Origin: a virus
Lineage: Duplodnaviria > Caudoviricetes
Virus record (IMG/VR): IMGVR_UViG_3300025121_000013
Length of the DNA: 64,000 nucleotides
Direction: 5' to 3' (one strand)
The notes under the pieces were generated by a model. That model saw nothing but the letters and a program-made list of their open reading frames with translations, ran no database searches and was not told the origin of the DNA. Numbering within the stretch: position 1 is the first letter of the stretch; the number at the start of each line of letters is the position of its first letter. Below are positions 1 through 64,000 of the stretch, piece after piece. Position numbers and translations under genes: made by a program.

Positions 1-1
1 T

Positions 2-430
2 TCAATTAAAGAAATGAGATTTATTGCCAAACAAGCTGATAGAGAAAGATTTTATCCAAAACAAATAAACCCTATCACAAAAATTAATAACAAATATATT
101 CCCTATAGTCAGTTAACAACCCTGGGAAGAATGAGTCCTTTAAATGATGTTAATAGTGTTCGAGTGATTTTATATTGCAAAAGAGCTTTAAAGAACTTTT
201 GTCTTGGATATATTTTTGAGCAAAACGATCAGCAAACCTGGACATCTGTCGCAACAGATATTTCTGAATTCTTATCTATCGTTCAACAGGAAAGAGGTTT
301 GGACAGTTATACCATTGAGGTTTCAGCGACTGATTATGAAAAGAAATTAAAGAAATTTCATGTTAACGTAACCTTGGCTCCAACGCCAACCACAGAGCAA
401 ATATCTTTAAATTTCTTTATCACAAGATAA
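2..430 (+). CDS. Tail sheath protein, C-terminal part (T4 gp18-like), 5'-truncated by window edge
   Basis: Frame open from base 2; sheath C-terminal pattern (LNDVNSVRVILYCKRAL...YIFEQND..TW; VNVTLAPTPTTEQISLNF). Confidence 0.85.
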   Translation, partial: SIKEMRFIAKQADRERFYPKQINPITKINNKYIPYSQLTTLGRMSPLNDVNSVRVILYCKRALKNFCLGYIFEQNDQQTWTSVATDISEFLSIVQQERGLDSYTIEVSATDYEKKLKKFHVNVTLAPTPTTEQISLNFFITR

Positions 431-450
431 TATTTTTAAAAATTTACAAA

Positions 451-492
451 AAAATGGGGCAGGGAGATTCTTTAAATCCCTGTCCCATTTTT
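451..492. terminator. Bidirectional intrinsic terminator
   Basis: AAAATGGGGCAGGGA / TCCCTGTCCCATTTT stem (one G-U) with A/T tracts on both sides, between convergent genes. Confidence 0.85.
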
Positions 493-812
493 CATCTCAA
501 ATTTTCAAAAAAGAAATAATAATTGTTCTTAAATTTATATTTAGTCTTATGAATATGATTTAAAAAATTAGTTCTACAAAATTTAAACTTCATTTTTAAA
601 TGAGAAATAATTAACGTATGCATATTATTAGAAAAATGAAATTCAGCTTTGCAATTTGAACAGATAAGAATTTTAAAACATAATATACTCTTTTTAAAAT
701 CTATTGTTTTTTCCCCACATATTAGACAATAACTATCCTCTAATGAATTCAAAGAAAAATCCCCACATGGCATATCACATTGATCTTTCAAAATACATTC
801 AATACAAATCAT
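492..812 (-). CDS. Cys-rich array family protein (copy 1)
   Basis: CIECILKDQCDMPC + CLIC..CSNC. Confidence 0.85.
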   Translation of the reverse strand: MICIECILKDQCDMPCGDFSLNSLEDSYCLICGEKTIDFKKSILCFKILICSNCKAEFHFSNNMHTLIISHLKMKFKFCRTNFLNHIHKTKYKFKNNYYFFFENLR

Positions 813-1115
813 CGAACAACTCTCCTATATAAATTTTCAGAAAGAAAACTGTACATAAAATAATATTTTAAATTTTTTGAAAATATAGACATACTTATTG
901 TCTCAATTTGATATTTTTGATTGCAATTAATACATTCAATATTAATAACATTGTTATAAACAATTCTAGAATTACAAAAAATACATCGACAATTTCTAAA
1001 TGAATAAATTTTTGATTCAAAAAAACGCATTACATTTTTCAATCTGTATTGTTTTTAAAATATCAATGCAAGGGTTTTCACAAATATTTTGAAGAATGCA
1101 ATTATCACAAAGCAT
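809..1115 (-). pseudogene. Cys-rich family copy 2, split by +1 frameshift at TTT TTT TGA
   Basis: ATG at 1115 gives MLCDNCILQNICENPC..AFF*; +1 frame continues ESKIYSFRNCRCIFC..CINC to 809. Confidence 0.75.
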
Positions 1116-1479
1116 TTTTCTTCGCAATAAATCTATAAAAATATTCCATATGATAAAGAAGACAAATTCCTGAATATAAATCAGATTCCAATATAAAGCA
1201 TACAAAAGGTTCAAAAACATAAGTTATATTACAAGTTGAACATCTGGTAATTAAAGAATTGTTTATCGAGATTCCTCCTTTATTATGTAAATGTCCAAAA
1301 TTTTTATATTTGTTTTTAAGTTCTGTAAATATAAGATTATTGCAAAATACACATTTTGATTTATGTGGGGTATAGGGTCTAATCAATTGTTGAAAATTTA
1401 ATGTTTTTAAACGGTTATGTAATTCAGAACATATTTCATTATTACAAATATTTTGAAGAATGCAATTATCACAAAGCAT
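1105..1479 (-). CDS. Cys-rich family copy 3
   Basis: CDNCILQNICNNEIC + CVFC..CSTC. Confidence 0.85.
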   Translation of the reverse strand: MLCDNCILQNICNNEICSELHNRLKTLNFQQLIRPYTPHKSKCVFCNNLIFTELKNKYKNFGHLHNKGGISINNSLITRCSTCNITYVFEPFVCFILESDLYSGICLLYHMEYFYRFIAKKNAL

Positions 1480-1481
1480 AT

Positions 1482-1784
1482 TTATTCATTATATGTACTA
1501 AAACTTCCTTTATTAAAAATTATAATTCCCTTATCTTTTGTTTTTTTAGATTTAATTATTGTGCCAAAATTAGTTTGAAAATATTCTAACCCACAGTTTT
1601 GACAAAATGATTTTTTAGATATATACCTTTCATAAAAGCTAAATTTATTTTTACAAAAAATACAATGATCCATTTTGGTTCTATAAACACTTAAAATTCT
1701 TTCCATTTCTGAACATATATTTTTGCAAATATTTTGTATAATACATGCTTCACAAAGAAAACTACTAATTTTTAGGTTTTCCAA
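1482..1784 (-). CDS. Cys-rich family copy 4
   Basis: CEACIIQNICKNIC + CIFC..CQNC. Confidence 0.85.
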   Translation of the reverse strand: MENLKISSFLCEACIIQNICKNICSEMERILSVYRTKMDHCIFCKNKFSFYERYISKKSFCQNCGLEYFQTNFGTIIKSKKTKDKGIIIFNKGSFSTYNE

Positions 1785-2250
1785 TCAAAGCTATATTGGC
1801 TCCATTAAAGTTCAATTTTCGTTGAATAACTTCGAAAGATGAATTCTCAGCGATTCTTATTAAATGTTCTATCCATTTTTTTATATCTCTATTTTTATTA
1901 TTAAACTGAGTTGTGGTTGGCAATACGCAACAGGGAATAATAAAGAATGGAATTCTTCTTTTTAAAGATTCTGTTAAAATAATATCAGTTGCTTCATCTG
2001 GGTGAATTCCAACCAATAAATCAAAATTATCATTTTCTTTCTCAGAAAAATAAGTATTTTTAAAATTAATATTTTTTTCTCTTTTTCTTCTATTTCTTTT
2101 CTTATCAAAGGTCGTGATATTATAGTCAGATAATACTATTTGTAATTTTCCAGTTCCTCCAGCAATATCAGCAATATTCCTAAATTTTTCTTTTGGAAAA
2201 TAAAACCTTATGAGTCTTCCTGCCTCAAAAAACCTCTTTCTGTCTCCCAT
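1765..2250 (-). CDS. SAM-dependent methyltransferase-like protein
   Basis: IADIAGGTG SAM-binding motif; LVGIHPDEATD..IPCCV. Confidence 0.65.
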   Translation of the reverse strand: MGDRKRFFEAGRLIRFYFPKEKFRNIADIAGGTGKLQIVLSDYNITTFDKKRNRRKREKNINFKNTYFSEKENDNFDLLVGIHPDEATDIILTESLKRRIPFFIIPCCVLPTTTQFNNKNRDIKKWIEHLIRIAENSSFEVIQRKLNFNGANIALIGKPKN

Positions 2251-2296
2251 TTTTTCTCCTCTTCAAATCTAGATTTTTGTCAATTTTATAAAACTA

Positions 2297-2656
2297 TCAC
2301 ATAATATTTATGGATCTTCTCAAAGAATTTTTTCTTCTATAGCCTTGTTCTTTTAAAATAAATTTACAGCTTCTTTTTCTATGAAAATTTTTTATAAGAC
2401 AGAATTCATTTCGAAAATTTGTGAAAATAGAAAAATACAATTCTGTGATTCTGTATTTTGTTTTACAGTTAGAACATAGCCATCTATTTGGTGAAGGTTT
2501 TATTAATTTTAAGTCGCAGATCAAACATTTTTTATTTTCATTCTCTGAAAATATTGAATGCGTTTGAAGTTTAGCAATCGATTCATTTAAAAGAAAACAA
2601 TTATCACAATATGAATTTTTAAATATTAAACATTCAAAACAAGGAATATTAATCAA
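2297..2656 (-). CDS. Cys-rich family copy 5 (CxxC-x6/7-CxxC subfamily)
   Basis: CFECLIFKNSYCDNC + CLIC..CSNC. Confidence 0.85.
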   Translation of the reverse strand: MINIPCFECLIFKNSYCDNCFLLNESIAKLQTHSIFSENENKKCLICDLKLIKPSPNRWLCSNCKTKYRITELYFSIFTNFRNEFCLIKNFHRKRSCKFILKEQGYRRKNSLRRSINIM

Positions 2657-2985
2657 GTCTGAAACCCCATCTTAGGTTTTATTTTATAAGCTGTATCAAA
2701 TGTGTGATATTCTAAATATATGTTTTTAATAGATATAGATAAATAATTGAATGTACATATATAACTTACTCTACAATTTTCACACCAGTATCTATGAAAT
2801 AAATTAGCTTTTAAGTTTGATTTACAAAATAAACATGTCTTAATTTCTTGATTTGAAAATATTGGATTATTTTGGATTTTAATTTTAAAAAATTCTTCTT
2901 GTAAAAGAATGCAAGAAGAACAAGTCGGCATATTTAATAATAGGCATTCAAAACAAGGCACATGAAAAGAATTTAAATTAGTCAA
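2653..2985 (-). CDS. Cys-rich family copy 6
   Basis: CFECLLLNMPTCSSC + CLFC..CENC; TTG start. Confidence 0.85.
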   Translation of the reverse strand: MTNLNSFHVPCFECLLLNMPTCSSCILLQEEFFKIKIQNNPIFSNQEIKTCLFCKSNLKANLFHRYWCENCRVSYICTFNYLSISIKNIYLEYHTFDTAYKIKPKMGFQT

Positions 2986-3308
2986 GAATCAAATATTGAA
3001 AAACTTTTAATACTAACATTTGTCGAATGATAATATTCAAATTCTATTTCTTCTTTTATAAACCGAATATATAAATAGTGTGAAAATACTAAATAATAAA
3101 TTTTACAATGTTTGCATTCAAAATTAGGTTTTGAAATAACTGTTACGACTTTTTCGCAAAACAAACATGTCTTAATTTCTTGTTTTAAAAACATCGAATG
3201 ATCCTTAAGATTGTCAAATTCATCTTTTAGAAGTATGCATTGTTTACATCGATATTTTTTAAGAATGCAATTAAAACAAGGAATATGAAGAAAATCTGAA
3301 CTAATCAA
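2982..3308 (-). CDS. Cys-rich family copy 7
   Basis: CFNCILKKYRCKQC + CLFC..CKHC. Confidence 0.85.
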   Translation of the reverse strand: MISSDFLHIPCFNCILKKYRCKQCILLKDEFDNLKDHSMFLKQEIKTCLFCEKVVTVISKPNFECKHCKIYYLVFSHYLYIRFIKEEIEFEYYHSTNVSIKSFSIFDS

Positions 3309-3656
3309 TTAAAAAGGTAAAAAGGGCTAATCATAGGTTTTTTAAAATAATATTTATAAGTTCTATCAGGAGATAAAAAATATTCAATTAGAATATTAGA
3401 TTTTACTAATTTGATGCATAAATAATTTATAGTCATTATATATTGAATTTTACAATGTACACATAAATATTCATGTTTTGTAATAATATTGTCGGTATGT
3501 TTTCCACATATTAAACAATTACAAATCTCTTTTTTTAAAGACATTGAATTATTTTTAAATTTATCAAATTCATTTTTTAGAAGTATACAATCAACACGCA
3601 TAATTTTTAAGAATGCAATCAAAACAGTGAACTTGAAAAGAATTTAAATTAGTCAT
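3305..3656 (-). pseudogene. Cys-rich family copy 8, frameshifted by net 5-nt deletion
   Basis: ATG 3656 MTNLNSFQVHCFDCILKNYAC*; AATTATGC-GT-GTTGAT versus AATTATGC-TCAGTGC-GTTGAT in copy 9. Confidence 0.8.
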
Positions 3657-4015
3657 ATTCGAAAATTTGAATATTAGAAATTTCTCTTTTAAAATAAGTT
3701 TTATAAATATATTCTTCAAATGGAAAATATTCAATTAATATTTTTATTCATAAACCGAATGTATAAATATTTTCTAGAAACTACAAAATAAATTTTACAA
3801 TGAGTACATTCAAAATCACTTATTGAAATATATCTTGTCGGTTTTTCACAAAATAAACATTTTTTATTTTTTCTTTCTAAAAATATTAAATTATCTTTAA
3901 GTTTATAAAATTCATTCTTTAAAAGTATACAATCAACGCACTGAGCATAATTTTTAAGAATACAATCAAAACAATATATGTTAATATTTTTATTTAAATT
4001 ATGGAGTTCTTTCAT
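3649..4015 (-). pseudogene. Cys-rich family copy 9, C-terminal frameshift (2-nt deletion)
   Basis: AATATT--AATTGAATATTTT versus AATATTCTAATTGAATATTTT in copy 8; shifted frame IEYFPFEEY..FEYD* ends at 3649, overlapping the next ATG. Confidence 0.7.
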
Positions 4016-4521
4016 AACCTAAAATTTTCATTATTTGGAAGATTCTTCATTATTTCCTTAATTTGATCAAAAGAAACCGGATAAAAATTATTATTATCCA
4101 CTCCTATATCCCATGTTTTTCCATAGGGTTTCATCCTTCCGTGTGAATGCCCAAATAAAAGCCAACTATTATAATGTGATCTAGGCCATCTTAACATAGC
4201 GTAATGGCAAATTACAATATATTCTTTTTCATATTTTAATTCAAATATTTCATGATAAAATTTTTTATTAAGTTTCATCCAATAATCATGACTGCCTTTT
4301 AAAAAAATATGTTTTCCTTTTAAAGAATTTATATAATCTTGAACATCGGTTTTTAACAAAGAAAAATCTCCAGCATGAATAACAATATCATTCTCTTTAA
4401 CAATTTCATTATTATTTTGAATCAATTTATTATCCATCTCTGTTATATTTTTAAATGGTCGATTACATAATTTAATTATTTTTCTATGGCCATAATGTTC
4501 ATCAGAAGTGAAAAAATACAT
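4012..4521 (-). CDS. Calcineurin-like metallophosphoesterase
   Basis: FTSDEHYGH, HAGDF, GSHD, CHY, LFGHSHG, DIGVD motifs. Confidence 0.9.
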   Translation of the reverse strand: MYFFTSDEHYGHRKIIKLCNRPFKNITEMDNKLIQNNNEIVKENDIVIHAGDFSLLKTDVQDYINSLKGKHIFLKGSHDYWMKLNKKFYHEIFELKYEKEYIVICHYAMLRWPRSHYNSWLLFGHSHGRMKPYGKTWDIGVDNNNFYPVSFDQIKEIMKNLPNNENFRL

Positions 4522-4576
4522 ATTTTAAAACCCCTCCTGTACAAAAGATTTTATTGCTATTTTTTAGTATTTAGAT

Positions 4577-4897
4577 TTAATTAATTTCTATAGGAGATGA
4601 ACTAAATGTCCATATTACATTCTTTTTCACAAACCCAATTCGTCTGGTAGCTAACTGAACTCCAATTCCATTATTTTTCTTAAATTCAATAATTAAACTA
4701 CTAATAAAAGTCCTATATATGATATTACATTTTTCACAATAATAATTATCTCTTTCCTTATTAATAGTTTTACACCCACAATTTAAACAATTTTTTATTA
4801 TTCTATCCCATGAAAAAGTTTTAAAACTATTTATAATATTTGTACAAAGTTCTTTACATTGTGGTTTTAAAATACAATCAACACAAAGTAGTTTCAT
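4577..4897 (-). CDS. Cys-rich family copy 10
   Basis: CVDCILKPQCKELC + CLNC..CEKC. Confidence 0.85.
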   Translation of the reverse strand: MKLLCVDCILKPQCKELCTNIINSFKTFSWDRIIKNCLNCGCKTINKERDNYYCEKCNIIYRTFISSLIIEFKKNNGIGVQLATRRIGFVKKNVIWTFSSSPIEIN

Positions 4898-4913
4898 TTT
4901 GTTTTATTCCTCC

Positions 4914-5135
4914 CTAACATTTTCTTGATATAGAATGTTTATAGTCTATGTCTTTTAAAGGCTCATTACAAAATAAGCATCTGGTAAATCGATCATGATT
5001 TATAAAAAATTTATCATTTTTAACAATTTGTTTCCATTCTTTCATTAAGTTTAAAGTTATGGGGTTGAAGATTTTTATACAATCGTCACATTGTGAGTCA
5101 CAAGTTTTTGTTAAAATACAATGGCTACAAATCAA
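4914..5135 (-). pseudogene. Cys-rich family copy 11, C-terminally truncated
   Basis: CSHCILTKTCDSQC + CLFC; stops (TAG) after the first Cys of the last CxxC, directly into the GGAGG RBS of the next gene. Confidence 0.65.
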
Positions 5136-5548
5136 AGTGAGATCCCATAATCACGAATAATTATATTATCAAAATCATTATCTTTAGAATTTTTATGCAT
5201 ACAAATATAGTATTTTTCTATCTCAAAAATATGTCTCCTATCAACCAATTGAATAATCATTAAATTTGAAAAATTGGAAAACATATAAATTAAATTTTCT
5301 TTTTCACAATGAAATTTAGGAGCCCCATTTATTAAGGAAAATCTATCAGAAGATATATTTTTCTTTTTCTTTAGAATATCATCACAAAAAATACATTTAA
5401 TGGGTTCTAAATTTCCTATCCATTTAGCATCAGAATGATGAACTGATAAAAGTTCTTAGATTTGATCTTTCTTGTTTTTTACTATTTGAATTAAATTTAA
5501 ACACGCTGTATTACAACATTTTTCTAAAATACAATGATCACATATCAT
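5132..5548 (-). pseudogene. Cys-rich family copy 12 with in-frame TAA (not in ORF track)
   Basis: MICDHCILEKCCNTAC..KKDQI*(5456-5458)ELL..KCIFC..FHCEKE..GISL*; final TGA overlaps the TTG of copy 11. Confidence 0.8.
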
Positions 5549-5563
5549 ATCTTTCCTTTCATA

Positions 5564-5923
5564 TTATATTTCATATTGAGGCAAAGAAAAATCTAATTTT
5601 CCACTTTCGGAATTATAATTTTTTCCTAAGGTAATTTTTCCATTAGGAAAACTAGGATAATTAAATATGAAAAATAAATTATATTTTTGACCTTCTATAA
5701 TTAAAAAAATTCTATCAAGAAGAAAATAATATAAAATTTTACAATTGGGACATTTAAATGAATGTGGGTAGTTTTGAACACGTTTTAATTTCACTTCGCA
5801 AAAAATACATTTTAAAGTTTTATTAATACTCCAGATTTGTTTTTTAGATTTTTTAACGAAATCAATTATAAAAATACAAGGAGCATTGCATTCTTTAGAA
5901 ATAATACAATCAATACAAATCAT
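5564..5923 (-). CDS. Cys-rich family copy 13
   Basis: CIDCIISKECNAPC + CIFC..CPNC. Confidence 0.85.
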   Translation of the reverse strand: MICIDCIISKECNAPCIFIIDFVKKSKKQIWSINKTLKCIFCEVKLKRVQNYPHSFKCPNCKILYYFLLDRIFLIIEGQKYNLFFIFNYPSFPNGKITLGKNYNSESGKLDFSLPQYEI

Positions 5924-6312
5924 TTTTCAACTATTCTTTTAAATTGATCATTTTTTATATAAAAATCTTTTGATAAATAAATATTTTTCTTGTGTGCCGC
6001 TACCTCAACAAAAAATAAATACGTTGAATTTAAGGGTTTTATAAGAAATATATAATATCGAGAAAATTCATATCTATTTTCATATAAAAATACAGTTTTA
6101 CATTTTTTGCACCTTTTTGGGAGTGCAAAAGAGCCATCTATTAAAGGTATGTTCTCACAAATTCCATCACAAAATAAACACGGTTCAAAATTCATATTAT
6201 TTAATATTTCCCATCTTCTCTTAACATGCCAAGCCAACTTTTTTAAAATAATTTTTGAATCATCACATGGAAAATTACATATTCTTGTTAAAATGCAGTT
6301 ATCACATATCAT
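5920..6312 (-). CDS. Cys-rich family copy 14
   Basis: CDNCILTRICNFPC + CLFC..CKKC; GGAGAG RBS before ATG 6312. Confidence 0.85.
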   Translation of the reverse strand: MICDNCILTRICNFPCDDSKIILKKLAWHVKRRWEILNNMNFEPCLFCDGICENIPLIDGSFALPKRCKKCKTVFLYENRYEFSRYYIFLIKPLNSTYLFFVEVAAHKKNIYLSKDFYIKNDQFKRIVEK

Positions 6313-6330
6313 AAGTTTTAATCTCTCCAA

Positions 6331-6365
6331 GCTCCTTAAGTGCGAACGTCAAATTCTTAAGGAGC
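6331..6365. other. Intergenic hairpin, 10-bp perfect stem
   Basis: GCTCCTTAAG-N15-CTTAAGGAGC. Confidence 0.6.
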
Positions 6366-6380
6366 ATTTTAGTTGTGAAT

Positions 6381-6914
6381 TTATCTTTTCTCAAAATGAT
6401 TTTTTCTAACATTATGAAATGTAGTTTCAGTTTCCCTTTTTAAATTTTCAGGTTCTTTAAAATAATAATAAAGATAGTACGGAACCAAATTATTTTTGTA
6501 GTACATATCTTCAAGAATATATTCTCCTCGGTTTCTGGCATATTGTGCTTTTGGATCTTTAATTATTTTCATTGTATATAAAAGTAAAACGCCTTTTGTA
6601 TTTTCTCCCAATTTTATTAAAATTCTCATATGTATTAAATATAACGATATGTCAGGACGTTTTCTTGTGAAAGAAATTATTTCTGGTTCACACTTTGCTT
6701 CAATCAATCTCTTTAATAAATCTTTTTCTGAAATGATAAAATTAAAATAATCTGAATAAATTGAATCAAGTTCAGGAAGATTTTTAAACCCTATTATTTT
6801 TCCTTCAAAGATTCCTGGAAGAAAATCATATGGGCCATTATTTGCTAAACAATTAGAACTTGTGAAGATTAATAAAAATATGAATAAAGATATCGTTTTA
6901 ACCATAGCTTTCAT
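6381..6914 (-). CDS. Hypothetical exported protein
   Basis: N-terminal signal-peptide-like KTISLFIFLLIFTSSNCLA; 177 aa. Confidence 0.6.
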   Translation of the reverse strand: MKAMVKTISLFIFLLIFTSSNCLANNGPYDFLPGIFEGKIIGFKNLPELDSIYSDYFNFIISEKDLLKRLIEAKCEPEIISFTRKRPDISLYLIHMRILIKLGENTKGVLLLYTMKIIKDPKAQYARNRGEYILEDMYYKNNLVPYYLYYYFKEPENLKRETETTFHNVRKNHFEKR

Positions 6915-6952
6915 GAACGATTCCTTTCCTTTTTAAATCACATTACTAAAGA

Positions 6953-7273
6953 TTAAAAATTTTCTATAAATATCTTTGAGGAAACAAAATTTCTGCTAAA
7001 AATATATTTCGTTTTATAAATAAGCATTGTTAAATCATTATTATTATTATCTTTAATATGTATTCTTCGATTTGTGATAAAATAATGAATTGAACATTTT
7101 AGACATTTGGAACGCCCCATATATATTTTTAACTGGGAATTACAAAATATACATTTATTTATTTCATTGTTTAAAAAATTTAAAATTCTGTTTTTATTTT
7201 TAGTTATCTCTTCAAAAAGATTAATACATATTTCATTGCAATTAAAACCTAAAATACAATTAACACAAATCAT
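6953..7273 (-). CDS. Cys-rich family copy 15
   Basis: CVNCILGFNCNEIC + CIFC..CLKC. Confidence 0.85.
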   Translation of the reverse strand: MICVNCILGFNCNEICINLFEEITKNKNRILNFLNNEINKCIFCNSQLKIYMGRSKCLKCSIHYFITNRRIHIKDNNNNDLTMLIYKTKYIFSRNFVSSKIFIENF

Positions 7274-7682
7274 TAGGCAACTTTATACTAACGCCGGGAA
7301 GAATTTCAGTTGAATTAAAAACTTTTGTAACTGTTAATTTTTTAAAGGAGTCATCGATAAAAAATTCTGTTTTTCTATCAAGAAATAATTGTATAACGTA
7401 ACCTCTTCCATTATAGTTAAAATATATATTACAATTTTTACATATTTTTACAGAATTATTTGGAGCTTGTTCTAATTTTGAATCACAATAAATACAATTG
7501 ATCATAATAGGTTGTTTTAAAACATAAAGTATTTCTTTTATTTTATAAATTATCAATTCATCCATGATTCTATGACAAGGATAAAAACATATATTTTTTA
7601 AAATACAAATAGAACAATATGTTCTTCCATCAATTTTTATATTTTTTAAAATTTTGTTTTTATCAAAAATATAGTTAGACAT
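7260..7682 (-). CDS. Cys-rich family copy 16
   Basis: CSICILKNICFYPC + CIYC..CKNC; ATG 7682 overlaps the upstream stop. Confidence 0.8.
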   Translation of the reverse strand: MSNYIFDKNKILKNIKIDGRTYCSICILKNICFYPCHRIMDELIIYKIKEILYVLKQPIMINCIYCDSKLEQAPNNSVKICKNCNIYFNYNGRGYVIQLFLDRKTEFFIDDSFKKLTVTKVFNSTEILPGVSIKLPNDLC

Positions 7683-8055
7683 CTTGTTCAATGACCTTTG
7701 AAGAATAAAGACGCATACCATTTTTATGTAATTGAAAATGGTTTAAATCCATGCAAATTTCTATTAAGAAATTTTCACTTATTATAAGGCGAACATAATC
7801 TACGAAAATATAATATTTTTGCCCGCAAACGCAACATTTATAATTAAGTTTACTTTTTAGATAAATACCAGAATCTGCCATTTGTAAATTGTTATCACAT
7901 AACAAACATTTTGTCACTCTCTTAGATAAAGTATAATTTCTTATAAAATTATTTTTAATTTTTTTAATCTCATTTTCATATTCTTTGCAAATGTTAAAAC
8001 ATATTCTTTTTAAAATACATTTGCCGCAAATTTCTAAAAAGTTTTTAGAGAACAT
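7675..8055 (-). CDS. Cys-rich family copy 17
   Basis: CGKCILKRICFNIC + CLLC..CCVC. Confidence 0.8.
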   Translation of the reverse strand: MFSKNFLEICGKCILKRICFNICKEYENEIKKIKNNFIRNYTLSKRVTKCLLCDNNLQMADSGIYLKSKLNYKCCVCGQKYYIFVDYVRLIISENFLIEICMDLNHFQLHKNGMRLYSSKVIEQDV

Positions 8056-8413
8056 ATTCTTTTCCATGTGTCAAATGAAATATTTGTTTATCATTTTTTG
8101 ATACTATTAAATAAACCATTATAGTACTAATCTCAATTTTGTAATCTTCTTTTTTAAAACAAATATAATCTAAAAAACTATAATATAACTGGTTACAATT
8201 TGGACACTTATACCACATATTTAACCTATCTATTTTTATTTTTATAACTCTTTCACCACAAATTAAACATTGTTCTATATGTTTGTATAATTTAAAATCT
8301 TTTTCAAAATTATTTTTCATTTCTATAAGTTTATTTTTATATTCTAAGCAAATAGGAATACAAACATTTTTTAAAATGCAATTATTACAAAAAGTTAAAA
8401 TATTATTATTCAT
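8045..8413 (-). CDS. Cys-rich family copy 18
   Basis: CNNCILKNVCIPIC + CLIC..CPNC; ATG 8413. Confidence 0.8.
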   Translation of the reverse strand: MNNNILTFCNNCILKNVCIPICLEYKNKLIEMKNNFEKDFKLYKHIEQCLICGERVIKIKIDRLNMWYKCPNCNQLYYSFLDYICFKKEDYKIEISTIMVYLIVSKNDKQIFHLTHGKEYVL

Positions 8414-8756
8414 ATATGAACAGCAATTTCTCTTTGAAAGAAATATTTTCTTGATCAATAATTTTTTTAAAGTACAATACATTGCCAATATTAAAAACTT
8501 TAATTTCACAATTACCAATACAAAAAGAAAATGCCCAGTCACAGACTAAATTAAAATTATATTTGACTCCACACTTACAATTATAAGAAATGATAATTCC
8601 CAATGGAATTTCTAGATCACAAAAAATACAGTATCTGGGTTTCTCATTTAATAATTGATTCATTTTTAATTTTCTCGGTTCAAATTCTTCTTTGACAATT
8701 CTTTCACAAAATTCAAAACATGTACGGTTTAAAATGCAATTATTACAAAAAAACAT
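8406..8756 (-). CDS. Cys-rich family copy 19
   Basis: CNNCILNRTCFEFC + CIFC..CKC. Confidence 0.8.
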   Translation of the reverse strand: MFFCNNCILNRTCFEFCERIVKEEFEPRKLKMNQLLNEKPRYCIFCDLEIPLGIIISYNCKCGVKYNFNLVCDWAFSFCIGNCEIKVFNIGNVLYFKKIIDQENISFKEKLLFIYE

Positions 8757-9126
8757 TTTTATGTACTGTTTCATTTAGTTCAACTGGAATATAACTATTT
8801 GTAACATTTTTCACTCTTTTAAAACCTATATTAAAATTTCTTTTCACTATCCAATATAATTCTTCGTTTTCTTCAATTACAACAAAACTTTCTGAGCAAC
8901 TCTCAACCCCTATGTTAAATTTCAAATTACAAAAATCACATTTAAAACTTAGAATATTTGATTGTTTATTTATCATTAATAATCTTCCACAATTCATACA
9001 TATTCTTTCTCCAACAAGAACACTTCTAATTTTTTCTAAAGATAATTTTTTAGAAATTTCTTCTATTCTATAACAATTTTTTTCACAAATTATTTTGCAT
9101 ATACAATCGGAACATGGAAATATCAT
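8743..9126 (-). CDS. Cys-rich family copy 20
   Basis: CSDCICKIICEKNC + CMNC..CDFC. Confidence 0.85.
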   Translation of the reverse strand: MIFPCSDCICKIICEKNCYRIEEISKKLSLEKIRSVLVGERICMNCGRLLMINKQSNILSFKCDFCNLKFNIGVESCSESFVVIEENEELYWIVKRNFNIGFKRVKNVTNSYIPVELNETVHKNVFL

Positions 9127-9503
9127 AACGAAATCTCTCTTTCATCTTGAGGTTTAAATATTTTATATTTTGAAGTTCGTTCTCCTAAATTCAAATATAT
9201 CTTATCAAAGAATACTATTAAAAGAATTATTTCATACGGAGTTTTAATATAAATTTTTCCCATGGTTAAAAATATATTAAATGTATATGAAAGATTGCAT
9301 CTAGAACATTTTTTATGAAAAAGTATGTCATTACAATTAAGGGATGTTTTAGATAGAGTTTCCCCACAATTTATACAAATGTTTTTATTTGTTTTTATAT
9401 TATATAAAATATACTTTCTTTTTTCTTTAAAATTTTGAAGAATATTATAACAAGGAAAATGACAATTATTTTTTAAAATACAATTTAGACATTGTTTTGT
9501 CAT
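9123..9503 (-). CDS. Cys-rich family copy 21
   Basis: CLNCILKNNCHFPC + CINC..CSRC. Confidence 0.8.
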   Translation of the reverse strand: MTKQCLNCILKNNCHFPCYNILQNFKEKRKYILYNIKTNKNICINCGETLSKTSLNCNDILFHKKCSRCNLSYTFNIFLTMGKIYIKTPYEIILLIVFFDKIYLNLGERTSKYKIFKPQDEREISL

Positions 9504-9871
9504 TCTAGATGTATTCTTATAAAAGCAGGATAATTCCATGCAGTTTCATCTGAATAAAAACTCATCCAATTTTTGCTAATACTAATAATTTTAGATCTTT
9601 GATCAATGGAAAATAAAAATCTATGTCCAGGTAATAAAAATTTTATGCACCAAGTTAATATAAATATTGTATTACAGTTTGGACAAATTTTTAATCTTTC
9701 ATACTCCTTAAAATCCTTAAGTAATTTTTCACAAAATATGCATTTATTTTTTCCTAATAAAATTAAATTTTTTGAAAGTGTGGTTTTGTTTTCTTCAAAA
9801 TATTTTTCAGTCAATGAACAAATTTGGTAACAACTATTTCCTAAAATACATTCTTGACAAGGAGGAATCAT
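9500..9871 (-). CDS. Cys-rich family copy 22
   Basis: CQECILGNSCYQIC + CIFC..CPNC. Confidence 0.85.
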   Translation of the reverse strand: MIPPCQECILGNSCYQICSLTEKYFEENKTTLSKNLILLGKNKCIFCEKLLKDFKEYERLKICPNCNTIFILTWCIKFLLPGHRFLFSIDQRSKIISISKNWMSFYSDETAWNYPAFIRIHLE

Positions 9872-10241
9872 ATCTTATCATATCCTTAACTTTTCCATTT
9901 AAATAAAAATATTTATAATTCTTTGAAATTACCAAATGTGTTTCAGATATCTGAATGTCAAATATAAATTTGTGGTTGAATAAACGAAATTCAAAACACC
10001 CTACCATTGATCCAAATGCCGTATTACATTTAGGGCAGGTTTTTTTAAAAACAGATGGATTACTTTTTAATAATTTCTCTTTACAAAATATACATTGTTC
10101 ATTTATTTTTACAATATTGATCATATTTATAATTTCCTGTTTATTTTCTTCAAAATAATTTTTTGTTATCACACAAATTTGATAACAATTATTTTTTAAA
10201 ATACAATTAGTATCACAAGGGAGAAACAATTGAGATATCAT
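9834..10241 (-). CDS. Cys-rich family copy 23
   Basis: CDTNCILKNNCYQIC + CIFC..CPKC; start uncertain. Confidence 0.8.
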   Translation of the reverse strand: MISQLFLPCDTNCILKNNCYQICVITKNYFEENKQEIINMINIVKINEQCIFCKEKLLKSNPSVFKKTCPKCNTAFGSMVGCFEFRLFNHKFIFDIQISETHLVISKNYKYFYLNGKVKDMIRYDSSLSRMYFRK

Positions 10242-10554
10242 ACTGAGACGTATATTCACTGGTTTTAAAATACCAATATTCTTTTGTCAAATAAATTAAA
10301 AATCTACTTTTTGGTAAATTGACAACCAGGCTAAAACCATAAAATATATTCATAAAAGTAGTGGCACATTTGGGGCATTTTCCTCCAGGGACGTTTTGTA
10401 ATCTATCTAATTCAATATTACAAAATAAACATTTTTCTATAGATATTAAATTATCATCTGTTGAAAATAGTTTTCGATTTTCTCTAATATAGTTTCGAGT
10501 TTGATCACATATTCGGTCACATGCACTTATCAAAATACAATTCAAACAAAACAA
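10213..10554 (-). CDS. Cys-rich family copy 24
   Basis: CLNCILISACDRIC + CLFC..CPKC; TTG start. Confidence 0.85.
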   Translation of the reverse strand: MFCLNCILISACDRICDQTRNYIRENRKLFSTDDNLISIEKCLFCNIELDRLQNVPGGKCPKCATTFMNIFYGFSLVVNLPKSRFLIYLTKEYWYFKTSEYTSQYDISIVSPL

Positions 10555-10878
10555 TTAAATTATCACAGTGCAATCGTCATTTTTTATTTCATTTTTATAA
10601 ATAACCCCTTTATTAATTCTTATTTGTTTTGTATTTTTATTTATTGAGATTAAAAAATTATATTTTTTATTTAAAATCAGATAATATAGAGGATGCAAAC
10701 TCATATACATTAAATTTCAGTTCATACAATATAAATTAATTAAAGTATCCCCACAAAATAAGCAATTAGAAAAATCTTGATTTTTAAAGAACCGGTTTTT
10801 ATTTTTAAGAAAAGGGTCAATTATTTTTTGACATGATAAATTACAAAAATTATTTAAAATGCAAGTATTACAAATCAT
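10555..10878 (-). pseudogene. Cys-rich family copy 25 with in-frame TGA at a conserved Cys (nonsense allele or Sec candidate; not in ORF track)
   Basis: MICNTCILNNFCNLSC..CLFCGDTLINLYCMN*(10717-10719)NLMY..DCTVII*; both ends abut neighbouring genes. Confidence 0.8.
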
Positions 10879-11327
10879 TTATAAATTATTTCTTTTATAA
10901 ATCGAGCTGGTGAACCATAATAAAGGCCTGGTTTTATTATGTTTTTAGAAACTAAAGACCCAGCCCCTATAATTGTATTTTCAACAATTTCAATTCCAGC
11001 TAAAATAATACAGCCAGACCCTATAATACAATTTTTATGAATGATAGTTATTTTCTCTTCTTCATCAGACCCAATATATTTAGTATGATTAAATATAACC
11101 CCTGGGCCGATAAAACAATTATCTTCAATGATAACATTTTTAGATATAATTGCGTTAGGCCTTATATTTACGTTTTTTCCAATAAAACAAGACCCGGTAG
11201 TTTTTACCCCATCTCCTATAATCGAATTTGATCTAATATGAGTTCCTGATTTTAATACAACCATATTTCCAATTAGAACATTATCACCAATAAAAACCTT
11301 ATTCTCAATTACACAAAATTCTCCCAT
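10875..11327 (-). CDS. Left-handed beta-helix (hexapeptide) acyltransferase
   Basis: Repeated I-G-x-x-x-x-I hexapeptides; IGAGSLV; YYGSPARFIK. Confidence 0.85.
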   Translation of the reverse strand: MGEFCVIENKVFIGDNVLIGNMVVLKSGTHIRSNSIIGDGVKTTGSCFIGKNVNIRPNAIISKNVIIEDNCFIGPGVIFNHTKYIGSDEEEKITIIHKNCIIGSGCIILAGIEIVENTIIGAGSLVSKNIIKPGLYYGSPARFIKEIIYK

Positions 11328-11331
11328 GTTT

Positions 11332-12009
11332 TTATCTCCTTAAACGTGCGGGATTTCCAAAATAAGTTGAATCTGGTTTTGTACTTTCCAATAAAACTGA
11401 TCCAATTCCTATGGTTGAAAACTTTGAAATGCATAGATTATTTGATATGGTTGATCCGGGTCCAATATAAGTTCCTTTCTCTATAACACAATCTCCGCAA
11501 ATTGTTGAATTGGCACCAATATAAACAAAATCTTTAATGATACTTTGCCCACCAATATGTGACCCAGCTATAATTGTGGAAAATTCTCCTATTCTAACCA
11601 TTGGACTAATAGTGACATTTGGCCCAATAAAAATTCCTTTCTCTAAAATATAATTTTTAGGCATTGACACAGAATGATGAATAACAGATAAAATTTGTTT
11701 GTCAGGAATGTTCATTTTTTTAATCAAATTAATTCGACTTTTCATATCGTTAACTTTTAACAAAGAAAAAGCAAAAAGGCAACCGTCATCTATACGTCTC
11801 TGAATATCATTAAAAGATTCAAGAACTGGAATTCCTAAAAAAACAGATCCAATTGGAAAATTATCATCTAAAAATCCCAAAATTTTATGTTCTGATTTCA
11901 CAAAATTTGTATAAAAAGTATGTTCTCTATAAATGCTTGCGCCGCCTATAATTGCATCTGCAATTTGTATTCCAGCTGAACGGACTCCGAGTATGATTAT
12001 ATTTTTCAT
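11332..12009 (-). CDS. Sugar O/N-acetyltransferase, PglD/NeuD family
   Basis: N-terminal IIILG..GFLDD Rossmann-like domain plus hexapeptide repeats ending YFGNPAR. Confidence 0.85.
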   Translation of the reverse strand: MKNIIILGVRSAGIQIADAIIGGASIYREHTFYTNFVKSEHKILGFLDDNFPIGSVFLGIPVLESFNDIQRRIDDGCLFAFSLLKVNDMKSRINLIKKMNIPDKQILSVIHHSVSMPKNYILEKGIFIGPNVTISPMVRIGEFSTIIAGSHIGGQSIIKDFVYIGANSTICGDCVIEKGTYIGPGSTISNNLCISKFSTIGIGSVLLESTKPDSTYFGNPARLRR

Positions 12010-12269
12010 TTCTTCTTTCTCCTTCTATATTGAAATATCAATATTAAAATCCATAAATTTATTATGATACAAAAAATATTTGAAATTATCATTGGATTGT
12101 TTGAAATTTTGAACCCATAAATTATCCACCATATTTGTCCATGAATAACAATGAGCCATAATGATATCGAAATATCATCACTTCTTTTTCTTTGATACAA
12201 TTTGATAATTTGTGGAACCCCAGAAAAAGCCATTGATACCCCAATTATTGTAATCCAAAAATCAATCAA
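12006..12269 (-). CDS. SemiSWEET / PQ-loop sugar transporter
   Basis: 87 aa, three TM helices, VPQIIK, DIS, WIIYG, PMIISN motifs. Confidence 0.85.
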   Translation of the reverse strand: MIDFWITIIGVSMAFSGVPQIIKLYQRKRSDDISISLWLIVIHGQIWWIIYGFKISNNPMIISNIFCIIINLWILILIFQYRRRKKK

Positions 12270-12691
12270 GGAAGTACAAGCCTTACCACCCCATTGTGAA
12301 GCTTATCGTCTCTATACCTAGAAAAATCTTCTGAACATATATGAAACTGCCTCACAATATCCATTCTAAATATTCTAACATTTAAATGTTCTGTATGAAA
12401 ATAATCAATTAAAATTTGTTTTTCATTTTTAATAAGAATTGCAAAAAACTTATAATTAGGAGTGTATAAATATTGAACGTCACAAATTCCACAAGAATAT
12501 AAACAATTAGGAAACAAGTGTTCTTCTCTTTTGTTTAATAATTCTTCTCCACAAAATACACAATTATTTAATATTGTGTCTTTATAACTATTATTATCAA
12601 TTAATTCTTTGAAGTTAATCATTTTAATTAGATTTTTACACGGGGTTTCACATGTCTTTTTTAAAATACATTCTATACAACAAATTTTCAT
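12266..12691 (-). CDS. Cys-rich family copy 26
   Basis: CIECILKKTCETPC + CVFC..CGIC. Confidence 0.85.
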   Translation of the reverse strand: MKICCIECILKKTCETPCKNLIKMINFKELIDNNSYKDTILNNCVFCGEELLNKREEHLFPNCLYSCGICDVQYLYTPNYKFFAILIKNEKQILIDYFHTEHLNVRIFRMDIVRQFHICSEDFSRYRDDKLHNGVVRLVLP

Positions 12692-12701
12692 TCTTCCTCC
12701 T

Positions 12702-13058
12702 TTAAGTTATATTGACATAATGATATTTATGAAGAATTAAAATATTATAAGTGTCTGGATGTTTATATCTGTTAAATCTATAAATATTAAAAAAACTATA
12801 AATTCGTTTAGAAATAAAAACATCAAAAATGAAATTAAAATTTGAATCTTTTTCAATTAATAAAAAACAATCGTTTCTATGACTTATCATTTGAAAAGTA
12901 ATATTACAATTCCCACATTGATTAGCGACTAAATATTTTTCACAAAAAATACATTTTTCTAATCTTATTAAATTTTGTATATTTTTTATTGTGTGAACAA
13001 AATCAATACAAACTAAATCACATGAATTTTTTAGAATGCAATTATTACAAAGAAACAT
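12702..13058 (-). CDS. Cys-rich family copy 27
   Basis: CNNCILKNSCDLVC + CIFC..CGNC. Confidence 0.85.
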   Translation of the reverse strand: MFLCNNCILKNSCDLVCIDFVHTIKNIQNLIRLEKCIFCEKYLVANQCGNCNITFQMISHRNDCFLLIEKDSNFNFIFDVFISKRIYSFFNIYRFNRYKHPDTYNILILHKYHYVNIT

Positions 13059-13464
13059 CTAATTTCACCTGATTTTCTCGATTTAGGCTTATTAAATAAG
13101 ATATATTATATAACGAGTCTTTAAAATAGGTAGTGAATTTAAAAACTGTAAATAAAGTACTGTTTCTATTAGCTTTTATAAAATCAAAAATAAATAAATT
13201 TTTATTTTTTGATATTATTGCAAAACATTCAACTCTAGAAACACCTATATATCTTAATTTACACCCTTCACAAATAAAAAGATTATTAGATTTTTCAGTT
13301 TTTCCTGTTAATTTGTTTTTACAAAATACACAATGCTCTGGTCGTTTTCGATATTTATTAATACTATAATCATTTATAATTATTGAGAAATCTATTTCTT
13401 TAATAATTTCATCGCATGGTTTCATACATGTAAAACATAAAATACAATTATCACAAATTAACAT
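13045..13464 (-). CDS. Cys-rich family copy 28
   Basis: CDNCILCFTCMKPC + CVFC..CEGC. Confidence 0.85.
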   Translation of the reverse strand: MLICDNCILCFTCMKPCDEIIKEIDFSIIINDYSINKYRKRPEHCVFCKNKLTGKTEKSNNLFICEGCKLRYIGVSRVECFAIISKNKNLFIFDFIKANRNSTLFTVFKFTTYFKDSLYNISYLISLNRENQVKLDVSL

Positions 13465-13855
13465 ATAAAATAAGTCCTTTATCTTTTTTATCATGGATCA
13501 ACCTAGTCAAGTTTTGATCTGTTTTTAAAAACCGATGAGAAACATTTACTCGAAATATTATAAAATGCATACGATTTGAAGAAAAATTATCATAATCAAA
13601 AATAAATTTTGGCTTTATGCTTTCTGCATAAGATAATGAAAAACATTTCCAACGAAAAGTTGATGAATATATTATATTACAATTTTTACATTTTAAATCA
13701 AAAAAATTCCCTTCAAACACTTTTCCACAAAATAAACAAACGGGAGGAAAAAGCGTTACACCCTTAAAATGTTGAAAATTCATATTTTTTATGATCTCTT
13801 CACATGGCTTCACGCAGGTAAAAGTTAAAATACATTTTTCGCAGAGATCAATCAA
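13451..13855 (-). CDS. Cys-rich family copy 29
   Basis: CEKCILTFTCVKPC + CLFC..CKNC. Confidence 0.85.
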   Translation of the reverse strand: MIDLCEKCILTFTCVKPCEEIIKNMNFQHFKGVTLFPPVCLFCGKVFEGNFFDLKCKNCNIIYSSTFRWKCFSLSYAESIKPKFIFDYDNFSSNRMHFIIFRVNVSHRFLKTDQNLTRLIHDKKDKGLILYVNL

Positions 13856-14238
13856 GGCGTCTTCTCCTTTGTATCTAAAGGTATAAAATTAAATGATCTA
13901 TTATGTAAAATATTTATAGCTATTTTTGAAAAAGATATATATGTCTGAATTTGTTTAAAAAATATTTCAATTGAGATTTTATGATTAATCAAAAGAATAG
14001 ATGAACAATATTCACAAGTTTCACGTATTATATGAGGAGAGGCATTATAAACTTTATATTTGCCATCATATAAATATTTTCCACAACAAAAACAATGTAA
14101 AAATTCTTTTTGATTAATCAGATCAAAAATAGTTTTTTGATTTTTAAAAATATATTGTAATGATGAAGCACATGATTCTTGACAATAACCAATTAAAATG
14201 CAATCTAAACAAGGGAATCTCTCAAATCTATTTTTCAA
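13852..14238 (-). CDS. Cys-rich family copy 30
   Basis: CLDCILIGYCQESC + CFCC..CEYC. Confidence 0.85.
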   Translation of the reverse strand: MKNRFERFPCLDCILIGYCQESCASSLQYIFKNQKTIFDLINQKEFLHCFCCGKYLYDGKYKVYNASPHIIRETCEYCSSILLINHKISIEIFFKQIQTYISFSKIAINILHNRSFNFIPLDTKEKTP

Positions 14239-14600
14239 GGAGATTTTCCAGTCCTTAAGATAATTCCTTCTGACATAAAATCTTTTGGGTGGTTTCTTAA
14301 GACCAATAATTTATTAATATAAAATTCCAACGATAGCAAAATATTATTATTTTTTTCATCCAGAAAAAATATATCTGAAAAATAAATTATTCTTAATCCA
14401 CATGTTTTACAAAATCTGACTGGGATATAATCTCCTGTTTCAAATAAAAGTTTTTCTTCACAATAAATACATTTTGAACTATCAACATTTTTAAAAAAAT
14501 CTATCTCCTTAAGATATGGTTTAAACATTTTATCTACAATTTCTTTGCAGCATTCTAAACATTGATTTTTTAAAATACAATCGATGCATAGGCATTTCAT
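14235..14600 (-). CDS. Cys-rich family copy 31 (first in operon)
   Basis: CIDCILKNQCLECC + CIYC..CKTC; AGGAGAG RBS. Confidence 0.85.
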   Translation of the reverse strand: MKCLCIDCILKNQCLECCKEIVDKMFKPYLKEIDFFKNVDSSKCIYCEEKLLFETGDYIPVRFCKTCGLRIIYFSDIFFLDEKNNNILLSLEFYINKLLVLRNHPKDFMSEGIILRTGKSP

Positions 14601-14683
14601 ATTTTCTCTCCTATGAACATATGGATTTTCATTCTATATAATTCTTTAAGATTCTAAATAAAAAAAATAAAACCTTAACTCAT

Positions 14684-14699
14684 TTATTAATATATATAG
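14684..14699. promoter_or_regulatory. 16-bp AT box TTATTAATATATATAG
   Basis: Identical 16-mer (reverse complement) at 34569-34584; both intergenic. Confidence 0.55.
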
Positions 14700-14727
14700 T
14701 TTATAATTCTAAACTTGTATCTTTTAT

Positions 14728-14743
14728 AGAACAAAATATAAAT
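14728..14743 (+). promoter_or_regulatory. Putative late promoter AGAACAAAATATAAAT
   Basis: Motif recurs upstream of five virion-gene units, always in sense orientation. Confidence 0.7.
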
Positions 14744-14812
14744 TTCTTTTTAAGAATTGAATCTAAGAAAAATTAAGGGTTTAAATATCTATAAGTAAGG
14801 ATCTTTAAAATA

Positions 14813-15550
14813 ATGGAAAAAATTGATTTTCCTGAGGATGAATATAAAAGTATAAAAGATCGACTCGATCAAAATAAAGTCAGCCATACAATTAGAATAA
14901 AATCTGAATGGGGTAAATATAAAATGGGAAATATTTACGCAACTCCGTGGGGAGATCATATTAAAATTTTATCGATCAAAAGACTTCAATCCATAAGACA
15001 ATATGTTTTTTATAATGATTTAACAAATGATCAAAAAAATGAATTAAGCCAAAAGGATTGTATTGAACATATTGTATTTAAAAAAGTTCCAAAAGACATT
15101 GAAGAATCTGTGGGTGCTTTTGCCATAGATTCTCCTTTAAAAAGAAACGTTAGATTCGAATCTTTTTTAGAACAAAAAATGGATAACATATTAATTGATT
15201 TTGATAAAGTCATTCATTCCTATCATGAAGGATGGCAGAATGGATATATTTATGGGTTTGTCATTGATGGAGCAAAAGAATCATTGACCTTTTTGAAAAA
15301 ATATTTTAATATTATTATTTTCACGGCAAGAGCGTCAGAAGTTCATAAAGACGAAAAAGAAAAAATGATTAGAAACGTTGAAGATTGGTTAAGAAAAAAT
15401 GAGATACCCTTTGATTTAGTTACCGCTGATAAAATGCCAGCGTTTGCGTACATTGATGATAAAGCTATCAATTTTGACAATTGGAAAAATGTAATTGGGA
15501 TCGTAAAACAAATGATGACTCAAAAAGAGACAAAAGTTGGAGGGTTTTAA
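14813..15550 (+). CDS. HAD-superfamily phosphatase-like protein with unknown N-terminal domain
   Basis: ILIDFDKVIH (DxD), IIFTAR, YIDDKA motifs in C-terminal half. Confidence 0.7.
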   Translation: MEKIDFPEDEYKSIKDRLDQNKVSHTIRIKSEWGKYKMGNIYATPWGDHIKILSIKRLQSIRQYVFYNDLTNDQKNELSQKDCIEHIVFKKVPKDIEESVGAFAIDSPLKRNVRFESFLEQKMDNILIDFDKVIHSYHEGWQNGYIYGFVIDGAKESLTFLKKYFNIIIFTARASEVHKDEKEKMIRNVEDWLRKNEIPFDLVTADKMPAFAYIDDKAINFDNWKNVIGIVKQMMTQKETKVGGF

Positions 15551-15552
15551 AT

Positions 15553-16272
15553 ATGAAGACATCTTTTAGTATTTTGGAACAGGATCAATTAAGACGTACC
15601 TTCGGTGGTACGACTGTCGGCACGGCTGATCCTTATTTAACTGGTTTATTTGGAATTCAATTTGCAAAGCTTCCCGCTGCTTTGGAATCTAGAGTCAACC
15701 CATATGATATTTCCAGTAATAATGAGGTTAGAAAAATTTTAGCGGGTACATGTATTTCCGTGACCCCTCCCGGCGGAACATTGAATAGCCAGGATTATAC
15801 AGGTCTCGGTGGCATCAAATCGGGTGTGCCTTCCAACATTGATTATGGAAATGTGGTGACTTTAAGATTTGTTGAAATGAACGGCATTCCCGTTTTTAGA
15901 ATTATTCATGAGTGGTTTAAGATGATTCGTGACTATCGATTCGGTGCGTCTAACTTACAAGAAACAGCGAGTTTGACCGGATATTCAAAAAGAACTTTTT
16001 CTGGTCTTTTATATTACTGGACAACCGCTCCTGATGCGAAAACTGTTGAATTTGCCGCGTGCTATGATGGCGTTTATCCTACGAAGGATCCTCAAGATCT
16101 TTTTGGTTCTGATATTGATACCGTGGGTAGACTGGATATAGATATCGACTTTCATATTGATACGCCATGGCAAGAGTCTTGGGTAAAAACAAAATGTCAA
16201 GAATTTGCTGATCAAAGAGCCGCTCAGATTTCTGTCATCAAAAATTATGGCCCCAAGCAAGCTGGTGTGTAA
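15553..16272 (+). CDS. Tail tube protein (gp19-like)
   Basis: CISVTPPGGTLN..GLGG..VP..IDYG..VTLRFVE..WF..IRD pattern; structural context; ATG 15553. Confidence 0.7.
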   Translation: MKTSFSILEQDQLRRTFGGTTVGTADPYLTGLFGIQFAKLPAALESRVNPYDISSNNEVRKILAGTCISVTPPGGTLNSQDYTGLGGIKSGVPSNIDYGNVVTLRFVEMNGIPVFRIIHEWFKMIRDYRFGASNLQETASLTGYSKRTFSGLLYYWTTAPDAKTVEFAACYDGVYPTKDPQDLFGSDIDTVGRLDIDIDFHIDTPWQESWVKTKCQEFADQRAAQISVIKNYGPKQAGV

Positions 16273-16285
16273 TGAGGATAAAATT

Positions 16286-17377
16286 ATGATTATCACAGAA
16301 TCTCCAAAACTTTTTGATTCTGCATTATTTTCTTTTGTGACAAGGTCGGTTCTTTGCGATTATGTTACTGAATCAAATATTCAAAATAAAAAAGATCTTA
16401 AGAATTTTATTTTGAAGGAAGCCACTGATTATGAAATAATGAATATTTTACTTTTAAATAAAATTCCTAAAGAATCTTCAAATCTTTTAAAAGAAACTGC
16501 GTTGTATAGTATTTTAAAAGAACAGATGGTTCAAAATTGTGATTTACTTGTTGAGCATATAGGACATGAAACATTTAATAATATTTTATTCAATGTTTCT
16601 CCTTTATCTTTGTTTGATAAAACTCCTGAAAATATTTTTGAATCTTTTCTTCTTGAGGCTCCAAAAAAGAAAAAAGGTATAAAAGGTCCACAAACCCAAG
16701 GGCCTGATGATTCTTCAATGGAGCCAACTTCTGAACCGTCTCCTGAGCCTCAACAAACTTCTCAAGCTAAGGAAATAGGCGGGGAAGCGGCCAATGTCGC
16801 AAAAAGCATGCTTCTTTATAATGCCGTTGGGGCTTTGATTGGAAAAGCAAAAGATCTTGCTGCCAAAGGAATTGGCCCAGTGATAAGTCTAGTTCAAGGA
16901 CATCCAATTATGGCTGGGGCAACATTGGCGGCTATTTTAGGCTATGCTGCAATTCGAGCATATCAAAATCATTTTAGCGCCGCTGCAAAACAATGTGAAG
17001 GTTCTGATGATAAAGCTGAATGTATGAAATTTGCTAAAATTCAAGCTCTTGGATCTCAAATCAATGATTTAAGAAAAGGATTATCTGCTTGTAAAAATTC
17101 AAAAGATCCCAAGGGTTGTCAAGATTCTATAAATAAAAAAATTCAAGGCGTTGAAGAAAAAATATCTAAGGCAAGAATTAGTGAATCTTTAATCCAAGAA
17201 TTTTTTGGAAGAAAAAAAGAAAAAACTTTTCAAGAGAAATTAAATGAATTAGATATTAAAAATAATGAGATTAAAGAAAAAATTTCTAATTTAAAAAAAG
17301 AAATTGCTACCTTAATAGAGAAAAAAAATTATCTGAGACCGATGAGCCTAAACGCTATAAGGGGCATTATTCATTAA
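16286..17377 (+). CDS. Putative virion protein, single-TM Cys-pair family, paralog 1 (possible -1 extension to 17604)
   Basis: MIITE start, EATDYEIM, hydrophobic helix, AAKQC..C / CKNS.DP..C. Confidence 0.75.
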   Translation: MIITESPKLFDSALFSFVTRSVLCDYVTESNIQNKKDLKNFILKEATDYEIMNILLLNKIPKESSNLLKETALYSILKEQMVQNCDLLVEHIGHETFNNILFNVSPLSLFDKTPENIFESFLLEAPKKKKGIKGPQTQGPDDSSMEPTSEPSPEPQQTSQAKEIGGEAANVAKSMLLYNAVGALIGKAKDLAAKGIGPVISLVQGHPIMAGATLAAILGYAAIRAYQNHFSAAAKQCEGSDDKAECMKFAKIQALGSQINDLRKGLSACKNSKDPKGCQDSINKKIQGVEEKISKARISESLIQEFFGRKKEKTFQEKLNELDIKNNEIKEKISNLKKEIATLIEKKNYLRPMSLNAIRGIIH

Positions 17378-17615
17378 AAACATTTGAAGATTTAATTAAA
17401 GCGGCTAAGCTTGATATTAAATATGAAGTTTTACAATTAGCATTAAACGAATTAGATAAAAAATATTTGCAAATTTTTTCGAAATATAAAATAATGAAAA
17501 ATCCAGAGATTTGTAAAAAGAAGGCTGAAATGAATTACGATAAAGAAAATGAAGGAATTTATAGATCTCATGGATTTGGATATGCTATTCAAAAGTATGA
17601 TTAAAAATAACTCTT

Positions 17616-17631
17616 AGAACAAAATTTAAAT
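17616..17631 (+). promoter_or_regulatory. Putative late promoter AGAACAAAATTTAAAT
   Basis: One mismatch to the 14728 motif, 35 nt before ATG 17666. Confidence 0.6.
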
Positions 17632-17665
17632 CAGCTTTACTTAAACATAAGCAGGAGATATGTAT

Positions 17666-18273
17666 ATGATCATCACAGAAAATGTCAATGTTAAAGAATC
17701 TATAAATTTTCTAAGATCTTTGCGTTATATAATTTCTGAATCATATAAGAAAAAAGTAATAGAAACTTTATTTTAAGGGAGGCCAGTAATTATCAAATTA
17801 TGAATCTTTTAATAAATGGAAAGATTCCATCAGAGAAACATGACATTCAAAAGGAACAAGAATTATTTTCGATTTTCAAAGAAAGTATTTTAGAAAATTA
17901 TGATATTTTTTCTTTTTTGATAGGAAAGGAAGAAACTAATAAATTGATTCTTGAGGTAGGCCCGATCAAAAATATTACTTATATTAGAGAGTTTGTTGAT
18001 GCTGGAGTGGCGATTCCTATTCTTGTTGGGGCTTTTGTAGGGCACATGGTTGGGAAAAGACGTAGTATGGAAATGAAAGCATGTAAAGATTCTAAAGATA
18101 AGAAAACTTGTATAAAAAATTATTGGATAAAAGTTCATACTGATATTATTAATGAATTAAAGAAAAGTAAAGCAACTTGTGGAAAACAGAAAAATCCCGC
18201 TAAATGCAAAACCGCTTTTGATAAGATAATTAAAAGACATACTGATGCAATAGAAAAACAAAAGAGAAAATAA
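17666..18273 (+). pseudogene. Single-TM Cys-pair family paralog 2, split by -1 frameshift
   Basis: GGAG RBS + MIITENVNV..TLF* (TAA 17774); -1 frame gives NFILREASNYQIM matching the paralogs. Confidence 0.75.
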
Positions 18274-18311
18274 ATAATTCTTTTAAATAAACATAGTAGG
18301 AGATAAACCAG

Positions 18312-19262
18312 ATGATCATCACAGAAAATGTAAAGATTTCAGATTCTATTTTGTTTCTGACCACAGCTAGAAGTATTTTAGCTGATAATATTAATGAGTC
18401 AAAAATGGAAAACAAAACAGAACTTGTTGAGTTTATTATAAATGAAGCCTCAGACTATGAAATTATGTCTGTTCTAGTCACAAATGAAATGCCTAAGGAA
18501 AAATATAATATTCAAAAGGAAATGCAATTATTTAGTATTTTAAAAGAACAGATTTTAAATTCTTCAGATGTTTTAATGGAAGCGATGGGGTCTAAAGTTT
18601 TCAAGGAATTCATTCTGGAAATTGGCCCGGTCTATCCTCATCTTTCCACGGCTAAACCTTTGCTTGAGTTCTATATGAATTCTCATAGTTTAAACGAAGA
18701 CTGGAAAGATTGGAATGCTAGAACAGTTTTAAATAAAGCAGGTGAAGGAATTTCTAAAGCGGGAAAAAAGGCTGGAGAAGTCACTGGCATTGCAGGGCAT
18801 TCTGCTGAAAAATCCTCTGAGGCAGGATTTCAAACTGCAAAAAAATTATATCAACAAACACAATCAAATAAAGCTCTTCAAAAAGGTATAAAAATTGATA
18901 AAGATATTTTAAGAAAAAAAGCAAAGGAATCTGCTGAAAAAGGCATTTCTTCTGTTAAAGCTCTAGCCTCTGGACCGATGGGAAAATATCTTGGAGGCGC
19001 AGCCCTTGCTACTCTTCTCGCTTTTGCTGGAATTAAGCTTTATAAAAAATATTTTTCACAAGCAGCTAAGTCCTGTAAAAACTCTCCAGATAAAGCGGGT
19101 TGTATGAAAAAGTTTAGACAAGACGCAATAAAGAAACAAATGGATAGTTTACGTTCCTCGTTATCTTCTTGTAAAAAATCTAATAATCCAGAAAAGTGTG
19201 AATCATTGATTCAACAAAGAATTTCAAAACTTAGTAAACAAATTGCTAATTTAGCAAGATAA
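18312..19262 (+). CDS. Single-TM Cys-pair family paralog 3
   Basis: MIITENVK, EASDYEIM, GGAALATLLAFAG, CKNSPDKAGC, CKKSNNPEKC. Confidence 0.8.
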   Translation: MIITENVKISDSILFLTTARSILADNINESKMENKTELVEFIINEASDYEIMSVLVTNEMPKEKYNIQKEMQLFSILKEQILNSSDVLMEAMGSKVFKEFILEIGPVYPHLSTAKPLLEFYMNSHSLNEDWKDWNARTVLNKAGEGISKAGKKAGEVTGIAGHSAEKSSEAGFQTAKKLYQQTQSNKALQKGIKIDKDILRKKAKESAEKGISSVKALASGPMGKYLGGAALATLLAFAGIKLYKKYFSQAAKSCKNSPDKAGCMKKFRQDAIKKQMDSLRSSLSSCKKSNNPEKCESLIQQRISKLSKQIANLAR

Positions 19263-19293
19263 ACAATATTTTTATATCAGGAGATTTAAAACA

Positions 19294-20268
19294 ATGATTA
19301 TCACAGAAAATGTAAAACTTTCTGACTCAATTTTATTCTTGACTATTGCTCGTCAAACTTTAGCTGAAGCAGTCTCAAAACAAAACATGAAAGATTTTCT
19401 TATCAATGAAGCTTCTGATTATGAAATTATGAGTCTTTTAATGACAAATAAAATGCCTAAAGAAAAATATAATATTCAATCTGAGATGGCTTTATTTAGT
19501 TTGTTAAAGGAACAAGTTTTAGGTTCTTATAATGTTCTTTATGAAATGATTGGTAAGGAACCTTTAAATACTTTTATATCTGAAGTGGGTCCAGTTTATC
19601 CCCAACTTTCAACGGCTAAACCTTTGCTTGAGTTCTTTATGAATTCTCATACAGATATTTTAAATGAAAAATTAAGTGACCATTTTAGCACTAATATATT
19701 TAAAGGCCCAAATGATAAAGGCTTTACTGGAGATGAATTAAAAAGGCATGAGGCTTTAAAGAAGAAGGCTGCTATTATGAAAGCTGGAAAAGTTGGAGAG
19801 TTAAAACGTAAAGGCATGGCTATGGGGAAAGAAGCGTTAGAAAAGGGTGTGCAGAAAGGACAAGAGATCAAGGGAAATGTTCAACAAGGAGTACAGCAAG
19901 CGAAAACATCTGGGACTAACGCTCTTGCAGCTGGAAAAGCCGCTGCTGAAAAGGGAATTGGCGCTGTCAATAAATTTGCTACAACTCCAGTAGGTAAGGC
20001 TGTTGGTGGTTTGGCATTGGCAGCCCTCCTTGGTTATGGCGCGGCAAAAATTTATAAGAATTATTTTTCTGCTGCAGCGAAACAATGTTCTGGCGCTCCA
20101 GATAAAGCCGCTTGTATGAGAAAGTTTAAGCAAGATGCTTTAAGAAAACAAATTGCCGGTTTGAATTCTTCGATGTCAGCTTGTAGAAATTCTTCTAATC
20201 CACAAAAGTGCACTGAAGGAATTAAAGCGAGAATTCAAAAATTAAATGACCAAATTACAAAAGCTTAA
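19294..20268 (+). CDS. Single-TM Cys-pair family paralog 4
   Basis: MIITENVK, EASDYEIM, GGLALAALLGYG, CSGAPDKAAC, CRNSSNPQKC. Confidence 0.8.
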   Translation: MIITENVKLSDSILFLTIARQTLAEAVSKQNMKDFLINEASDYEIMSLLMTNKMPKEKYNIQSEMALFSLLKEQVLGSYNVLYEMIGKEPLNTFISEVGPVYPQLSTAKPLLEFFMNSHTDILNEKLSDHFSTNIFKGPNDKGFTGDELKRHEALKKKAAIMKAGKVGELKRKGMAMGKEALEKGVQKGQEIKGNVQQGVQQAKTSGTNALAAGKAAAEKGIGAVNKFATTPVGKAVGGLALAALLGYGAAKIYKNYFSAAAKQCSGAPDKAACMRKFKQDALRKQIAGLNSSMSACRNSSNPQKCTEGIKARIQKLNDQITKA

Positions 20269-20298
20269 AAAATAAGTTTTTAAAAATATACAAACCCT

Positions 20299-20339
20299 GG
20301 CTCCCTAAAGAACAAATATAAAAGATTCTTTTGGGAGCC
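20299..20339 (+). promoter_or_regulatory. Hairpin (possible terminator) enclosing late promoter motif AGAACAAATATAAA (20309-20322)
   Basis: GGCTCCC-T-AAAGAA / TTCTTT-T-GGGAGCC stem with the motif in arm and loop. Confidence 0.6.
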
Positions 20340-20375
20340 GTCTTTCACATCATTACAAATGAAAAGGAGATAAGG

Positions 20376-21155
20376 ATGTTTACTGGATTTAGAACTGCGA
20401 AAAAGCCTGTTTATGAAGTCATCACCCCTCAGACTAAATTGTCGTTTAAATTAAGAAGTCTTACCGTTAGAGAAGAAGAAAGACTCAAGGCAAGTTTGCT
20501 AACCCCATCAAAAGTTACGGAACATTTAAATCAATGTATTTTTGATTCGATTGATCAAAAGCCAGAATCGATCACAGATTTTAAATCTTTTCTTCAAAGT
20601 TTAACGATAAAAGATAGAGACGCTCTTCTTTATGGTTTGTATCATGTTAGCTACGAAGAAATTAGAAACTATGATGTAAAATGTGCAAGTTGTTCAAAAG
20701 AATTCCCAGTTACGATTAAGGCTTCTTCCACTTTCAATGTGACTCCATATCCAGACAATGACATTCTTACAAAAAGAGTTCGTTTTAATCTTCCTGAATA
20801 TAATGGGGTATGGGTTGTTTTAAAACAGCCTACTTTAGAAGATGAATTAAAAGGGTTGAAAGATTTAGGAACATCTAATTTAGACACTTTAAATAAAATT
20901 CTTCCTATTGAAAGTATTGAAGAAGAAAATAATGTTACCTCAGATCAAATTATTTTTAAAGATAAAACTGATATTTTAGATGCATTTAAAGAACTTATTC
21001 CTAAGGATAAAAATTTTATAACTGAAAAATATAATGAAACTTTTGGAAAATATGGAATTGACTTAAAGATGAAAACATTTTGTGCTCACTGTGGCCATAG
21101 CCAAATCGTTGGCATTGATCTTGTGGAAAACTTTTTTCGTATGGTATTTATCTGA
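20376..21155 (+). CDS. Baseplate hub assembly protein, T4 gp26-like
   Basis: P.YEVITP..K...RSLTVREE; CxxC pairs (CASC, CAHC); AAGGAG before ATG 20376. Confidence 0.7.
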   Translation: MFTGFRTAKKPVYEVITPQTKLSFKLRSLTVREEERLKASLLTPSKVTEHLNQCIFDSIDQKPESITDFKSFLQSLTIKDRDALLYGLYHVSYEEIRNYDVKCASCSKEFPVTIKASSTFNVTPYPDNDILTKRVRFNLPEYNGVWVVLKQPTLEDELKGLKDLGTSNLDTLNKILPIESIEEENNVTSDQIIFKDKTDILDAFKELIPKDKNFITEKYNETFGKYGIDLKMKTFCAHCGHSQIVGIDLVENFFRMVFI

Positions 21156-21351
21156 TTTAGATCAAGAAACTTATAAAAAAGTTCTTGATGAAAATATTTA
21201 TACTTGTATGGAATTGTCTAAACAATCCTATGAAGATATTTTAGAAATGCCCGTAGCAAGGTTCACTACATATTTGAAATGGAAATCAAAATTGGAGGAA
21301 GAGAAAATGAAAAGCCTTGCTAGCATGTCAAATTTTGGAAAAAGAAAATGA
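21132..21351 (+). CDS. gp51-like / tail chaperone C-terminal segment, probably reached by +1 frameshift from gp26
   Basis: No RBS-linked start; SYEDILEMP.ARF..Y.....EEEK pattern; overlaps the gp26 end at TTT TTT CGT. Confidence 0.55.
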
Positions 21352-21764
21352 ATTTTTTAGATAGATTTAATAAATCATCAATCGGCTCAAATAATAAACT
21401 TATAGACTTTACATCCAATATAGGTTCCCAAGGAGATTTTCAAAAAATTTATGATATCGATGTAATTATAAATTCATGGAAGAATATTCTTACGACAAGA
21501 TTGGGAACCTATATTGATGATCCAACTTATGGCAGTAAAATTTATGATTTATTGTTTCAACCCTTTGATGAGGGAACGAGACAAGATATTTTAAATGAAG
21601 TCAAAGAAAGACTTTTTTCTATTGATGATAGAGCCGATATTAGAAATCTTGATGTAAAAAGGATTTCAGGAAAGAAAGGGTTTGTGGTTTTTATAAATGT
21701 TAATTATGATAAAAAGAATGTAACTTTCACAGTTCCTTTTACAGAATCAAATATTGGAAGTTAA
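21348..21764 (+). CDS. Baseplate wedge protein gp25-like
   Basis: IINSWKNILTTRLGTYIDDPTYGS.I..LLFQP pattern. Confidence 0.85.
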   Translation: MNFLDRFNKSSIGSNNKLIDFTSNIGSQGDFQKIYDIDVIINSWKNILTTRLGTYIDDPTYGSKIYDLLFQPFDEGTRQDILNEVKERLFSIDDRADIRNLDVKRISGKKGFVVFINVNYDKKNVTFTVPFTESNIGS

Positions 21765-21767
21765 ACA

Positions 21768-22280
21768 ATGAATTTCGGCTATTATTTAATTGTAAAAACT
21801 TATAAAGGGATCTTTCAAAAAACTCACACTGGAAATACACATTTTATTATTTTACCTACAAATAAGAAATATCTATATTTAAATATAATGGCTGAAGATA
21901 TAGAGACTGGAGATTTACTTGCTGGTAAAATTGAAAATATTAAAGATGAATCTTATCCCAAAAAAGTAATAAAAAATATTCAAAATAAGTTTGGATTTAA
22001 TGCAATTTTTTTAGAAAAGATTTCTCTCGAATATAATGAGAAAGATAAAACCTTATATTATAAAACTAATGATAATACAAAATATTTTCCAAAAAAATTT
22101 AGTTTAGAATATTCAGAAAAACTTTCAAAAGAATATAATATAACCATGTTCTTTTTGAAGGGAAATTTTAAATTAGAACTTAAAGAGGTTGGACAATACA
22201 ATTTTGATTTTAAAATGAATGTTAAAACCTCAATGGCAAAAGCTCTTGCAATAAAAAATTTATTGCTCAAGGAACCATAA
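21768..22280 (+). CDS. Hypothetical protein
   Basis: 170-aa ORF coupled to its neighbours. Confidence 0.6.
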   Translation: MNFGYYLIVKTYKGIFQKTHTGNTHFIILPTNKKYLYLNIMAEDIETGDLLAGKIENIKDESYPKKVIKNIQNKFGFNAIFLEKISLEYNEKDKTLYYKTNDNTKYFPKKFSLEYSEKLSKEYNITMFFLKGNFKLELKEVGQYNFDFKMNVKTSMAKALAIKNLLLKEP

Positions 22281-22925
22281 ATGCAAAAATATAATAGAGT
22301 TTTAGATTATATTCATGAATATCAAAATTTAGTTTATGATTATTATGGAAAACACGGCATACCATTTTTAGTTAATTATTATAATATTGACCGAACAAAT
22401 ACGGTATGGGAAAATGAATATTTGATGGGCGGTTCTTATGAAGACATAGGAAATTTAACAGGGAAAAAATTTAATAAATATTTATTATTGCCAGTTTATT
22501 TTATTGAAGAAATAACAACCATTTTTGATGCTCAGGAAGTTGGATATGTGAAAGAAAATGATACGACTATTGTAATTCCTTATTCTTATGAAATAACGCC
22601 CTATCCCGGAGATATGTTCAAATTAGAACAAGATTTTATGAGACCGACAAATAATATTTATCCTCTATTTATTGTGAGTGGAGCTCAAATTTCTGCAAAC
22701 ACAGATAAAAGGTTTTGGAGTTTAAAAGCTCATATAAAACAAAGTCGAACCACTTCAGAATTAGATTTACAAGTGACAAATAATTATGTCTTTTATGAAT
22801 ATGATAAAACTATTCATACTGTAGATGAAGCGACTTTTTTAACAAAACTTTTATTAAAAAATGAATCACTCAAAGACAATTTGATTTCAAAATTTGATAA
22901 CAATAGTGGTTTCTATTTTCTTTAA
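22281..22925 (+). CDS. Putative virion structural protein (neck/gp14-like, weak)
   Basis: Structural context; PYPGD motif. Confidence 0.4.
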   Translation: MQKYNRVLDYIHEYQNLVYDYYGKHGIPFLVNYYNIDRTNTVWENEYLMGGSYEDIGNLTGKKFNKYLLLPVYFIEEITTIFDAQEVGYVKENDTTIVIPYSYEITPYPGDMFKLEQDFMRPTNNIYPLFIVSGAQISANTDKRFWSLKAHIKQSRTTSELDLQVTNNYVFYEYDKTIHTVDEATFLTKLLLKNESLKDNLISKFDNNSGFYFL

Positions 22926-22936
22926 AAGAGGAACAA

Positions 22937-25396
22937 ATGGCCAACGAAATTTCTAATAAAGTTTATGCATCAAGAGAACAAATACGAAACCAAATTATTT
23001 CTTATATGCAATCCTATCTTGAATTGGAAAATGTTGATTTAGCCAAATCAAGTTTTGTTTCTTTTTTAATCAATGTTCTTTCTAGCTTAACAAGCAATTT
23101 ATTATTTTATCAATTATCGACATATAGAGAATTCTTTTTAACAAGCGCTCAATTACCAGAATCTATTTTAAATCTTTCTTCTTTTTTAGGATACAATTCT
23201 CAAAATGCCACACCAGCTGTGACAAATGCACTTTTAACAATTCCATTGACTTTTACCTCATCGCCTGCGACCATTACAATTCCCTCTGGATTTAAATTCT
23301 CAACATCAGATGCTTGTTATTTTACAACATATTATATAACCATAATTACGATTACAAATAATACCACAGTTTCAATTAAAATACAAAATGGAAATCAAAG
23401 ATACGATTTACCCTATAATATAGACACAGCAGAAAATACTTTAAGTTTTGTTTTACCTTTAAAACAAGTTGTGAGCAATGTTCAAGAATTTTCCTTAGAT
23501 CAAGATATTCAAATATATCAATTTGTGACTTTAGATATTCCCTTAACTAATCAATCCGCTGGATTGACAGTTCAAGTTCAATCTCCTGGAAGTTCTTCAT
23601 GGACAACTTATGAAGAATTTACAAGCCTTTATTTAATGTCAAATTTATCTTATGGATTTGTCCAAAGAAGAACTTCCACTGGAATAAGATTATATTTTGG
23701 AAATGGTTTAATCGGAATTCAACCTGCCCCTGGAAGTAAAATTAGAGTGACAGTTCAGGAAACAAAAGGAGATGATGGAAATATTATTGCAGGAGCTTTA
23801 AGATCTGGAGAAAGACTTTATGTTCCATTATATTCTGGAGGTTATGAAATTGTAAATTATACAGTTTTAAACGCTTCTCCGGCAGTCAATGGAGTCGATC
23901 AAGAATCCATTGACGAGGTTAGAAGAAATGCAATTTCTGGTTTGACGACATTAGGAAAACTTTCTTCCGAGAGTGATTTTAGTCATGTTTCTGAAGTCTC
24001 AAATAATTCTAATATTATAAAGTCTTTACCAATTTTAAAAAGATCTGATATAAAGAATAATGAAATTCTAATTTTTACAGTTTTAAATTTTTTAAATGAA
24101 ATTGTTCCAACAAGAAATTTATATGCCTCAGTCGATGACTCAACCACTTATATTCCAAGGGGAACAACATTCAATTTTGATGATGAAGATTATTTAACAA
24201 TATTTGATATGAATTTAGACACAATAAATTATTCGGCACTTTATTCTTATATTATGTATGAAATACAACAAATTCCATCTTTAATTACAAGCTATGGATC
24301 TTCATATAATATTACCGCAGATAATCTTTTAGTTCAAAGATCTGGCAGTTCTGCACTTTTTCAATTAACTTATAAATCGGATGAATTAGATTCTTATCTT
24401 ACAGAATGTACTTTAGAGAACGCATATTCTGGCATAACTTATAATATGACAAATGATGCTACAAGTTCTTTTACTTATACCTTTTCAGATTATACCATTA
24501 TTCCTGAGGGAGAAAATACATATTATTTTAATATCTCAAAAGGCGGATCAAATATTGCAAAATATTCTTCGACATTTACTTTTAGAAAAAACTTAAATAA
24601 TTTTATGATGTCAAATTTAACAACAGACTCAACAGCTATAACCATTTATGATATTCCAGTTATTAAAAAATCTTATTATAATTCGATAAATCAAAGAGAT
24701 TTTGAATTACTAGTTTTACAAAATCTTTTAGACACAATCAATTTTTCTCAATATAAAATGTTGACTGATTTTCTAAATTTAAAATTTTCAAATACGACAG
24801 GTAATTTATATTCGATGACATATAATAAACAAACAAAATTACCCGTGATAGATTTTAGATCTAGCCCTCCAACATTTCCCACATTGAACGACAGATATAT
24901 TGTTAAAGATGGAGTAGGAGATTGGCTAAATAAAGATGGGCAAATTGCTCAATGTACAGATGAAACAAGTATGACATGGATTTACATAATTCCATTTACA
25001 GATGATATTGTCGAGGTTTTAAATTCAAATAGAAAATATGTGTATACGGAAACAGGATGGTTTTATCCCATTTTAACAAATCCCTTGGAAATAGAAATTG
25101 AGGTTTATAAATCTTCAACATACACGGGAACTGCCACAGAATTAGCCAATAATATTTCCTTAACAATTTTAGAAAACTATCAAGACAGATTTGGAATCAA
25201 TACAAAAATATTTAAATCTGAATTAATAAATACCGTTCAAGATGTTGACGGGGTTGAACATTGCAGAATTATAAAACCTGTCACAAGTATATTTTTCAAT
25301 TTTGATATAAAAGAATTCACTCAAGATGAACTTTTAAAATATGGCCCAGAATATATTTATTTCACTGCTAGCAATATTAGTATAAAGGTAATTTAA
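22937..25396 (+). CDS. Baseplate wedge protein gp6-like
   Basis: N-terminal QI..YMQSY..L; LYFGNG..G..P; GVDQESIDEVRRNA; C-terminal VQDVDGVEHC. Confidence 0.85.
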   Translation: MANEISNKVYASREQIRNQIISYMQSYLELENVDLAKSSFVSFLINVLSSLTSNLLFYQLSTYREFFLTSAQLPESILNLSSFLGYNSQNATPAVTNALLTIPLTFTSSPATITIPSGFKFSTSDACYFTTYYITIITITNNTTVSIKIQNGNQRYDLPYNIDTAENTLSFVLPLKQVVSNVQEFSLDQDIQIYQFVTLDIPLTNQSAGLTVQVQSPGSSSWTTYEEFTSLYLMSNLSYGFVQRRTSTGIRLYFGNGLIGIQPAPGSKIRVTVQETKGDDGNIIAGALRSGERLYVPLYSGGYEIVNYTVLNASPAVNGVDQESIDEVRRNAISGLTTLGKLSSESDFSHVSEVSNNSNIIKSLPILKRSDIKNNEILIFTVLNFLNEIVPTRNLYASVDDSTTYIPRGTTFNFDDEDYLTIFDMNLDTINYSALYSYIMYEIQQIPSLITSYGSSYNITADNLLVQRSGSSALFQLTYKSDELDSYLTECTLENAYSGITYNMTNDATSSFTYTFSDYTIIPEGENTYYFNISKGGSNIAKYSSTFTFRKNLNNFMMSNLTTDSTAITIYDIPVIKKSYYNSINQRDFELLVLQNLLDTINFSQYKMLTDFLNLKFSNTTGNLYSMTYNKQTKLPVIDFRSSPPTFPTLNDRYIVKDGVGDWLNKDGQIAQCTDETSMTWIYIIPFTDDIVEVLNSNRKYVYTETGWFYPILTNPLEIEIEVYKSSTYTGTATELANNISLTILENYQDRFGINTKIFKSELINTVQDVDGVEHCRIIKPVTSIFFNFDIKEFTQDELLKYGPEYIYFTASNISIKVI

Positions 25397-25397
25397 C

Positions 25398-26525
25398 ATG
25401 CCAATTGATGATGTCATTAAAAAAGGAAAAATTAACGATCCTTCTTTAAAAAAATTGATTGTCAATATTACAGGAAAAGAATTAGCTAAATTATCTGAGC
25501 CATGTTATTATCCATCTCTTAAGAAATATTATTTTGAACTTCTTCATGAAACTAATTTAACAGAAAATGATATAAAAAAATTTGTGAAAGATTTTTATAA
25601 AGATCTTCCAGCTTCAAAATGGGCTCTACAAACAGATCCGATAACAAACTTTCTGATTATTTTAATGTATTATTTTTTGAAAAATAAAGATTATATTTCT
25701 TTTCAATATACTTTACTTTTTATGGGAATAAGAAACTATGCAAATATTTTAAACAAACAAATGAAGTTTTGCAAAGAAGAACATTTTAAATATGCGATTC
25801 AACATTTAAATAGGACACATTTATTTGTGAGAGAAGGAAGTATTGGAAATGGAATTTATTATCTATCTAAAGAATTAGCTAAAAGATATAATTCAAAAAT
25901 TCTTGAAGGAAATCCAGAAGGCATATCTGAATTTATTACAGAATATAGACATAGAATATCTCAAAGTTTAAAAAGTTTTGCTGAGGAATATTATAGAGCC
26001 TCTGAAAGCGGAATGGGTATTAAAACACAAATTGAATATGAAGATGAAGAAGGAAACATTAATTTACATCAAGAAAAAGGTGGTGAGAAAGGATCTGAAT
26101 TAATCAATAATATTACTAAGAAAATTGCCATCTATAAATACGTAGATAAAAAAGCACAAATCGAAGCACAAAAACTAACCAAAATCAATTATTCTTTATC
26201 CAATTTGTTAATTAATAATTTAAATGATATCAAATATTCTGACAAAATTCATAATATTCTAAGATTATTTGTAAAGGACTTAAGCTCTACAAAAGAGGTA
26301 TGTGGAGATCAATTCTATCCTTTTGTAAAAAAATTGATGGGAACTAAATCTATTAAAATAAATAGTTTTAGAGGATCGATAAATATTCTTCTTTTAAACC
26401 TAATTGAAGATATAGGATTTAAAGAAGAGTATGATAATCTTGGAATTCAAACAAAAAAATTAATCTCTGATTTCTTAGCTTATTATATCACAATGGTTTT
26501 ACGAAATACATTATGTTTTAAATAA
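25398..26525 (+). CDS. Hypothetical protein (end of late operon)
   Basis: 375-aa ORF with typical codon usage. Confidence 0.7.
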   Translation: MPIDDVIKKGKINDPSLKKLIVNITGKELAKLSEPCYYPSLKKYYFELLHETNLTENDIKKFVKDFYKDLPASKWALQTDPITNFLIILMYYFLKNKDYISFQYTLLFMGIRNYANILNKQMKFCKEEHFKYAIQHLNRTHLFVREGSIGNGIYYLSKELAKRYNSKILEGNPEGISEFITEYRHRISQSLKSFAEEYYRASESGMGIKTQIEYEDEEGNINLHQEKGGEKGSELINNITKKIAIYKYVDKKAQIEAQKLTKINYSLSNLLINNLNDIKYSDKIHNILRLFVKDLSSTKEVCGDQFYPFVKKLMGTKSIKINSFRGSINILLLNLIEDIGFKEEYDNLGIQTKKLISDFLAYYITMVLRNTLCFK

Positions 26526-28014
26526 CCTCATTTATTTTTTGATAAACAAATTTTCCTATGGAAATATTTTGTTGATTTTGATCTTGATTTTGTATTCCTT
26601 CAGAAAAACTCGGAGCATCTTTCAAAACATTTCCAGTAAGCATATCTATTACCACATTATCTTTAATAAATTCTCTTGCCTCAACAAGAACTCTATCTAA
26701 AATATTCATAACTCTTAACGCTTCTAAATAATCAGAACTATTTTCTAAAAATTCTGTAACCATTGCCGCAGCTTCAGAGTGAATCCCAAAAGCTCCTAAA
26801 ATAGTGTTCACATTATTAACCACACTGTCAAGTTCATTCAATACCGCAGGAACGCCTTCTTGAGCAATTCTAACGACTCCAAGCATTTTATCTAATAATG
26901 TTTTTGATTCTTTGATTTTGTTTGGGTCAACCCTCCCACTTAAAAATTCATCTATCTGTTCAGCGGCTACGCCAAATTCAAAATCTGATTCTTTTTGAAT
27001 TTTCAAAGGAACTAATTTATTTGTACTTAAATCTATATGGGTATCATATAATACGTCTTTAGAGCCACCTAAACTATCTAAATAACTTTTTAAAGATGGC
27101 CTATTTTTATCTTCAGTTCCGCCTTCATTTGCAATTATAGAATTAAACAAACTTCCAAAATCGATTCTAACATCAACTGACCCTAATCTTTGATTATGGC
27201 CTATCATTTGTTGATCGCCGCCTTTTACCACTGTGATATTACTTATAAACGCATAGGGAATTCTAAATATTCCTGGTACGCTTATATTATGTAAAAAAGG
27301 CCAAGAATAAATAAATCCATCAGAAGAAAGTGGAATCCCTAAAAGTAAAAGAGCCGCCAATGGCCCGGTTATATATTTTTTTGTAGAATCTTCATCTGAA
27401 ACATTTGGATTATATAATCTCACTGTAATTGTGTATGAAGGGGTATATGAACTATTTTTCCAAATTATTGGAAAATCCATTCTTCCGCCCATAACCAATG
27501 TTCCCGCACTATTTAATATTGCAGAGAGTGAATTTTTCATAGGAGAATTATTTCCATATGAATTAAATTCATCTTTTATTTCTTTTGGCATAAGTCTTTT
27601 CGCTAAAGCAGATATATCCTTTCCCTCTCTAAATCCAGCCATTTGAGCCGTTCCAGAAATCATATCTGTTGTAATATTAGTTAAACTTTGAAGATAACTT
27701 TGTCCATATTCATTTGTAAAAGAATCTGTTGGAAAATTATCAGCTAAGAAAGCCACTTTTAATTTATTACCTTTAATAGAAAAACCATGATTATTTAATA
27801 TTTTCGTATAAGTTCCCCAATCGTCATCCAACTTAAATACCGTAGCGCCTAAAACGAAATGAGGTTTTTTAGGAGAAATTTCCATTATTGGAGTTGAGTT
27901 TTTATATAGGGCATCACTCACATATCCAGTGGGTGGCATGCCTATAACTTCAGGTAATTCTTTAACATCATTCATTTTATCAATGGTTTCTTGAACAAGA
28001 TTTTCCATAGCCAT
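26518..28014 (-). CDS. Putative tail tube initiator / baseplate-tube junction protein (gp48/gp54-like)
   Basis: FPIIWKNSSY.PSY.ITVRLYNP, AFISNITV.KG, VDVRIDF tube-fold pattern; follows the tape measure. Confidence 0.5.
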   Translation of the reverse strand: MAMENLVQETIDKMNDVKELPEVIGMPPTGYVSDALYKNSTPIMEISPKKPHFVLGATVFKLDDDWGTYTKILNNHGFSIKGNKLKVAFLADNFPTDSFTNEYGQSYLQSLTNITTDMISGTAQMAGFREGKDISALAKRLMPKEIKDEFNSYGNNSPMKNSLSAILNSAGTLVMGGRMDFPIIWKNSSYTPSYTITVRLYNPNVSDEDSTKKYITGPLAALLLLGIPLSSDGFIYSWPFLHNISVPGIFRIPYAFISNITVVKGGDQQMIGHNQRLGSVDVRIDFGSLFNSIIANEGGTEDKNRPSLKSYLDSLGGSKDVLYDTHIDLSTNKLVPLKIQKESDFEFGVAAEQIDEFLSGRVDPNKIKESKTLLDKMLGVVRIAQEGVPAVLNELDSVVNNVNTILGAFGIHSEAAAMVTEFLENSSDYLEALRVMNILDRVLVEAREFIKDNVVIDMLTGNVLKDAPSFSEGIQNQDQNQQNISIGKFVYQKINEVI

Positions 28015-28033
28015 TTATTTTTCAAACTCCTTT

Positions 28034-31000
28034 TTAAAGAAGACCTTGAGAAATTAAAGAGGTAAAAGGATCTAACTTTGATAAACTTTGATTATCTCCA
28101 TTTATATTATTGACATTCGTTTTGCTATTTGTATTTATGCTTGTAATTCTTGGGCCTAAAACATTATTAATATTTTCTGAAGATGATTTTATCGTGTCAG
28201 AAACTTTATTAGTTGCCCCTTCTAAAGCGTCGACTGTTTTTTCCCAATCAAGAAATTTTGAAGCGATATCATAATCGTAGCTCATTTCTTTTCCAAATGG
28301 AATTAAAGTATTTTTCTCATAAGCCTTTAATGCGTCCTTAGATTTTGTAGACAGTCTGTCTATAGTTTCTTTCATACCGGGAGGAATCTTGTTCTCCCAA
28401 ATTTGATAATATCTTTGAAAGTCTGCAATCTTTCTACTTTTCTCATCCTTAAATCTTTTTGTAAATGATTTATATGCATTACTTTCAAAGAATTCATTCA
28501 ATCTTGATTCACTTGGAATGCTAAATTGTCCATTATCCATATTTTCCAACTCGTATGGCAAATGGTAATATCTATCACTACCCATAATTAAATGTCCATC
28601 ACGTATTGCTTTACCTATTCTTTCTGAAACATTCGGACCAGAAAAAGCCCATACCCTTGCTCTTTCTGAAAGCATATCTGGAGTTACCAAATTAACAATA
28701 TTTTCTTGATTGTTTCTATTTCTCCATAATTCATTTTTAATATTTTCGATCCAATCAAACATCATTTTTTTATAATCTTCAAAACCTTCTGACGCTCCAG
28801 AAACTGCTTTCTTAAATAGAGTCTCTTCTTTTTTATCTTTTTCTTCTTTTCTTTTTGCCTCTTCTATTGCATATTCGGCTGAGGTTACAAATTTGTTAGC
28901 TTTTGGATCATATACAATAGTTTTATGTTGAACCAATGTACTAAATATTGTATCCGCGACTGAAGGGTCATTCCCAATCATTGCCGCTGCTTCTTGGCTA
29001 CATTTTCTTCTAATATCATTTAAAAATTCTCTAGATCTTTTTTCTGTCAAACCATCAACTTCTTTTTCATATGAAGTTTTATTTTTTTCCCTATTTCTTG
29101 CCCTTTGTATTTCTAAATCTTCATCATAAGAATAAATTGTCTCAGCTATAGTTTTGTATTTTCCACTTTTATCTTTATAGACTAATTCATTATCTAATAA
29201 ATATCTTGACCACTCAGCTATTCCTGAAGGATCATTGCCAAATAATTTCTTAGCTTCTTCTGAAGAATTTTCTAAAAATTTCTCTAAAAGATTTTTTTCT
29301 AATTTATAATCACCGATCTTTATTCCATCATGTATATTTTTACTAAATCTTTCTTTTGATAAATCAATAATATTTTCACGAATCTTTAGAGCTTCTGATA
29401 ATTGTAATTTTATTCTATCATGTCTACTTTGCTTAAATCCAATTTCAGAAGGAAACATATTCTTTCCACCTACGTTAACTATCGTACCGCTATTAAACAA
29501 TTTATTAAATTGGGAGGGTCCATCTTCTCCAAAACTGTTCAATAATTTCTGAACTTTTGAAGAAGAATTTTTACCTATGGTTTCAGAAAATACTTTATTA
29601 GCTTTATCTGTATGTTCTTTATTTTCTTTCATAATTGTATTATATTCTTTTATAATTTTATTTAAGTCAAGAATTCCTCCTGTTAAAGTTTTAATCAATT
29701 CATTTGATCCTGACCACATCTTTTCAAAAGTGGTTAATCTGTCTTTTGCTTTTAGAAAAATATTCGAAGCATTTCCCCATCCTTTAAAGAATTTCCATAT
29801 GCCTTTACCTATAAGATAGATTCCAGCAAAAACTGAAGTTCCTATTAATACATGCCATAGACCACTGAAGAAATCTTTTCCCCCATGTTTTAATTTTTGA
29901 AAAAACTCTCCTGATTTAAATTTATCTAATCTTTTCTCTAATTTATCAATAATACTTGATACTTTCTTTGACGTTTTGGATTTTAAAATCTTTTGAATAA
30001 AAGGAATCTTTACAATCCGTCCTAAAAATAATCCAACCACTGAAGTTCCCATAAACCATAAATCACCAAGAATATTTTTTGCAGTTGATGGTTTGGGAAT
30101 AACCGCCGTCGTTACCCCTGGAGGAATTATGACACCAGAATATCCATTGGATTCTTTATTAATTCTGATGTCCATTGGGCCATTAAATCTTTCATTGATC
30201 CAGCTTAATAAACCCTTTATTCCAGTTCCAATTTCTTCAAATATTTTAAATTGTTTTTCCACTATGAAATCATATAACTTTTTTAACAAAGATACTGGAG
30301 TTTCTTTTTCTACTATTTTCTTTCTTCTAAAATTCCATCCTCTTTCTGCCATAAGAAATTCAGATGTCTTTTTAAAATATTTAGATTTTCCTAAAAGTTT
30401 AAATACATCATTTACAGTGTTTGTTAGATCTCTAAATAAAAATTTTCCTATATTTATTGGAACCCCAATTCTTCTTCCTTCTAAACCAAGTTTTCGTCCA
30501 AAAATTGCATTCCATAAAAATTCACCAAAATCTTTTGGTTTTTTCTTTCCGTTACTATTGCCACCTAATCCAAACCCTTTAATCCAATCTGGCCCAGTTT
30601 GAATTATATCAATTAACTTATCAAATCTAAACATAGCTTCTTCATAAATGGTTCCTAATAAAGCTGGAAGAACTTCAAAAAAGTTTTTCGACTTTGGTAA
30701 ATCTGAAGAATATTTTCCTCTCTTTTTTACCAACCATTTAAATATTGATATTGGAGAAAAAACAAGTTTTGAAGTTAATTTTGTTAAAAGAACCATTTTT
30801 CTATAAAATGGATGTTCATCTAACATTTTTGTTTGAAACTTTTTGAATCCCTCAACCTTAGCTCCAATAGCGTCCCTAACTTCAAGAAGAGCTCTTAATT
30901 GACGAACATTAGCTGGCTCAGTATGTTCATTATATGACTCACTTAAAGCTCTAAAAGTACTTTTGAAAAATCCTTCTTTTTGATCTCTTTTCATATCTTT

Positions 31001-32014
31001 GATATATGTATTTAATTTTCTATTTGCGGCAACATTTAACGTCATAACATTTAAAAGTCTTTTTGTTGTGGCTAAAAATGTATGTTGATCTTTTCTTCTT
31101 TTTGTTGTGACTTCTCCGGTTTTTAACTCTTTTAAGGTTTTACTAATTTCATCAAACTTTTCAACCATCTGGTTTGCAGACATCACAACTTCTCCGGCGT
31201 GCACTCTAGCAAGACCGGATTTTGTAATAAAACCACCTTTTGAAAGATGGGGAATATTTTCCTCACCTCTTGCAATCTCTATTGTCTTTTTAGATAATTT
31301 TCCCTTAGAGCCTTTTTCATTCATTTTAGCTTCAGTGCTAGCTTTTTGAAATATATAAGATTTATATGTGTATTGTCGAATTGTTTTTAATTCTTGTAAA
31401 ATAGAAACTAATAAGCTAGACTGCTCAAATTCTGTATCTCCTTGAGTCTGTTGAACATATTGGGAGACCGATCCTTTTGGACGTTGCGCAAGACGTGCCG
31501 CATAAATTAATTTTCTTCCACCTCTCTTTCTAAAAGAGTTTCTAACTCGGCTAGCGGCTCCAGAAATCTTTTCCTTCATTTTTGAAAATATATTTTGAAA
31601 GGCTGGTGTCTCAACCATTTTCCCAACAAAATATCCAATCACTGGACTTATTTTACTTAAAGACCCGGCAACAAGATTTCCTTTATTTACATTCATATCT
31701 TCAGATATTTTTTTACTAAAATCAGCTAAAACACTTCCTGTCATTTTTGTAGCTGACACAACAGTGTTTTTCATTCCTACCATAGCGCTCTTAGAAACCA
31801 TAGCGATACTTGACATTGCCATTTTCGAAACTGAGCTTATTTCTCTTTGAGTTTTTTCTCTTGAACGCATAGCGCTTTCAGTAAATGAAGACTTCGCCAT
31901 ATTAGATCTTGAATTAATTCTTTTAGAATATTCATATGCTTTATCCATAGTACTTTCCGAATTTCTAATATCTTCTTTTGATCTAAACTCGGAAGGATCA
32001 ATGTCAATCGCCAT
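28034..32014 (-). CDS. Tape-measure-like protein
   Basis: 1326 aa, mainly helical, hydrophobic segments, LSKGGFITKSGLARVHAGEVVM motif. Confidence 0.7.
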   Translation of the reverse strand: MAIDIDPSEFRSKEDIRNSESTMDKAYEYSKRINSRSNMAKSSFTESAMRSREKTQREISSVSKMAMSSIAMVSKSAMVGMKNTVVSATKMTGSVLADFSKKISEDMNVNKGNLVAGSLSKISPVIGYFVGKMVETPAFQNIFSKMKEKISGAASRVRNSFRKRGGRKLIYAARLAQRPKGSVSQYVQQTQGDTEFEQSSLLVSILQELKTIRQYTYKSYIFQKASTEAKMNEKGSKGKLSKKTIEIARGEENIPHLSKGGFITKSGLARVHAGEVVMSANQMVEKFDEISKTLKELKTGEVTTKRRKDQHTFLATTKRLLNVMTLNVAANRKLNTYIKDMKRDQKEGFFKSTFRALSESYNEHTEPANVRQLRALLEVRDAIGAKVEGFKKFQTKMLDEHPFYRKMVLLTKLTSKLVFSPISIFKWLVKKRGKYSSDLPKSKNFFEVLPALLGTIYEEAMFRFDKLIDIIQTGPDWIKGFGLGGNSNGKKKPKDFGEFLWNAIFGRKLGLEGRRIGVPINIGKFLFRDLTNTVNDVFKLLGKSKYFKKTSEFLMAERGWNFRRKKIVEKETPVSLLKKLYDFIVEKQFKIFEEIGTGIKGLLSWINERFNGPMDIRINKESNGYSGVIIPPGVTTAVIPKPSTAKNILGDLWFMGTSVVGLFLGRIVKIPFIQKILKSKTSKKVSSIIDKLEKRLDKFKSGEFFQKLKHGGKDFFSGLWHVLIGTSVFAGIYLIGKGIWKFFKGWGNASNIFLKAKDRLTTFEKMWSGSNELIKTLTGGILDLNKIIKEYNTIMKENKEHTDKANKVFSETIGKNSSSKVQKLLNSFGEDGPSQFNKLFNSGTIVNVGGKNMFPSEIGFKQSRHDRIKLQLSEALKIRENIIDLSKERFSKNIHDGIKIGDYKLEKNLLEKFLENSSEEAKKLFGNDPSGIAEWSRYLLDNELVYKDKSGKYKTIAETIYSYDEDLEIQRARNREKNKTSYEKEVDGLTEKRSREFLNDIRRKCSQEAAAMIGNDPSVADTIFSTLVQHKTIVYDPKANKFVTSAEYAIEEAKRKEEKDKKEETLFKKAVSGASEGFEDYKKMMFDWIENIKNELWRNRNNQENIVNLVTPDMLSERARVWAFSGPNVSERIGKAIRDGHLIMGSDRYYHLPYELENMDNGQFSIPSESRLNEFFESNAYKSFTKRFKDEKSRKIADFQRYYQIWENKIPPGMKETIDRLSTKSKDALKAYEKNTLIPFGKEMSYDYDIASKFLDWEKTVDALEGATNKVSDTIKSSSENINNVLGPRITSINTNSKTNVNNINGDNQSLSKLDPFTSLISQGLL

Positions 32015-32029
32015 AATTTAAAACTCCTA

Positions 32030-32896
32030 TTATATCTTTTTAAACATTTGTATAATTTTTGTATTTTTTAAATTGTTCTCTAAAAAGACAGATATCGGTT
32101 CAGAAGGATAAACCAATTCTTGACCGGGAACGTTTACTATTTTTAACCCAAATGCCTTTTTATAAGAGATTGCTATTTTTCTTAATATATTTATTTTAGT
32201 TTTATATATCTTCATAAAAGCTTCTGGGCTCAATATAAAAATTCTAGCCGTTGAGATATATTCAGTTAATATTTTTTCAAATTCAATACTATCCAATAAA
32301 GATTTCTCTCTAAAAGTATTTTGTAGAATCCTATATAACTCTATAAACTTTTGACTTAAGTCTCTTCTCTCTTCTAATTCAAAATTATTAAAAATAAATT
32401 TGACTATTTCTAAAGAATCTATTTTATTTGATAATCTAAACATTTCAAAATACAATTCAGAATAGAAAGAATTTAATTCATCATTAAAAATATTCAAAAA
32501 ACTATTAGGGGATTCTTGAGAAACATAATGAACACATTCATGCACTGTAGTTTTTGTTAATTCTAAATCATTGGTTTTGGATAAGATATTTACATTATTA
32601 TCTATCAAGATATATATTTTCTTTTTTTCAATAAATGCAGATATATATTTATTAGGACTATAACCTGATAATTTATATCCTATAAATCTTAATAATCCAC
32701 GATTCATAAAACAGGGAATTATAATATTTTTATTTACCAAAGAATTTATTTCTTTTTCCAATTCTGGATTTTCAGCTTGAATAATTTGAAGAAATTTTTC
32801 TTTTAAATTATCTGACGTATATAATTTAATACCATCTATAGAATCTATTTTTTTAAGACCTATAGGCAAAACAAAAAGTTCTGTCAAATCTGTCAT
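32030..32896 (-). CDS. Hypothetical protein with HExxH (putative Zn peptidase)
   Basis: TTVHECVHY. Confidence 0.5.
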   Translation of the reverse strand: MTDLTELFVLPIGLKKIDSIDGIKLYTSDNLKEKFLQIIQAENPELEKEINSLVNKNIIIPCFMNRGLLRFIGYKLSGYSPNKYISAFIEKKKIYILIDNNVNILSKTNDLELTKTTVHECVHYVSQESPNSFLNIFNDELNSFYSELYFEMFRLSNKIDSLEIVKFIFNNFELEERRDLSQKFIELYRILQNTFREKSLLDSIEFEKILTEYISTARIFILSPEAFMKIYKTKINILRKIAISYKKAFGLKIVNVPGQELVYPSEPISVFLENNLKNTKIIQMFKKI

Positions 32897-32898
32897 TT

Positions 32899-34515
32899 TT
32901 ATTCCATATTAAAAAGATCTAAAGTATTGATAAATCCATTTAAATTATCTTGCTTAACCACCTTTGTAATACTTTCATTCATTGTACGCGTTTGATATAA
33001 TCCATCATTTAGATTTATCACATCGCTTAAATTATGAATCTGTTCTGGAGATTGAGTCATATTTATCATAGTCGGTGGATCATATTTTCTCACATAAAAA
33101 CAAAATGATGTTGATAATGCAAGGTCATCATTCATCCCTGTATCCGCTTCAACCCTCCCATTATTTTTTTCAATTAAACCAACTAGTTCTAAAGCTAAAC
33201 GTTTTGACTTAACTATTTCTGGATATTTTACAACATAAGAATATAAAGCATCAATCATCAAAGGTCTTGATTTTCCTGTTGTAGATAAACCCAACTTTAC
33301 ATCTTTCCCTCTATTTTCTCGATATATTTGATTTGCTATTTCATTGTCGGCATTTAATCCACTTAAAACTTCTCCACCATACCCTCCAGTATTTTCAACA
33401 ATTATCAATGAATTTCTATATTGATAAGCTGCTGCCTTAACAACTTTTATAAAATCTGGGATTGGGAGTTTTCCTAAAAATTCCCAGACTTGTTCTAAAG
33501 TTTCATAATCCCAAATGGTTATTGCAGATTTATCACTTGCATATTCTGAAGCCGTATCAACGCCGATAAGATAAAACTTTCCAGATTGAGGGGGACAAAA
33601 TTCATACACAGAACCTGAAAAAAGTCTAAGTTCTTTATAAGGAATTTTTCTATCTTCTTGTAAATATATAACAATATCTTCAGGAAAAAATGTTCCTGAG
33701 GTTGAAACGAATTTTAGTTCAAGTTCCTGATTGATTTTCTTTGGATCATTATCTGCTAATTCACATTGTGTTTTATACCAAAGAGGATCATTGGCTAAAA
33801 CATTTATATCTCTCCAATGAATAACAAATGGCTTAAAAATATAATCTTCAGAAATAGCTTTACTATATTTATCAAAAAACCATTTTCCCACACCTACAGT
33901 TTTATTTGGAGTTGATAAAATAACTGTCCCATATGGAACATCATTTTTTTTCGCTTGCATTTGGTTTGTTGAAAGTGTTGAGATCATTGATGTCCAAGCT
34001 TCATCAATGAATTTGATAAAAGCGGCTTCGTCGATAATTAAAAATGTTACGGCCTTTCCTCTTAAAGTTTTATCTGGAGCGTTTGGGGCGACTGGAGTCG
34101 CATAACATTTTGAGCCATTAGATAATCTAAATGTTCTTTCAGTCTTTTTCGTAAATTTTGGCTTCATCCATATAGGCAGTTCTTCAATAATACCTATGAT
34201 AAATCTAGCAAAGTCTGTAGCTTCAGGGGCGTCTTTTGAAATCAACCCTATAACCACGTTTTTATAAAACACACAAAGCCAAGCAGCATATGCCTGAAGA
34301 ATTGTAGAGATTCCTATTTGTCGACTTTTCAAAACTAATACGAATTTATTATCTTCAACTTTCTCTATCAATTCTAATTGTTTATCATATGGATTCATCA
34401 GAACTTGTTTTCCTGGCAAATTCAATATAACATAATGTTTACAAAAATATTCAAAATCAGTTTTACATTTATGGATTTCTATAATATATTTTTCTATTTG
34501 TTGTTCTTTAGTCAT
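32899..34515 (-). CDS. terL: Terminase large subunit
   Basis: LVLKSRQIGIST (Walker A region), LIIDEAAF (Walker B), STPN, IGVDTA and NDDLAL nuclease motifs; GGAG RBS before ATG 34515. Confidence 0.95.
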   Translation of the reverse strand: MTKEQQIEKYIIEIHKCKTDFEYFCKHYVILNLPGKQVLMNPYDKQLELIEKVEDNKFVLVLKSRQIGISTILQAYAAWLCVFYKNVVIGLISKDAPEATDFARFIIGIIEELPIWMKPKFTKKTERTFRLSNGSKCYATPVAPNAPDKTLRGKAVTFLIIDEAAFIKFIDEAWTSMISTLSTNQMQAKKNDVPYGTVILSTPNKTVGVGKWFFDKYSKAISEDYIFKPFVIHWRDINVLANDPLWYKTQCELADNDPKKINQELELKFVSTSGTFFPEDIVIYLQEDRKIPYKELRLFSGSVYEFCPPQSGKFYLIGVDTASEYASDKSAITIWDYETLEQVWEFLGKLPIPDFIKVVKAAAYQYRNSLIIVENTGGYGGEVLSGLNADNEIANQIYRENRGKDVKLGLSTTGKSRPLMIDALYSYVVKYPEIVKSKRLALELVGLIEKNNGRVEADTGMNDDLALSTSFCFYVRKYDPPTMINMTQSPEQIHNLSDVINLNDGLYQTRTMNESITKVVKQDNLNGFINTLDLFNME

Positions 34516-34530
34516 TTCATAATTCTCCAT

Positions 34531-34544
34531 TTTATATTTGTTCT
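34531..34544 (-). promoter_or_regulatory. Putative late promoter AGAACAAATATAAA
   Basis: Immediately upstream of the terminase RBS. Confidence 0.7.
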
Positions 34545-34568
34545 TTGGTTTTCTTATCTTCCTTTCTT

Positions 34569-34584
34569 CTATATATATTAATAA
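34569..34584. promoter_or_regulatory. 16-bp AT box (second copy)
   Basis: CTATATATATTAATAA is the reverse complement of 14684-14699. Confidence 0.55.
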
Positions 34585-34588
34585 CTGA

Positions 34589-34833
34589 TAGGATTTTATT
34601 GGTTAACTCTTGGCGAGTTATATTAAGTTCCAATATTATCCTACTCACTCAAAAGATCTGGGTGGTCCAGATCGGGTTCCTAGAAAGGGAGAAGATGATC
34701 GAAGAACCTTTTATTTTGAGGCCGATTTTGAATAACCTTCCTACTAATTTTAATTTTTTCCTATTCTAAAAATAGATATGTTTTTCTTTTAAAAATCACA
34801 TAAAGCGGTGGGGGTTTCCCACTGCTTTTTTTT
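34589..34833 (+). ncRNA. Candidate structured non-coding RNA or cis DNA element
   Basis: Nested stems TAGGAT/ATCCTA, ATTGG/CCAAT, TAACTC/GAGTTA; CTCAAAA/TTTTGAG enclosing GATCTGG/CCAGATC and GGTTC/GAACC; ends in a + strand terminator. Confidence 0.4.
34802..34833 (+). terminator. Intrinsic terminator (T8 on +; may also end the hub gene on -)
   Basis: AAAGCGGTGGG-GGTTT-CCCACTGCTTT followed by a T run. Confidence 0.8.
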
Positions 34834-34841
34834 GTACAATT

Positions 34842-36089
34842 TTATATTGAAGTTTGATTGGTTCTTATTAAATTCATTGTTGCCGTTGCTAACCAATCTT
34901 GTTGTCTTCTTAAATTTACCTCGGTCGATTTCAATATATAATTTCCTGACAAGCTTCCAAAGTCTTTTGTTCTTGAAGAAAACTTTACACAAGTTCCAAT
35001 TAATAAAGCTTTAGATAAAATAATATTTCTCTCGACCTGAAGAGTGAGAGGAGATAATTCCGATAAATTTTTTGCTAAAAATGAATTGATAAAGTGATCA
35101 GAATCATCTTGACCAGTATCATTATAAACATTGATTCTTCGATCATTGATTATATATGGGTTTAAATATGTTTCATCATTGCCGCTTATTAAACCTAAAT
35201 TTTTAAAAGAATCTGTTATATTCTTTTCAATTTTTTTGTACAATTTATTTTTTGGTTTAGAAATATTCATAATATTTGGAGCCATATAACTAAACATTGA
35301 ATTTCCATTATACCCAGAAGAAACTGCGGTATAGGTATACATATATTCATATTCTTTTTTACTAGAAAGATTTTCAATAAAGGTGGTATTATCTTCTCCG
35401 ATGCCTAAATGATAAATTATAAAAGATTGTTTTTGTTTTATAATATTTGATAAATTTTTAATTTTGATATTTCCTAAATGATCAGAAAATACAATTGGAC
35501 ACCCATCATAAATTCCAAAATTATCATCTATATATTTTATCGCTTGATAAAAAGACATAGAGGGAATTAATATTTGATCTATCACATCAGAATTGATTTT
35601 CCCATTATCAATTTCAATAGTTCCATATCCAGAATTATATTTTTGATAAAGCCTTGTGATGATATTTAAAACAGATTCATTTCTAAAAATTTCATTTACC
35701 GTTGATGTCATTATATAAAATGAAATGGAAGGGATTGTTACAAATGAAACAGGAATTCTATCAACCATTTCTGAGCCCAATTGTCCAGGTTGCATTGAAA
35801 ACTTTTTATCTATACGTAATAAAAGAAGTTCATAATTAAAAGTATCTAAAATAATATTTGATTCGGTTAATAATTTAATGGATAATTTTAAAGGGTCTTT
35901 TCCATATATTTTATTTAAAATAATATCTCTTGGATCCATTAAAAGATCAATTATTATTGTAGGATAAGGAACAGTGATTCCAGATAAAATTCTTATATTT
36001 GTAATTTCTTGACTATAATCCTGACCCTGAACTCTAAATATAATATCATAACTTTGAGAAGGCTTAAACCTAACTTCATTTGGTTTCAT
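34842..36089 (-). CDS. Baseplate hub / tail protein (gp27/VgrG-hub-like)
   Basis: DQILIPSM.FYQAI.YI..NFG; C-terminal LSGNYIL.S pattern; AAGGAG before ATG 36089. Confidence 0.55.
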   Translation of the reverse strand: MKPNEVRFKPSQSYDIIFRVQGQDYSQEITNIRILSGITVPYPTIIIDLLMDPRDIILNKIYGKDPLKLSIKLLTESNIILDTFNYELLLLRIDKKFSMQPGQLGSEMVDRIPVSFVTIPSISFYIMTSTVNEIFRNESVLNIITRLYQKYNSGYGTIEIDNGKINSDVIDQILIPSMSFYQAIKYIDDNFGIYDGCPIVFSDHLGNIKIKNLSNIIKQKQSFIIYHLGIGEDNTTFIENLSSKKEYEYMYTYTAVSSGYNGNSMFSYMAPNIMNISKPKNKLYKKIEKNITDSFKNLGLISGNDETYLNPYIINDRRINVYNDTGQDDSDHFINSFLAKNLSELSPLTLQVERNIILSKALLIGTCVKFSSRTKDFGSLSGNYILKSTEVNLRRQQDWLATATMNLIRTNQTSI

Positions 36090-36107
36090 AATTTTTAATC
36101 TCCTTAC

Positions 36108-36123
36108 ATTTATATTTTGTTCT
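36108..36123 (-). promoter_or_regulatory. Putative late promoter AGAACAAAATATAAAT
   Basis: Identical to the 14728 motif; directly before the RBS. Confidence 0.75.
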
Positions 36124-36135
36124 AAAAAAATGTAC

Positions 36136-36178
36136 AAAAAAATGAGCCGGGAAAGATACAAACTCCTGGCTCATTTTT
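36136..36178 (-). terminator. Intrinsic terminator ending the accessory block
   Basis: AAAAATGAGCCGGGA / TCCTGGCTCATTTTT; T7 tract on the minus strand. Confidence 0.85.
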
Positions 36179-36208
36179 ATTAAAATTGAGTTATCTATTC
36201 TTTTCATT

Positions 36209-36439
36209 TTAAAATTTCCAAGTCAAATATTTTTTTTGTTTTTTAATTGTTTTATTCCAATTAAATTCTTCTCCTTCCGCTAACCAATATGAAATAGGAA
36301 CTGAAAATGACATTAAGAAAAGAATTTTCAATCCAAGTTCAGTTGGAGTTTCTAAAAACACTATAAATAAAACAAGAGATAAAATAAAACTTAAAACAAA
36401 TAAAAGTCTGAACATTACTCGTAAAAAGCCTATCATCAT
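36209..36439 (-). CDS. Small membrane protein
   Basis: Two hydrophobic helices. Confidence 0.6.
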   Translation of the reverse strand: MMIGFLRVMFRLLFVLSFILSLVLFIVFLETPTELGLKILFLMSFSVPISYWLAEGEEFNWNKTIKKQKKYLTWKF

Positions 36440-36442
36440 ATA

Positions 36443-36829
36443 TCAATAGAATTGACTATTTTTATCCATTGCTTCAATAATATCAATTCTATGATCGATT
36501 ATCTCTAATGTTTTTTCATAAGATTTTCTTTCCTCTTCAAATTCCTTAAAGAATTTTTCCCTCTCTAATCTTAAATTTTTTAATAGCACAGATTTAGCTT
36601 CATCAAAAGATGCGGTATATAGGAAAGAATAATTATGTTTAAAAGGATAACCATAGATAACTGTGTTAGATAAAACTATAGGTTCTTTTAAAATTACGCT
36701 ATCTTTTGTCACGCCCTTAATTGCTCTATATTCTAATTTTGGAGGTCCATTCCATTCGGCATACCACATGAATTTAACGCTCTCATCAATTTCAATATTC
36801 GGCGGAGGCCATATCTTTTTACACATCAA
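36443..36829 (-). CDS. Hypothetical protein
   Basis: 128-aa ORF in operon. Confidence 0.6.
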   Translation of the reverse strand: MMCKKIWPPPNIEIDESVKFMWYAEWNGPPKLEYRAIKGVTKDSVILKEPIVLSNTVIYGYPFKHNYSFLYTASFDEAKSVLLKNLRLEREKFFKEFEEERKSYEKTLEIIDHRIDIIEAMDKNSQFY

Positions 36830-37004
36830 GTTCTTCTGGGTTATTATTTTTATCTTTTTTTATAAGATTAAAAATTAAACGAATCTCAAATAATATCATA
36901 ATCCCACATATAAAAAATATGAATAAACTTTTAAATATAAATAATAAAATTATAAATATAATACATGCTAAGATATTAAAAATCAAAAATCCCTTATCAT
37001 TCAT
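36819..37004 (-). CDS. Small membrane protein
   Basis: Two hydrophobic helices. Confidence 0.55.
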   Translation of the reverse strand: MNDKGFLIFNILACIIFIILLFIFKSLFIFFICGIMILFEIRLIFNLIKKDKNNNPEELDV

Positions 37005-37007
37005 TTT

Positions 37008-38183
37008 TTAATGCCTTTCAGTTCTATTTTTAGAAGATAAATAAGAAAACCCTAAACATTTTATATAGTTGGAAAAACTGATTGAATATTTTTTTGGAAT
37101 AATAACAATTCCTTCCCTAAGATGTTTATTAGTTATTTCTGATGGACTATCGGCTAATTCTCTTAATTGATCGATTGACTTAAAAGTAGTCGTATGAATC
37201 TGAACAACAGGAATTTCCCTTTCTTTACAATGTTCTATAATTTCTTCAGGACTCCATAATCTATTTTTATCTCTGATAGCAAAAATTCTAATTGTTTCCT
37301 CCCCAATTTTTAAACCATAATTTAAATGTTGAACTTTACCACCATATAATTCTCCATAATAAACTAATCCAGGTTCAATTTTAGTTTTTAATAATTTAGA
37401 ATAAACCTTCCAATAAATAGATGGCTCCAAATCTAAATTAATAGCTTTTCTTTTAGAAATAAATTTTCTAATGAAGTTTATAAATATAACAAAATATTTA
37501 AGCCATAATGGTATTGGATCATATGGGTTAAAAAGAGTTGAATTGTGTGTCCCGACAAAATCCTCAAAGGATTTAGATTTAGGATTTTCTAAACGACCAC
37601 ATCTAAATTGAGTTCCATGTATTTTTTCTGAATAATTGATTTCCTCTCCTTCTTTTAATAGGGTTGTATCATTTAAGATATTATTATTAACATGAAATAA
37701 CTGTTTAAAAATATTAGGAACATTTCTTCTAAAATGAAAACTTAAAATTTTTCCAACTAAAGTATTTTTTTCAGAAGGAAATAATTGCTCCATAAATAAT
37801 TCAGGTGGATCTTCCCATTTCATAATATATGGTAAATATTTTAAAACCTTTTCTTTATCAACAATCAATCCTTCAGAAATATTTCCTCTTAATTTAACGA
37901 CTTTCACTTTTCCTCTGGATAGATAATTTGTAATATTTAGCTCTTCTGCTAAAATTTCAGGAAGAACTGATTCTGCTGGAATTACAAATACCTTTTTTCC
38001 AATTTGATGAAGTCCTTTTTGGGATATAAATCTCCAACCCATTTCTTCAACTATAATACATTCTAAATTATCTGAATTCTCCGCAGGAATAATTTTAGAA
38101 ATTGTAACTTCTTTTACATATGGGGAAATATCACAATGAGACACATCCCTTGCATAGGATATGACCATTCTATTCATCTCCAT
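37008..38183 (-). CDS. RNA ligase, Rnl2/DRB0094-like with N-terminal OB domain
   Basis: IPAENSDNLE N-terminus; YSEKIHGTQ (KxxG), YYGELYG, REGIVI. Confidence 0.85.
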   Translation of the reverse strand: MEMNRMVISYARDVSHCDISPYVKEVTISKIIPAENSDNLECIIVEEMGWRFISQKGLHQIGKKVFVIPAESVLPEILAEELNITNYLSRGKVKVVKLRGNISEGLIVDKEKVLKYLPYIMKWEDPPELFMEQLFPSEKNTLVGKILSFHFRRNVPNIFKQLFHVNNNILNDTTLLKEGEEINYSEKIHGTQFRCGRLENPKSKSFEDFVGTHNSTLFNPYDPIPLWLKYFVIFINFIRKFISKRKAINLDLEPSIYWKVYSKLLKTKIEPGLVYYGELYGGKVQHLNYGLKIGEETIRIFAIRDKNRLWSPEEIIEHCKEREIPVVQIHTTTFKSIDQLRELADSPSEITNKHLREGIVIIPKKYSISFSNYIKCLGFSYLSSKNRTERH

Positions 38184-38517
38184 CTTTTATTTCAGATGTT
38201 TGCCCCATTTGAGATTTCCATTTTTTAACATCTTGATATTTAATATCTGTTTTATAATTAATGCTTTTCCAAAAATCTAAAAAGAGCTTCATGTCAACTC
38301 TAAATCTACAGATTATACAATGTTCAATATTAATATCTACTACAAGAAATTCGTTTAATAATTCTCCTTCAACGAAAACAGATATATTATCCGTATGATC
38401 AAAAACTGAATGTTCCTTAGCTAAATCAAAACTTAAATAACATTTATAAGTTGCGCTTTCTAGTTGTCTAAATTCAATTTGAAGTACTCTATCAAATTTT
38501 TTCTCTTCTAATACCAT
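38170..38517 (-). CDS. Hypothetical protein
   Basis: 115-aa ORF. Confidence 0.6.
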   Translation of the reverse strand: MVLEEKKFDRVLQIEFRQLESATYKCYLSFDLAKEHSVFDHTDNISVFVEGELLNEFLVVDINIEHCIICRFRVDMKLFLDFWKSINYKTDIKYQDVKKWKSQMGQTSEIKDGDE

Positions 38518-38528
38518 AAAAATTTCTT

Positions 38529-38741
38529 CTATATCTTTTGTTCCAAATATCTTTTGATAACAAGTTCTTTTGAAATATCTTTATTATCAAAAAATATAAC
38601 AAATTTGTGTGATAATTTTTTTAAATAGTTTTCTCTAATTTCATTAACCTTTACATCTTTAGAAACTTCAAGTTTGACAATATCATCGACCTTTTTTAGT
38701 TCAGGAATTTGTTTTTTCACTCCTCTTTTTATAAATTTCAT
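38529..38741 (-). CDS. Hypothetical protein
   Basis: 70-aa ORF. Confidence 0.5.
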   Translation of the reverse strand: MKFIKRGVKKQIPELKKVDDIVKLEVSKDVKVNEIRENYLKKLSHKFVIFFDNKDISKELVIKRYLEQKI

Positions 38742-38789
38742 TAGATTATATTTTTCATGATTCTAGTTTTATATATCTTTTTATTCATG

Positions 38790-39089
38790 TTACTTTGTTC
38801 CTTCATATTTTTTCTTCAGTCTTTCATATTCTTCTTTTTCTCTATGTTCATTAATTATTATATATTTTTTTTCTCTTTCAATTCTCTCTTCAAATTCTTC
38901 ATCAGTTTCTAAACTTTTATAGCATAAATATAATGTTTCACCCATTCCATATTCTCCATGATCAACTTCAAAATAAGCTTCTTCTCCATACATATCTCGC
39001 CATTCTTCTATAGTTTTTATTGCCTCCCCTAAAGAATTATATAAAATATCAGATGCAGGAATCTTTTTATCAACCATTTTTCTTTCCAT
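38790..39089 (-). CDS. ETDEEF-motif coiled-coil family protein (copy A)
   Basis: YKSLETDEEFEERI..EKEEYERLKKKYE; paralogs at 59598, 60741, 61069. Confidence 0.75.
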   Translation of the reverse strand: MERKMVDKKIPASDILYNSLGEAIKTIEEWRDMYGEEAYFEVDHGEYGMGETLYLCYKSLETDEEFEERIEREKKYIIINEHREKEEYERLKKKYEGTK

Positions 39090-39092
39090 GTT

Positions 39093-40067
39093 TTATTCTC
39101 CTTGAAAAGAGTGAAAGAATTTCCATCTATTATTAAAATCTATATAAACGTCCAAACAATTTTTCTTGCAAATTGGGTCTAAAACTGTCCTATGATTTTC
39201 AAACCAATTTTTTCTTTCTTCTCTCATATTTTCTCCAACCTTCCCAATGGGCTTTCCTTGTTCTCTAAGATAAATAATGCAGGGATAATGTTGTCCATTT
39301 AATACCGCCATATCATCCAAAACTAAAGGACAACGATAATAATCTCCGCTCGTTATCCCTCTAACCCTTCGACCATTTTTAAAATTATTATATCTATATT
39401 TTAAAATAGGATGTTTATTTAAAATAATATCATCAATAAATAAATCTTCAAATAAAGAATTATTTTGTGATGCGGTTATAATCCTTATATCAGAAACATT
39501 CATTGATGAAGAAAATTTAATTATCTCGTTAATTTCATTCATATTATCATTTGTTAAAACCACTCCAATTGTAACATAAGTCTTTTTAGACAATTCTTTG
39601 ATATTCGAAATAACCTTCTCCCAAGACCCTTGAATATTTCCTGAAATTTTATCTCCATTTGTTGAACAACAGGAATCTAATGAAATTGAAAAATCATTGA
39701 TTCCACAGTCTATTAAATGAAGATAAAAGTCAAGATCATTAGAACCATTAGTGGATAAAGCAATTCTCTTAATTCCTTTGGTTTTTGAATATTTTATCAA
39801 TTCAGGAAGATTTACCCATAGGGTGGGTTCTCCGCCAGAAAACCTGACATTTCTCAATCCCTGCCCTGTCCAAAGATCTATAATTTTAATTGCATCTTGA
39901 AGAGAAATATCACCTTGATCTTCTTTTCTTATTCCACGACAATAAGTACAATTGAAATTACATCGATCCGTTAAAATCAATTCACATCTCCATAAAGGAG
40001 TTTTTTCATTTGAGGTTTTTGCTCTTTCATCTTCAAGAGTGTAAAACCCTATATCTTCCAAGATCAT
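39093..40067 (-). CDS. Radical SAM protein (MoaA-like)
   Basis: CNFNCTYC, RFSGGEPT, STNG, ISLDS; C-terminal CP..YPC..CKKNC. Confidence 0.9.
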   Translation of the reverse strand: MILEDIGFYTLEDERAKTSNEKTPLWRCELILTDRCNFNCTYCRGIRKEDQGDISLQDAIKIIDLWTGQGLRNVRFSGGEPTLWVNLPELIKYSKTKGIKRIALSTNGSNDLDFYLHLIDCGINDFSISLDSCCSTNGDKISGNIQGSWEKVISNIKELSKKTYVTIGVVLTNDNMNEINEIIKFSSSMNVSDIRIITASQNNSLFEDLFIDDIILNKHPILKYRYNNFKNGRRVRGITSGDYYRCPLVLDDMAVLNGQHYPCIIYLREQGKPIGKVGENMREERKNWFENHRTVLDPICKKNCLDVYIDFNNRWKFFHSFQGE

Positions 40068-40080
40068 ATGAATAGCCTTT

Positions 40081-40602
40081 CTAGCTTTCAGTCCACATGT
40101 CTTTTTCTAAAAAATTATATGTCAAATTGATTTTTAATTCACCATCTCTTTCTTTTTCAGAATCTATATTTTCTATATCATTAAGAACTTTATCTCTGAT
40201 ATTTTCAACCTCAAATTTATTTATGATGATAGAAAGGCACCTAATTAATCTATCTAAAATTAAAGGAATTTCAGTTTTAGATTTTTCATAATCCAAAATT
40301 TGATTATTTGTGATTCCAATATAGGTTGACAAAAGTGTTGTAGAAAAATTTATATTTTTTCTAAGAAATCTTAATTCATTCCCAGTTAGTGACCAATATT
40401 TTTTAATTAAAAGTTCAGAAATCTTTTTATGTAATTCAGTAATATAACCTATACTTACATATTTTTCAGTACAATATTTGCATTTAGCAACAAAAACATT
40501 ATTTAAATATATTTTATTTAACCCAGATTCAAGATAACAATGCTTATCTTGTTTGTATTCTAATGTGCTACCACAACTTTCACAGATTTTATATTTATTC
40601 AT
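40081..40602 (-). CDS. MqsA-like antitoxin / Zn-ribbon + XRE HTH regulator
   Basis: CESCG..L.NVFVAKCKYC; LTGNELRFLRK HTH; no adjacent toxin. Confidence 0.75.
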   Translation of the reverse strand: MNKYKICESCGSTLEYKQDKHCYLESGLNKIYLNNVFVAKCKYCTEKYVSIGYITELHKKISELLIKKYWSLTGNELRFLRKNINFSTTLLSTYIGITNNQILDYEKSKTEIPLILDRLIRCLSIIINKFEVENIRDKVLNDIENIDSEKERDGELKINLTYNFLEKDMWTES

Positions 40603-40652
40603 TATCTCCTCTTTTTTCTACAATCTTTTTAGAATGTTAAAAATTTCATAAA

Positions 40653-40991
40653 TCAAAATTTAAACGTAATATATTTTTTAGATTTATTGAAAAATTTAGG
40701 AAACCAATGCCAAAATAAAGATAATGATAAAATAAATGAAAATGTCAATATCCAAAAATCATTCAAAAAAGCCGATATAATAAATGCTGAGATAGAACTT
40801 AACATCCAAAATAAAAGTAATGTTTTATTAATTTTTATTTCTTTCTTTTCTATGGGATATTTTTTAAGCGCATTAATGCTTTCATGAAGGTCACGGTCTT
40901 TAACTAATAATTTTCTTTCATATAAAATTAATTTTTCGGAGTAATCTTTATATTTTTCCTCATTTATATACCATACATTATCAATTTTCAT
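40653..40991 (-). CDS. Membrane protein
   Basis: Two C-terminal hydrophobic helices. Confidence 0.65.
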   Translation of the reverse strand: MKIDNVWYINEEKYKDYSEKLILYERKLLVKDRDLHESINALKKYPIEKKEIKINKTLLLFWMLSSISAFIISAFLNDFWILTFSFILSLSLFWHWFPKFFNKSKKYITFKF

Positions 40992-41066
40992 ATTAATCTT
41001 TTATGTACCTTCTGAATTCTTCTTTTAATTCTTCAGAAGTCATGTGTCTAAAATATATAAGTCTTA
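40949..41066. repeat. 118-bp direct repeat, copy 1
   Basis: Matches 41518-41635 with 5 mismatches. Confidence 0.9.
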
Positions 41067-41090
41067 AACCATATTTTACTTTTTTATTTT

Positions 41091-41501
41091 TCACTTCTCA
41101 CTCTCAATATTATGAGTATAGTAGATTTCTGGATTTTTGTTAGATTGAATGATATTTTCCAAAAATTCTATTTTCTTTTTTAAATCTTTAATTATTTCAT
41201 CTCTATGAAGAATTTCTTTTTCCCATTCAATCCATTGAAAAATAAATTTCATGGCTTCCGCCGGAATGTACACAGAACAATTTCCTAAGTGTTTGTCTCC
41301 AGATCTATCAATTATTAAACCAAGACCGTGAATGATATTTTCTTTATCATCTTCAAGAGTCGAAAGATGATACTCAATAGTAGGAAATTCTTTAATTTCT
41401 CCTTTGAAAATAACCATGAAATCTTCACTAAGAGGAATTTTCTTTAGAGAGACTTCTTTCTGAAAATAGTTCATATCACTATCCACCGCGTATGTTTTCA
41501 T
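41091..41501 (-). CDS. Hypothetical protein flanked by 118-bp direct repeats
   Basis: 136-aa ORF, AAGGAGAG RBS. Confidence 0.7.
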   Translation of the reverse strand: MKTYAVDSDMNYFQKEVSLKKIPLSEDFMVIFKGEIKEFPTIEYHLSTLEDDKENIIHGLGLIIDRSGDKHLGNCSVYIPAEAMKFIFQWIEWEKEILHRDEIIKDLKKKIEFLENIIQSNKNPEIYYTHNIESEK

Positions 41502-41517
41502 AACTCTCTCCTTATCA

Positions 41518-41635
41518 TATATTTTTCCTCATTTATATACCATACATTATCAATTTTCATATTAATCTTTTATATACCTTCTGAATTCTGCTTTTAATTC
41601 TTCTCGAGTCATGTGTCTAAAATATATAAGTCTTA
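41518..41635. repeat. 118-bp direct repeat, copy 2
   Basis: Matches 40949-41066. Confidence 0.9.
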
Positions 41636-41948
41636 GATTCAAAAATATTAATTCCTTATGGTCTACGCCAATTTTAAAAACTATTTGATTATATTTCATA
41701 TTTATCTTTTCAAATTCTAAATGTTTTAAAACTCCTTCTTTATACTCATCAAATTTTCTTGAATTTCTTCCAAAAGATTTTTTATGTCCTTCAAAATGTC
41801 CAGGATTAGTTTCTTCTAAATAAAGCCAAACAATTTCTTTCCATTCTTCTATAATTTTTTTAATACATTTTTCTTTTTTGTTAACCAATCTTTCAATAGA
41901 TTTTTCAATTGAAATTAATTTTAAAGTATCTTTAAAATTATCACTCAT
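41562..41948 (-). CDS. Hypothetical protein
   Basis: 128-aa ORF. Confidence 0.65.
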   Translation of the reverse strand: MSDNFKDTLKLISIEKSIERLVNKKEKCIKKIIEEWKEIVWLYLEETNPGHFEGHKKSFGRNSRKFDEYKEGVLKHLEFEKINMKYNQIVFKIGVDHKELIFLNLRLIYFRHMTREELKAEFRRYIKD

Positions 41949-42166
41949 CGAATAACAAATCTTTTATAATTAGTAATTTTTTCAATTTTTCTCTTTACTA
42001 ATTGAAAAATTTCTTTTATAAGTTCAAAATCCCGAAACATAATATCCGTAATAATGAGAACTAAAAGAATAGTGATAAAAGAAATAGAAATTCCAAGAAT
42101 TATCTTTAACATTACTTCTAACATCGCATAGCCTAAGGTGATCATCTCGTTCTCCTTTTTCGGCAA
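41945..42166 (-). CDS. Small single-TM protein (family of three)
   Basis: Hydrophobic helix then basic tail ..YKRFVIR. Confidence 0.6.
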   Translation of the reverse strand: MPKKENEMITLGYAMLEVMLKIILGISISFITILLVLIITDIMFRDFELIKEIFQLVKRKIEKITNYKRFVIR

Positions 42167-42182
42167 ACTATGAAACGTAGAT

Positions 42183-42626
42183 TTAGAATTTAGTTAACCC
42201 CAAAATATATTCATTTCTCAATTTCATTAATAATTGTCCTAAATGGTTTTGTCCTTTTCCATTGCAAACGCCCCAATATGTATCATGCCACCAATTTCCT
42301 TCAATTAATTCATAACCATTTGTTTCTATTAACTTTTTCTTTAGTTCTAAGTTTTGATTAAATTTCATTCTCAATGCTTTTTCCATAATAAATATTTTTA
42401 CTTTATCCCAGTCGTTTCTCATAACAACTTTTCTTCCTAATTTTTTAGCAATTCCCGGAGATGGTGAATTTCTTATTTTTTCTTGATCATTCAAATCTAA
42501 AGTTTTTTGAGCTTGATAATAATGTTCTACGGTTTTATATTTTATGCCATCATTATCTATAATTTCTGAATCATAAAAATTTGATAAAAATCCATAGTCT
42601 CCTATAAAATTGCTTATCTGCTCCAT
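42183..42626 (-). CDS. NADAR (YbiA-like) family hydrolase
   Basis: FLSNFY, TVEHYYQAQK, AKKLGRKV, KF.QN, EGNWWHDTYWG, N.LG.LLM. Confidence 0.92.
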   Translation of the reverse strand: MEQISNFIGDYGFLSNFYDSEIIDNDGIKYKTVEHYYQAQKTLDLNDQEKIRNSPSPGIAKKLGRKVVMRNDWDKVKIFIMEKALRMKFNQNLELKKKLIETNGYELIEGNWWHDTYWGVCNGKGQNHLGQLLMKLRNEYILGLTKF

Positions 42627-42684
42627 ATTTTTCTCCTAAGTTTGAAAGAACTCCTGTCTTAAAAAAAATACAAATATGTATAAA

Positions 42685-42867
42685 CTATTTTATAACTATT
42701 TTTCTATGTTTTAAAATTTTCTTTTTTAATGAATTGAAAATACCTTTTATCAATTCTGAATCATTAGAAATGACATCTGAAATTACAGTCCCAACTATTA
42801 CAAAAATAATAGAAAAAGAAAGTAAAATTGATACATGAATAATTATATTTTCAATCATCTTTTTCAC
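42685..42867 (-). CDS. Small single-TM protein (family of three)
   Basis: VISD....ELIK.IF similarity to 41945. Confidence 0.6.
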   Translation of the reverse strand: MKKMIENIIIHVSILLSFSIIFVIVGTVISDVISNDSELIKGIFNSLKKKILKHRKIVIK

Positions 42868-43252
42868 TCCTCGTATCTTTTATGATCATATTAAATTCTG
42901 TCTTTTTTTGATCATTATCCCAATAAATTATCACATTTAAAGAACACATATTTTTTGTTGGATTGTTAGATTTAATTTTAACGACTTCTTTAAATTCTTC
43001 ATATTGATATATTTCATTATAATCTCTGGTATATGAGATATCTGTTTCAGGAAAATTTTCTTCAAGAAATATATGTGTGATTTCACTCTCTATGGTGTTT
43101 TCTGCTAATTTTGTTGATTTTGTAATATTCTTGGAAAGATCATTTGTTTTAATTATTGTATAGACTAAAGTTATTACTCCCAAAAGTCCAACTGCTAATA
43201 AAAATATAGATATTAAAATCTCAAGAAGGGTGAAACCATTTGTCTTTTTCAT
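42851..43252 (-). CDS. Type IV pilin-like protein (PilV-like)
   Basis: Class III signal KKTNG|FTLLEILISIFLLAVGLLGV with E at +5. Confidence 0.85.
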   Translation of the reverse strand: MKKTNGFTLLEILISIFLLAVGLLGVITLVYTIIKTNDLSKNITKSTKLAENTIESEITHIFLEENFPETDISYTRDYNEIYQYEEFKEVVKIKSNNPTKNMCSLNVIIYWDNDQKKTEFNMIIKDTRSEKDD

Positions 43253-43256
43253 TTTA

Positions 43257-43445
43257 TTATAGCTTAACTGTAAATTTTTTATAATTACAAATTCTTAACA
43301 TATTTGTTTTTATTTTAATTATCATACATTTTGTTCTAATTATAATATATTTTTTTATTTCAGGAAACTCAATTAATAAAAATAGTGATACGACAATAAT
43401 TAAAAACGCTATCGGAAATAAATCATTTTCTAAAAAATTCATCAT
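43257..43445 (-). CDS. Small single-TM protein (family of three)
   Basis: TM helix; tail NYKKFTVKL resembles 41945. Confidence 0.55.
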   Translation of the reverse strand: MMNFLENDLFPIAFLIIVVSLFLLIEFPEIKKYIIIRTKCMIIKIKTNMLRICNYKKFTVKL

Positions 43446-43446
43446 T

Positions 43447-43692
43447 TTAATTAATTGTTTTATTAACTTCGTTAAAAATTATAGTTTCTACTTTTTCATC
43501 ATTGATCAATTCATTATTAAAATATTCATCACTTCTGGATTTCAAAATCTTTCCGCCATTCATATGAATATATAAAACTAAATCAGCATATTTAGAACAA
43601 TCAAAAATTATAGAATTAAAATGTTCTAACCCAATTGCATCATGAGCCGAGAGATTTGCTTTTAAATCTGAAGGCGTTAAAATAATTATCAT
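43447..43692 (-). CDS. Hypothetical protein
   Basis: 81-aa ORF. Confidence 0.55.
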   Translation of the reverse strand: MIIILTPSDLKANLSAHDAIGLEHFNSIIFDCSKYADLVLYIHMNGGKILKSRSDEYFNNELINDEKVETIIFNEVNKTIN

Positions 43693-44297
43693 GATATAAG
43701 CTCATTTCTTTTAGCTATCATCCGCAAATAAATATCACGACCATCCAATGAAAAATCAGATCTTACTTCAATATCCCTAAAATATTTTTCAAGATCAAAA
43801 TAATAAATAAGACGATCTTCAGTCCAAATACTTGCATGAGGGTCTTCCGGGGTATTTAACATTTCAGTTGTCAAAATGATATTATGTAATTCCCATCCTG
43901 CTGTTCCTGGCGACTCATTTAAAATCATTCCTGATAATTTTTCATAGTCAGGAACAATGACATCAATAATTCCATTTGGTTTAAGAAGTTGTGACATGAC
44001 ATAAATAAAATAAGGAACCGCCGTAAATTCAACATGTTCCAAAAATCGATAAATACATATTTTATCAAATAAAAGAGTTGGATTTTCAATATAAAAATTA
44101 TCCCAGTGATACTTAAAAAAGTATTTTTGATTTCCAATTTTTGAATTCAATATTTTTTCTAAACTTTCAGGGTATAAAGGAGGGGTTGAATATATTGGGT
44201 CAATATTTACAACAATATCATTTTCAGAATCAAATGGCATTAATTTTCCACTTGCGACATTCAGAATAGTTTTTGGCATACGGGATTGCTCAGTCAT
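43689..44297 (-). CDS. SAM-dependent methyltransferase-like protein
   Basis: ILNVASG, FLEHV, LLKPNG...VIVPD. Confidence 0.7.
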   Translation of the reverse strand: MTEQSRMPKTILNVASGKLMPFDSENDIVVNIDPIYSTPPLYPESLEKILNSKIGNQKYFFKYHWDNFYIENPTLLFDKICIYRFLEHVEFTAVPYFIYVMSQLLKPNGIIDVIVPDYEKLSGMILNESPGTAGWELHNIILTTEMLNTPEDPHASIWTEDRLIYYFDLEKYFRDIEVRSDFSLDGRDIYLRMIAKRNELIS

Positions 44298-44550
44298 AGA
44301 CTTTTCCTTTCGAATCCTCTAAGCATATTACTTTTGGTTTAGGTTGAGAATATTCTTTTCTTGGTTTGATCATATTTATTAAATATTCTATTTCTTTTCC
44401 TACTAAAGATAATTTAACATTTTCAGAATGTAAAATATTTGAAGATTCTGTTTTATCTCCATTTAAAAAATATGAGCCTGCCTCCTGAATCCTCTTTAAT
44501 GAATCGTTCACATTTTCAAGAATATGTTGAAATCTTTCTATTTCGTTCAT
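44290..44550 (-). CDS. Hypothetical protein
   Basis: 86-aa ORF, ATGA-coupled. Confidence 0.55.
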   Translation of the reverse strand: MNEIERFQHILENVNDSLKRIQEAGSYFLNGDKTESSNILHSENVKLSLVGKEIEYLINMIKPRKEYSQPKPKVICLEDSKGKVYD

Positions 44551-45725
44551 ATAATTATATTTGGAATAAAATCAACTGAGATAAATCCTTCAGACATTGA
44601 AGGCAATTCTTGATGCATAGCAAATTTCATTATAACATCCTTTCCAACTATATGATCTTTTCTATTAAAATCTAAATCAATTGCCTGATTTAAGGGAGAT
44701 AAAATATATACACAAGAAATTTTTATATTTCTTTTTATTTTATTTTGAATGAGTTTAATAATTTTTGATCTTGTTTTAAAAGTGGTATAAGTATTTGAAA
44801 TTATAATTGGAAATTCATTCTTATTAACTCTCTCAATAATTTTTTCTCCTATTAGATTTAAAGCAATTTCATCAGTACATGTTTTATACGCTTCGCTATA
44901 AATTTCTAAATCGTTCATATGATTTTTTATTTTTGGGTGTTTGCTAATAAAATATTCAACCCTACATTTATCATATGTTAAAACTTCAAAATTAGATCCA
45001 AACATTTCTGAATAACCATTTCCATAAAAGTCTTTTCCTACCCCTGGAATTCCGCAAAATAAAATCACTTCTCCATAATTATCTTGTTCTTTTTCCTTAA
45101 AATGAATAATACTATTTCTCAATCTTTCAGCCGTCTCCAATTTGCTTATTCTTGAATATAGATCAATGCTAATTTGTCCTTGAATATCAGCATTCCTTAA
45201 TCTCAAAAGAACATCAGCGAGATCTTTATTTTGATTTAAAAATGATATGAATTGTTCAGGTAAATAAAGTTCATCGAGACTATTATGTGCTGAAACACAA
45301 TAAACCACAATTTCTAAAATATCTTTAAAATATTTTCTATTTAAAAAAAGTTCAGAACATGAATCTTTAATTTCAGCTTTATAAAATAAATCAAAACAAA
45401 CATCTATTGCAAATTGAACTCCGGCATATTCATGCCCTCCAAAATTGATTCTCCCTGGTTTATGAGATTCTCTTGTAAATTGTCTTCCAGCGTCATGACA
45501 TAATGCAGAGATTAAACACGCTATGACTTTATATTCTTCATTTTCGGTAAAATCATGAATTTTAATGGATTCATAAACCATCATTGTATGAGACCAGCAA
45601 TCATCCTCTAAATGATAAGGAGATAAATTTTCTGAAGAATAAGAATGTAAACAACTTCTCATTCTATGAGGAAAGGTTGGAAATCTTTTAAGAAAGATAC
45701 TAAGAAACTTTCCTTTATCTAGCAT
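44547..45725 (-). CDS. HD-domain phosphohydrolase fused to P-loop (polynucleotide) kinase
   Basis: YHLEDDCWSHT, LCHDAGR, ADIQG; FCGIPGVGKD Walker A. Confidence 0.8.
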   Translation of the reverse strand: MLDKGKFLSIFLKRFPTFPHRMRSCLHSYSSENLSPYHLEDDCWSHTMMVYESIKIHDFTENEEYKVIACLISALCHDAGRQFTRESHKPGRINFGGHEYAGVQFAIDVCFDLFYKAEIKDSCSELFLNRKYFKDILEIVVYCVSAHNSLDELYLPEQFISFLNQNKDLADVLLRLRNADIQGQISIDLYSRISKLETAERLRNSIIHFKEKEQDNYGEVILFCGIPGVGKDFYGNGYSEMFGSNFEVLTYDKCRVEYFISKHPKIKNHMNDLEIYSEAYKTCTDEIALNLIGEKIIERVNKNEFPIIISNTYTTFKTRSKIIKLIQNKIKRNIKISCVYILSPLNQAIDLDFNRKDHIVGKDVIMKFAMHQELPSMSEGFISVDFIPNIII

Positions 45726-45739
45726 ATGATCCCCTTTTT

Positions 45740-46936
45740 CTAAAATCTATTTAAGATATCATTTCTTGTTGGCCCATAACTACAAATAAATCTATCAAAC
45801 CCTAAAGTTACTTTTAGAAAATTAGGAAATAATTCTTTTCTTAATTTTAAAATATCATATAAATCTTTGAAAGGTATATCTTCATCTACCTGATCCATAC
45901 AAGTAATTACAATATTTTTTCGTATTATAAATTTATTTGCATATATTAAATCAAAATTTATTGTGTCATTCATTAAGGGAATATCTAAATATCCGAATCT
46001 CAAACTACCTTGAAAATTATTAGGGATATTAGTTTTATCAATAATTTTAGAATATATTTTTTCTGGTTGTTCTGTCGGAAATGGGCCAGCCCCATGTCTC
46101 GTCATATATGTTCTTGTAATATAATAAATATCTAACTTAGAAATTTCAAAATCATTACAAAGTTCAATTACATTTTTTAATCCGGTATTTGATCTGGTGA
46201 CATGAGGAAACCATTTATGATTTTGATCTAAGAGAAGCCCTTGAGCCCCTTCAAAAATAATATTCTTATTTTTAACAAAATTTAAATCAGAAGGAATTAT
46301 AATTTTTTTAATAAATTCTTGACAATCCAAAATAAAATTTTCAATTATATTTTCATTATATAATCTTTCCTTATATTTATCATCAATATTTTCTATTCCT
46401 AAAATTCGTAATCTATTAAAAAAATATTCTTCTTTTATTAATCTTAATTTATCTTTAAGTTCTTTTGGATTTTTTAATAGATCAGAAACTTCGATTAAAT
46501 ATCTGTTATTATTTAAAGATCTTTCAATTGTTTCATTTATTCCTAGACCACAACTACCATGTTTTTTATCTCCTCGTTTTTCCTCAATTATATGATTTAT
46601 CAATACATCAAATGGGGTTGTGACAATACATTCTTTATCAACAAAAACAATAGGGTTATAATTTTTAAGTAATTCATATTCATCTAAAAATACATAAGGA
46701 TTTACAATAAAATATCTACTTAAAAAAGTTGGAACATTATTAAAAGTTCCTGCACCAAAATGTCCAAAAACATGTCTTTTTCCATTTTCTAATTGTACAG
46801 AATGTGCTGCCTGAGAACCTCCATTAAATCGTATGACTATCCCACTTTCTTTAAATTTATTAGAAAGATAATCTGTAAAAAGTCCTTTGCCTTCATCACC
46901 AAAATTAGAGCCGATAACAACCTTAGCGTCTTTCAT
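45740..46936 (-). CDS. purA: Adenylosuccinate synthetase-like protein (divergent PurA)
   Basis: GSNFGDEGKG, RFNGGSQAAH, IFEGAQGLLLD, TRHGAGPFPTE, SYGP. Confidence 0.88.
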   Translation of the reverse strand: MKDAKVVIGSNFGDEGKGLFTDYLSNKFKESGIVIRFNGGSQAAHSVQLENGKRHVFGHFGAGTFNNVPTFLSRYFIVNPYVFLDEYELLKNYNPIVFVDKECIVTTPFDVLINHIIEEKRGDKKHGSCGLGINETIERSLNNNRYLIEVSDLLKNPKELKDKLRLIKEEYFFNRLRILGIENIDDKYKERLYNENIIENFILDCQEFIKKIIIPSDLNFVKNKNIIFEGAQGLLLDQNHKWFPHVTRSNTGLKNVIELCNDFEISKLDIYYITRTYMTRHGAGPFPTEQPEKIYSKIIDKTNIPNNFQGSLRFGYLDIPLMNDTINFDLIYANKFIIRKNIVITCMDQVDEDIPFKDLYDILKLRKELFPNFLKVTLGFDRFICSYGPTRNDILNRF

Positions 46937-46943
46937 GATGGTT

Positions 46944-46974
46944 GGGGGACATATCCCTTTCGAGATATGCCCCC
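46944..46974 (-). other. GC-rich GNRA-capped intercistronic hairpin without U-tract
   Basis: GGGGGCATATC-TC-GAAA-GG-GATATGTCCCCC on the minus strand. Confidence 0.65.
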
Positions 46975-46981
46975 ATTCCAA

Positions 46982-47902
46982 TTATAAAGAAACTATTTCT
47001 GAGGAATCAATTTTGGATACAACAAGATCATTAATTGATTTACGAACAGAAACGGCTGTACTGCCATCCCAACTTGATAAAATTTCATCCTTATCTTTTC
47101 CACTTCTCAATTGAAGGATCGAAACAATGGTTTCAGAAATTTTGGTATGATCAGGAAGAAGGATCGCATTTTGTCCCAAAATATCACGCCATTTTTTTGT
47201 GACTCTATCACCATAACTCCGAAAATGATTTCCTTGTTCAACCATAATATGATAAACATCATATTGACGTCTAACCATAGTTAACAATTCTTCAGAGTTT
47301 AAATCGGTTTGGGGTCCAGTTCCCATAACCTTTTTAATATCATTTGCACGAAGATAAGGAGTGGGTTCTTCATCACCGATGGTGAAAAGAACTCCTTTTT
47401 GTCCTCGTTTTTCAAAACAATCAATGCTTGTTCTTGTCGCGGCAAAATACCACGCCAATGCATAAGATTCATAATGATTTCCGCCGCCACCATGTTCAAG
47501 AAAAATTTTCTGAAGCTGTTCAGCCAATTTAATATCAGCCTCAAATTGAGTGACTTGAAGGGGAACTTCATCTCCCACTTCAACATCATCAATGCCCATC
47601 AACATTACATGAGGATCTTCAACTGGTTTTCTTGCATAAATTTCTGTTAAGAGAATATTGAGGCCTTCTCTGATCATTGCGTCAGCTAAAATTCCCATTG
47701 ATCCAGACACATCCAAAGCGATGATAATTGCATTTGATTTTGGATTTAAATCTGAGTCTCTTGATTCACGAATAGTGATTTTTGATGGATCAAATTCAGG
47801 ATGTAAACGACTTGATGTGAAAATTGCCGAAGTTGATTTTCCTTTGGTTTTTGTCGAACTATATGCCGACCACGATTTATCATCCCACCGGGAATATCCC
47901 AT
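46982..47902 (-). CDS. von Willebrand factor A domain protein
   Basis: ALDVSGSMG (MIDAS), GGGGNHYESY, TIGDE. Confidence 0.8.
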   Translation of the reverse strand: MGYSRWDDKSWSAYSSTKTKGKSTSAIFTSSRLHPEFDPSKITIRESRDSDLNPKSNAIIIALDVSGSMGILADAMIREGLNILLTEIYARKPVEDPHVMLMGIDDVEVGDEVPLQVTQFEADIKLAEQLQKIFLEHGGGGNHYESYALAWYFAATRTSIDCFEKRGQKGVLFTIGDEEPTPYLRANDIKKVMGTGPQTDLNSEELLTMVRRQYDVYHIMVEQGNHFRSYGDRVTKKWRDILGQNAILLPDHTKISETIVSILQLRSGKDKDEILSSWDGSTAVSVRKSINDLVVSKIDSSEIVSL

Positions 47903-47903
47903 T

Positions 47904-48989
47904 CTATTCAACCCTTTCGTACAGATCTTTTTTTTCTATGTCCATTTTGACAAATTTTCTTTTTCCAAAAACCTCTGTTAAAATTTCTCCCCAATTTTTA
48001 TATTCATCGACTGGATTAGATGTCGATGGCATTAATAAATATTCACAAATAGGCAAAGGTATTTTCATGGTTCTTAATTTTATTCCTGTTGGATCTCCTA
48101 ATAATTCTCTACCGATTTGTTTGATCAATTCTAAATCAATAATCGAATCATAAGTTTTTTCTTTGATAATTCTTGTGGGTAAAAGTTCTTTAGTTCTTTT
48201 TGGAATTAATTCTATTTTTGAGCCAATATCAGAAGAAAACCACCATCCTCCCAAAAGTAATCCACTATGATATTTTGGTGATAAAAATATTGAGGTTTGG
48301 GAAAAATCATTATGAACCAATTTTGCATAATTTAAATAACAAGCTATATTGTATAATGAATTTAAAATCCAGGCAACATGCACAGGGTCAATCTTTCCTT
48401 TAAAATAATTTAATATATCCTTTAAAACAAAAACATCTGGAGTTTTCTTTAAAATTAAAACATATTTATTATCATCCGTACTAAAAGATTTTTCAATCTG
48501 AGGTAAATATTTAATCATTTCATTTTTCATATCTTCAGAATAAAATTTAAACTTATTTATATTTTTAAATCCATTCAAATATAAATCTTTTTTATCCTGA
48601 TCAATTACAAACATGACAAGTGAATTACCCACATACATTTTTCCTACGTTGATTTCATGTTGAGTTAAATATTTAAACCTTATAATTTTTCCTTTAATTT
48701 TCAAAATTAAAAGATTTGGATAATCCCAAATATTTTCTTTTACTTTTTCCTTTGCTAATTTTCTTAATTTATTTATATGTTTAAATACTTCACCAGCATT
48801 TTTTTCTTTACATTTATCAGGATGCCATCTATGAGCCAACTTGATAAATATTTGATCTATTTGATCTGGCTCCTTGAATAATATCTCGGGATGCTTGATC
48901 TTAAGTATTTCTTCTCCAGATAAAATGGAGTTTTTATCTCCTACCATGGAAAAAGTATTTTTAATCCTTTCCTGATAAAGTCTTCCCAA
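47904..48989 (-). CDS. J-domain (HPD) plus kinase-like protein
   Basis: LAHRWHPDK J-domain; HVAWILNSLYNIAC..LVHND kinase-like segment. Confidence 0.65.
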   Translation of the reverse strand: MGRLYQERIKNTFSMVGDKNSILSGEEILKIKHPEILFKEPDQIDQIFIKLAHRWHPDKCKEKNAGEVFKHINKLRKLAKEKVKENIWDYPNLLILKIKGKIIRFKYLTQHEINVGKMYVGNSLVMFVIDQDKKDLYLNGFKNINKFKFYSEDMKNEMIKYLPQIEKSFSTDDNKYVLILKKTPDVFVLKDILNYFKGKIDPVHVAWILNSLYNIACYLNYAKLVHNDFSQTSIFLSPKYHSGLLLGGWWFSSDIGSKIELIPKRTKELLPTRIIKEKTYDSIIDLELIKQIGRELLGDPTGIKLRTMKIPLPICEYLLMPSTSNPVDEYKNWGEILTEVFGKRKFVKMDIEKKDLYERVE

Positions 48990-49162
48990 CTTAGAACTTT
49001 AAAATATACACAATACTTAAAACATTCAACACTTATATTTAATTTTGAACATTTTCCATCTATGGATCTTTTTTTAGATTTAAAAAATTTACAATTTTCA
49101 CATCTTTGATATGAGAGAATGCTAGAAAGATAAAATAATCTCTCTCTTAAATTAAGACTCAT
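48941..49162 (-). CDS. Small Cys-rich protein
   Basis: CENCKFF..GKC..C..YC. Confidence 0.55.
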   Translation of the reverse strand: MSLNLRERLFYLSSILSYQRCENCKFFKSKKRSIDGKCSKLNISVECFKYCVYFKVLSWEDFIRKGLKILFPW

Positions 49163-49171
49163 GCTATGTGA

Positions 49172-49465
49172 TTATCTTTTTCTTGTTTTCAAACTATTTT
49201 TAATCTCTTCAAATTCTTCATTGGTCAATGGCTTAAAACAAGGTCCAGCGGGAATTACTTGCATGTTAAATCCAGAACTAAACTTTTTTCCATCTTTTTT
49301 AATTTTGAAGATCTGAGGAAATTGAAGGGCACAATCCATTGTTTCATCGAGATTCCATAATGCCTTACACCCTTTGCAATAAAAAGCATCTTTCAGTTCA
49401 AGACTTAAACCTTTCATTCTATTCTCCTTTTGATAAGTCTGGTAGCCTTCTGAGTTTTTCAGCAT
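49172..49465 (-). CDS. Hypothetical protein
   Basis: CKGC..C..C. Confidence 0.5.
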   Translation of the reverse strand: MLKNSEGYQTYQKENRMKGLSLELKDAFYCKGCKALWNLDETMDCALQFPQIFKIKKDGKKFSSGFNMQVIPAGPCFKPLTNEEFEEIKNSLKTRKR

Positions 49466-49781
49466 AATTACGAAAATCGAATTTCTTAATTGTGATTTCT
49501 AAAATAAAATCATCATCCCAAAAACCTCTATCTTTCATTTCTAATAATATGCATCTTGGACAGTGTCTTTTATTAATTTTATTAACGTCATTACAATTAA
49601 CATTTTCATGATCTTTAAAATATTCTAAAAGGAGATCTATATTTTGAAATCCAAATGTGTTTCTTCTATGTTCTTTTTTAAGATTCTCAAGTTCCAATTC
49701 TTGTTGTCTTTGATTCAATTCATTTTTTAAATCTTTTATTTTATTGATTATCTCCTGATTAGTCATCTTTTTTTCTGACAT
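49419..49781 (-). CDS. Hypothetical protein
   Basis: Coiled coil + CNDVN..CPRC. Confidence 0.6.
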   Translation of the reverse strand: MSEKKMTNQEIINKIKDLKNELNQRQQELELENLKKEHRRNTFGFQNIDLLLEYFKDHENVNCNDVNKINKRHCPRCILLEMKDRGFWDDDFILEITIKKFDFRNYAEKLRRLPDLSKGE

Positions 49782-49784
49782 CGT

Positions 49785-50696
49785 TTAGGAAGGTCCTCTC
49801 CAATCGTACTTAGATAAAATATTTTCAAGGTCTAAAAATAATTTTTGAAAATCTCCCAATCCATCTAACGATTTCATTGCAGAATCCAGAGAACCATAAT
49901 GTTCTTCAAGACATGACATTAATAAATTTTTCAGCTCTCTTTCCCTTGGATATTGAGGCAATTTACTTTTCAGATATAACCCTTCTAATTGTTTTTCTTT
50001 ATCAGATACATATTTAATTAATTCATCCATTGTCCATTCGCCACGACGTATTGCCTTTAATTGTTCACGATCTCTTTGAAGATCTATATCCCCTTCATTT
50101 AATATTTGCTCTACTTCTAAAAGAAGTCGAACCGCATGGCTACCAAATTTTGTATCCCATCCATATTTTTCAATTAAGGATTTTCTTTTACCAATCGGAT
50201 TTTTAGTTTTTAATTTATGAATTTGTGAAAAAGAATACCCTTTAAAACTCCACCATGCCTTTTTACTTAAAAATATTTTTCTATTTTCTCTAACAATATT
50301 TCCAACCTTTGTCATATGATTAATACAATTGAAAGGGACAAACAAACTGTCAATCATGTTTGGATTATTGTCCATACATAATTGAAAATATTTAACAATA
50401 TTATATATTGTAATATCAAATTCTTTCTTTTGTTCTTTATCTAAAATATGATGTTGTTGAAATTGATCGAATCTCTCTCCTTGATTTCCAAAACTACGAA
50501 TAATTCCTAAAGTATGAGGAAATACAATTTCTCTTGGAGGGATACAAAAACCGTATAAATCAACATCAGATAATTCTTGGGAAATGCCGTACGCATAACT
50601 TCCCATGGTCACTAAATAATGACAATCTTCAATAATCCATTTTTTAATTCCTTTGGGTAATAAACCCTTTTTAAATAAGTCAGCTAAAATATTCAT
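49785..50696 (-). CDS. Nucleotidyltransferase (Pol beta superfamily)
   Basis: GSYAYG..SDVDLYG; NNPNMIDSL; KFGSHAVRL. Confidence 0.85.
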   Translation of the reverse strand: MNILADLFKKGLLPKGIKKWIIEDCHYLVTMGSYAYGISQELSDVDLYGFCIPPREIVFPHTLGIIRSFGNQGERFDQFQQHHILDKEQKKEFDITIYNIVKYFQLCMDNNPNMIDSLFVPFNCINHMTKVGNIVRENRKIFLSKKAWWSFKGYSFSQIHKLKTKNPIGKRKSLIEKYGWDTKFGSHAVRLLLEVEQILNEGDIDLQRDREQLKAIRRGEWTMDELIKYVSDKEKQLEGLYLKSKLPQYPRERELKNLLMSCLEEHYGSLDSAMKSLDGLGDFQKLFLDLENILSKYDWRGPS

Positions 50697-50705
50697 TTTA
50701 TATTT

Positions 50706-51185
50706 TTAAGGTTTATAATCATAAATAAAAATTGGAATATTATTTTTAGAAAAATATTTAATCAATAAAGGTTCAATTTTTTCCCATTTTCCCCCGGCTA
50801 ATCCACAGCCTATTCTTGGGGCATGAATTGATATATTATTTAACTTTTTATATAAAATAAATTCTGAAATTTCTTTTAAACATTTTTCTAACGCATCATA
50901 ACGTATTGGTGAAATATTATTTTTTGATCTTATGCCATGTTGAGCGATCATATTTATAACTGTGATTTCATCTGATACTTTACAAAATTGACAACTGCCC
51001 AAAATAGAATTACCAGCTTTGGATATAACTAAAAATTTAGCTTGCGGAAAAGACCATTTTTTAGAAATTGCTAAAACAAACCCAGCGCCCCATTTTCCAA
51101 TATCATTGCAAACATGAATAATATATTTTTTCCCAGATCCTATGGGATTTGTCGCATCTCCATTTGTATATGTTATATCAATCAT
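50706..51185 (-). CDS. Macrodomain ADP-ribose-processing protein
   Basis: GDAT, IIHVCND.GKWGAGF, NMIAQ, PRIGCGLAGGKW. Confidence 0.9.
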   Translation of the reverse strand: MIDITYTNGDATNPIGSGKKYIIHVCNDIGKWGAGFVLAISKKWSFPQAKFLVISKAGNSILGSCQFCKVSDEITVINMIAQHGIRSKNNISPIRYDALEKCLKEISEFILYKKLNNISIHAPRIGCGLAGGKWEKIEPLLIKYFSKNNIPIFIYDYKP

Positions 51186-51477
51186 TATATTCCTCTGGAT
51201 GAAACTTTCTATTTATTTCATCCCATTTTTCTTCAATATAATTTCTTTCATCCCAAGAAGAATCTATATAAATTATACCAGGTACATTATGACAAGTTGC
51301 CCCATGCTCAATAATTTCTTTTTCAAAATCTTCTTCATTGTTTCCATCATAATCTTCTGAGGTAAAAACTCCAGCAAATGCACCATGCATTATATTTCCT
51401 CGTAAAATAACTTGTCGTTCTCCAAAACCTTTATCAATAAGATCTTCAATTATTTCTTTCATTTCTAGAAGAGTCAT
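51178..51477 (-). CDS. Hypothetical acidic protein
   Basis: 99-aa ORF. Confidence 0.55.
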   Translation of the reverse strand: MTLLEMKEIIEDLIDKGFGERQVILRGNIMHGAFAGVFTSEDYDGNNEEDFEKEIIEHGATCHNVPGIIYIDSSWDERNYIEEKWDEINRKFHPEEYND

Positions 51478-51523
51478 AAAAATTGATTCCTTTCTTTTAA
51501 TCTTTGAGATTCAAGAAAAATAC

Positions 51524-51826
51524 TCACTTTATTTCAGTTTTGATAAATGTTTCATAAATCCAATTTTTAAAATCCATAAGTGAGTTGAACATTTCAACCT
51601 CATAACCTTTTTTAATTGCTTCCTCTAAAAACTCCTTAAGATCCTCAGATGGTTCAATCCCTAATAATTCAGTTCTTGTTTCCAAAGAAATAAATGAATA
51701 AATATTATCATTAGTTTTGATCAAAAATCCACTTTCATCGTCTCTTCTAGCTATAAACCATTTTTCATCATCACATTGATCAGCAAAAATAACTTGTTCT
51801 TCCCCATAAGTCGGGATGACTTTCAT
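51524..51826 (-). CDS. Hypothetical protein
   Basis: 100-aa ORF. Confidence 0.55.
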   Translation of the reverse strand: MKVIPTYGEEQVIFADQCDDEKWFIARRDDESGFLIKTNDNIYSFISLETRTELLGIEPSEDLKEFLEEAIKKGYEVEMFNSLMDFKNWIYETFIKTEIK

Positions 51827-51835
51827 TCTATATTC

Positions 51836-52090
51836 CTATTCCTCGAGATTTGGCTCTTCAATAATTCCAGTGAAAAACTTATGCCATTCTTCCGCCCAAT
51901 CTTTTCGATAAATATTTGGATGAACTGTTCCCATTCTTCTTAAAGGATTTAATGCCACTGAACATAAACGAACAGGACATTTAGAACAAATTTCACAGTC
52001 ATTCAAAATTTTGAAATATTTGCAATTAGGAGGACAAAGCATTGGAAAAGAAAAACCAGAAACTTTGATTTTACAACGATCTTCACTCAT
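51836..52090 (-). CDS. Small Cys-rich protein
   Basis: CPPNC..CEICSKCPVRLC. Confidence 0.6.
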   Translation of the reverse strand: MSEDRCKIKVSGFSFPMLCPPNCKYFKILNDCEICSKCPVRLCSVALNPLRRMGTVHPNIYRKDWAEEWHKFFTGIIEEPNLEE

Positions 52091-52142
52091 TTGCTTTTTA
52101 TCCTTTCTACTCCGTTTTAAAACTATTTTTTAGTTTTCTTTT

Positions 52143-52874
52143 TTAAGAAAATTGCCAAACAATACTTTTTGAAAAAGGTAATATATAAATATCAAAATAT
52201 TTTTGTTTGTCAACCTCATTTATATCAATCAATTTAAAAGAATTTTCGTTTAGATAAACTTCTCCATATTCTTTAAGGAGAATACTATATTTATCTTCAA
52301 ATGGAATGCAAAATAATTCTATATCATCGCATTCAAATAAATAATTTTTTATTTTTTGTAACCCTTTAAAAATTGAACCCCTTTCAGCAAAATTTAGTTT
52401 TATTATTTTTTCATATAGATAATTCATTCTTTCATATTGATGTGAAACTCCTTTTATTTTAAGTTTGTTTTTTTGACTATCAAAAGATATATACATATTT
52501 CTATTTATCGAAATCAAGAATTTATCAAAAATATTTTGTAATTCTAATGGTAAAAATAAATCTATTTTTTCTCTGTTTAATTTTTTTGTTAATAACAAAC
52601 CATCATATTGTCTTATTACGATTTCTGAATTATCAATATTATTTATTCTTATATATTCGTCTATAATTTTTTCTGTCGTATTTCTAAGTAATTTAATAAG
52701 TTTAGGATTATCCCTCATTTTTTTACCGATTTCAATATTTCTTTGTTCTTTATCATTCTCATTTATATTAGATAAATCTGTACATAAATTTTTTAAAATA
52801 GAATAATGACAAGATCTTATGTCATAAGAATAAACATTATTTAAATAATATGAAACCGATTCATTTATTTTCAT
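52143..52874 (-). CDS. Family-B DNA polymerase palm-like small protein
   Basis: YSYDIRSCHYSIL (motif A-like), RQYDGL (motif C-like), KIKG. Confidence 0.5.
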   Translation of the reverse strand: MKINESVSYYLNNVYSYDIRSCHYSILKNLCTDLSNINENDKEQRNIEIGKKMRDNPKLIKLLRNTTEKIIDEYIRINNIDNSEIVIRQYDGLLLTKKLNREKIDLFLPLELQNIFDKFLISINRNMYISFDSQKNKLKIKGVSHQYERMNYLYEKIIKLNFAERGSIFKGLQKIKNYLFECDDIELFCIPFEDKYSILLKEYGEVYLNENSFKLIDINEVDKQKYFDIYILPFSKSIVWQFS

Positions 52875-53823
52875 TCAAGACACGTTCTATTTCTAAAGGG
52901 GTTACAAAGCTAGTTCCAATTTTTCCAACTACAATCCCTCCTGCAATATTTGCAATTTTTATCGCTTGAAAAATTTCACTTTGTTTGGATATCTCTAAAC
53001 CAAGTGTGGCTAGAACTGTATCCCCAGCCCCGCATACATCAAAAACTTGTCTTGGCCTTTTTGCTGGAAACTGTTTTTCATAAGTTTTTCCATATAATGA
53101 CATACCATTTTTTCCTCTGGTTATTATTACATTTTGAACATCTGCTTCATTTAAAATATATTTTCCCATCTCTGATAATTTTTCTTTTTTAGAAAACTCT
53201 TTTGCTTCTTTTAAATTTGGTGTAATTGCATAAACTTTTCCATATTTCTTATAATCAGTTCCTTTTGGATCAACCAAAATATAAGAGTCTTTAAACTTAT
53301 TAGAAAGATAATTTATAATTGAACTTTCAACAACTCCTTTTAAATAATCAGAAATTAATATGACATGAATTTCTACATTTATTTTTTCAATAATATCTTT
53401 AAAATTTTTTATTTGACTATCAGACACTATAGTTTTTATTTCTTCATCAATTCTTAAAAGTTGTTGTCTATTTGACATAATTCTAACTTTAGTCGTTGTT
53501 TTTCTTTCTTTAGTTCTTAAAACTCCATCTGTATTAATATTATTTCTTTCACAAATCTCTAAAATTTTTCTTGATGATTTATCATCTCCAATAATACTAC
53601 ATAAAAAAGCATTTCCACCCAATGAAGAAATATTATTTGCAACATTTCCACACCCACCAAGATTATAAGATTTGTCAACCACTTCGACAATTGGAACTGG
53701 AGCTTCTGGGGAAATTCTTTCAACATTTCCCCAAATATAATAATCTAACATTAAGTCTCCAAAAATTAAAACATTTTTTCCTCTGTAATCAATTTTTTTA
53801 TAATCATCTTTTTTTTCTTTCAT
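52861..53823 (-). CDS. hldE: D-glycero-beta-D-manno-heptose-7-phosphate kinase (HldE/RfaE kinase domain only)
   Basis: GDLMLD..G.VERISPEAPVP, LGGCGNVA, SDYLKG, VDPKG, TPNL, VFDVCGAGDT. Confidence 0.92.
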   Translation of the reverse strand: MKEKKDDYKKIDYRGKNVLIFGDLMLDYYIWGNVERISPEAPVPIVEVVDKSYNLGGCGNVANNISSLGGNAFLCSIIGDDKSSRKILEICERNNINTDGVLRTKERKTTTKVRIMSNRQQLLRIDEEIKTIVSDSQIKNFKDIIEKINVEIHVILISDYLKGVVESSIINYLSNKFKDSYILVDPKGTDYKKYGKVYAITPNLKEAKEFSKKEKLSEMGKYILNEADVQNVIITRGKNGMSLYGKTYEKQFPAKRPRQVFDVCGAGDTVLATLGLEISKQSEIFQAIKIANIAGGIVVGKIGTSFVTPLEIERVLNENK

Positions 53824-53844
53824 TATTTTTCTCCCTTCAATTCT

Positions 53845-53882
53845 AGGGGGTTGGGAGAAATTTAGTTTTCTCCCAACCCCCT
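53845..53882. terminator. 16-bp perfect hairpin; U-tract only on the + (antisense) strand
   Basis: AGGGGGTTGGGAGAAA-TTTAGT-TTTCTCCCAACCCCCT-TTT. Confidence 0.6.
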
Positions 53883-53916
53883 TTTATCGTTTACGGGTTT
53901 AGTTGTTCATATTCGC

Positions 53917-54687
53917 TTAACTTTTTTCAACATTAAAAAACAAATTTAACAAAACTTCATCAATCTGAATATAATGATTAACGTCAAAAATATTTGTAAG
54001 TCTTTCATTAAACCATTTAACCACTTCACCCAAAGTTTTAAATTCAATATTTGTTTTTGAAATCTGGGGGTAAAGTAAAACGATATCTTCCATATTTACA
54101 GGTTTATTCATTTGAGATTGAATCGCTTCAATATTCTCGATTGGAATAGAAATTGAAGCTTTGCCGATATCTTTTCTTTTGATTTTATTTCCAATGGGAA
54201 ACGGTACACACCCATCTTCAGTGATGCCACATAAACGATAAAAAAGGCCAGTTTTTGTTCCATACGTTTTAATAAAAAGTTTTTCATTTATTCCATAAAG
54301 AATAAAAAATCCATTATTAAAAATTTTCATTCCAACAGGAGGTAGGGACAAAACCGGTGTGGTATTTGCCCTAGTAATAACCTTAATCAATTTCTTTGGA
54401 TTTCCTTTGAATTCCCCACCTTTTGGATCAAGGTATGAACACACCATAGTTTCCATAGGGTCAATGCCCCTAATGTCAATTTGAGAATGATTAATATTTG
54501 GAAGTTGTTTACTATATTTTAAAAACCAAGATGAAAAATCTATAATTGGCGCAGAAAAATTATTTGTCGTTTGACTAATTTCTTTTTTTTCTTCGACAGG
54601 ATTTTTTTCTGTCTGTTCAATTGATTCTTTAGATTGATTTACCATATTGTCTGGATTCTCATTCTTCACAAGATCTGCTAAATTCAT
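53917..54687 (-). CDS. Hypothetical protein
   Basis: 256-aa ORF. Confidence 0.7.
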   Translation of the reverse strand: MNLADLVKNENPDNMVNQSKESIEQTEKNPVEEKKEISQTTNNFSAPIIDFSSWFLKYSKQLPNINHSQIDIRGIDPMETMVCSYLDPKGGEFKGNPKKLIKVITRANTTPVLSLPPVGMKIFNNGFFILYGINEKLFIKTYGTKTGLFYRLCGITEDGCVPFPIGNKIKRKDIGKASISIPIENIEAIQSQMNKPVNMEDIVLLYPQISKTNIEFKTLGEVVKWFNERLTNIFDVNHYIQIDEVLLNLFFNVEKS

Positions 54688-54941
54688 TTTTTCTCTCTCC
54701 GTTTTTTATTGTTGTCTCTCAGTGAAAAGTATTCAGATAATGATAAAATATTATCGTCTTTTTCTGTGCTCAATACTCTTTTAACAAATGTGAAATCTTC
54801 AATTTCCTTTGAAACATCTCTCCTATAAAATTTTGGATAACCTAGTCCTAATTCTAAAAATGAACACAATTCAGAATCAGGTGGAATTTTTATCATAATA
54901 TTTAATTTGGTGTCTTTATATACATGAAATATATTAGACAT
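54684..54941 (-). CDS. Hypothetical protein
   Basis: 85-aa ORF, coupled. Confidence 0.55.
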   Translation of the reverse strand: MSNIFHVYKDTKLNIMIKIPPDSELCSFLELGLGYPKFYRRDVSKEIEDFTFVKRVLSTEKDDNILSLSEYFSLRDNNKKRREKK

Positions 54942-55605
54942 TTTTTATATCTTCAATAACAATATTTTTAAATCCTGGCCAATTTAATTTTCCTGCTAAA
55001 GTTAAACAAGAATCATAATATTCACAATCTTTTTCATATTGATTTTTTCCAGATTTTAAAAAGTTAGAACAACGATCTTCGACTTTTCCTGAAATCAAAA
55101 TACACTTCCCATTTTTAATTTGTTGTTTTTCAAAATAAGGATTTTCTTTAATAGCTTTTACACATTTAAAACAAATGTTATATTTTTCTAAAATTTCCAC
55201 TTGAGACTTTTGATAAATTGGAGATGAAACCATTCTAGATTCTTGACAATTAGAACATTTCAAAGAAAAAGGTTTTAAATTATTATCACTTCTTGTTTTG
55301 ATTCCTGTTGAATTCTCAATCCTTCTACAAGAAATACAAATAATTTCTCCCTTAATATATCTTTCTTTTTTAATATTAAATTCATTTAATGAGACTCCTC
55401 TTTTTATATTACATTTTGGACATTTAATAATTTTAATTTCTTTTTCATTAACTACAAAAACTGATCCCTCTTCAACAGTTTCATAACAACGTTTACAAAT
55501 TAAAAAATTCATATTTCGGCTTGGCCAAAATTTATCTCCTTTGACTTGAAATCTTTTATTGCAGCAAGGGCAAAAAACAGAAAAAATCCGAAATGGATCG
55601 GGCAT
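54934..55605 (-). CDS. Multi-zinc-ribbon protein
   Basis: CPCC, CKRC, CPKC, CISC, CSNC, CFKC plus C-terminal Cys cluster. Confidence 0.65.
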   Translation of the reverse strand: MPDPFRIFSVFCPCCNKRFQVKGDKFWPSRNMNFLICKRCYETVEEGSVFVVNEKEIKIIKCPKCNIKRGVSLNEFNIKKERYIKGEIICISCRRIENSTGIKTRSDNNLKPFSLKCSNCQESRMVSSPIYQKSQVEILEKYNICFKCVKAIKENPYFEKQQIKNGKCILISGKVEDRCSNFLKSGKNQYEKDCEYYDSCLTLAGKLNWPGFKNIVIEDIKNV

Positions 55606-55621
55606 CCAAAGATCTTTCTTT

Positions 55622-56254
55622 TTAGATTTTTTCTAAAAGGTTCTTTTTTAGATTCTTATTATTCATCCAATGCTCATCAGTTTGAACATGATGTTTCCTA
55701 ACATATTTAACAACTGATTTATTAAAATCTTCAAATTTAAAAGAGTCAAATAATCTTATGACATACCCTTCAGTTTTTTCAAAATTTAAATCATTTTGAA
55801 CATGTAATATTTCTTCTTCATCCCATAAAAATATTTTAAAAATTGGAACAAAAGTTAAACCAAAATAACTACATAGTCTTTTTGTATCATCCAAACTTAA
55901 ACATATATTATTTTCCCAAATCGAAAACACTAAAAAGAAATCTTTTAAGTTATCATATTTTATACTTTTTTGATAATGAAGATTCTCACCACATATTCTT
56001 ATATTTTCTGGAATTAAAGATTTAATATTTCCATGAATTCTATTTACATAATGTCTTGAAAAATGTCCAGAAAATGAATCTAAACTTCTGTGCCAAATTT
56101 TCTCTCTAGTCATGGATGTATTTTCACCATCCATTTTTTCAGTCATCACTACAATTTTGTTTTTAAAATTTTCTAAATCAAAAAGAGTCCTATCATCTTT
56201 TGTTTTCCCGGGACTCCATGGAAGATGAAATGTTTTTGGATATTTTTCTAACAC
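55622..56254 (-). CDS. RNA ligase (second, compact type)
   Basis: KYPKTFHLPWS, TEKMDGEN, CGEN, EGYVIR, KYVR. Confidence 0.85.
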   Translation of the reverse strand: MLEKYPKTFHLPWSPGKTKDDRTLFDLENFKNKIVVMTEKMDGENTSMTREKIWHRSLDSFSGHFSRHYVNRIHGNIKSLIPENIRICGENLHYQKSIKYDNLKDFFLVFSIWENNICLSLDDTKRLCSYFGLTFVPIFKIFLWDEEEILHVQNDLNFEKTEGYVIRLFDSFKFEDFNKSVVKYVRKHHVQTDEHWMNNKNLKKNLLEKI

Positions 56255-57360
56255 TATTCCCTCTCTTGAATTGTCCTTTCAAAAGTTCTTTTTCTAATTG
56301 CAATTCCTGGTTGAAATGGCTTTGGTTGAAAAAGAACTAATCTTTCCCAATCAGTCCTCTTTCCTTTTTCTCGATAACCTTCTTCCCATTTAACATTTTT
56401 CAACCAGGATGGAAATTTTCCCTCTCCATATTTATAGAATGCAAATTCTGTAAGTCTTGTATTAAATCTAAGCAATGGAAGGGCTGTATACAAATAATAA
56501 TTTCTTTTATCAATTAGATCAAGCATAATTTCTTTCGTTATATCATATTTCTTAAAATCTCCTGAAAAATCTATATCAATATCGCATTCAAAACACTGAA
56601 CTTTATTTGATACTAAATCTGAGGTATCTTTTTTAGGCGATGGAGTAAAATCTTTATCAGAGGAAGTTAAAGGAATTTTTTTCTTCATCTCTTTAATCTG
56701 TTCAAAAATATTTTGACATTCTTCTGTGAGTCTCTTCTCTAAAATTTTTGTAATGAAATAATATTGACCATAAAAACTAATCCATCTATTTGGGTGAACA
56801 AAGTTTTTAAAGATAATTTTGTTCTCTGTCAAAATTTGGGTTTCTTGAAGAAATTTATTTTCATCATTATTTGGCAGAAATTGAATTTCATGCCACCCAT
56901 CATAAAATTCTCCAGAAGGATCTGTGATGTTGAAATTTCTGGGAAACCCGACTTTATCAGTTGTCATGACATTCATATCAATGACTCTAACTGAAAATGC
57001 AAATGTTTCTTTATTTGACATAACGCCAACTAATTTTCCATGTCGATTTTTCGAAGAAACAATCATTTGTTCTTCGTTAATGGTTTTAGCGGTTCTACTT
57101 TTATAAACTGGAAGATTGATAATTGCGGAACGTCCTGATAGAGAATAAAGAAATGTCGCCAAATCTAAATCAGTACTTTGAAAAGTATTTCCGTCATTAT
57201 AGGCTGGAGAAGGTTTTCGATTCATTAAATCGTATTTCCAAAAATTTAATACCTCTGGAATTAAATCCATAACATCTTTTTCTCTATTAATAATGTCAAG
57301 AACCATTGGGTTTTCAAGGATAGAAAGAAGCGCCATTGAAACTTTCTTTTTCTCGGTCAT
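56254..57360 (-). CDS. Hypothetical protein
   Basis: 368-aa ORF. Confidence 0.75.
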   Translation of the reverse strand: MTEKKKVSMALLSILENPMVLDIINREKDVMDLIPEVLNFWKYDLMNRKPSPAYNDGNTFQSTDLDLATFLYSLSGRSAIINLPVYKSRTAKTINEEQMIVSSKNRHGKLVGVMSNKETFAFSVRVIDMNVMTTDKVGFPRNFNITDPSGEFYDGWHEIQFLPNNDENKFLQETQILTENKIIFKNFVHPNRWISFYGQYYFITKILEKRLTEECQNIFEQIKEMKKKIPLTSSDKDFTPSPKKDTSDLVSNKVQCFECDIDIDFSGDFKKYDITKEIMLDLIDKRNYYLYTALPLLRFNTRLTEFAFYKYGEGKFPSWLKNVKWEEGYREKGKRTDWERLVLFQPKPFQPGIAIRKRTFERTIQERE

Positions 57361-57430
57361 CTTTTTTCCTTTTTCAAAGATCTTTTATGTTCTAAAGAAG
57401 AGGGAAACCTAAATTCATATAGATGTTGGA

Positions 57431-57842
57431 TTAAATATACAAACTATTTAATAGTATTTCTTCTTTTAATTTTATAGAGTTTTGATTATAAATTTCTGGA
57501 GAACGAGTTTTTAATCTTTCCATTAAAATTGAAATTTCTTCTTGAGTTATATTTTTATTAACAAACAATTTTAAATTTAATCCATTTTCTAAAATCTTTT
57601 TTCTATCAAAATTTATATTGAACTTTTCTCCTTCCAAAATTATATCCTGCATATATGTTGATAAAGTTTTTAGAGGAAACTCCGTAGTTAAGAAGGATTT
57701 AACACAAGGATGATTTTTACAACAATGTCCTTCACCATTTATTAATTTTTTTTAAAATTCCCTGGACTACAATTGAGTCATACCACAAACCTTGCAAACC
57801 TTTTTTATCTAGATATGATGGGTGAAAAGTCCATAATCTCAA
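57431..57842 (-). pseudogene. Pyrimidine-dimer DNA glycosylase family protein, split by +1 frameshift at A8
   Basis: TTG 57842: MRLWTFHPSYLDKKGLQGLW..ILKK; +1 frame LINGEGHCCKNHP..F..PL..Y...I..E...FD.KKI joins ORF 57431-57652. Confidence 0.7.
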
Positions 57843-58234
57843 AAGAATAAATATGAATATTTAAAGATCAAATACATGAGAAATAAATGGATTGTGTTAT
57901 CTGCAATTGTTTGAACCAAAGAAACAAATGATATGTTTATTTCAGTATGATATTTTTCTAAATTTAAAGGATTATCTTTAATGGTTTTCCATGATCGACT
58001 TTTAATTTTTGAAAGATACCACTCAATAAAATTCGTCCCATCTAAAATTGCATGAGAAATAAAAATTAAAAATAGAAATATAAGTCCATTATGAGATTTA
58101 TAATATGGACTTACAAAAATTAAAACTGATATAGAATATATCCAACAATGTAAAAGTAAATATTCTATCTTTTTCTTTTTAAAAAAAGCCATCTTATTTG
58201 TTTGAAAAAGATAATCTCCGAATAAATGCCCCAT
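57839..58234 (-). CDS. DUF3307-like membrane protein
   Basis: GHLFGDYLFQT..M..K; L.HC; ISHAILD; DNTIH. Confidence 0.75.
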   Translation of the reverse strand: MGHLFGDYLFQTNKMAFFKKKKIEYLLLHCWIYSISVLIFVSPYYKSHNGLIFLFLIFISHAILDGTNFIEWYLSKIKSRSWKTIKDNPLNLEKYHTEINISFVSLVQTIADNTIHLFLMYLIFKYSYLFF

Positions 58235-58260
58235 GATTAAAAGGAAGAAAAATTCTCCAT

Positions 58261-58590
58261 CTAACTTCGTTTCTTTTTCCTAATTTCATATCCGTGTTGA
58301 TCAGCAAGTTGTTTTAAAATTTTAATTTTATTATTTGATGGGGTATAATATAAATTTGCAATTGTTTGCCCCATGTTTCCACCAATAGAAATTATCTGTG
58401 TTACATCAGCATGTTCAGAAGATATCGCTGAAGCCGCATTTATAAAAATTCCAGAAGGAATGTCAACAATTTTTTCTTTCAAAACTGATAATTTTAAAAC
58501 TGCATGATATACCTTTTCTCCAAAATCTTTATCTTCTTTTATTTCATTCAAAGCATCATTTAAAACTAAGATACAAGAATTATAACCCAT
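58261..58590 (-). CDS. Hypothetical protein
   Basis: 109-aa ORF. Confidence 0.6.
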   Translation of the reverse strand: MGYNSCILVLNDALNEIKEDKDFGEKVYHAVLKLSVLKEKIVDIPSGIFINAASAISSEHADVTQIISIGGNMGQTIANLYYTPSNNKIKILKQLADQHGYEIRKKKRS

Positions 58591-58664
58591 CTTTTATATT
58601 ATCCCCTTTCAAATCACGACATTCTAAAAGAGTTTTTATCCTTTTTAAATTTGATATAATAATT

Positions 58665-58901
58665 TTATTTTTCAATTATTTCTTCCTTCTCTTTATGAAA
58701 TACACACCTAAATGTATCTTGAATATAAATTTTTTCTAAAGAAATTAAACTATAATTTTCTATCTGTAGAAGTTTTAAAAGTAATTCACAATGTCCATCA
58801 GATCTTGGGCCTTCATCTTTTTCAGTATTCATATTTATGTATCTACCTCTTTTAAATATAGAACATGTTTTACATTGCTTTTCATCCATTAAATTCTCCA
58901 C
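58665..58901 (-). CDS. Small Cys-rich protein
   Basis: CKTC..GHC..FRC. Confidence 0.55.
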   Translation of the reverse strand: MENLMDEKQCKTCSIFKRGRYINMNTEKDEGPRSDGHCELLLKLLQIENYSLISLEKIYIQDTFRCVFHKEKEEIIEK

Positions 58902-59145
58902 TTAAAAATAACTCAAGCACTTCTTCAAAAGGTATATTTTTATTTATTAATAATTTTTCAGCCTTCTGAACACATTCTTCAATTGTGTCTCCCTTAAAAA
59001 ATATTTTTGGACATGATGATTTTCCAATACCCAATGTCCATTCGCTTCCAGTATATTCTATTTCTTTCAAATTTTTTTGTAAGATCGTTCCAGGAACTCC
59101 TCCAACAATTTTTTCTAAATTTATGATCCTTTCTTCAAGATTCAT
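58882..59145 (-). CDS. Hypothetical protein
   Basis: 87-aa ORF. Confidence 0.55.
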   Translation of the reverse strand: MNLEERIINLEKIVGGVPGTILQKNLKEIEYTGSEWTLGIGKSSCPKIFFKGDTIEECVQKAEKLLINKNIPFEEVLELFLSGEFNG

Positions 59146-59154
59146 CTTCTTCTC

Positions 59155-59601
59155 CTAAGGTTCAAAGTTATCATATTTATATCTATATTCTTCATCCCAC
59201 CATCCATTTTTAATCATATAATCTGCACTTTCTTTATATTTTTCTTTCCAATTTAATCTAATAAAAATAACATCATTGATATTTAATTTTCCTCTGGAAC
59301 ATTGATCGACACTTCCTATGTGTTTGACCCCATCTATCAAAGATATTCCACAAATAACAAAACCGTCTGTTTCAGTACAAATAGTTGGGTGGCTATTACA
59401 AGCTAAATAAATCATTCCTGGAAAAATAATATTTTTTCTATTTCTATACCCAGACAAATAACAAAGTATATTTGTAAGAAAAACAATCAGATAATGAAAG
59501 AAATAGAATAAATTCGGATGTTTAAAATAAAGATTATTAACCTTATAATTAAGCCAATCTGATTGAATATGAAATATAAAAAATTTCAAAATCCTTTTCA
59601 T
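59155..59601 (-). CDS. Hypothetical protein
   Basis: 148-aa ORF with hydrophobic segment. Confidence 0.6.
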   Translation of the reverse strand: MKRILKFFIFHIQSDWLNYKVNNLYFKHPNLFYFFHYLIVFLTNILCYLSGYRNRKNIIFPGMIYLACNSHPTICTETDGFVICGISLIDGVKHIGSVDQCSRGKLNINDVIFIRLNWKEKYKESADYMIKNGWWDEEYRYKYDNFEP

Positions 59602-59939
59602 CCATTCTCTCCCTCAAACTTTTTCTTTAAATTTAAATATAATTCATATTGAACTTTTTTAACCCTATCTTCACTTTCTTTTGTTCTTTTTTCAAATTCA
59701 GCTTCACGTTTTTTTCTACGTTCAAATTCCAGATCCGTTTCTAAACTTTTAAATGTTATTCGATAGTTTCGTTCTTTTTCAGGATCATCATCTGTTTCTA
59801 AAAGATAATCAATTCCAAATCTATCAATTAAATTATTGACATATGCTAATAAATTTTTTAATGATAAAACTCTATATTCTTCTTCAAAATCTTCCATTGA
59901 AACATCAACTCTTCTTTCTACCATCAATCTTTCAGACAT
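59598..59939 (-). CDS. ETDEEF-motif family protein (copy B)
   Basis: FKSLETDLEFERR..YELYLNLKKKFE. Confidence 0.75.
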   Translation of the reverse strand: MSERLMVERRVDVSMEDFEEEYRVLSLKNLLAYVNNLIDRFGIDYLLETDDDPEKERNYRITFKSLETDLEFERRKKREAEFEKRTKESEDRVKKVQYELYLNLKKKFEGENG

Positions 59940-60744
59940 CTTTTTTTCCCCTAAACTTAGTTATCATGACACATCTATAGCAATTAGGAATAAAACAAGA
60001 ATGAAATTTTTTATTAAAATCTTTAAAACTTTCAAGAAAACTATTTTCCTTTATATCATTTTCTATATCATCAATCTCCCATAATCCAAAAGGACATTTA
60101 AAAATTATTCCTTTTTCATCAATTAAAAAACTATACTTTCTTATTGGATTTCGACAATAACAACTAAATTGAGAATATGGCCCTTCAAGGAAGAAAAATG
60201 ATCTTCCGATGGGAACAATTGAGTTTGAGCTTCCTTCTTCTTCAGTCGTAATTCTATAATTAAATTTATATTTTTTTAAAAGTTTCTCAGCTCTTTTAAC
60301 ATTTTTATTTGAATGCCACCTATCTTTAGAAACGGCTATTCTTAAATTTGTTTTAAATTCTTGAAGTTTATCAATAATATCTTCTCCAAAATCTCCATTG
60401 GTAACTAAACGAACATTTGTGTTCATAGTGATATTTCTAATTATTTCTAACCAATTTGGATTACAAGAAAATTCACCACCCATTAAATTCACAGTTGATA
60501 TTTCATATTTTTTCAAAAATTCAGAGATTTTTTCAGACATTAAAATTGACATGTGACTTTCTTTTTGAGGAGAACACTCATAACAACAATGTGAACATTC
60601 TTGAGTACATTTCAAAGTCATTCTAACCGTGGGTTGTAAAATTCTATAACATGTATCGAACCTTTCACATGTTTCACAATTACAAGAAAATGGGGTATTT
60701 GTTTTCTTACATTCTTCCTCAAAACAAAAGTCACATGTTTTCAA
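59932..60744 (-). CDS. Radical SAM protein with Cys-rich N-terminus and SPASM/twitch-like tail
   Basis: CTQECSHC, LMGGE, LVTNG; N-terminal CDFC..C..CNCETC..C; C-terminal C.C..KCP..C..CYRC. Confidence 0.85.
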   Translation of the reverse strand: MKTCDFCFEEECKKTNTPFSCNCETCERFDTCYRILQPTVRMTLKCTQECSHCCYECSPQKESHMSILMSEKISEFLKKYEISTVNLMGGEFSCNPNWLEIIRNITMNTNVRLVTNGDFGEDIIDKLQEFKTNLRIAVSKDRWHSNKNVKRAEKLLKKYKFNYRITTEEEGSSNSIVPIGRSFFFLEGPYSQFSCYCRNPIRKYSFLIDEKGIIFKCPFGLWEIDDIENDIKENSFLESFKDFNKKFHSCFIPNCYRCVMITKFRGKKDV

Positions 60745-61082
60745 ATTTTCGAATCCTTTTCAAACTTTTTCCTTAATCTTATATATTCTTTACGTTCGTA
60801 TTCTTCCTTTAATTCTTTTTCCCTTTTACATCTCATTTTAATTATCTCTTCTTTCCTCATTCTCTCTTTAAATTCATCATCAGTTTCCAACCGTTGATAT
60901 CTCAAGATAAGTCTACTATAATCCAACTCTGTTCTCGCATTTTCTCCAAAGTTTTTAATTAATTCATTTATTTTTATGATATTTTCTTTTAATGTATGTC
61001 CAATAAAATCATCTTGATCTAAATCTACAACTAAGGTGACAACTTCTTTTTCTGAAGAACATTTATTTTTATTTTTTCCCAT
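60741..61082 (-). CDS. ETDEEF-motif family protein (copy C)
   Basis: YQRLETDDEFKER..EYIRLRKKFE. Confidence 0.75.
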   Translation of the reverse strand: MGKNKNKCSSEKEVVTLVVDLDQDDFIGHTLKENIIKINELIKNFGENARTELDYSRLILRYQRLETDDEFKERMRKEEIIKMRCKREKELKEEYERKEYIRLRKKFEKDSKI

Positions 61083-61413
61083 CTATGATCTCCTTATCGA
61101 ACTCTTTTTTTAATTCCAAATATTTATTATACCGGTTTTTCCTTTCACGTTCTTGCATTTTATTTCTATAGATTTTAATTGATTCCTCGTCTTTTTTCCT
61201 TGCCTCAAATTCTTCATCTGTCTCAATTCTTTTATAAGATAATTCTATTGAACGATCATGTCCAGTCATATTTACTACAGCAGATTCTCCATATTTTTCC
61301 GAAAGATCCTCTACAGTTTTTATAATATCTTTTAAAGAGATGTTAAAAACATCATCATCCAGATAAATTTCTTTATATAAAAGTTTCTTTTCTTTTCTCA
61401 AAACGTCATTCAA
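61069..61413 (-). CDS. ETDEEF-motif family protein (copy D)
   Basis: YKRIETDEEFEAR..KYLELKKEFD. Confidence 0.75.
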   Translation of the reverse strand: MNDVLRKEKKLLYKEIYLDDDVFNISLKDIIKTVEDLSEKYGESAVVNMTGHDRSIELSYKRIETDEEFEARKKDEESIKIYRNKMQERERKNRYNKYLELKKEFDKEIIDGKK

Positions 61414-61476
61414 TTTTTAACTTCTCCTTTAGGATCTCTTTTTTCATTCTCCTTTGTTCCTTTCTTTTTTCAAATA

Positions 61477-62592
61477 CTATTCATAATCCCTTATCGCTAT
61501 ACCCGTAGCATGAACTGGAACTCCAGTTTCAGATCTTCCAATAAATCTAACCGTTAAAGGCAATCCCTTTAAAGATTGAATATTTTGGAGCCATGATTTT
61601 CTTAATTCTCTTGAACCTTTTGGTCTAACACTAAAAGTTTCTGAAGGATTGACGTCTAATTGTACTATAAAAATAACACAACCTTTTTCGACACCAGTTC
61701 CCTCTTCTCCACCAACAATCATAAATTCAGAATCTTCAAAAACTTTATATTTTTGCAAATCTTTATTTCTATAATCAAATGTGTATTGACCATTTATATT
61801 TCTTAAAATAATTCCCTCATACATTTCAGAAATAAATTTATCATGTAATTTTAACATTTCATTTTCATTATTTATTTTTATAGTTGGAACTTGAATTAAT
61901 TTTTTGAAATTTATTTTAGAAAATTTATTTGAAATATAATCTAATCTCTTCTCAAAATTCATTTTAGGAGCCAACTCAGCCATATCATAAATCCAATATT
62001 CAATCTCATTAGATGTTTCTCTTTGTTTCTTTACGTTTCTTATAATTTCTTGAAAACTCCATGTATGTTTATATAATTCCCCATCTCCAAATATATCAGA
62101 ACGTCCCTCTAAAAATTCACTTAATTCTTCATCTAAATGTTGAACCGTATTATATAATTTTCCATTTCTTGAAATATATTTTACTTTTTGTTTATCAATT
62201 AAATTTGAGATACTTCGAACCCCATTCATTTTTGGTTGGGCATAACATGGATAAACAATATGTCGTTTACTATTTTTATAATCTTGAGCTAACATAGGAA
62301 GATATAAAATCGAACCTATTTCAGGAGGATTATCTTCCTGATAGCCATGATCTTTTTTATTTGTCCAGGTTGATTGAGCCTCAGAAACCGCTTGCTCAAA
62401 CGGAGTTGTTTCATTCGATTTTCCAATATTTTTTCCTTCTGTAATTTCTTTTGCTGTGGTTATAATTTTCTTTCCTTGATAACCATGTTTTGTAATAATG
62501 GTTGGAACTCCATTTTTTTCTTCTACAAATATTTCCCATATTTTAACAAGATCTTTTGACGATCTACCATAAAGAATAGGAAAAGAAATCAT
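61477..62592 (-). CDS. ATP-dependent DNA ligase
   Basis: PMLAQ, AQPKMNGVR (KxxG), FGDGELY, YEGIILR, LQKYK, C-terminal OB (TVRF..G.P). Confidence 0.92.
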   Translation of the reverse strand: MISFPILYGRSSKDLVKIWEIFVEEKNGVPTIITKHGYQGKKIITTAKEITEGKNIGKSNETTPFEQAVSEAQSTWTNKKDHGYQEDNPPEIGSILYLPMLAQDYKNSKRHIVYPCYAQPKMNGVRSISNLIDKQKVKYISRNGKLYNTVQHLDEELSEFLEGRSDIFGDGELYKHTWSFQEIIRNVKKQRETSNEIEYWIYDMAELAPKMNFEKRLDYISNKFSKINFKKLIQVPTIKINNENEMLKLHDKFISEMYEGIILRNINGQYTFDYRNKDLQKYKVFEDSEFMIVGGEEGTGVEKGCVIFIVQLDVNPSETFSVRPKGSRELRKSWLQNIQSLKGLPLTVRFIGRSETGVPVHATGIAIRDYE

Positions 62593-62680
62593 ATGTATTC
62601 CGCCTTAGGTTTTGATTTTATAGGTGAAGTTAAAAGAAGTTTTTTAAAAGATTCTGATAAAAATTTTATACAATTAAATT

Positions 62681-63088
62681 CTAACATAGAGCCCATGTTA
62701 TAAGAATTTCATCATCTTCAAATAATGTTGTCCAACTGGAAACTGGTTTCCATTGATCTATTTTTTTAAAAGATTTTAAAATAACAATTTTAAATCCATA
62801 AGTTATTAAAAATAATCTAGTATATCTTATTAAATCCTTATAAATTTTAAAATCAAATTCAATTTCAAAAGAACATTTTGAACAAATTCCATCAAAAAAT
62901 TCAATATGACTATGTTCTTTATCTACATTAACATTAATGTTATTTTTACAAAAACAACACTTTATAATACAATCTTCAATAACATTTAATTCAATAAAAG
63001 TTTTTATATCAAAATCATTTAAAAAATTTATACAAGGTTCGGAACAAAATTTTTGTAAAATGCAATTATTGCAAGGAAACAACATCAA
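62681..63088 (-). CDS. Cys-rich array family, dispersed copy 32
   Basis: FPCNNCILQKFCSEPC + CCFC..CSKC. Confidence 0.8.
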   Translation of the reverse strand: MMLFPCNNCILQKFCSEPCINFLNDFDIKTFIELNVIEDCIIKCCFCKNNINVNVDKEHSHIEFFDGICSKCSFEIEFDFKIYKDLIRYTRLFLITYGFKIVILKSFKKIDQWKPVSSWTTLFEDDEILITWALC

Positions 63089-63930
63089 ACCTGAAGAAAA
63101 TATTTTTCATCAAATCCTCCTTGAATTCCTTTCCAAGAACTTGCAACTGCCTCTGATGTATGGATTGATTCCTCATGAGAACATTTTATGATCCAATCCT
63201 CTATCCCATCTATCGAATCGATTTTTTGAGAAATAACTCGAATTGCATCTTCAACAAAAATGGGATTTTCTGCTGCGATTCTAGCGATCTCTTGCTCATC
63301 TATTCTTTTGATTATAGGGTATGGCTGAGTTCGTATCGAGTTTTCGACAGTAAATATTAGATCCTCTAACCATATATAATTATTCTCTTTTATTTTTGCT
63401 ATGATTGATGAGAAAGATCTCTGTGCATGAGGAAAACCTTCTAAGCCATTATTTTTTAAATCTTTACATAATTCAGCAGAACATGGACAATATGAAGAAT
63501 ATTGAACTGTTACGCCCTGATAAAATGAAAATTTATCATCTAATAGATGCCCTTCAAACATACTTTTATAATATAAAGGAAATTCATTGTTTGAAATTGG
63601 AGATTTTTTAATAATAGGAAGTTTAAACTTAAATGTTAACATACTATTTTTTGTTTCAAGATTTTTTGCAATATCTTTTAAAATTTCAAGAATTAAAAAA
63701 TGTTTTAACGGTTTTCCTAAAAATGGTTTTAGGGTTAATAAAAGTCTTGACATGGAAATGCCTTTAATATCTTCTTTTAAATTTGTTTTTAAAGAAACTG
63801 AAGCTAAGACATCCGTATAACCACCTGATTTTAATTGAAGAATAAACGGAAGCTCAATATTTTCAACCCCAACCTGATTAATATATCTTTTAATCTCTGG
63901 CTCTGTTTTTTGAATGTCCGGCAGTGTCAT
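63085..63930 (-). CDS. folE2: GTP cyclohydrolase IB (FolE2)
   Basis: LPDIQ..I.QVGV, KGISMSR, YSSYCPCS, PHAQRS, FVEDA.R, EESIH. Confidence 0.92.
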   Translation of the reverse strand: MTLPDIQKTEPEIKRYINQVGVENIELPFILQLKSGGYTDVLASVSLKTNLKEDIKGISMSRLLLTLKPFLGKPLKHFLILEILKDIAKNLETKNSMLTFKFKLPIIKKSPISNNEFPLYYKSMFEGHLLDDKFSFYQGVTVQYSSYCPCSAELCKDLKNNGLEGFPHAQRSFSSIIAKIKENNYIWLEDLIFTVENSIRTQPYPIIKRIDEQEIARIAAENPIFVEDAIRVISQKIDSIDGIEDWIIKCSHEESIHTSEAVASSWKGIQGGFDEKYFLQV

Positions 63931-64000
63931 ATTTATACGCTCCTGATTTCATTGAGGAAGTTCTTCGTTAAACAATCATTTACCTTAAAACATAACAACT

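What the first reader, a model, noticed from the sequence alone, without database searches (positions are those of the whole stretch)
492..14600. 14-kb operon-like array of 31 divergent Cys-rich paralogs, a phage gene-family accordion
Seen: 31 same-strand genes of ~100-140 aa share an N-terminal Cys motif, a CxxC..CxxC pair and a highly variable aromatic/beta-rich C-terminus. Most overlap or directly abut their neighbours, and six copies are broken. Inference: a conserved metal-binding scaffold with a hypervariable surface under birth-and-death evolution. This resembles an effector library, for example anti-defence or host-protein-binding factors. I recognise no named family, so this is the best candidate here for an undescribed system.
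Basis: partly seen in the sequence, partly recalled or inferred. Interest (0 to 1): 0.92.

Follow-up and report, generated by a model that had tools for sequence, protein, structure and literature searches.

The report
31-copy zinc-protein gene array, jumbo phage
An uncultivated groundwater jumbo phage carries a 14-kb block of 31 tandem, highly diverged copies of a small, unnamed eight-cysteine protein, an unusually large gene-family expansion for a phage whose function is still untested.

Summary
Window 492-14600 (minus strand) contains 31 units of one family: 26 intact and 5 broken. They are packed with six unrelated accessory genes into one 37-gene co-directional block, and 25 of the 36 junctions overlap.

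All 26 intact copies share eight invariant Cys: CX2C[IL]LX3CX3C, then CxxC...CxxC. The second half behaves as a zinc ribbon. The C-terminal ~50 residues are barely more alike than shuffled sequence, yet both modelled copies fold into a six-stranded sheet.

No Pfam, PHROG or NCBIfam family matches, and no solved or predicted structure does. The family is not unique to this phage:
- Two more copies lie elsewhere in the same genome.
- A related phage (tail sheath 51% identical) has an 8-copy array, expanded independently.
- Several other metagenomic contigs, five of them 87-277 kb, carry groups of 2-5.
- No GenBank phage matched by tblastn.

Every assembly of this phage that I compared has the same array and the same broken copies. 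The expansion is therefore old and fixed, not a breathing accordion.

Function is unknown. My best guess is a library of binding proteins on a two-metal scaffold for host takeover or counter-defence. There is no expression evidence. Earlier scan notes describe analogous, non-homologous Cys-rich arrays in other phages.

The parts
14686..14699 (-). Conserved 14-nt box. It reads CTATATATATTAAT on the array's sense strand, 86 nt before the first ATG. Candidate promoter of the array.
   Evidence: Exact box, 3 matches in the window against 0.23 expected. The same box in the same orientation lies 42 nt before the first gene of the related 8-copy array in L013. Promoter function is inferred, not shown.
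14235..14600 (-). Family copy 1 (121 aa), intact, with a strong RBS (GGAGAG).
13852..14238 (-). Family copy 2 (128 aa), intact. TTG start in a 4-nt overlap (TTGA).
13451..13855 (-). Family copy 3 (134 aa), intact.
   Evidence: Sister of copy 4 in the tree.
13045..13494 (-). Family copy 4 (139-149 aa), intact. This copy was modelled.
   Evidence: AF2 pLDDT 72.7.
12702..13058 (-). Family copy 5 (118 aa), intact.
12266..12691 (-). Family copy 6 (141 aa), intact, with RBS AAAGGAGG.
12006..12269 (-). Embedded non-family gene: SemiSWEET-type PQ-loop sugar transporter (87 aa).
   Evidence: Pfam MtN3_slv 1.9e-11 and PQ-loop 5.7e-7
10875..12009 (-). Embedded non-family genes: two paralogous hexapeptide-repeat (LbH) acyltransferases (225 and 150 aa).
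   Evidence: Pfam Hexapep 3.6e-13 and 4.6e-22. Paralogs of each other.
10555..10878 (-). Family copy 7, broken. The N half (53 aa, profile 7-56) ends in a stop, and the rest is degenerate.
10213..10554 (-). Family copy 8 (113 aa), intact.
9834..10259 (-). Family copy 9 (141 aa), intact. A strain variant has an 18-nt in-frame deletion at 10108.
   Evidence: Variant seen in run X10 and as P0023.
9500..9871 (-). Family copy 10 (123 aa), intact. This copy was modelled.
   Evidence: AF2 pLDDT 83.2, pTM 0.73.
9123..9539 (-). Family copy 11 (138 aa), intact.
8743..9126 (-). Family copy 12 (127 aa), intact. It is the only window copy that groups (weakly) with the related phage's clade.
8406..8774 (-). 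Family copy 13 (122 aa), intact.
8045..8413 (-). Family copy 14 (122 aa from the ATG at 8413; the ORF is open to 8542), intact.
7675..8067 (-). Family copy 15 (130 aa), intact.
7260..7682 (-). Family copy 16 (140 aa from the ATG at 7682; the ORF is open to 7721), intact.
6953..7273 (-). Family copy 17 (106 aa), intact.
6381..6914 (-). Embedded non-family gene: 177-aa protein with a hydrophobic N-terminal signal-like segment and no family match.
5920..6330 (-). Family copy 18 (130-136 aa), intact.
5564..5923 (-). Family copy 19 (119 aa), intact.
5135..5563 (-). Family copy 20, broken. The N part (5459-5563, profile 5-36) and C part (5135-5455, profile 41-108) are in different frames.
4914..5135 (-). 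Family copy 21, broken. It is truncated at 73 aa, before the last CxxC.
4577..4897 (-). Family copy 22 (106 aa), intact, with RBS GGGAGG.
4012..4521 (-). Embedded non-family gene: calcineurin-like metallophosphoesterase (169 aa).
   Evidence: Pfam Metallophos 3e-4 (above its cut-off) and Metallophos_2 4.8e-5
3731..4015 (-). Family copy 23 (94 aa). It has all 8 Cys but a shortened tail, and tail remnants follow the stop.
   Evidence: (repeat family D18)
3305..3655 (-). Family copy 24, broken. The ORF matches the profile only from position 21, and the N-terminal coding remnant at 3600-3655 is out of frame.
   Evidence: (repeat family D10)
2982..3308 (-). Family copy 25 (108 aa), intact. It is 55% identical to copy 23, the closest pair in the array.
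2653..2985 (-). Family copy 26 (110 aa), intact.
2297..2656 (-). Family copy 27 (119 aa), intact.
1765..2250 (-). Embedded non-family gene: 161 aa with a weak methyltransferase-like match.
   Evidence: Pfam Methyltransf_32 3.6e-4, below its cut-off
1482..1784 (-). Family copy 28 (100 aa), intact.
1105..1479 (-). Family copy 29 (124 aa), intact. Its first 36 nt are identical to those of copy 30.
809..1223 (-). Family copy 30, broken by a frameshift. The N part is 1020-1223 and the C part 812-1054.
492..812 (-). Family copy 31 (106 aa), intact. It is the last gene of the block and converges on the 3' end of the tail sheath gene (2-430, + strand).
   Evidence: Sheath: Pfam Phage_sheath_1C 6.9e-7.
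62681..63088 (-). Dispersed family copy (135 aa) between a GTP cyclohydrolase I gene and a DNA ligase gene.
   Evidence: Profile hit 1.5e-10 and 7.7e-13. Neighbours identified.

Best explanation
SHOWN. This is a lineage-specific tandem expansion of one small (about 95-150 aa) protein family in an uncultivated jumbo myovirus of about 265-274 kb from groundwater. I see no signal peptide or membrane segment in the listed sequences, so I take the proteins to be cytoplasmic.

Each protein has three parts:
1. An N-terminal four-Cys knuckle, (P)CxxC[IL][ILV]xxxCxx(P)C. It can exist without the rest of the protein, so it is probably its own metal site.
2. One or two helices followed by a Cys4 zinc ribbon.
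3. A fast-evolving tail of about 50 residues, rich in aromatic and beta-branched residues, predicted to form a six-stranded antiparallel sheet.

The 31 units and six accessory genes form one tightly packed, co-directional block of 14.1 kb.

INFERRED.
- The block is one transcription unit. It would start at a conserved 14-nt box in the region it shares divergently with the late structural operon, and translation would be coupled through 4-nt overlaps.
- The array grew by unequal recombination at the conserved 5' motif and decays by frameshift and truncation. The expansion is old and fixed in the sampled population.
- Most likely role: the metal-stabilised core is a rigid scaffold, and the variable sheet is a binding surface. 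The array would then be a library of binders for different host or competitor macromolecules, used in host takeover or counter-defence. This step has no direct evidence.
For: - Family and motif: 8 invariant Cys in 26 copies, with both Cys codons used at every site.
- Zinc ribbon: the profile matches solved zinc ribbons (GATA, RPA12, Elf1, eL43) over the CxxC...CxxC half, E 3e-4 to 0.1.
- Autonomous N module: proteins in L022 carry the N motif but no ribbon.
- Fold: two copies give the same architecture, pLDDT 83 and 73.
- Core versus tail: core identity is 33% against 23% shuffled. Tail identity is 22.6% against 20.8% shuffled.
- Packing: 25 of 36 junctions overlap.
- Conserved box at the head of the array here and in L013.
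- Tandem growth: adjacent copies are more alike than random (p<1e-4), adjacent pairs are sisters in the tree, and there is a 36-nt exact patch at the 5' motif.
- Decay: 5 broken units, identical in the other assemblies.
- Independent expansion: seven of L013's copies form one clade (96/87), and 26 of 27 window copies lie on the other side of the tree.
- Accessory character of the block: a SemiSWEET, acyltransferases and a phosphoesterase are embedded in it.
- Phage-restricted family: the contexts I looked up, and all IMG/VR hits, are phage contigs.
- High pairwise dN/dS, 0.46-0.93, higher in the tail than in the core in four of six pairs.
Against: - No expression data. No RNA run holds the region.
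- No binding partner is known and the host is not identified.
- The dN/dS values rest on saturated dS in a 23% GC genome. They cannot separate positive selection from relaxed constraint.
- Single-copy relatives sit among replication and DNA-metabolism genes. That fits a nucleic-acid-binding role as well as, or better than, an effector role.
- The arrays here and in L013 both lie beside tail genes, which leaves a virion-linked role open.
- The metal is not identified. The N-motif spacing also fits Fe-S sites.
- The promoter box is nearly palindromic and lies in a divergent region, so it may serve the opposite operon.
Confidence: 0.42

Rival explanations
1. The proteins bind nucleic acid. They would be small zinc-ribbon DNA or RNA binders, such as replication, recombination or transcription accessory factors. 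The variable domain would set sequence or structure specificity, and the array would be a set of regulators or site-specific binders for the phage's own genome or transcripts.
For: - Single-copy relatives lie among helicase, AAA ATPase, exonuclease and ligase genes (L010/L011).
- The dispersed copy in this window lies between GTP cyclohydrolase I and DNA ligase genes.
- The zinc-ribbon half resembles ribbons of transcription and ribosomal proteins.
- Most copies are basic, with whole-protein pI 8.1-9.5 in 23 of 26.
- The phage encodes its own multisubunit RNA polymerase.
Against: - Basic pI is expected from Lys-rich, AT-biased coding and was not compared with a genome background.
- Thirty-one regulators would be far more than any known phage programme uses.
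- The tails show no recognisable nucleic-acid-binding fold.
Confidence: 0.2
2. The proteins are linked to the virion. They would be packaged or injected cargo with a common N-terminal module and variable payload, following the logic of T4 internal proteins. Alternatively they would be tail or adhesin accessory proteins that widen host range.
For: - The array lies between the tail sheath gene and the baseplate/structural operon.
- The related phage's 8-copy array also abuts its tail sheath cluster.
- The design, a conserved N-terminus with a variable remainder, fits this idea.
Against: - The block is transcribed opposite to both flanking structural operons. The late-type motif AGAACAAA(A)TAT points away from it.
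- The embedded genes are metabolic accessory genes, not structural ones.
- Other family members lie in replication regions.
- Three relatives sharing the 263-aa structural protein at 54-56% identity show no array within the DNA fetched around that gene.
Confidence: 0.12
3. The array is largely neutral or selfish. Recombination at a repetitive 5' motif made many copies that are only weakly constrained and drifting towards pseudogenes, with little current function.
For: - Five of 31 units are broken.
- Pairwise dN/dS is high, up to 0.93.
- Tails are nearly unalignable.
Against: - Twenty-six copies keep all 8 Cys and full-length ORFs in 23% GC DNA, despite divergence to 20-35% identity.
- Overlapping start/stop junctions are preserved.
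- Both modelled copies fold the same way.
- The family has persisted and expanded independently in a second phage.
- Phage genomes are under packaging pressure, so 14 kb of junk would be unusual.
Confidence: 0.1
4. The proteins carry iron-sulfur clusters. The N-terminal CX2CX5CX3C, alone or with the other four Cys, would bind [4Fe-4S] or [2Fe-2S] rather than zinc. The family would then consist of redox or electron-transfer proteins, or of redox sensors.
For: - The spacing CX2CX5CX3C is the central Cys motif of SPASM domains, which hold auxiliary 4Fe-4S clusters (PMC5715301, PMC6231123).
- Eight Cys would suffice for two clusters.
Against: - No SPASM, radical-SAM or ferredoxin model matches any member.
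- The second Cys pair set is a typical zinc ribbon.
- The motif occurs without any partner enzyme domain.
- Thirty-one Fe-S proteins would be a heavy cofactor load for an infected cell.
Confidence: 0.05

Closest known systems
Cys4 zinc ribbons (for example RNA polymerase subunits RPA12/Rpb12, Elf1, ribosomal eL43, GATA-type fingers)
   Same: Two CxxC knuckles 12-30 residues apart on beta hairpins. The profile matches these solved proteins over exactly that half, and AF2 models the region at pLDDT above 90.
   Different: E-values are marginal (3e-4 to 0.1) and no single Pfam ribbon family recurs; the commonest is matched by 3 of 39 members. The extra N-terminal Cys4 motif and the beta-sheet tail have no counterpart in those proteins.
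Multigene families and gene accordions of large DNA viruses (poxvirus K3L accordion; ASFV MGF360/505; ankyrin, BTB and F-box expansions in giant viruses). Recalled from general knowledge, not retrieved here.
   Same: Tandem, same-strand expansion of one family in an accessory region of a large viral genome. It shows birth-and-death signs and a conserved module joined to a variable one.
   Different: This is a bacteriophage. The copies are old (at most 55% identical) and copy number does not vary between samples. The defining accordion behaviour is therefore not seen. The family itself is unrelated.
Small Cys-rich or zinc-ribbon paralog groups in phage early regions (PHROG clusters of unknown function; earlier scan notes e1-121465, e1-246597)
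   Same: Small phage-only metal-binding proteins of unknown function, tandemly duplicated and fast-evolving.
   Different: No sequence relation: there are no PHROG hits and no look-alike in the scan index. Those groups have 3-8 copies of 60-80 aa with four Cys. This array has 31 copies, eight Cys and an added beta domain.
SPASM-domain Cys motif (CX2CX5CX3C) of radical SAM maturases
   Same: Identical Cys spacing in the N-terminal module.
   Different: No profile match and no radical SAM domain. The rest of the seven-Cys SPASM pattern, CX9-15GX4C upstream and a downstream Cys, is missing. The resemblance is in spacing only.
T4 internal proteins and hyperplastic regions (recalled from general knowledge)
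   Same: A hypervariable accessory locus near structural genes, with a common N-terminal element and a variable remainder.
   Different: No capsid-targeting sequence is evident, packaging has not been tested, and there is no sequence relation.

Membership tests
Zinc ribbon (Cys4) | Two CxxC knuckles, invariant, separated by a beta hairpin or short sheet | tested here: met
   C5-C8 are invariant in 26 copies here and in 28 other members and relatives. Strands flank both knuckles in the AF2 models.
Zinc ribbon (Cys4) | Significant profile match to a curated or solved zinc-ribbon family | tested here: inconclusive
   PDB profile search gives E 3e-4 to 0.1 against several unrelated ribbon proteins. 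All Pfam hits are below the gathering score and are scattered.
Zinc ribbon (Cys4) | Binds one Zn2+ per four Cys | not testable with these tools
   Needs metal analysis of purified protein.
SPASM / auxiliary Fe-S cluster domain | CX2CX5CX3C core motif | tested here: met
   The spacing is invariant in most copies. The motif definition comes from PMC5715301.
SPASM / auxiliary Fe-S cluster domain | Fusion to a radical SAM domain, the full seven-Cys pattern, and a match to the SPASM model | tested here: not met
   No radical SAM or SPASM hit in any of 39 members. The proteins are 95-150 aa with nothing upstream of the motif.
RING / B-box / IBR cross-brace zinc fingers (E3-type) | Eight ligands with interleaved (cross-brace) binding and the characteristic spacings | tested here: not met
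   The spacing C-x2-C-x5-C-x3-C-x22-30-C-x2-C-x12-30-C-x2-C does not fit the RING or B-box patterns. The N-terminal four Cys occur alone in the L022 proteins, so the sites are sequential. Only isolated sub-threshold Pfam hits appear (IBR_1, ANCHR BBOX, zf-RING_10; one member each).
Gene accordion in the poxvirus sense | Recent near-identical tandem copies whose number varies between populations | tested here: not met
   Maximum pairwise identity is 55%. The other assemblies compared show the same copies and the same pseudogenes, and the laid contigs show no convincing copy-number change.
Any Pfam, PHROG or NCBIfam family | Score above the family threshold | tested here: not met
Lineage-specific tandem paralog expansion (birth-and-death) | Neighbours more similar than distant copies, pseudogenes present, and independent expansion in a related lineage | tested here: met
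   Permutation p<1e-4. Five broken units. L013 copies form their own clade, 96/87.

The most novel reading that the evidence does not exclude
The array is a phage-encoded repertoire of target-recognition proteins. A shared two-metal N-terminal module would dock onto one common partner: a phage enzyme or machine, for instance the phage's own ubiquitin-like conjugation enzymes noted elsewhere in this genome, or its RNA polymerase. Each of about 26 different beta-sheet tails would select a different host protein. That would make it a bacterial-virus counterpart of the substrate-adaptor families (TRIM, F-box, BTB) of eukaryotes and giant viruses, used to neutralise many host defences at once.
Probability: 0.07. 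Interest if true: 0.92.

Novelty: new variant of a known kind. Interest (0 to 1): 0.66.

Why it matters
I know of no other phage with a tandem expansion of 31 copies (33-34 genome-wide), about 5% of a roughly 265-kb genome. Gene-family expansions of this size are familiar from giant eukaryotic viruses and poxviruses. There they mark the front line of host-virus conflict.

The family has no name, no solved or predicted structural relative, and a compact two-metal scaffold carrying a very variable sheet. If the copies bind different targets, they would give a ready-made panel for finding host defence or takeover targets in an uncultivated phage-host pair. They would also offer a small, natural binder scaffold.

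Even without a function, the family deserves a profile model. It recurs in several metagenomic phage contigs, five of them 87-277 kb.

Tried and rejected
- Family libraries: Pfam, PHROG and NCBIfam scans of window copies and outside relatives gave no family. Only scattered sub-threshold zinc-finger hits appeared.
- Fold searches of two AF2 models found nothing above noise:
  - Foldseek PDB: best E 0.9.
  - BFVD: best E 0.014, an unnamed 95-aa protein of an uncultured phage.
  - AFDB clusters and Swiss-Prot: nothing.
  - ESM Atlas: TM at most 0.44.
  - VIA-align against 48,161 chains: best Z 4.3 and 5.2.
  - Weak polo-box and LolA-like rows recur, but they are within the noise band the tool states.
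- ESM Atlas feature search gave only generic phage zinc-ribbon clusters, scoring at most 0.85.
- Word-seeded protein searches returned almost only the query's own proteins.
- GenBank phages: megablast of the whole array, and tblastn with one window copy and two short-form relatives, found no match.
- No whole genome is held for this window.
- Laying contigs of four runs showed the same clonal phage and one 18-nt in-frame deletion. The many 'joints' have sides of only 20-27 nt at 80% likeness, and I read them as cross-matches between paralogs, not rearrangements.
- RNA runs: none holds the stretch.
- The sigma-70 promoter and terminator scan was uninformative in this AT-rich DNA: 160 sites against 136 expected.
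- Literature searches for a description of this family or genome record found nothing relevant.
- E3-adaptor idea: I looked for the phage's E2-like genes beyond the window's end. I found ThiF and RNA polymerase genes but no Pfam-recognisable E2 in the stretch fetched. I did not run a complex prediction, because I do not claim any specific binding pair.
- Three relatives sharing the 263-aa structural protein at 54-56% identity have no array within the DNA fetched around that gene.

Full report
**1. What is there**

The window is very AT-rich (22-33% GC). It belongs to a large tailed phage. The evidence:
- Terminase large subunit at 32899-34530, about 30% identical to Flavobacterium phage terminases.
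- A T4-type baseplate protein and a baseplate wedge protein.
- The C-terminus of a tail sheath gene at 2-430.
- Genes for the beta and beta' subunits of a multisubunit RNA polymerase just beyond the window's end.

The same sequence occurs on contigs of 264-274 kb from groundwater and soil metagenomes, including NCBI assembly GCA_902731115.1. No GenBank phage matches the array at DNA level.

**2. The observation**

ORF listing, a motif scan and a profile HMM built from 26 intact copies (A1) agree. Between 492 and 14600 the minus strand carries 31 units of one family. Twenty-six are intact (94-149 aa) and five are broken: 809-1223 and 5135-5563 by frameshift, 3305-3655 by loss of the N-terminus, 4914-5135 by truncation, and 10555-10878 by a stop.

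Eight Cys columns are invariant. The pattern is C-x2-C-[IL]-L-x3-C-x3-C, then about 22-30 residues, then C-x-F-C, then 12-30 residues, then C-x2-C. Mean pairwise identity is about 24% and the maximum is 55%. TGT and TGC both occur at each Cys site, so the conservation is in the protein, not in a DNA repeat.

Thirty-seven genes lie head to tail. Twenty-five of the 36 junctions overlap, mostly by 4 nt (ATGA or TTGA). The only gaps above 60 nt are debris of broken copies.

Six unrelated genes are embedded:
- a SemiSWEET sugar transporter;
- two hexapeptide acyltransferases;
- a metallophosphoesterase;
- a weak methyltransferase-like gene;
- a 177-aa protein with a signal-like N-terminus.

**3. 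Anatomy of the protein**

AlphaFold2 models of two copies that share 22% identity (9500-9871, pLDDT 83, pTM 0.73; 13045-13464, pLDDT 73) give the same layout:
- a short N-terminal segment carrying the first four Cys, modelled at lower confidence (57-72);
- two or three short helices;
- the CxxC...CxxC zinc ribbon, pLDDT above 90;
- a six-stranded antiparallel sheet, followed in the longer copy by a C-terminal helix.

A profile search of PDB sequences matches only the ribbon half, to GATA fingers, RPA12, Elf1 and eL43, at E 3e-4 to 0.1.

In another phage contig (L022), proteins carry the N-terminal PCxxC[IL]VxxxCxxxC motif with no ribbon behind it. The first four Cys are therefore most likely an autonomous site and not cross-braced with the ribbon.

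Core and tail behave differently. The core (about 63 aa) is 33% identical between copies, against 23% when shuffled. The tail (about 53 aa) is 22.6% identical against 20.8% shuffled, so it is hardly alignable. The tail is rich in F, Y and I, which together make up 30% of its residues.

**4. Is it a known family?**

No.
- Pfam, PHROGs and NCBIfam give no hit above threshold. No sub-threshold family recurs; the commonest is matched by 3 of 39 members.
- No solved or predicted structure matches beyond noise.
- The N-motif spacing CX2CX5CX3C equals the central motif of SPASM Fe-S domains (PMC5715301, PMC6231123). Nothing else of SPASM is present, so I treat this as a lead for metal analysis only.

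**5. Distribution**

An exhaustive profile search of 1.84 billion representative proteins found 61 hits at E of 1e-3 or better. About half are this phage's own proteins. The rest, and a motif scan of IMG/VR, show the family in other uncultivated phages.

| Where | Copies |
|---|---|
| Same genome: 62681-63088 in this window, between GTP cyclohydrolase I and DNA ligase | 1 |
| Same genome: elsewhere on the 265-kb contig, outside this window (P0027) | 1 |
| Related phage L013/L034, 101-kb contig (sheath 51%, a structural protein 48% identical) | 8, tandem, beside its tail sheath cluster |
| IMG/VR contigs of 277 and 224 kb | at least 3 each |
| IMG/VR contig of 142 kb | 2 |
| IMG/VR contig of 244 kb | 5 short forms |
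| IMG/VR contig of 87 kb | 3 |
| L012 | 2 |
| L004 (698-bp contig) | at least 2 |
| L010/L011, among replication genes | 1 |

Three tblastn searches of 50,697 GenBank phage records found nothing.

So this is a rare, phage-restricted family that is prone to tandem duplication. This phage is the extreme case seen here.

**6. How the array evolved**

- Adjacent copies are more alike than random pairs (permutation p<1e-4).
- The supported sister pairs in the tree are mostly physical neighbours (13045/13451, 7675/8045, 9500/9834, and the 2297-4015 group), although 492-812 and 4577-4897 also pair.
- Copy 1105-1479 and the broken copy next to it share an exact 36-nt stretch encoding MLCDNCILQNIC, with diverged flanks. 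Short-read assemblies break at exactly this repeat (table 8). This points to recombination at the conserved 5' motif.
- Seven of L013's copies form one clade (96/87), with its eighth copy (P0049) placed next to them. Twenty-six of 27 window copies fall on the other side of the tree. The two phages therefore expanded the family independently. Branches are long, so the tree is rough.
- The three assemblies put through the profile (L001-L003) show the same copies and the same five broken units with identical scores. The index lists the first copy on at least 24 contigs. Contigs from four sequencing runs show no convincing copy-number change. The only variants seen are an 18-nt in-frame deletion at 10108 and a variant N-terminus of one copy.
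- Pairwise dN/dS of the closest pairs is 0.46-0.93 and is higher in the tail than in the core in four of six pairs. dS is saturated in this base composition, so this is suggestive at most.

Conclusion: an old, fixed birth-and-death expansion, not an active accordion.

**7. Expression signals**

The block has no internal non-coding space, so one upstream promoter is the simplest reading.

The 212-nt divergent region 14601-14812 holds a 14-nt box. Read on the array's sense strand it is CTATATATATTAAT, 86 nt before the first ATG. The related phage has the identical box in the same orientation 42 nt before its array. Both regions also hold, pointing the other way, the AGAACAAA(A)TAT motif that earlier notes propose as the late promoter.

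The box is nearly palindromic, and copies elsewhere sit before structural genes in the other orientation. Its assignment to the array is therefore an inference.

No RNA data exist.

**8. What it most likely does**

Shown: a real, conserved, phage-restricted family. It has a two-site Cys scaffold and a fast-evolving sheet, it is massively expanded, and it sits in a block of accessory genes.

Inferred: the scaffold keeps a small protein rigid, and the sheet is the working surface. The many divergent copies bind different targets. I put about 40% on a host-takeover or counter-defence binder library.

The rivals:

| Rival | Probability | Main basis |
|---|---|---|
| Nucleic-acid binders | about 20% | Replication and DNA-metabolism neighbours of the single copies |
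| Virion-linked cargo or tail accessory proteins | about 12% | Both arrays lie beside tail genes |
| Largely neutral expansion | about 10% | Broken copies and high dN/dS |
| Fe-S proteins | about 5% | N-motif spacing |

**9. Verdict**

- The 'accordion' wording and the effector function are not shown.
- I class it as a new variant of a known kind: viral multigene-family expansion on an undescribed phage zinc-protein family.
- The size of the expansion is the surprising part.

Noticed in passing
window 10875-12269 (-): An 87-aa SemiSWEET (PQ-loop) sugar transporter and two paralogous hexapeptide acyltransferases sit inside the array, joined to it by 4-nt overlaps. A phage-encoded SemiSWEET is unusual. 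Together with the acyltransferases it suggests sugar uptake or modification during infection.
   Followed up: partly
window 14601-14812; L013 7168-7310: The divergent control region is conserved between two phages whose proteins are only about 50% identical. It holds an exact 14-nt near-palindromic box (ATTAATATATATAG / CTATATATATTAAT) next to an AGAACAAA(A)TAT motif that faces the structural operon. Further copies of the box lie before the terminase gene (34569-34582) and in L005, L016 and L017.
   Followed up: partly
window 16205-20268 (+): Four consecutive structural-module genes (390, 157, 316 and 324 aa) are paralogs of one another. Three of them match a single 386-aa gene in the related phage L013.
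   Followed up: no
window 38790-39089, 59598-59939, 60741-61082, 61069-61413 (-): A second small paralog family of four genes of about 100-114 aa, unrelated to the Cys family, is dispersed among the minus-strand accessory genes.
   Followed up: no
L018 4112-9854 (just beyond the window's high end): The phage encodes beta'- and beta-like subunits of a multisubunit RNA polymerase (908 and 998 aa). A ThiF/E1-like gene and a protein with a Rho_N domain lie nearby.
   Followed up: partly
L022 2693-3195 and 10689-11489: Another phage contig (IMGVR_UViG_3300049156_000026) has several small proteins with only the N-terminal PCxxC[IL]VxxxCxxxC motif, followed by a helical, acidic region and no zinc ribbon. 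The four-Cys motif is therefore a mobile module in its own right.
   Followed up: partly
window 10108 and 9850-9871: Strain-level variants of two copies exist in public data. One is an 18-nt in-frame deletion (run X10; protein P0023). The other is a copy-10 variant with three substitutions clustered in its first eight residues (P0006). This hints at patchy gene conversion.
   Followed up: partly
window 62681-63930 (-): A dispersed family copy overlaps the stop of a GTP cyclohydrolase I gene and precedes a DNA ligase gene and a radical SAM gene. The context is one of nucleotide or DNA modification.
   Followed up: no

Follow-up and report, generated by a model that had tools for sequence, protein, structure and literature searches.

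What lies upstream of the large terminase gene (terL) of a jumbo phage where both flanking genes read the same way and the DNA between them encodes no long protein? The question arises from a stretch of viral DNA of 64,000 nt (hereafter the window), in which positions 34516–34841 form a spacer without a long ORF, bounded at 34842, where a 439-aa gene stops, and at 34515/34530, where terL starts, with both genes on the minus strand. The initial annotation saw at 34589–34833 a candidate structured non-coding RNA divergent from terL or, alternatively, a packaging (pac) or replication (ori) element. We propose instead that the spacer most likely holds an early mini-unit whose product would be a micro-peptide mRNA or a small RNA, a modest and fairly ordinary feature; on the evidence below, it would be a lineage-specific early transcription unit of RNA-polymerase-encoding jumbo phages.

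The phage is a jumbo phage of ~265 kb; the terL product of the window is 100% identical, over 99% of the query, to a 538-aa protein (P0001) from a 265,046-bp ENA contig. For the terL gene (32899–34515/34530, minus strand; PHROG 2, PF03237), the GGAG 9 nt upstream and the matching 538-aa database protein favour ATG 34515 as the start over the first ATG, 34530. On the other side, the 439-aa gene (34842–36161, minus strand) is syntenic upstream of terL in all relatives. Its protein gave no match in Pfam and PHROG searches, and its predicted structure in the ESM Atlas is similar to that of gpD / late control D baseplate-hub proteins (TM 0.63–0.69); from this structural match the gene looks like one for a gpD-type baseplate protein and not for a small terminase. 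It has its own AGAACAAAATATAA motif at 36110–36123. The claim that all neighbouring genes are on the minus strand was borne out: across 26518–63930 every ORF of at least 90 aa is on the minus strand unless nested in a longer minus-strand ORF, and the four plus-strand ORFs of at least 90 aa (30093–30602, 47309–48153) each overlap longer minus-strand ORFs.

The features of the spacer, in window coordinates, are as follows.

34515–34544, minus strand: terL late-type motif AGAACAAATATAAA (34531–34544), SD GGAG (34525–34528) and ATG (34515)
34569–34585, plus strand: early-type promoter box CTATATATATTAATAAC, called from census, orientation and match to the AR9 consensus
34587–34588, plus strand: predicted transcription start, from purine conservation and analogy with the AR9 +1
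34589–34643, plus strand: HP1, nested hairpin (55 nt) right at the start of the predicted RNA, palindromic as DNA
34655–34673, unstranded: HP2, a perfect 7-bp hairpin, followed on the minus strand by TTTT and terminator-like there
34674–34709, plus strand: HP3, a weak stem of 6 bp; its loop of 24 nt contains GGGAG (34687–34691) and ATG 34695; part of the proposed three-way junction
34695–34769, plus strand: 24-codon small ORF (sORF) MIEEPFILRPILNNLPTNFNFFLF plus stop
34721–34797, plus strand: unstructured AT-rich stretch comprising the 3' two-thirds of the sORF and the following spacer (z +0.96)
34802–34833, plus strand: intrinsic terminator, a 12-bp stem and T8

Relatives, spacer lengths and the shared box

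Searches with terL yielded 137 fetched loci (57 from IMG/VR and 80 from metagenomes) with terL identities of 47–60%; no relative above ~60% terL identity was found in IMG/VR, the JGI metagenomes, a 5.8-billion protein set or GTDB genomes. The gene order, gpD-like gene then terL, is kept among these relatives. Counted by unique sequences, their spacers fall into classes of 1–90 nt (n=32), 130–470 nt (n=29) and >1 kb (n=4), and about half of the relatives have no spacer to speak of, with only 1–65 nt at this place. L048, the closest relative by terL, is the sister of the window in the tree of this gene. Presence and absence of the unit are scattered across the tree, a pattern that fits an ancestral slot with repeated loss and turnover of its cargo.

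Homology searches for the element itself recovered the box and nothing else, whether by blastn against INPHARED or by blastn and nhmmer against the 57 and then the 137 terL loci; the sole piece shared with relatives across the 137 loci is this box of 13–18 nt, at window positions 34567–34585. An exact 19-mer search of IMG/VR gave two matches, at chance level and within unrelated genes. The phage, IMG/VR, metagenome and GTDB collections contain no homologue of the element, and self-blast of the window revealed no second copy of the element or its palindrome.

The 16-mer box noted in the initial annotation is indeed present, exact at 34569–34584, with a second copy on the opposite strand at 14684–14699. 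Exact copies of its 13-mer core occur in 41 of the 137 terL loci, nearly always once per locus and upstream of terL. The box occurs in 27 of the 29 relatives with a gap of 130–470 nt versus none of the 32 unique short-gap relatives, and it is 100% conserved while the cargo is unrelated among lineages.

A different motif stands directly before terL. Most of the short-gap relatives listed lack the box and keep AGAACAAA..AAGGAG directly before terL, the arrangement immediately before the gene being TTAGAACAAA..ATAAAGGAG in most of those listed; the short-gap relatives without a directly preceding late motif have gaps of 2–13 nt, which leave no room for it. Long-gap relatives have both the box and the AACA-containing motif. 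From this comparison of loci, the AACA-containing motif, which lies just before the ribosome-binding site of terL, would serve this gene as a late motif of its own, and the box goes with the extra spacer. The codons for the conserved C-terminus ..RTNK of the gpD-like protein read AGAACAAATAAA (L001–L137, e.g. L031 and L036), a sequence similar to the late motif AGAACAAA(A/T)ATAAA. Where the gap is 2–13 nt, the last codons of the upstream gene may contain the late promoter of terL.

The box as a probable early-type promoter

The direction in which the box works can be read from its other copies. In the records of two relatives (143 and 150 kb) an exact 13-mer census found 14 copies versus none for the reversed control, and in all 14 a unit lies downstream of the box on the strand reading CTATATATATTAAT. 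Downstream of the CTATATATATTAA-strand box there are genes with GGAG and an ATG 38–59 nt away (9 of the 14 copies), a gene with a 157-nt leader (one copy), terL-adjacent small ORFs (two) and tRNA clusters (two). On the opposite side, 6 of the 14 copies face only the 3' end of a convergent gene, with nothing encoded that way. The second box copy in the window (14683–14699, opposite strand) faces the first gene of a Cys-array operon. tRNA genes lie ~0.4–1 kb downstream of early-type boxes, on the functional strand, in L149 (986–1059 and 2187–2465) and L140 (2572–2754); this promoter class probably also drives tRNA clusters.

The early promoters mapped in phage AR9 have the consensus AAATATATATTAT-(6N)-G+1, +1 being the 8th nucleotide after ATTA, and the late promoters of AR9 have the consensus AACA-(6N)-TA/G (Lavysh et al. 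2017, PMC5312081); early and late promoters stand back to back between divergent AR9 genes (PMC5312081; see also the review PMC7598289). The sequence CTATATATATTAAT closely resembles the AR9 early consensus AAATATATATTAT-(6N)-G+1 in the same orientation as in our census. From 46 unique sites we derived the consensus cTATATATATTAAT(T)AnT(R)A; at the 7th nucleotide after ATTA purines prevail (G 51%, A 45%), and 83% of the sites have A at the 8th. As in the early promoters of AR9 and phiKZ, the AT-rich motif does not vary over its ~13 nt, TATATATTA(A)T, a conserved purine follows 7–8 nt after ATTA at the position of the AR9 +1, and the early motif is back to back with an AACA-containing late motif between divergent genes. 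The two systems differ in that AR9 has TTAT where we find TTAAT, and late AACA-N6-TA where we find AACA-N4-TA; the AR9 promoters were mapped experimentally whereas those here are known from sequence, the unit here is only ~246 nt, and terL here is of T4 type in phages that, unlike AR9 and phiKZ, are uncultured.

Jumbo phages of the AR9/phiKZ type have two multisubunit RNA polymerases, and here these are seen in two relatives: G001 and G002 each have two RNA polymerase beta-like ORFs (PF00562), and of beta'-like ORFs (PF00623) there are two in G001 and one was found in G002. This 64-kb window contains no RNA polymerase genes. Taken together, the orientation of downstream units in the census, the match to the AR9 early consensus, the separate late motif at terL and the two RNA polymerases of relatives indicate that 34569–34585 is most likely an early promoter firing rightwards on the plus strand. 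It would be of the AR9/phiKZ type and presumably be used by a virion-packaged multisubunit RNA polymerase. The start is predicted at ~G34587 or A34588, at the base of the hairpin. A sigma70-like promoter, TTGGCG-N18-TATTAT (34610–34639, within HP1), was discarded as a candidate; there were 16 such sites versus 16 in shuffles, hence no statistical support.

These comparisons assign a direction and a class (early, AR9-like promoter) to a conserved motif of a large clade of uncultured giant phages. They also suggest that early and late units can be separated by sequence alone, the terminase gene having its own AACA-type late motif.

Hairpins, terminator and small ORF of the window unit

From the predicted start, transcription would proceed rightwards, away from terL, to the T8 terminator (34802–34833), and the resulting RNA of ~246 nt, ending at ~34830–34833, would span nearly the interval of the initial annotation. 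Such a transcription unit would be early and complete in itself, set between two late structural genes of a jumbo phage. That part of the original proposal, a plus-strand unit divergent from terL, is well supported by the promoter orientation, the AR9-like early motif and the plus-strand terminators, and we consider it likely that the unit is transcribed as described. The first 55–60 nt of the RNA would fold into a stable 5' stem-loop, and its body would carry a ribosome-binding site and a 24-codon ORF.

The long nested hairpin reported at 34589–34643 proved to be far more stable than shuffles (−16.0 kcal/mol; z −3.75 on the plus strand and −5.55 on the minus strand). In the full-length fold HP1 extends to 34586–34647, pairing 34586–34594 with 34638–34647. 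It is the most stable 5' structure of the 46 early units (mean z −0.4), and it amounts to 55 nt extra compared with the relatives, the distance from box to ATG being 126 nt here and 39–80 nt in their terL-adjacent sORF units. HP1 probably protects the 5' end of the RNA or acts as an operator; its palindromic DNA, which straddles +1, could allow the latter. Neither HP1 nor HP2 is less significant on the minus strand than on the plus strand.

The three-way junction drawn at 34648–34720 did not survive. It is the minimum free energy fold of the isolated piece only (z −1.0 on the plus strand, with 29 of 200 shuffles folding as well), and it is lost in the fold of the whole 251-nt RNA, the 7-bp hairpin at 34655–34673 alone being robust; on the minus strand the fold of 34648–34720 has z −3.3. 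Read on the minus strand, HP2 is followed by UUUUGAG and is a possible second terminator of the upstream late gene, lying inside the plus-strand unit. Because UUUU directly follows it on that strand, HP2 may help to terminate this gene.

We could confirm the T8 terminator, which has a 12-bp stem at 34802–34828 followed by T8 (z −5.1). By its letters, 34802–34833 is an intrinsic terminator, a GC-rich stem-loop and then a U-run. It has the 12-bp GC-rich stem, the short loop, the U8 and the place at a convergent junction with the upstream gene that are also seen in intrinsic terminators, including bidirectional A-tract/U-tract ones; given the A8 on the other side of the stem, it may be weakly bidirectional. 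An A-tract, hairpin and T-tract with a TTTTTTGTA tail stand at the same position in L048, L018 and L084. By a strict scan, hairpin-plus-U terminators in plus orientation adjoin the stop of the upstream gene in 19 of 31 unique long-gap loci, and by eye they are present in most of the remaining ones too; terL-sense terminators were found in 3 of the 31, all bidirectional. In L018, L033 and L042 the U-tract terminator is exclusively in plus orientation. The U-rich tail of one subfamily of relatives (MKKSG, below) is not independent evidence, because it overlaps the antisense of conserved C-terminal codons.

Known RNA families do not account for the element. In line with the initial annotation, which could match it to neither by eye, there is no tRNA or tmRNA in it (ARAGORN), and the Rfam scan that it proposed gave no match at gathering score, only chance-level matches (E 0.6–9); the gap is not a known structured RNA. 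The broader idea of a structured non-coding RNA found no support: the significant folds are the 5' hairpin and the terminator only, no Rfam family and no homologue was found, and the units of relatives, which are non-homologous, have no conserved fold.

The statement that the interval has no convincing CDS stands in so far as no long ORF lies there, but it passed over a 24-codon ORF from ATG 34695 to TAA 34769, preceded by GGGAG (34687–34691). The spacing from SD to ATG is 3 nt, which is atypical; it is 5–9 nt in the small ORFs of relatives. No homologue of the 24-aa peptide turned up in the window or among the loci, and its composition is that expected by chance for AT-rich DNA. In our estimate, translation of this sORF falls a little short of an even chance.

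Cargo of equivalent units and competing explanations

Relatives with a long spacer have the same promoter, a cargo and a plus-strand terminator. Of 9 long lineages, 8 have SD, ATG and at least 18 codons on the plus strand; the pattern occurs in 2–7% of mononucleotide shuffles and is absent from the reverse strand. Cargo ORFs of other lineages are unrelated to one another, with GGAG at 5–9 nt and a length of 19–51 codons if closed (some run through the terminator). In L048 the box drives two genes, of 365 aa (DUF6745) and 100 aa, which lead into an A8-hairpin-T7 terminator; we considered the window unit as a decayed copy of this cargo and ruled it out for lack of any residual similarity. In L021, L024, L030, L107 and L108 (spacers of 130–139 nt) the box is followed within ~15–35 nt by a small AT-rich hairpin and U6–7, with no ORF, and the spacer looks like a promoter-terminator mini-unit. 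Further on, at the stop of the upstream gene, these five loci have two conserved GC hairpins. The ORF-less units of L021, L024 and L030 indicate that this slot can do without a protein product.

Among the subfamilies the largest is MKKSG..TDVVLIR, in whose 15 unique sequences no RNA fold is conserved apart from the terminator. Its two conserved blocks are in frame in 9 of 13 members and out of frame in 4 of 13, and the block CTTACTGACGTGGTATTAATTAG is conserved at the nucleotide level, in three different frames relative to ATGAAGAAGAGCGG (L003, L007, L009, L010, L045, L082 and others). Coding is therefore likely in this subfamily, though not clean. We also considered that the sORF start might mimic the terL start (inverted repeats I4 and I7), and ruled it out, as relatives have no such mimicry.

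The RNA of the window is most likely a lineage-specific micro-peptide mRNA, since its body has a ribosome-binding site and a 24-codon ORF; to the explanation as a whole (early unit, promoter, 5' hairpin, terminator and micro-peptide mRNA) we give even chances. The same unit could instead yield a non-coding small RNA of ~246 nt that acts in trans on host or phage mRNAs, the ORF being incidental; such an RNA would consist of a 5' stem-loop, a hairpin, a CU-rich middle free of structure and a terminator. The poor SD-to-ATG spacing and the unconserved peptide speak for this, as do CCUUCCU and UUCCU motifs in the single-stranded stretch 34721–34797, which could pair with SD-like sequences, and the occurrence of the same promoter class before tRNA clusters and ORF-less mini-units (L021, L024, L030). 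We nevertheless think it unlikely: beyond the lack of an Rfam match, stability above that of shuffles is limited to the 5' hairpin and the terminator, the rest of the window has no significant complementarity to the RNA, and the units of relatives lack a conserved fold, yet their SD, ATG and ORF are strongly non-random. Somewhat further from our preference is the notion that promoter and terminator are what matters and the content is filler or relic, either a cargo slot for early genes that a deletion has emptied in this lineage or a stretch transcribed for an effect in cis, such as shielding terL from transcription upstream of it or opening the DNA. An invariant box before cargo that ranges from nothing (L021, L024, L030) to two genes (L048), with the unit scattered over the terL tree, speaks for this notion, but SD and ATG are retained in 8 of 9 long lineages, terminators are kept, the window unit has no residual similarity to the L048 cargo, and HP1 is a lineage-specific gain and not decay; we regard this reading as improbable. 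A specific version, to which we assign a still smaller probability, is that the conserved thing is the early promoter and terminator back to back with the terL late promoter, retained across many lineages irrespective of what separates them, RNA and peptide content being secondary. The unit would then act in cis, early transcription by the injected polymerase preparing or gating later events at terL, for example through an R-loop, opening of the DNA or an insulation mark.

Two further explanations concern the minus strand or the DNA itself. The hairpins could be the 3' UTR and terminators of the gpD-like late gene together with upstream regulatory DNA or an operator of terL, with no functional RNA from the plus strand. 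HP1 (z −5.55) and the fold of 34648–34720 (z −3.3) are more significant on the minus strand, which also has two terminator-like sites (34828–34802, and 34673–34655 followed by UUUU), and with its A8 tract the main terminator could work in both directions. The U-tract, however, is perfect on the plus strand only, L018, L033 and L042 have their terminators in plus orientation only, the orientation census of the box favours the plus strand, and the small ORFs with SD and ATG would go unexplained. We find this very unlikely as a replacement for a plus-strand unit, with which it is compatible and not exclusive. The last explanation, a DNA element for packaging or replication beside terL, had been offered in the initial annotation and could appeal to the adjoining terL and to the 55-bp palindrome. 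It has come out as extremely improbable: about half of the relatives have only 1–65 nt here, conservation is limited to promoter motifs, the upstream gene is like that of a baseplate hub and not a small terminase, the palindrome is single-copy in the window, and the GC skew has no inflection.

Replication origins oriF and oriG of phage T4 consist of a promoter and a short non-coding transcript that forms an R-loop. The likeness lies in a phage-specific promoter and a short transcript without obligatory coding, and the ORF-less units of L021, L024 and L030 look alike in this respect; the window element differs in having no skew signal. With phage micro-ORFs and small early host take-over proteins the unit has in common a promoter, SD, short ORF and terminator, and content that is lineage-specific and fast-evolving. 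The window ORF differs from these in its 24 aa, its atypical SD spacing and its lack of a homologue, and its coding is putative.

As a candidate early micro-peptide or small RNA, the unit would be a small, testable addition to a poorly known early programme. The more curious point, though a minor one, is a recurring early-promoter slot beside terL with hypervariable cargo, which could mark a hotspot of gene gain and loss. Two observations on loci of this kind may be added. In L150, on the functional strand, a leader of ~150 nt that GGGTGTGA...TTCACACCC closes separates an early-type box from a 126-aa gene with GGAG; this is a candidate structured 5' leader, with no Rfam match at gathering score. 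In the MKKSG loci a palindrome, GATATATATC, lies between the box and terL, ~5 nt from the former.
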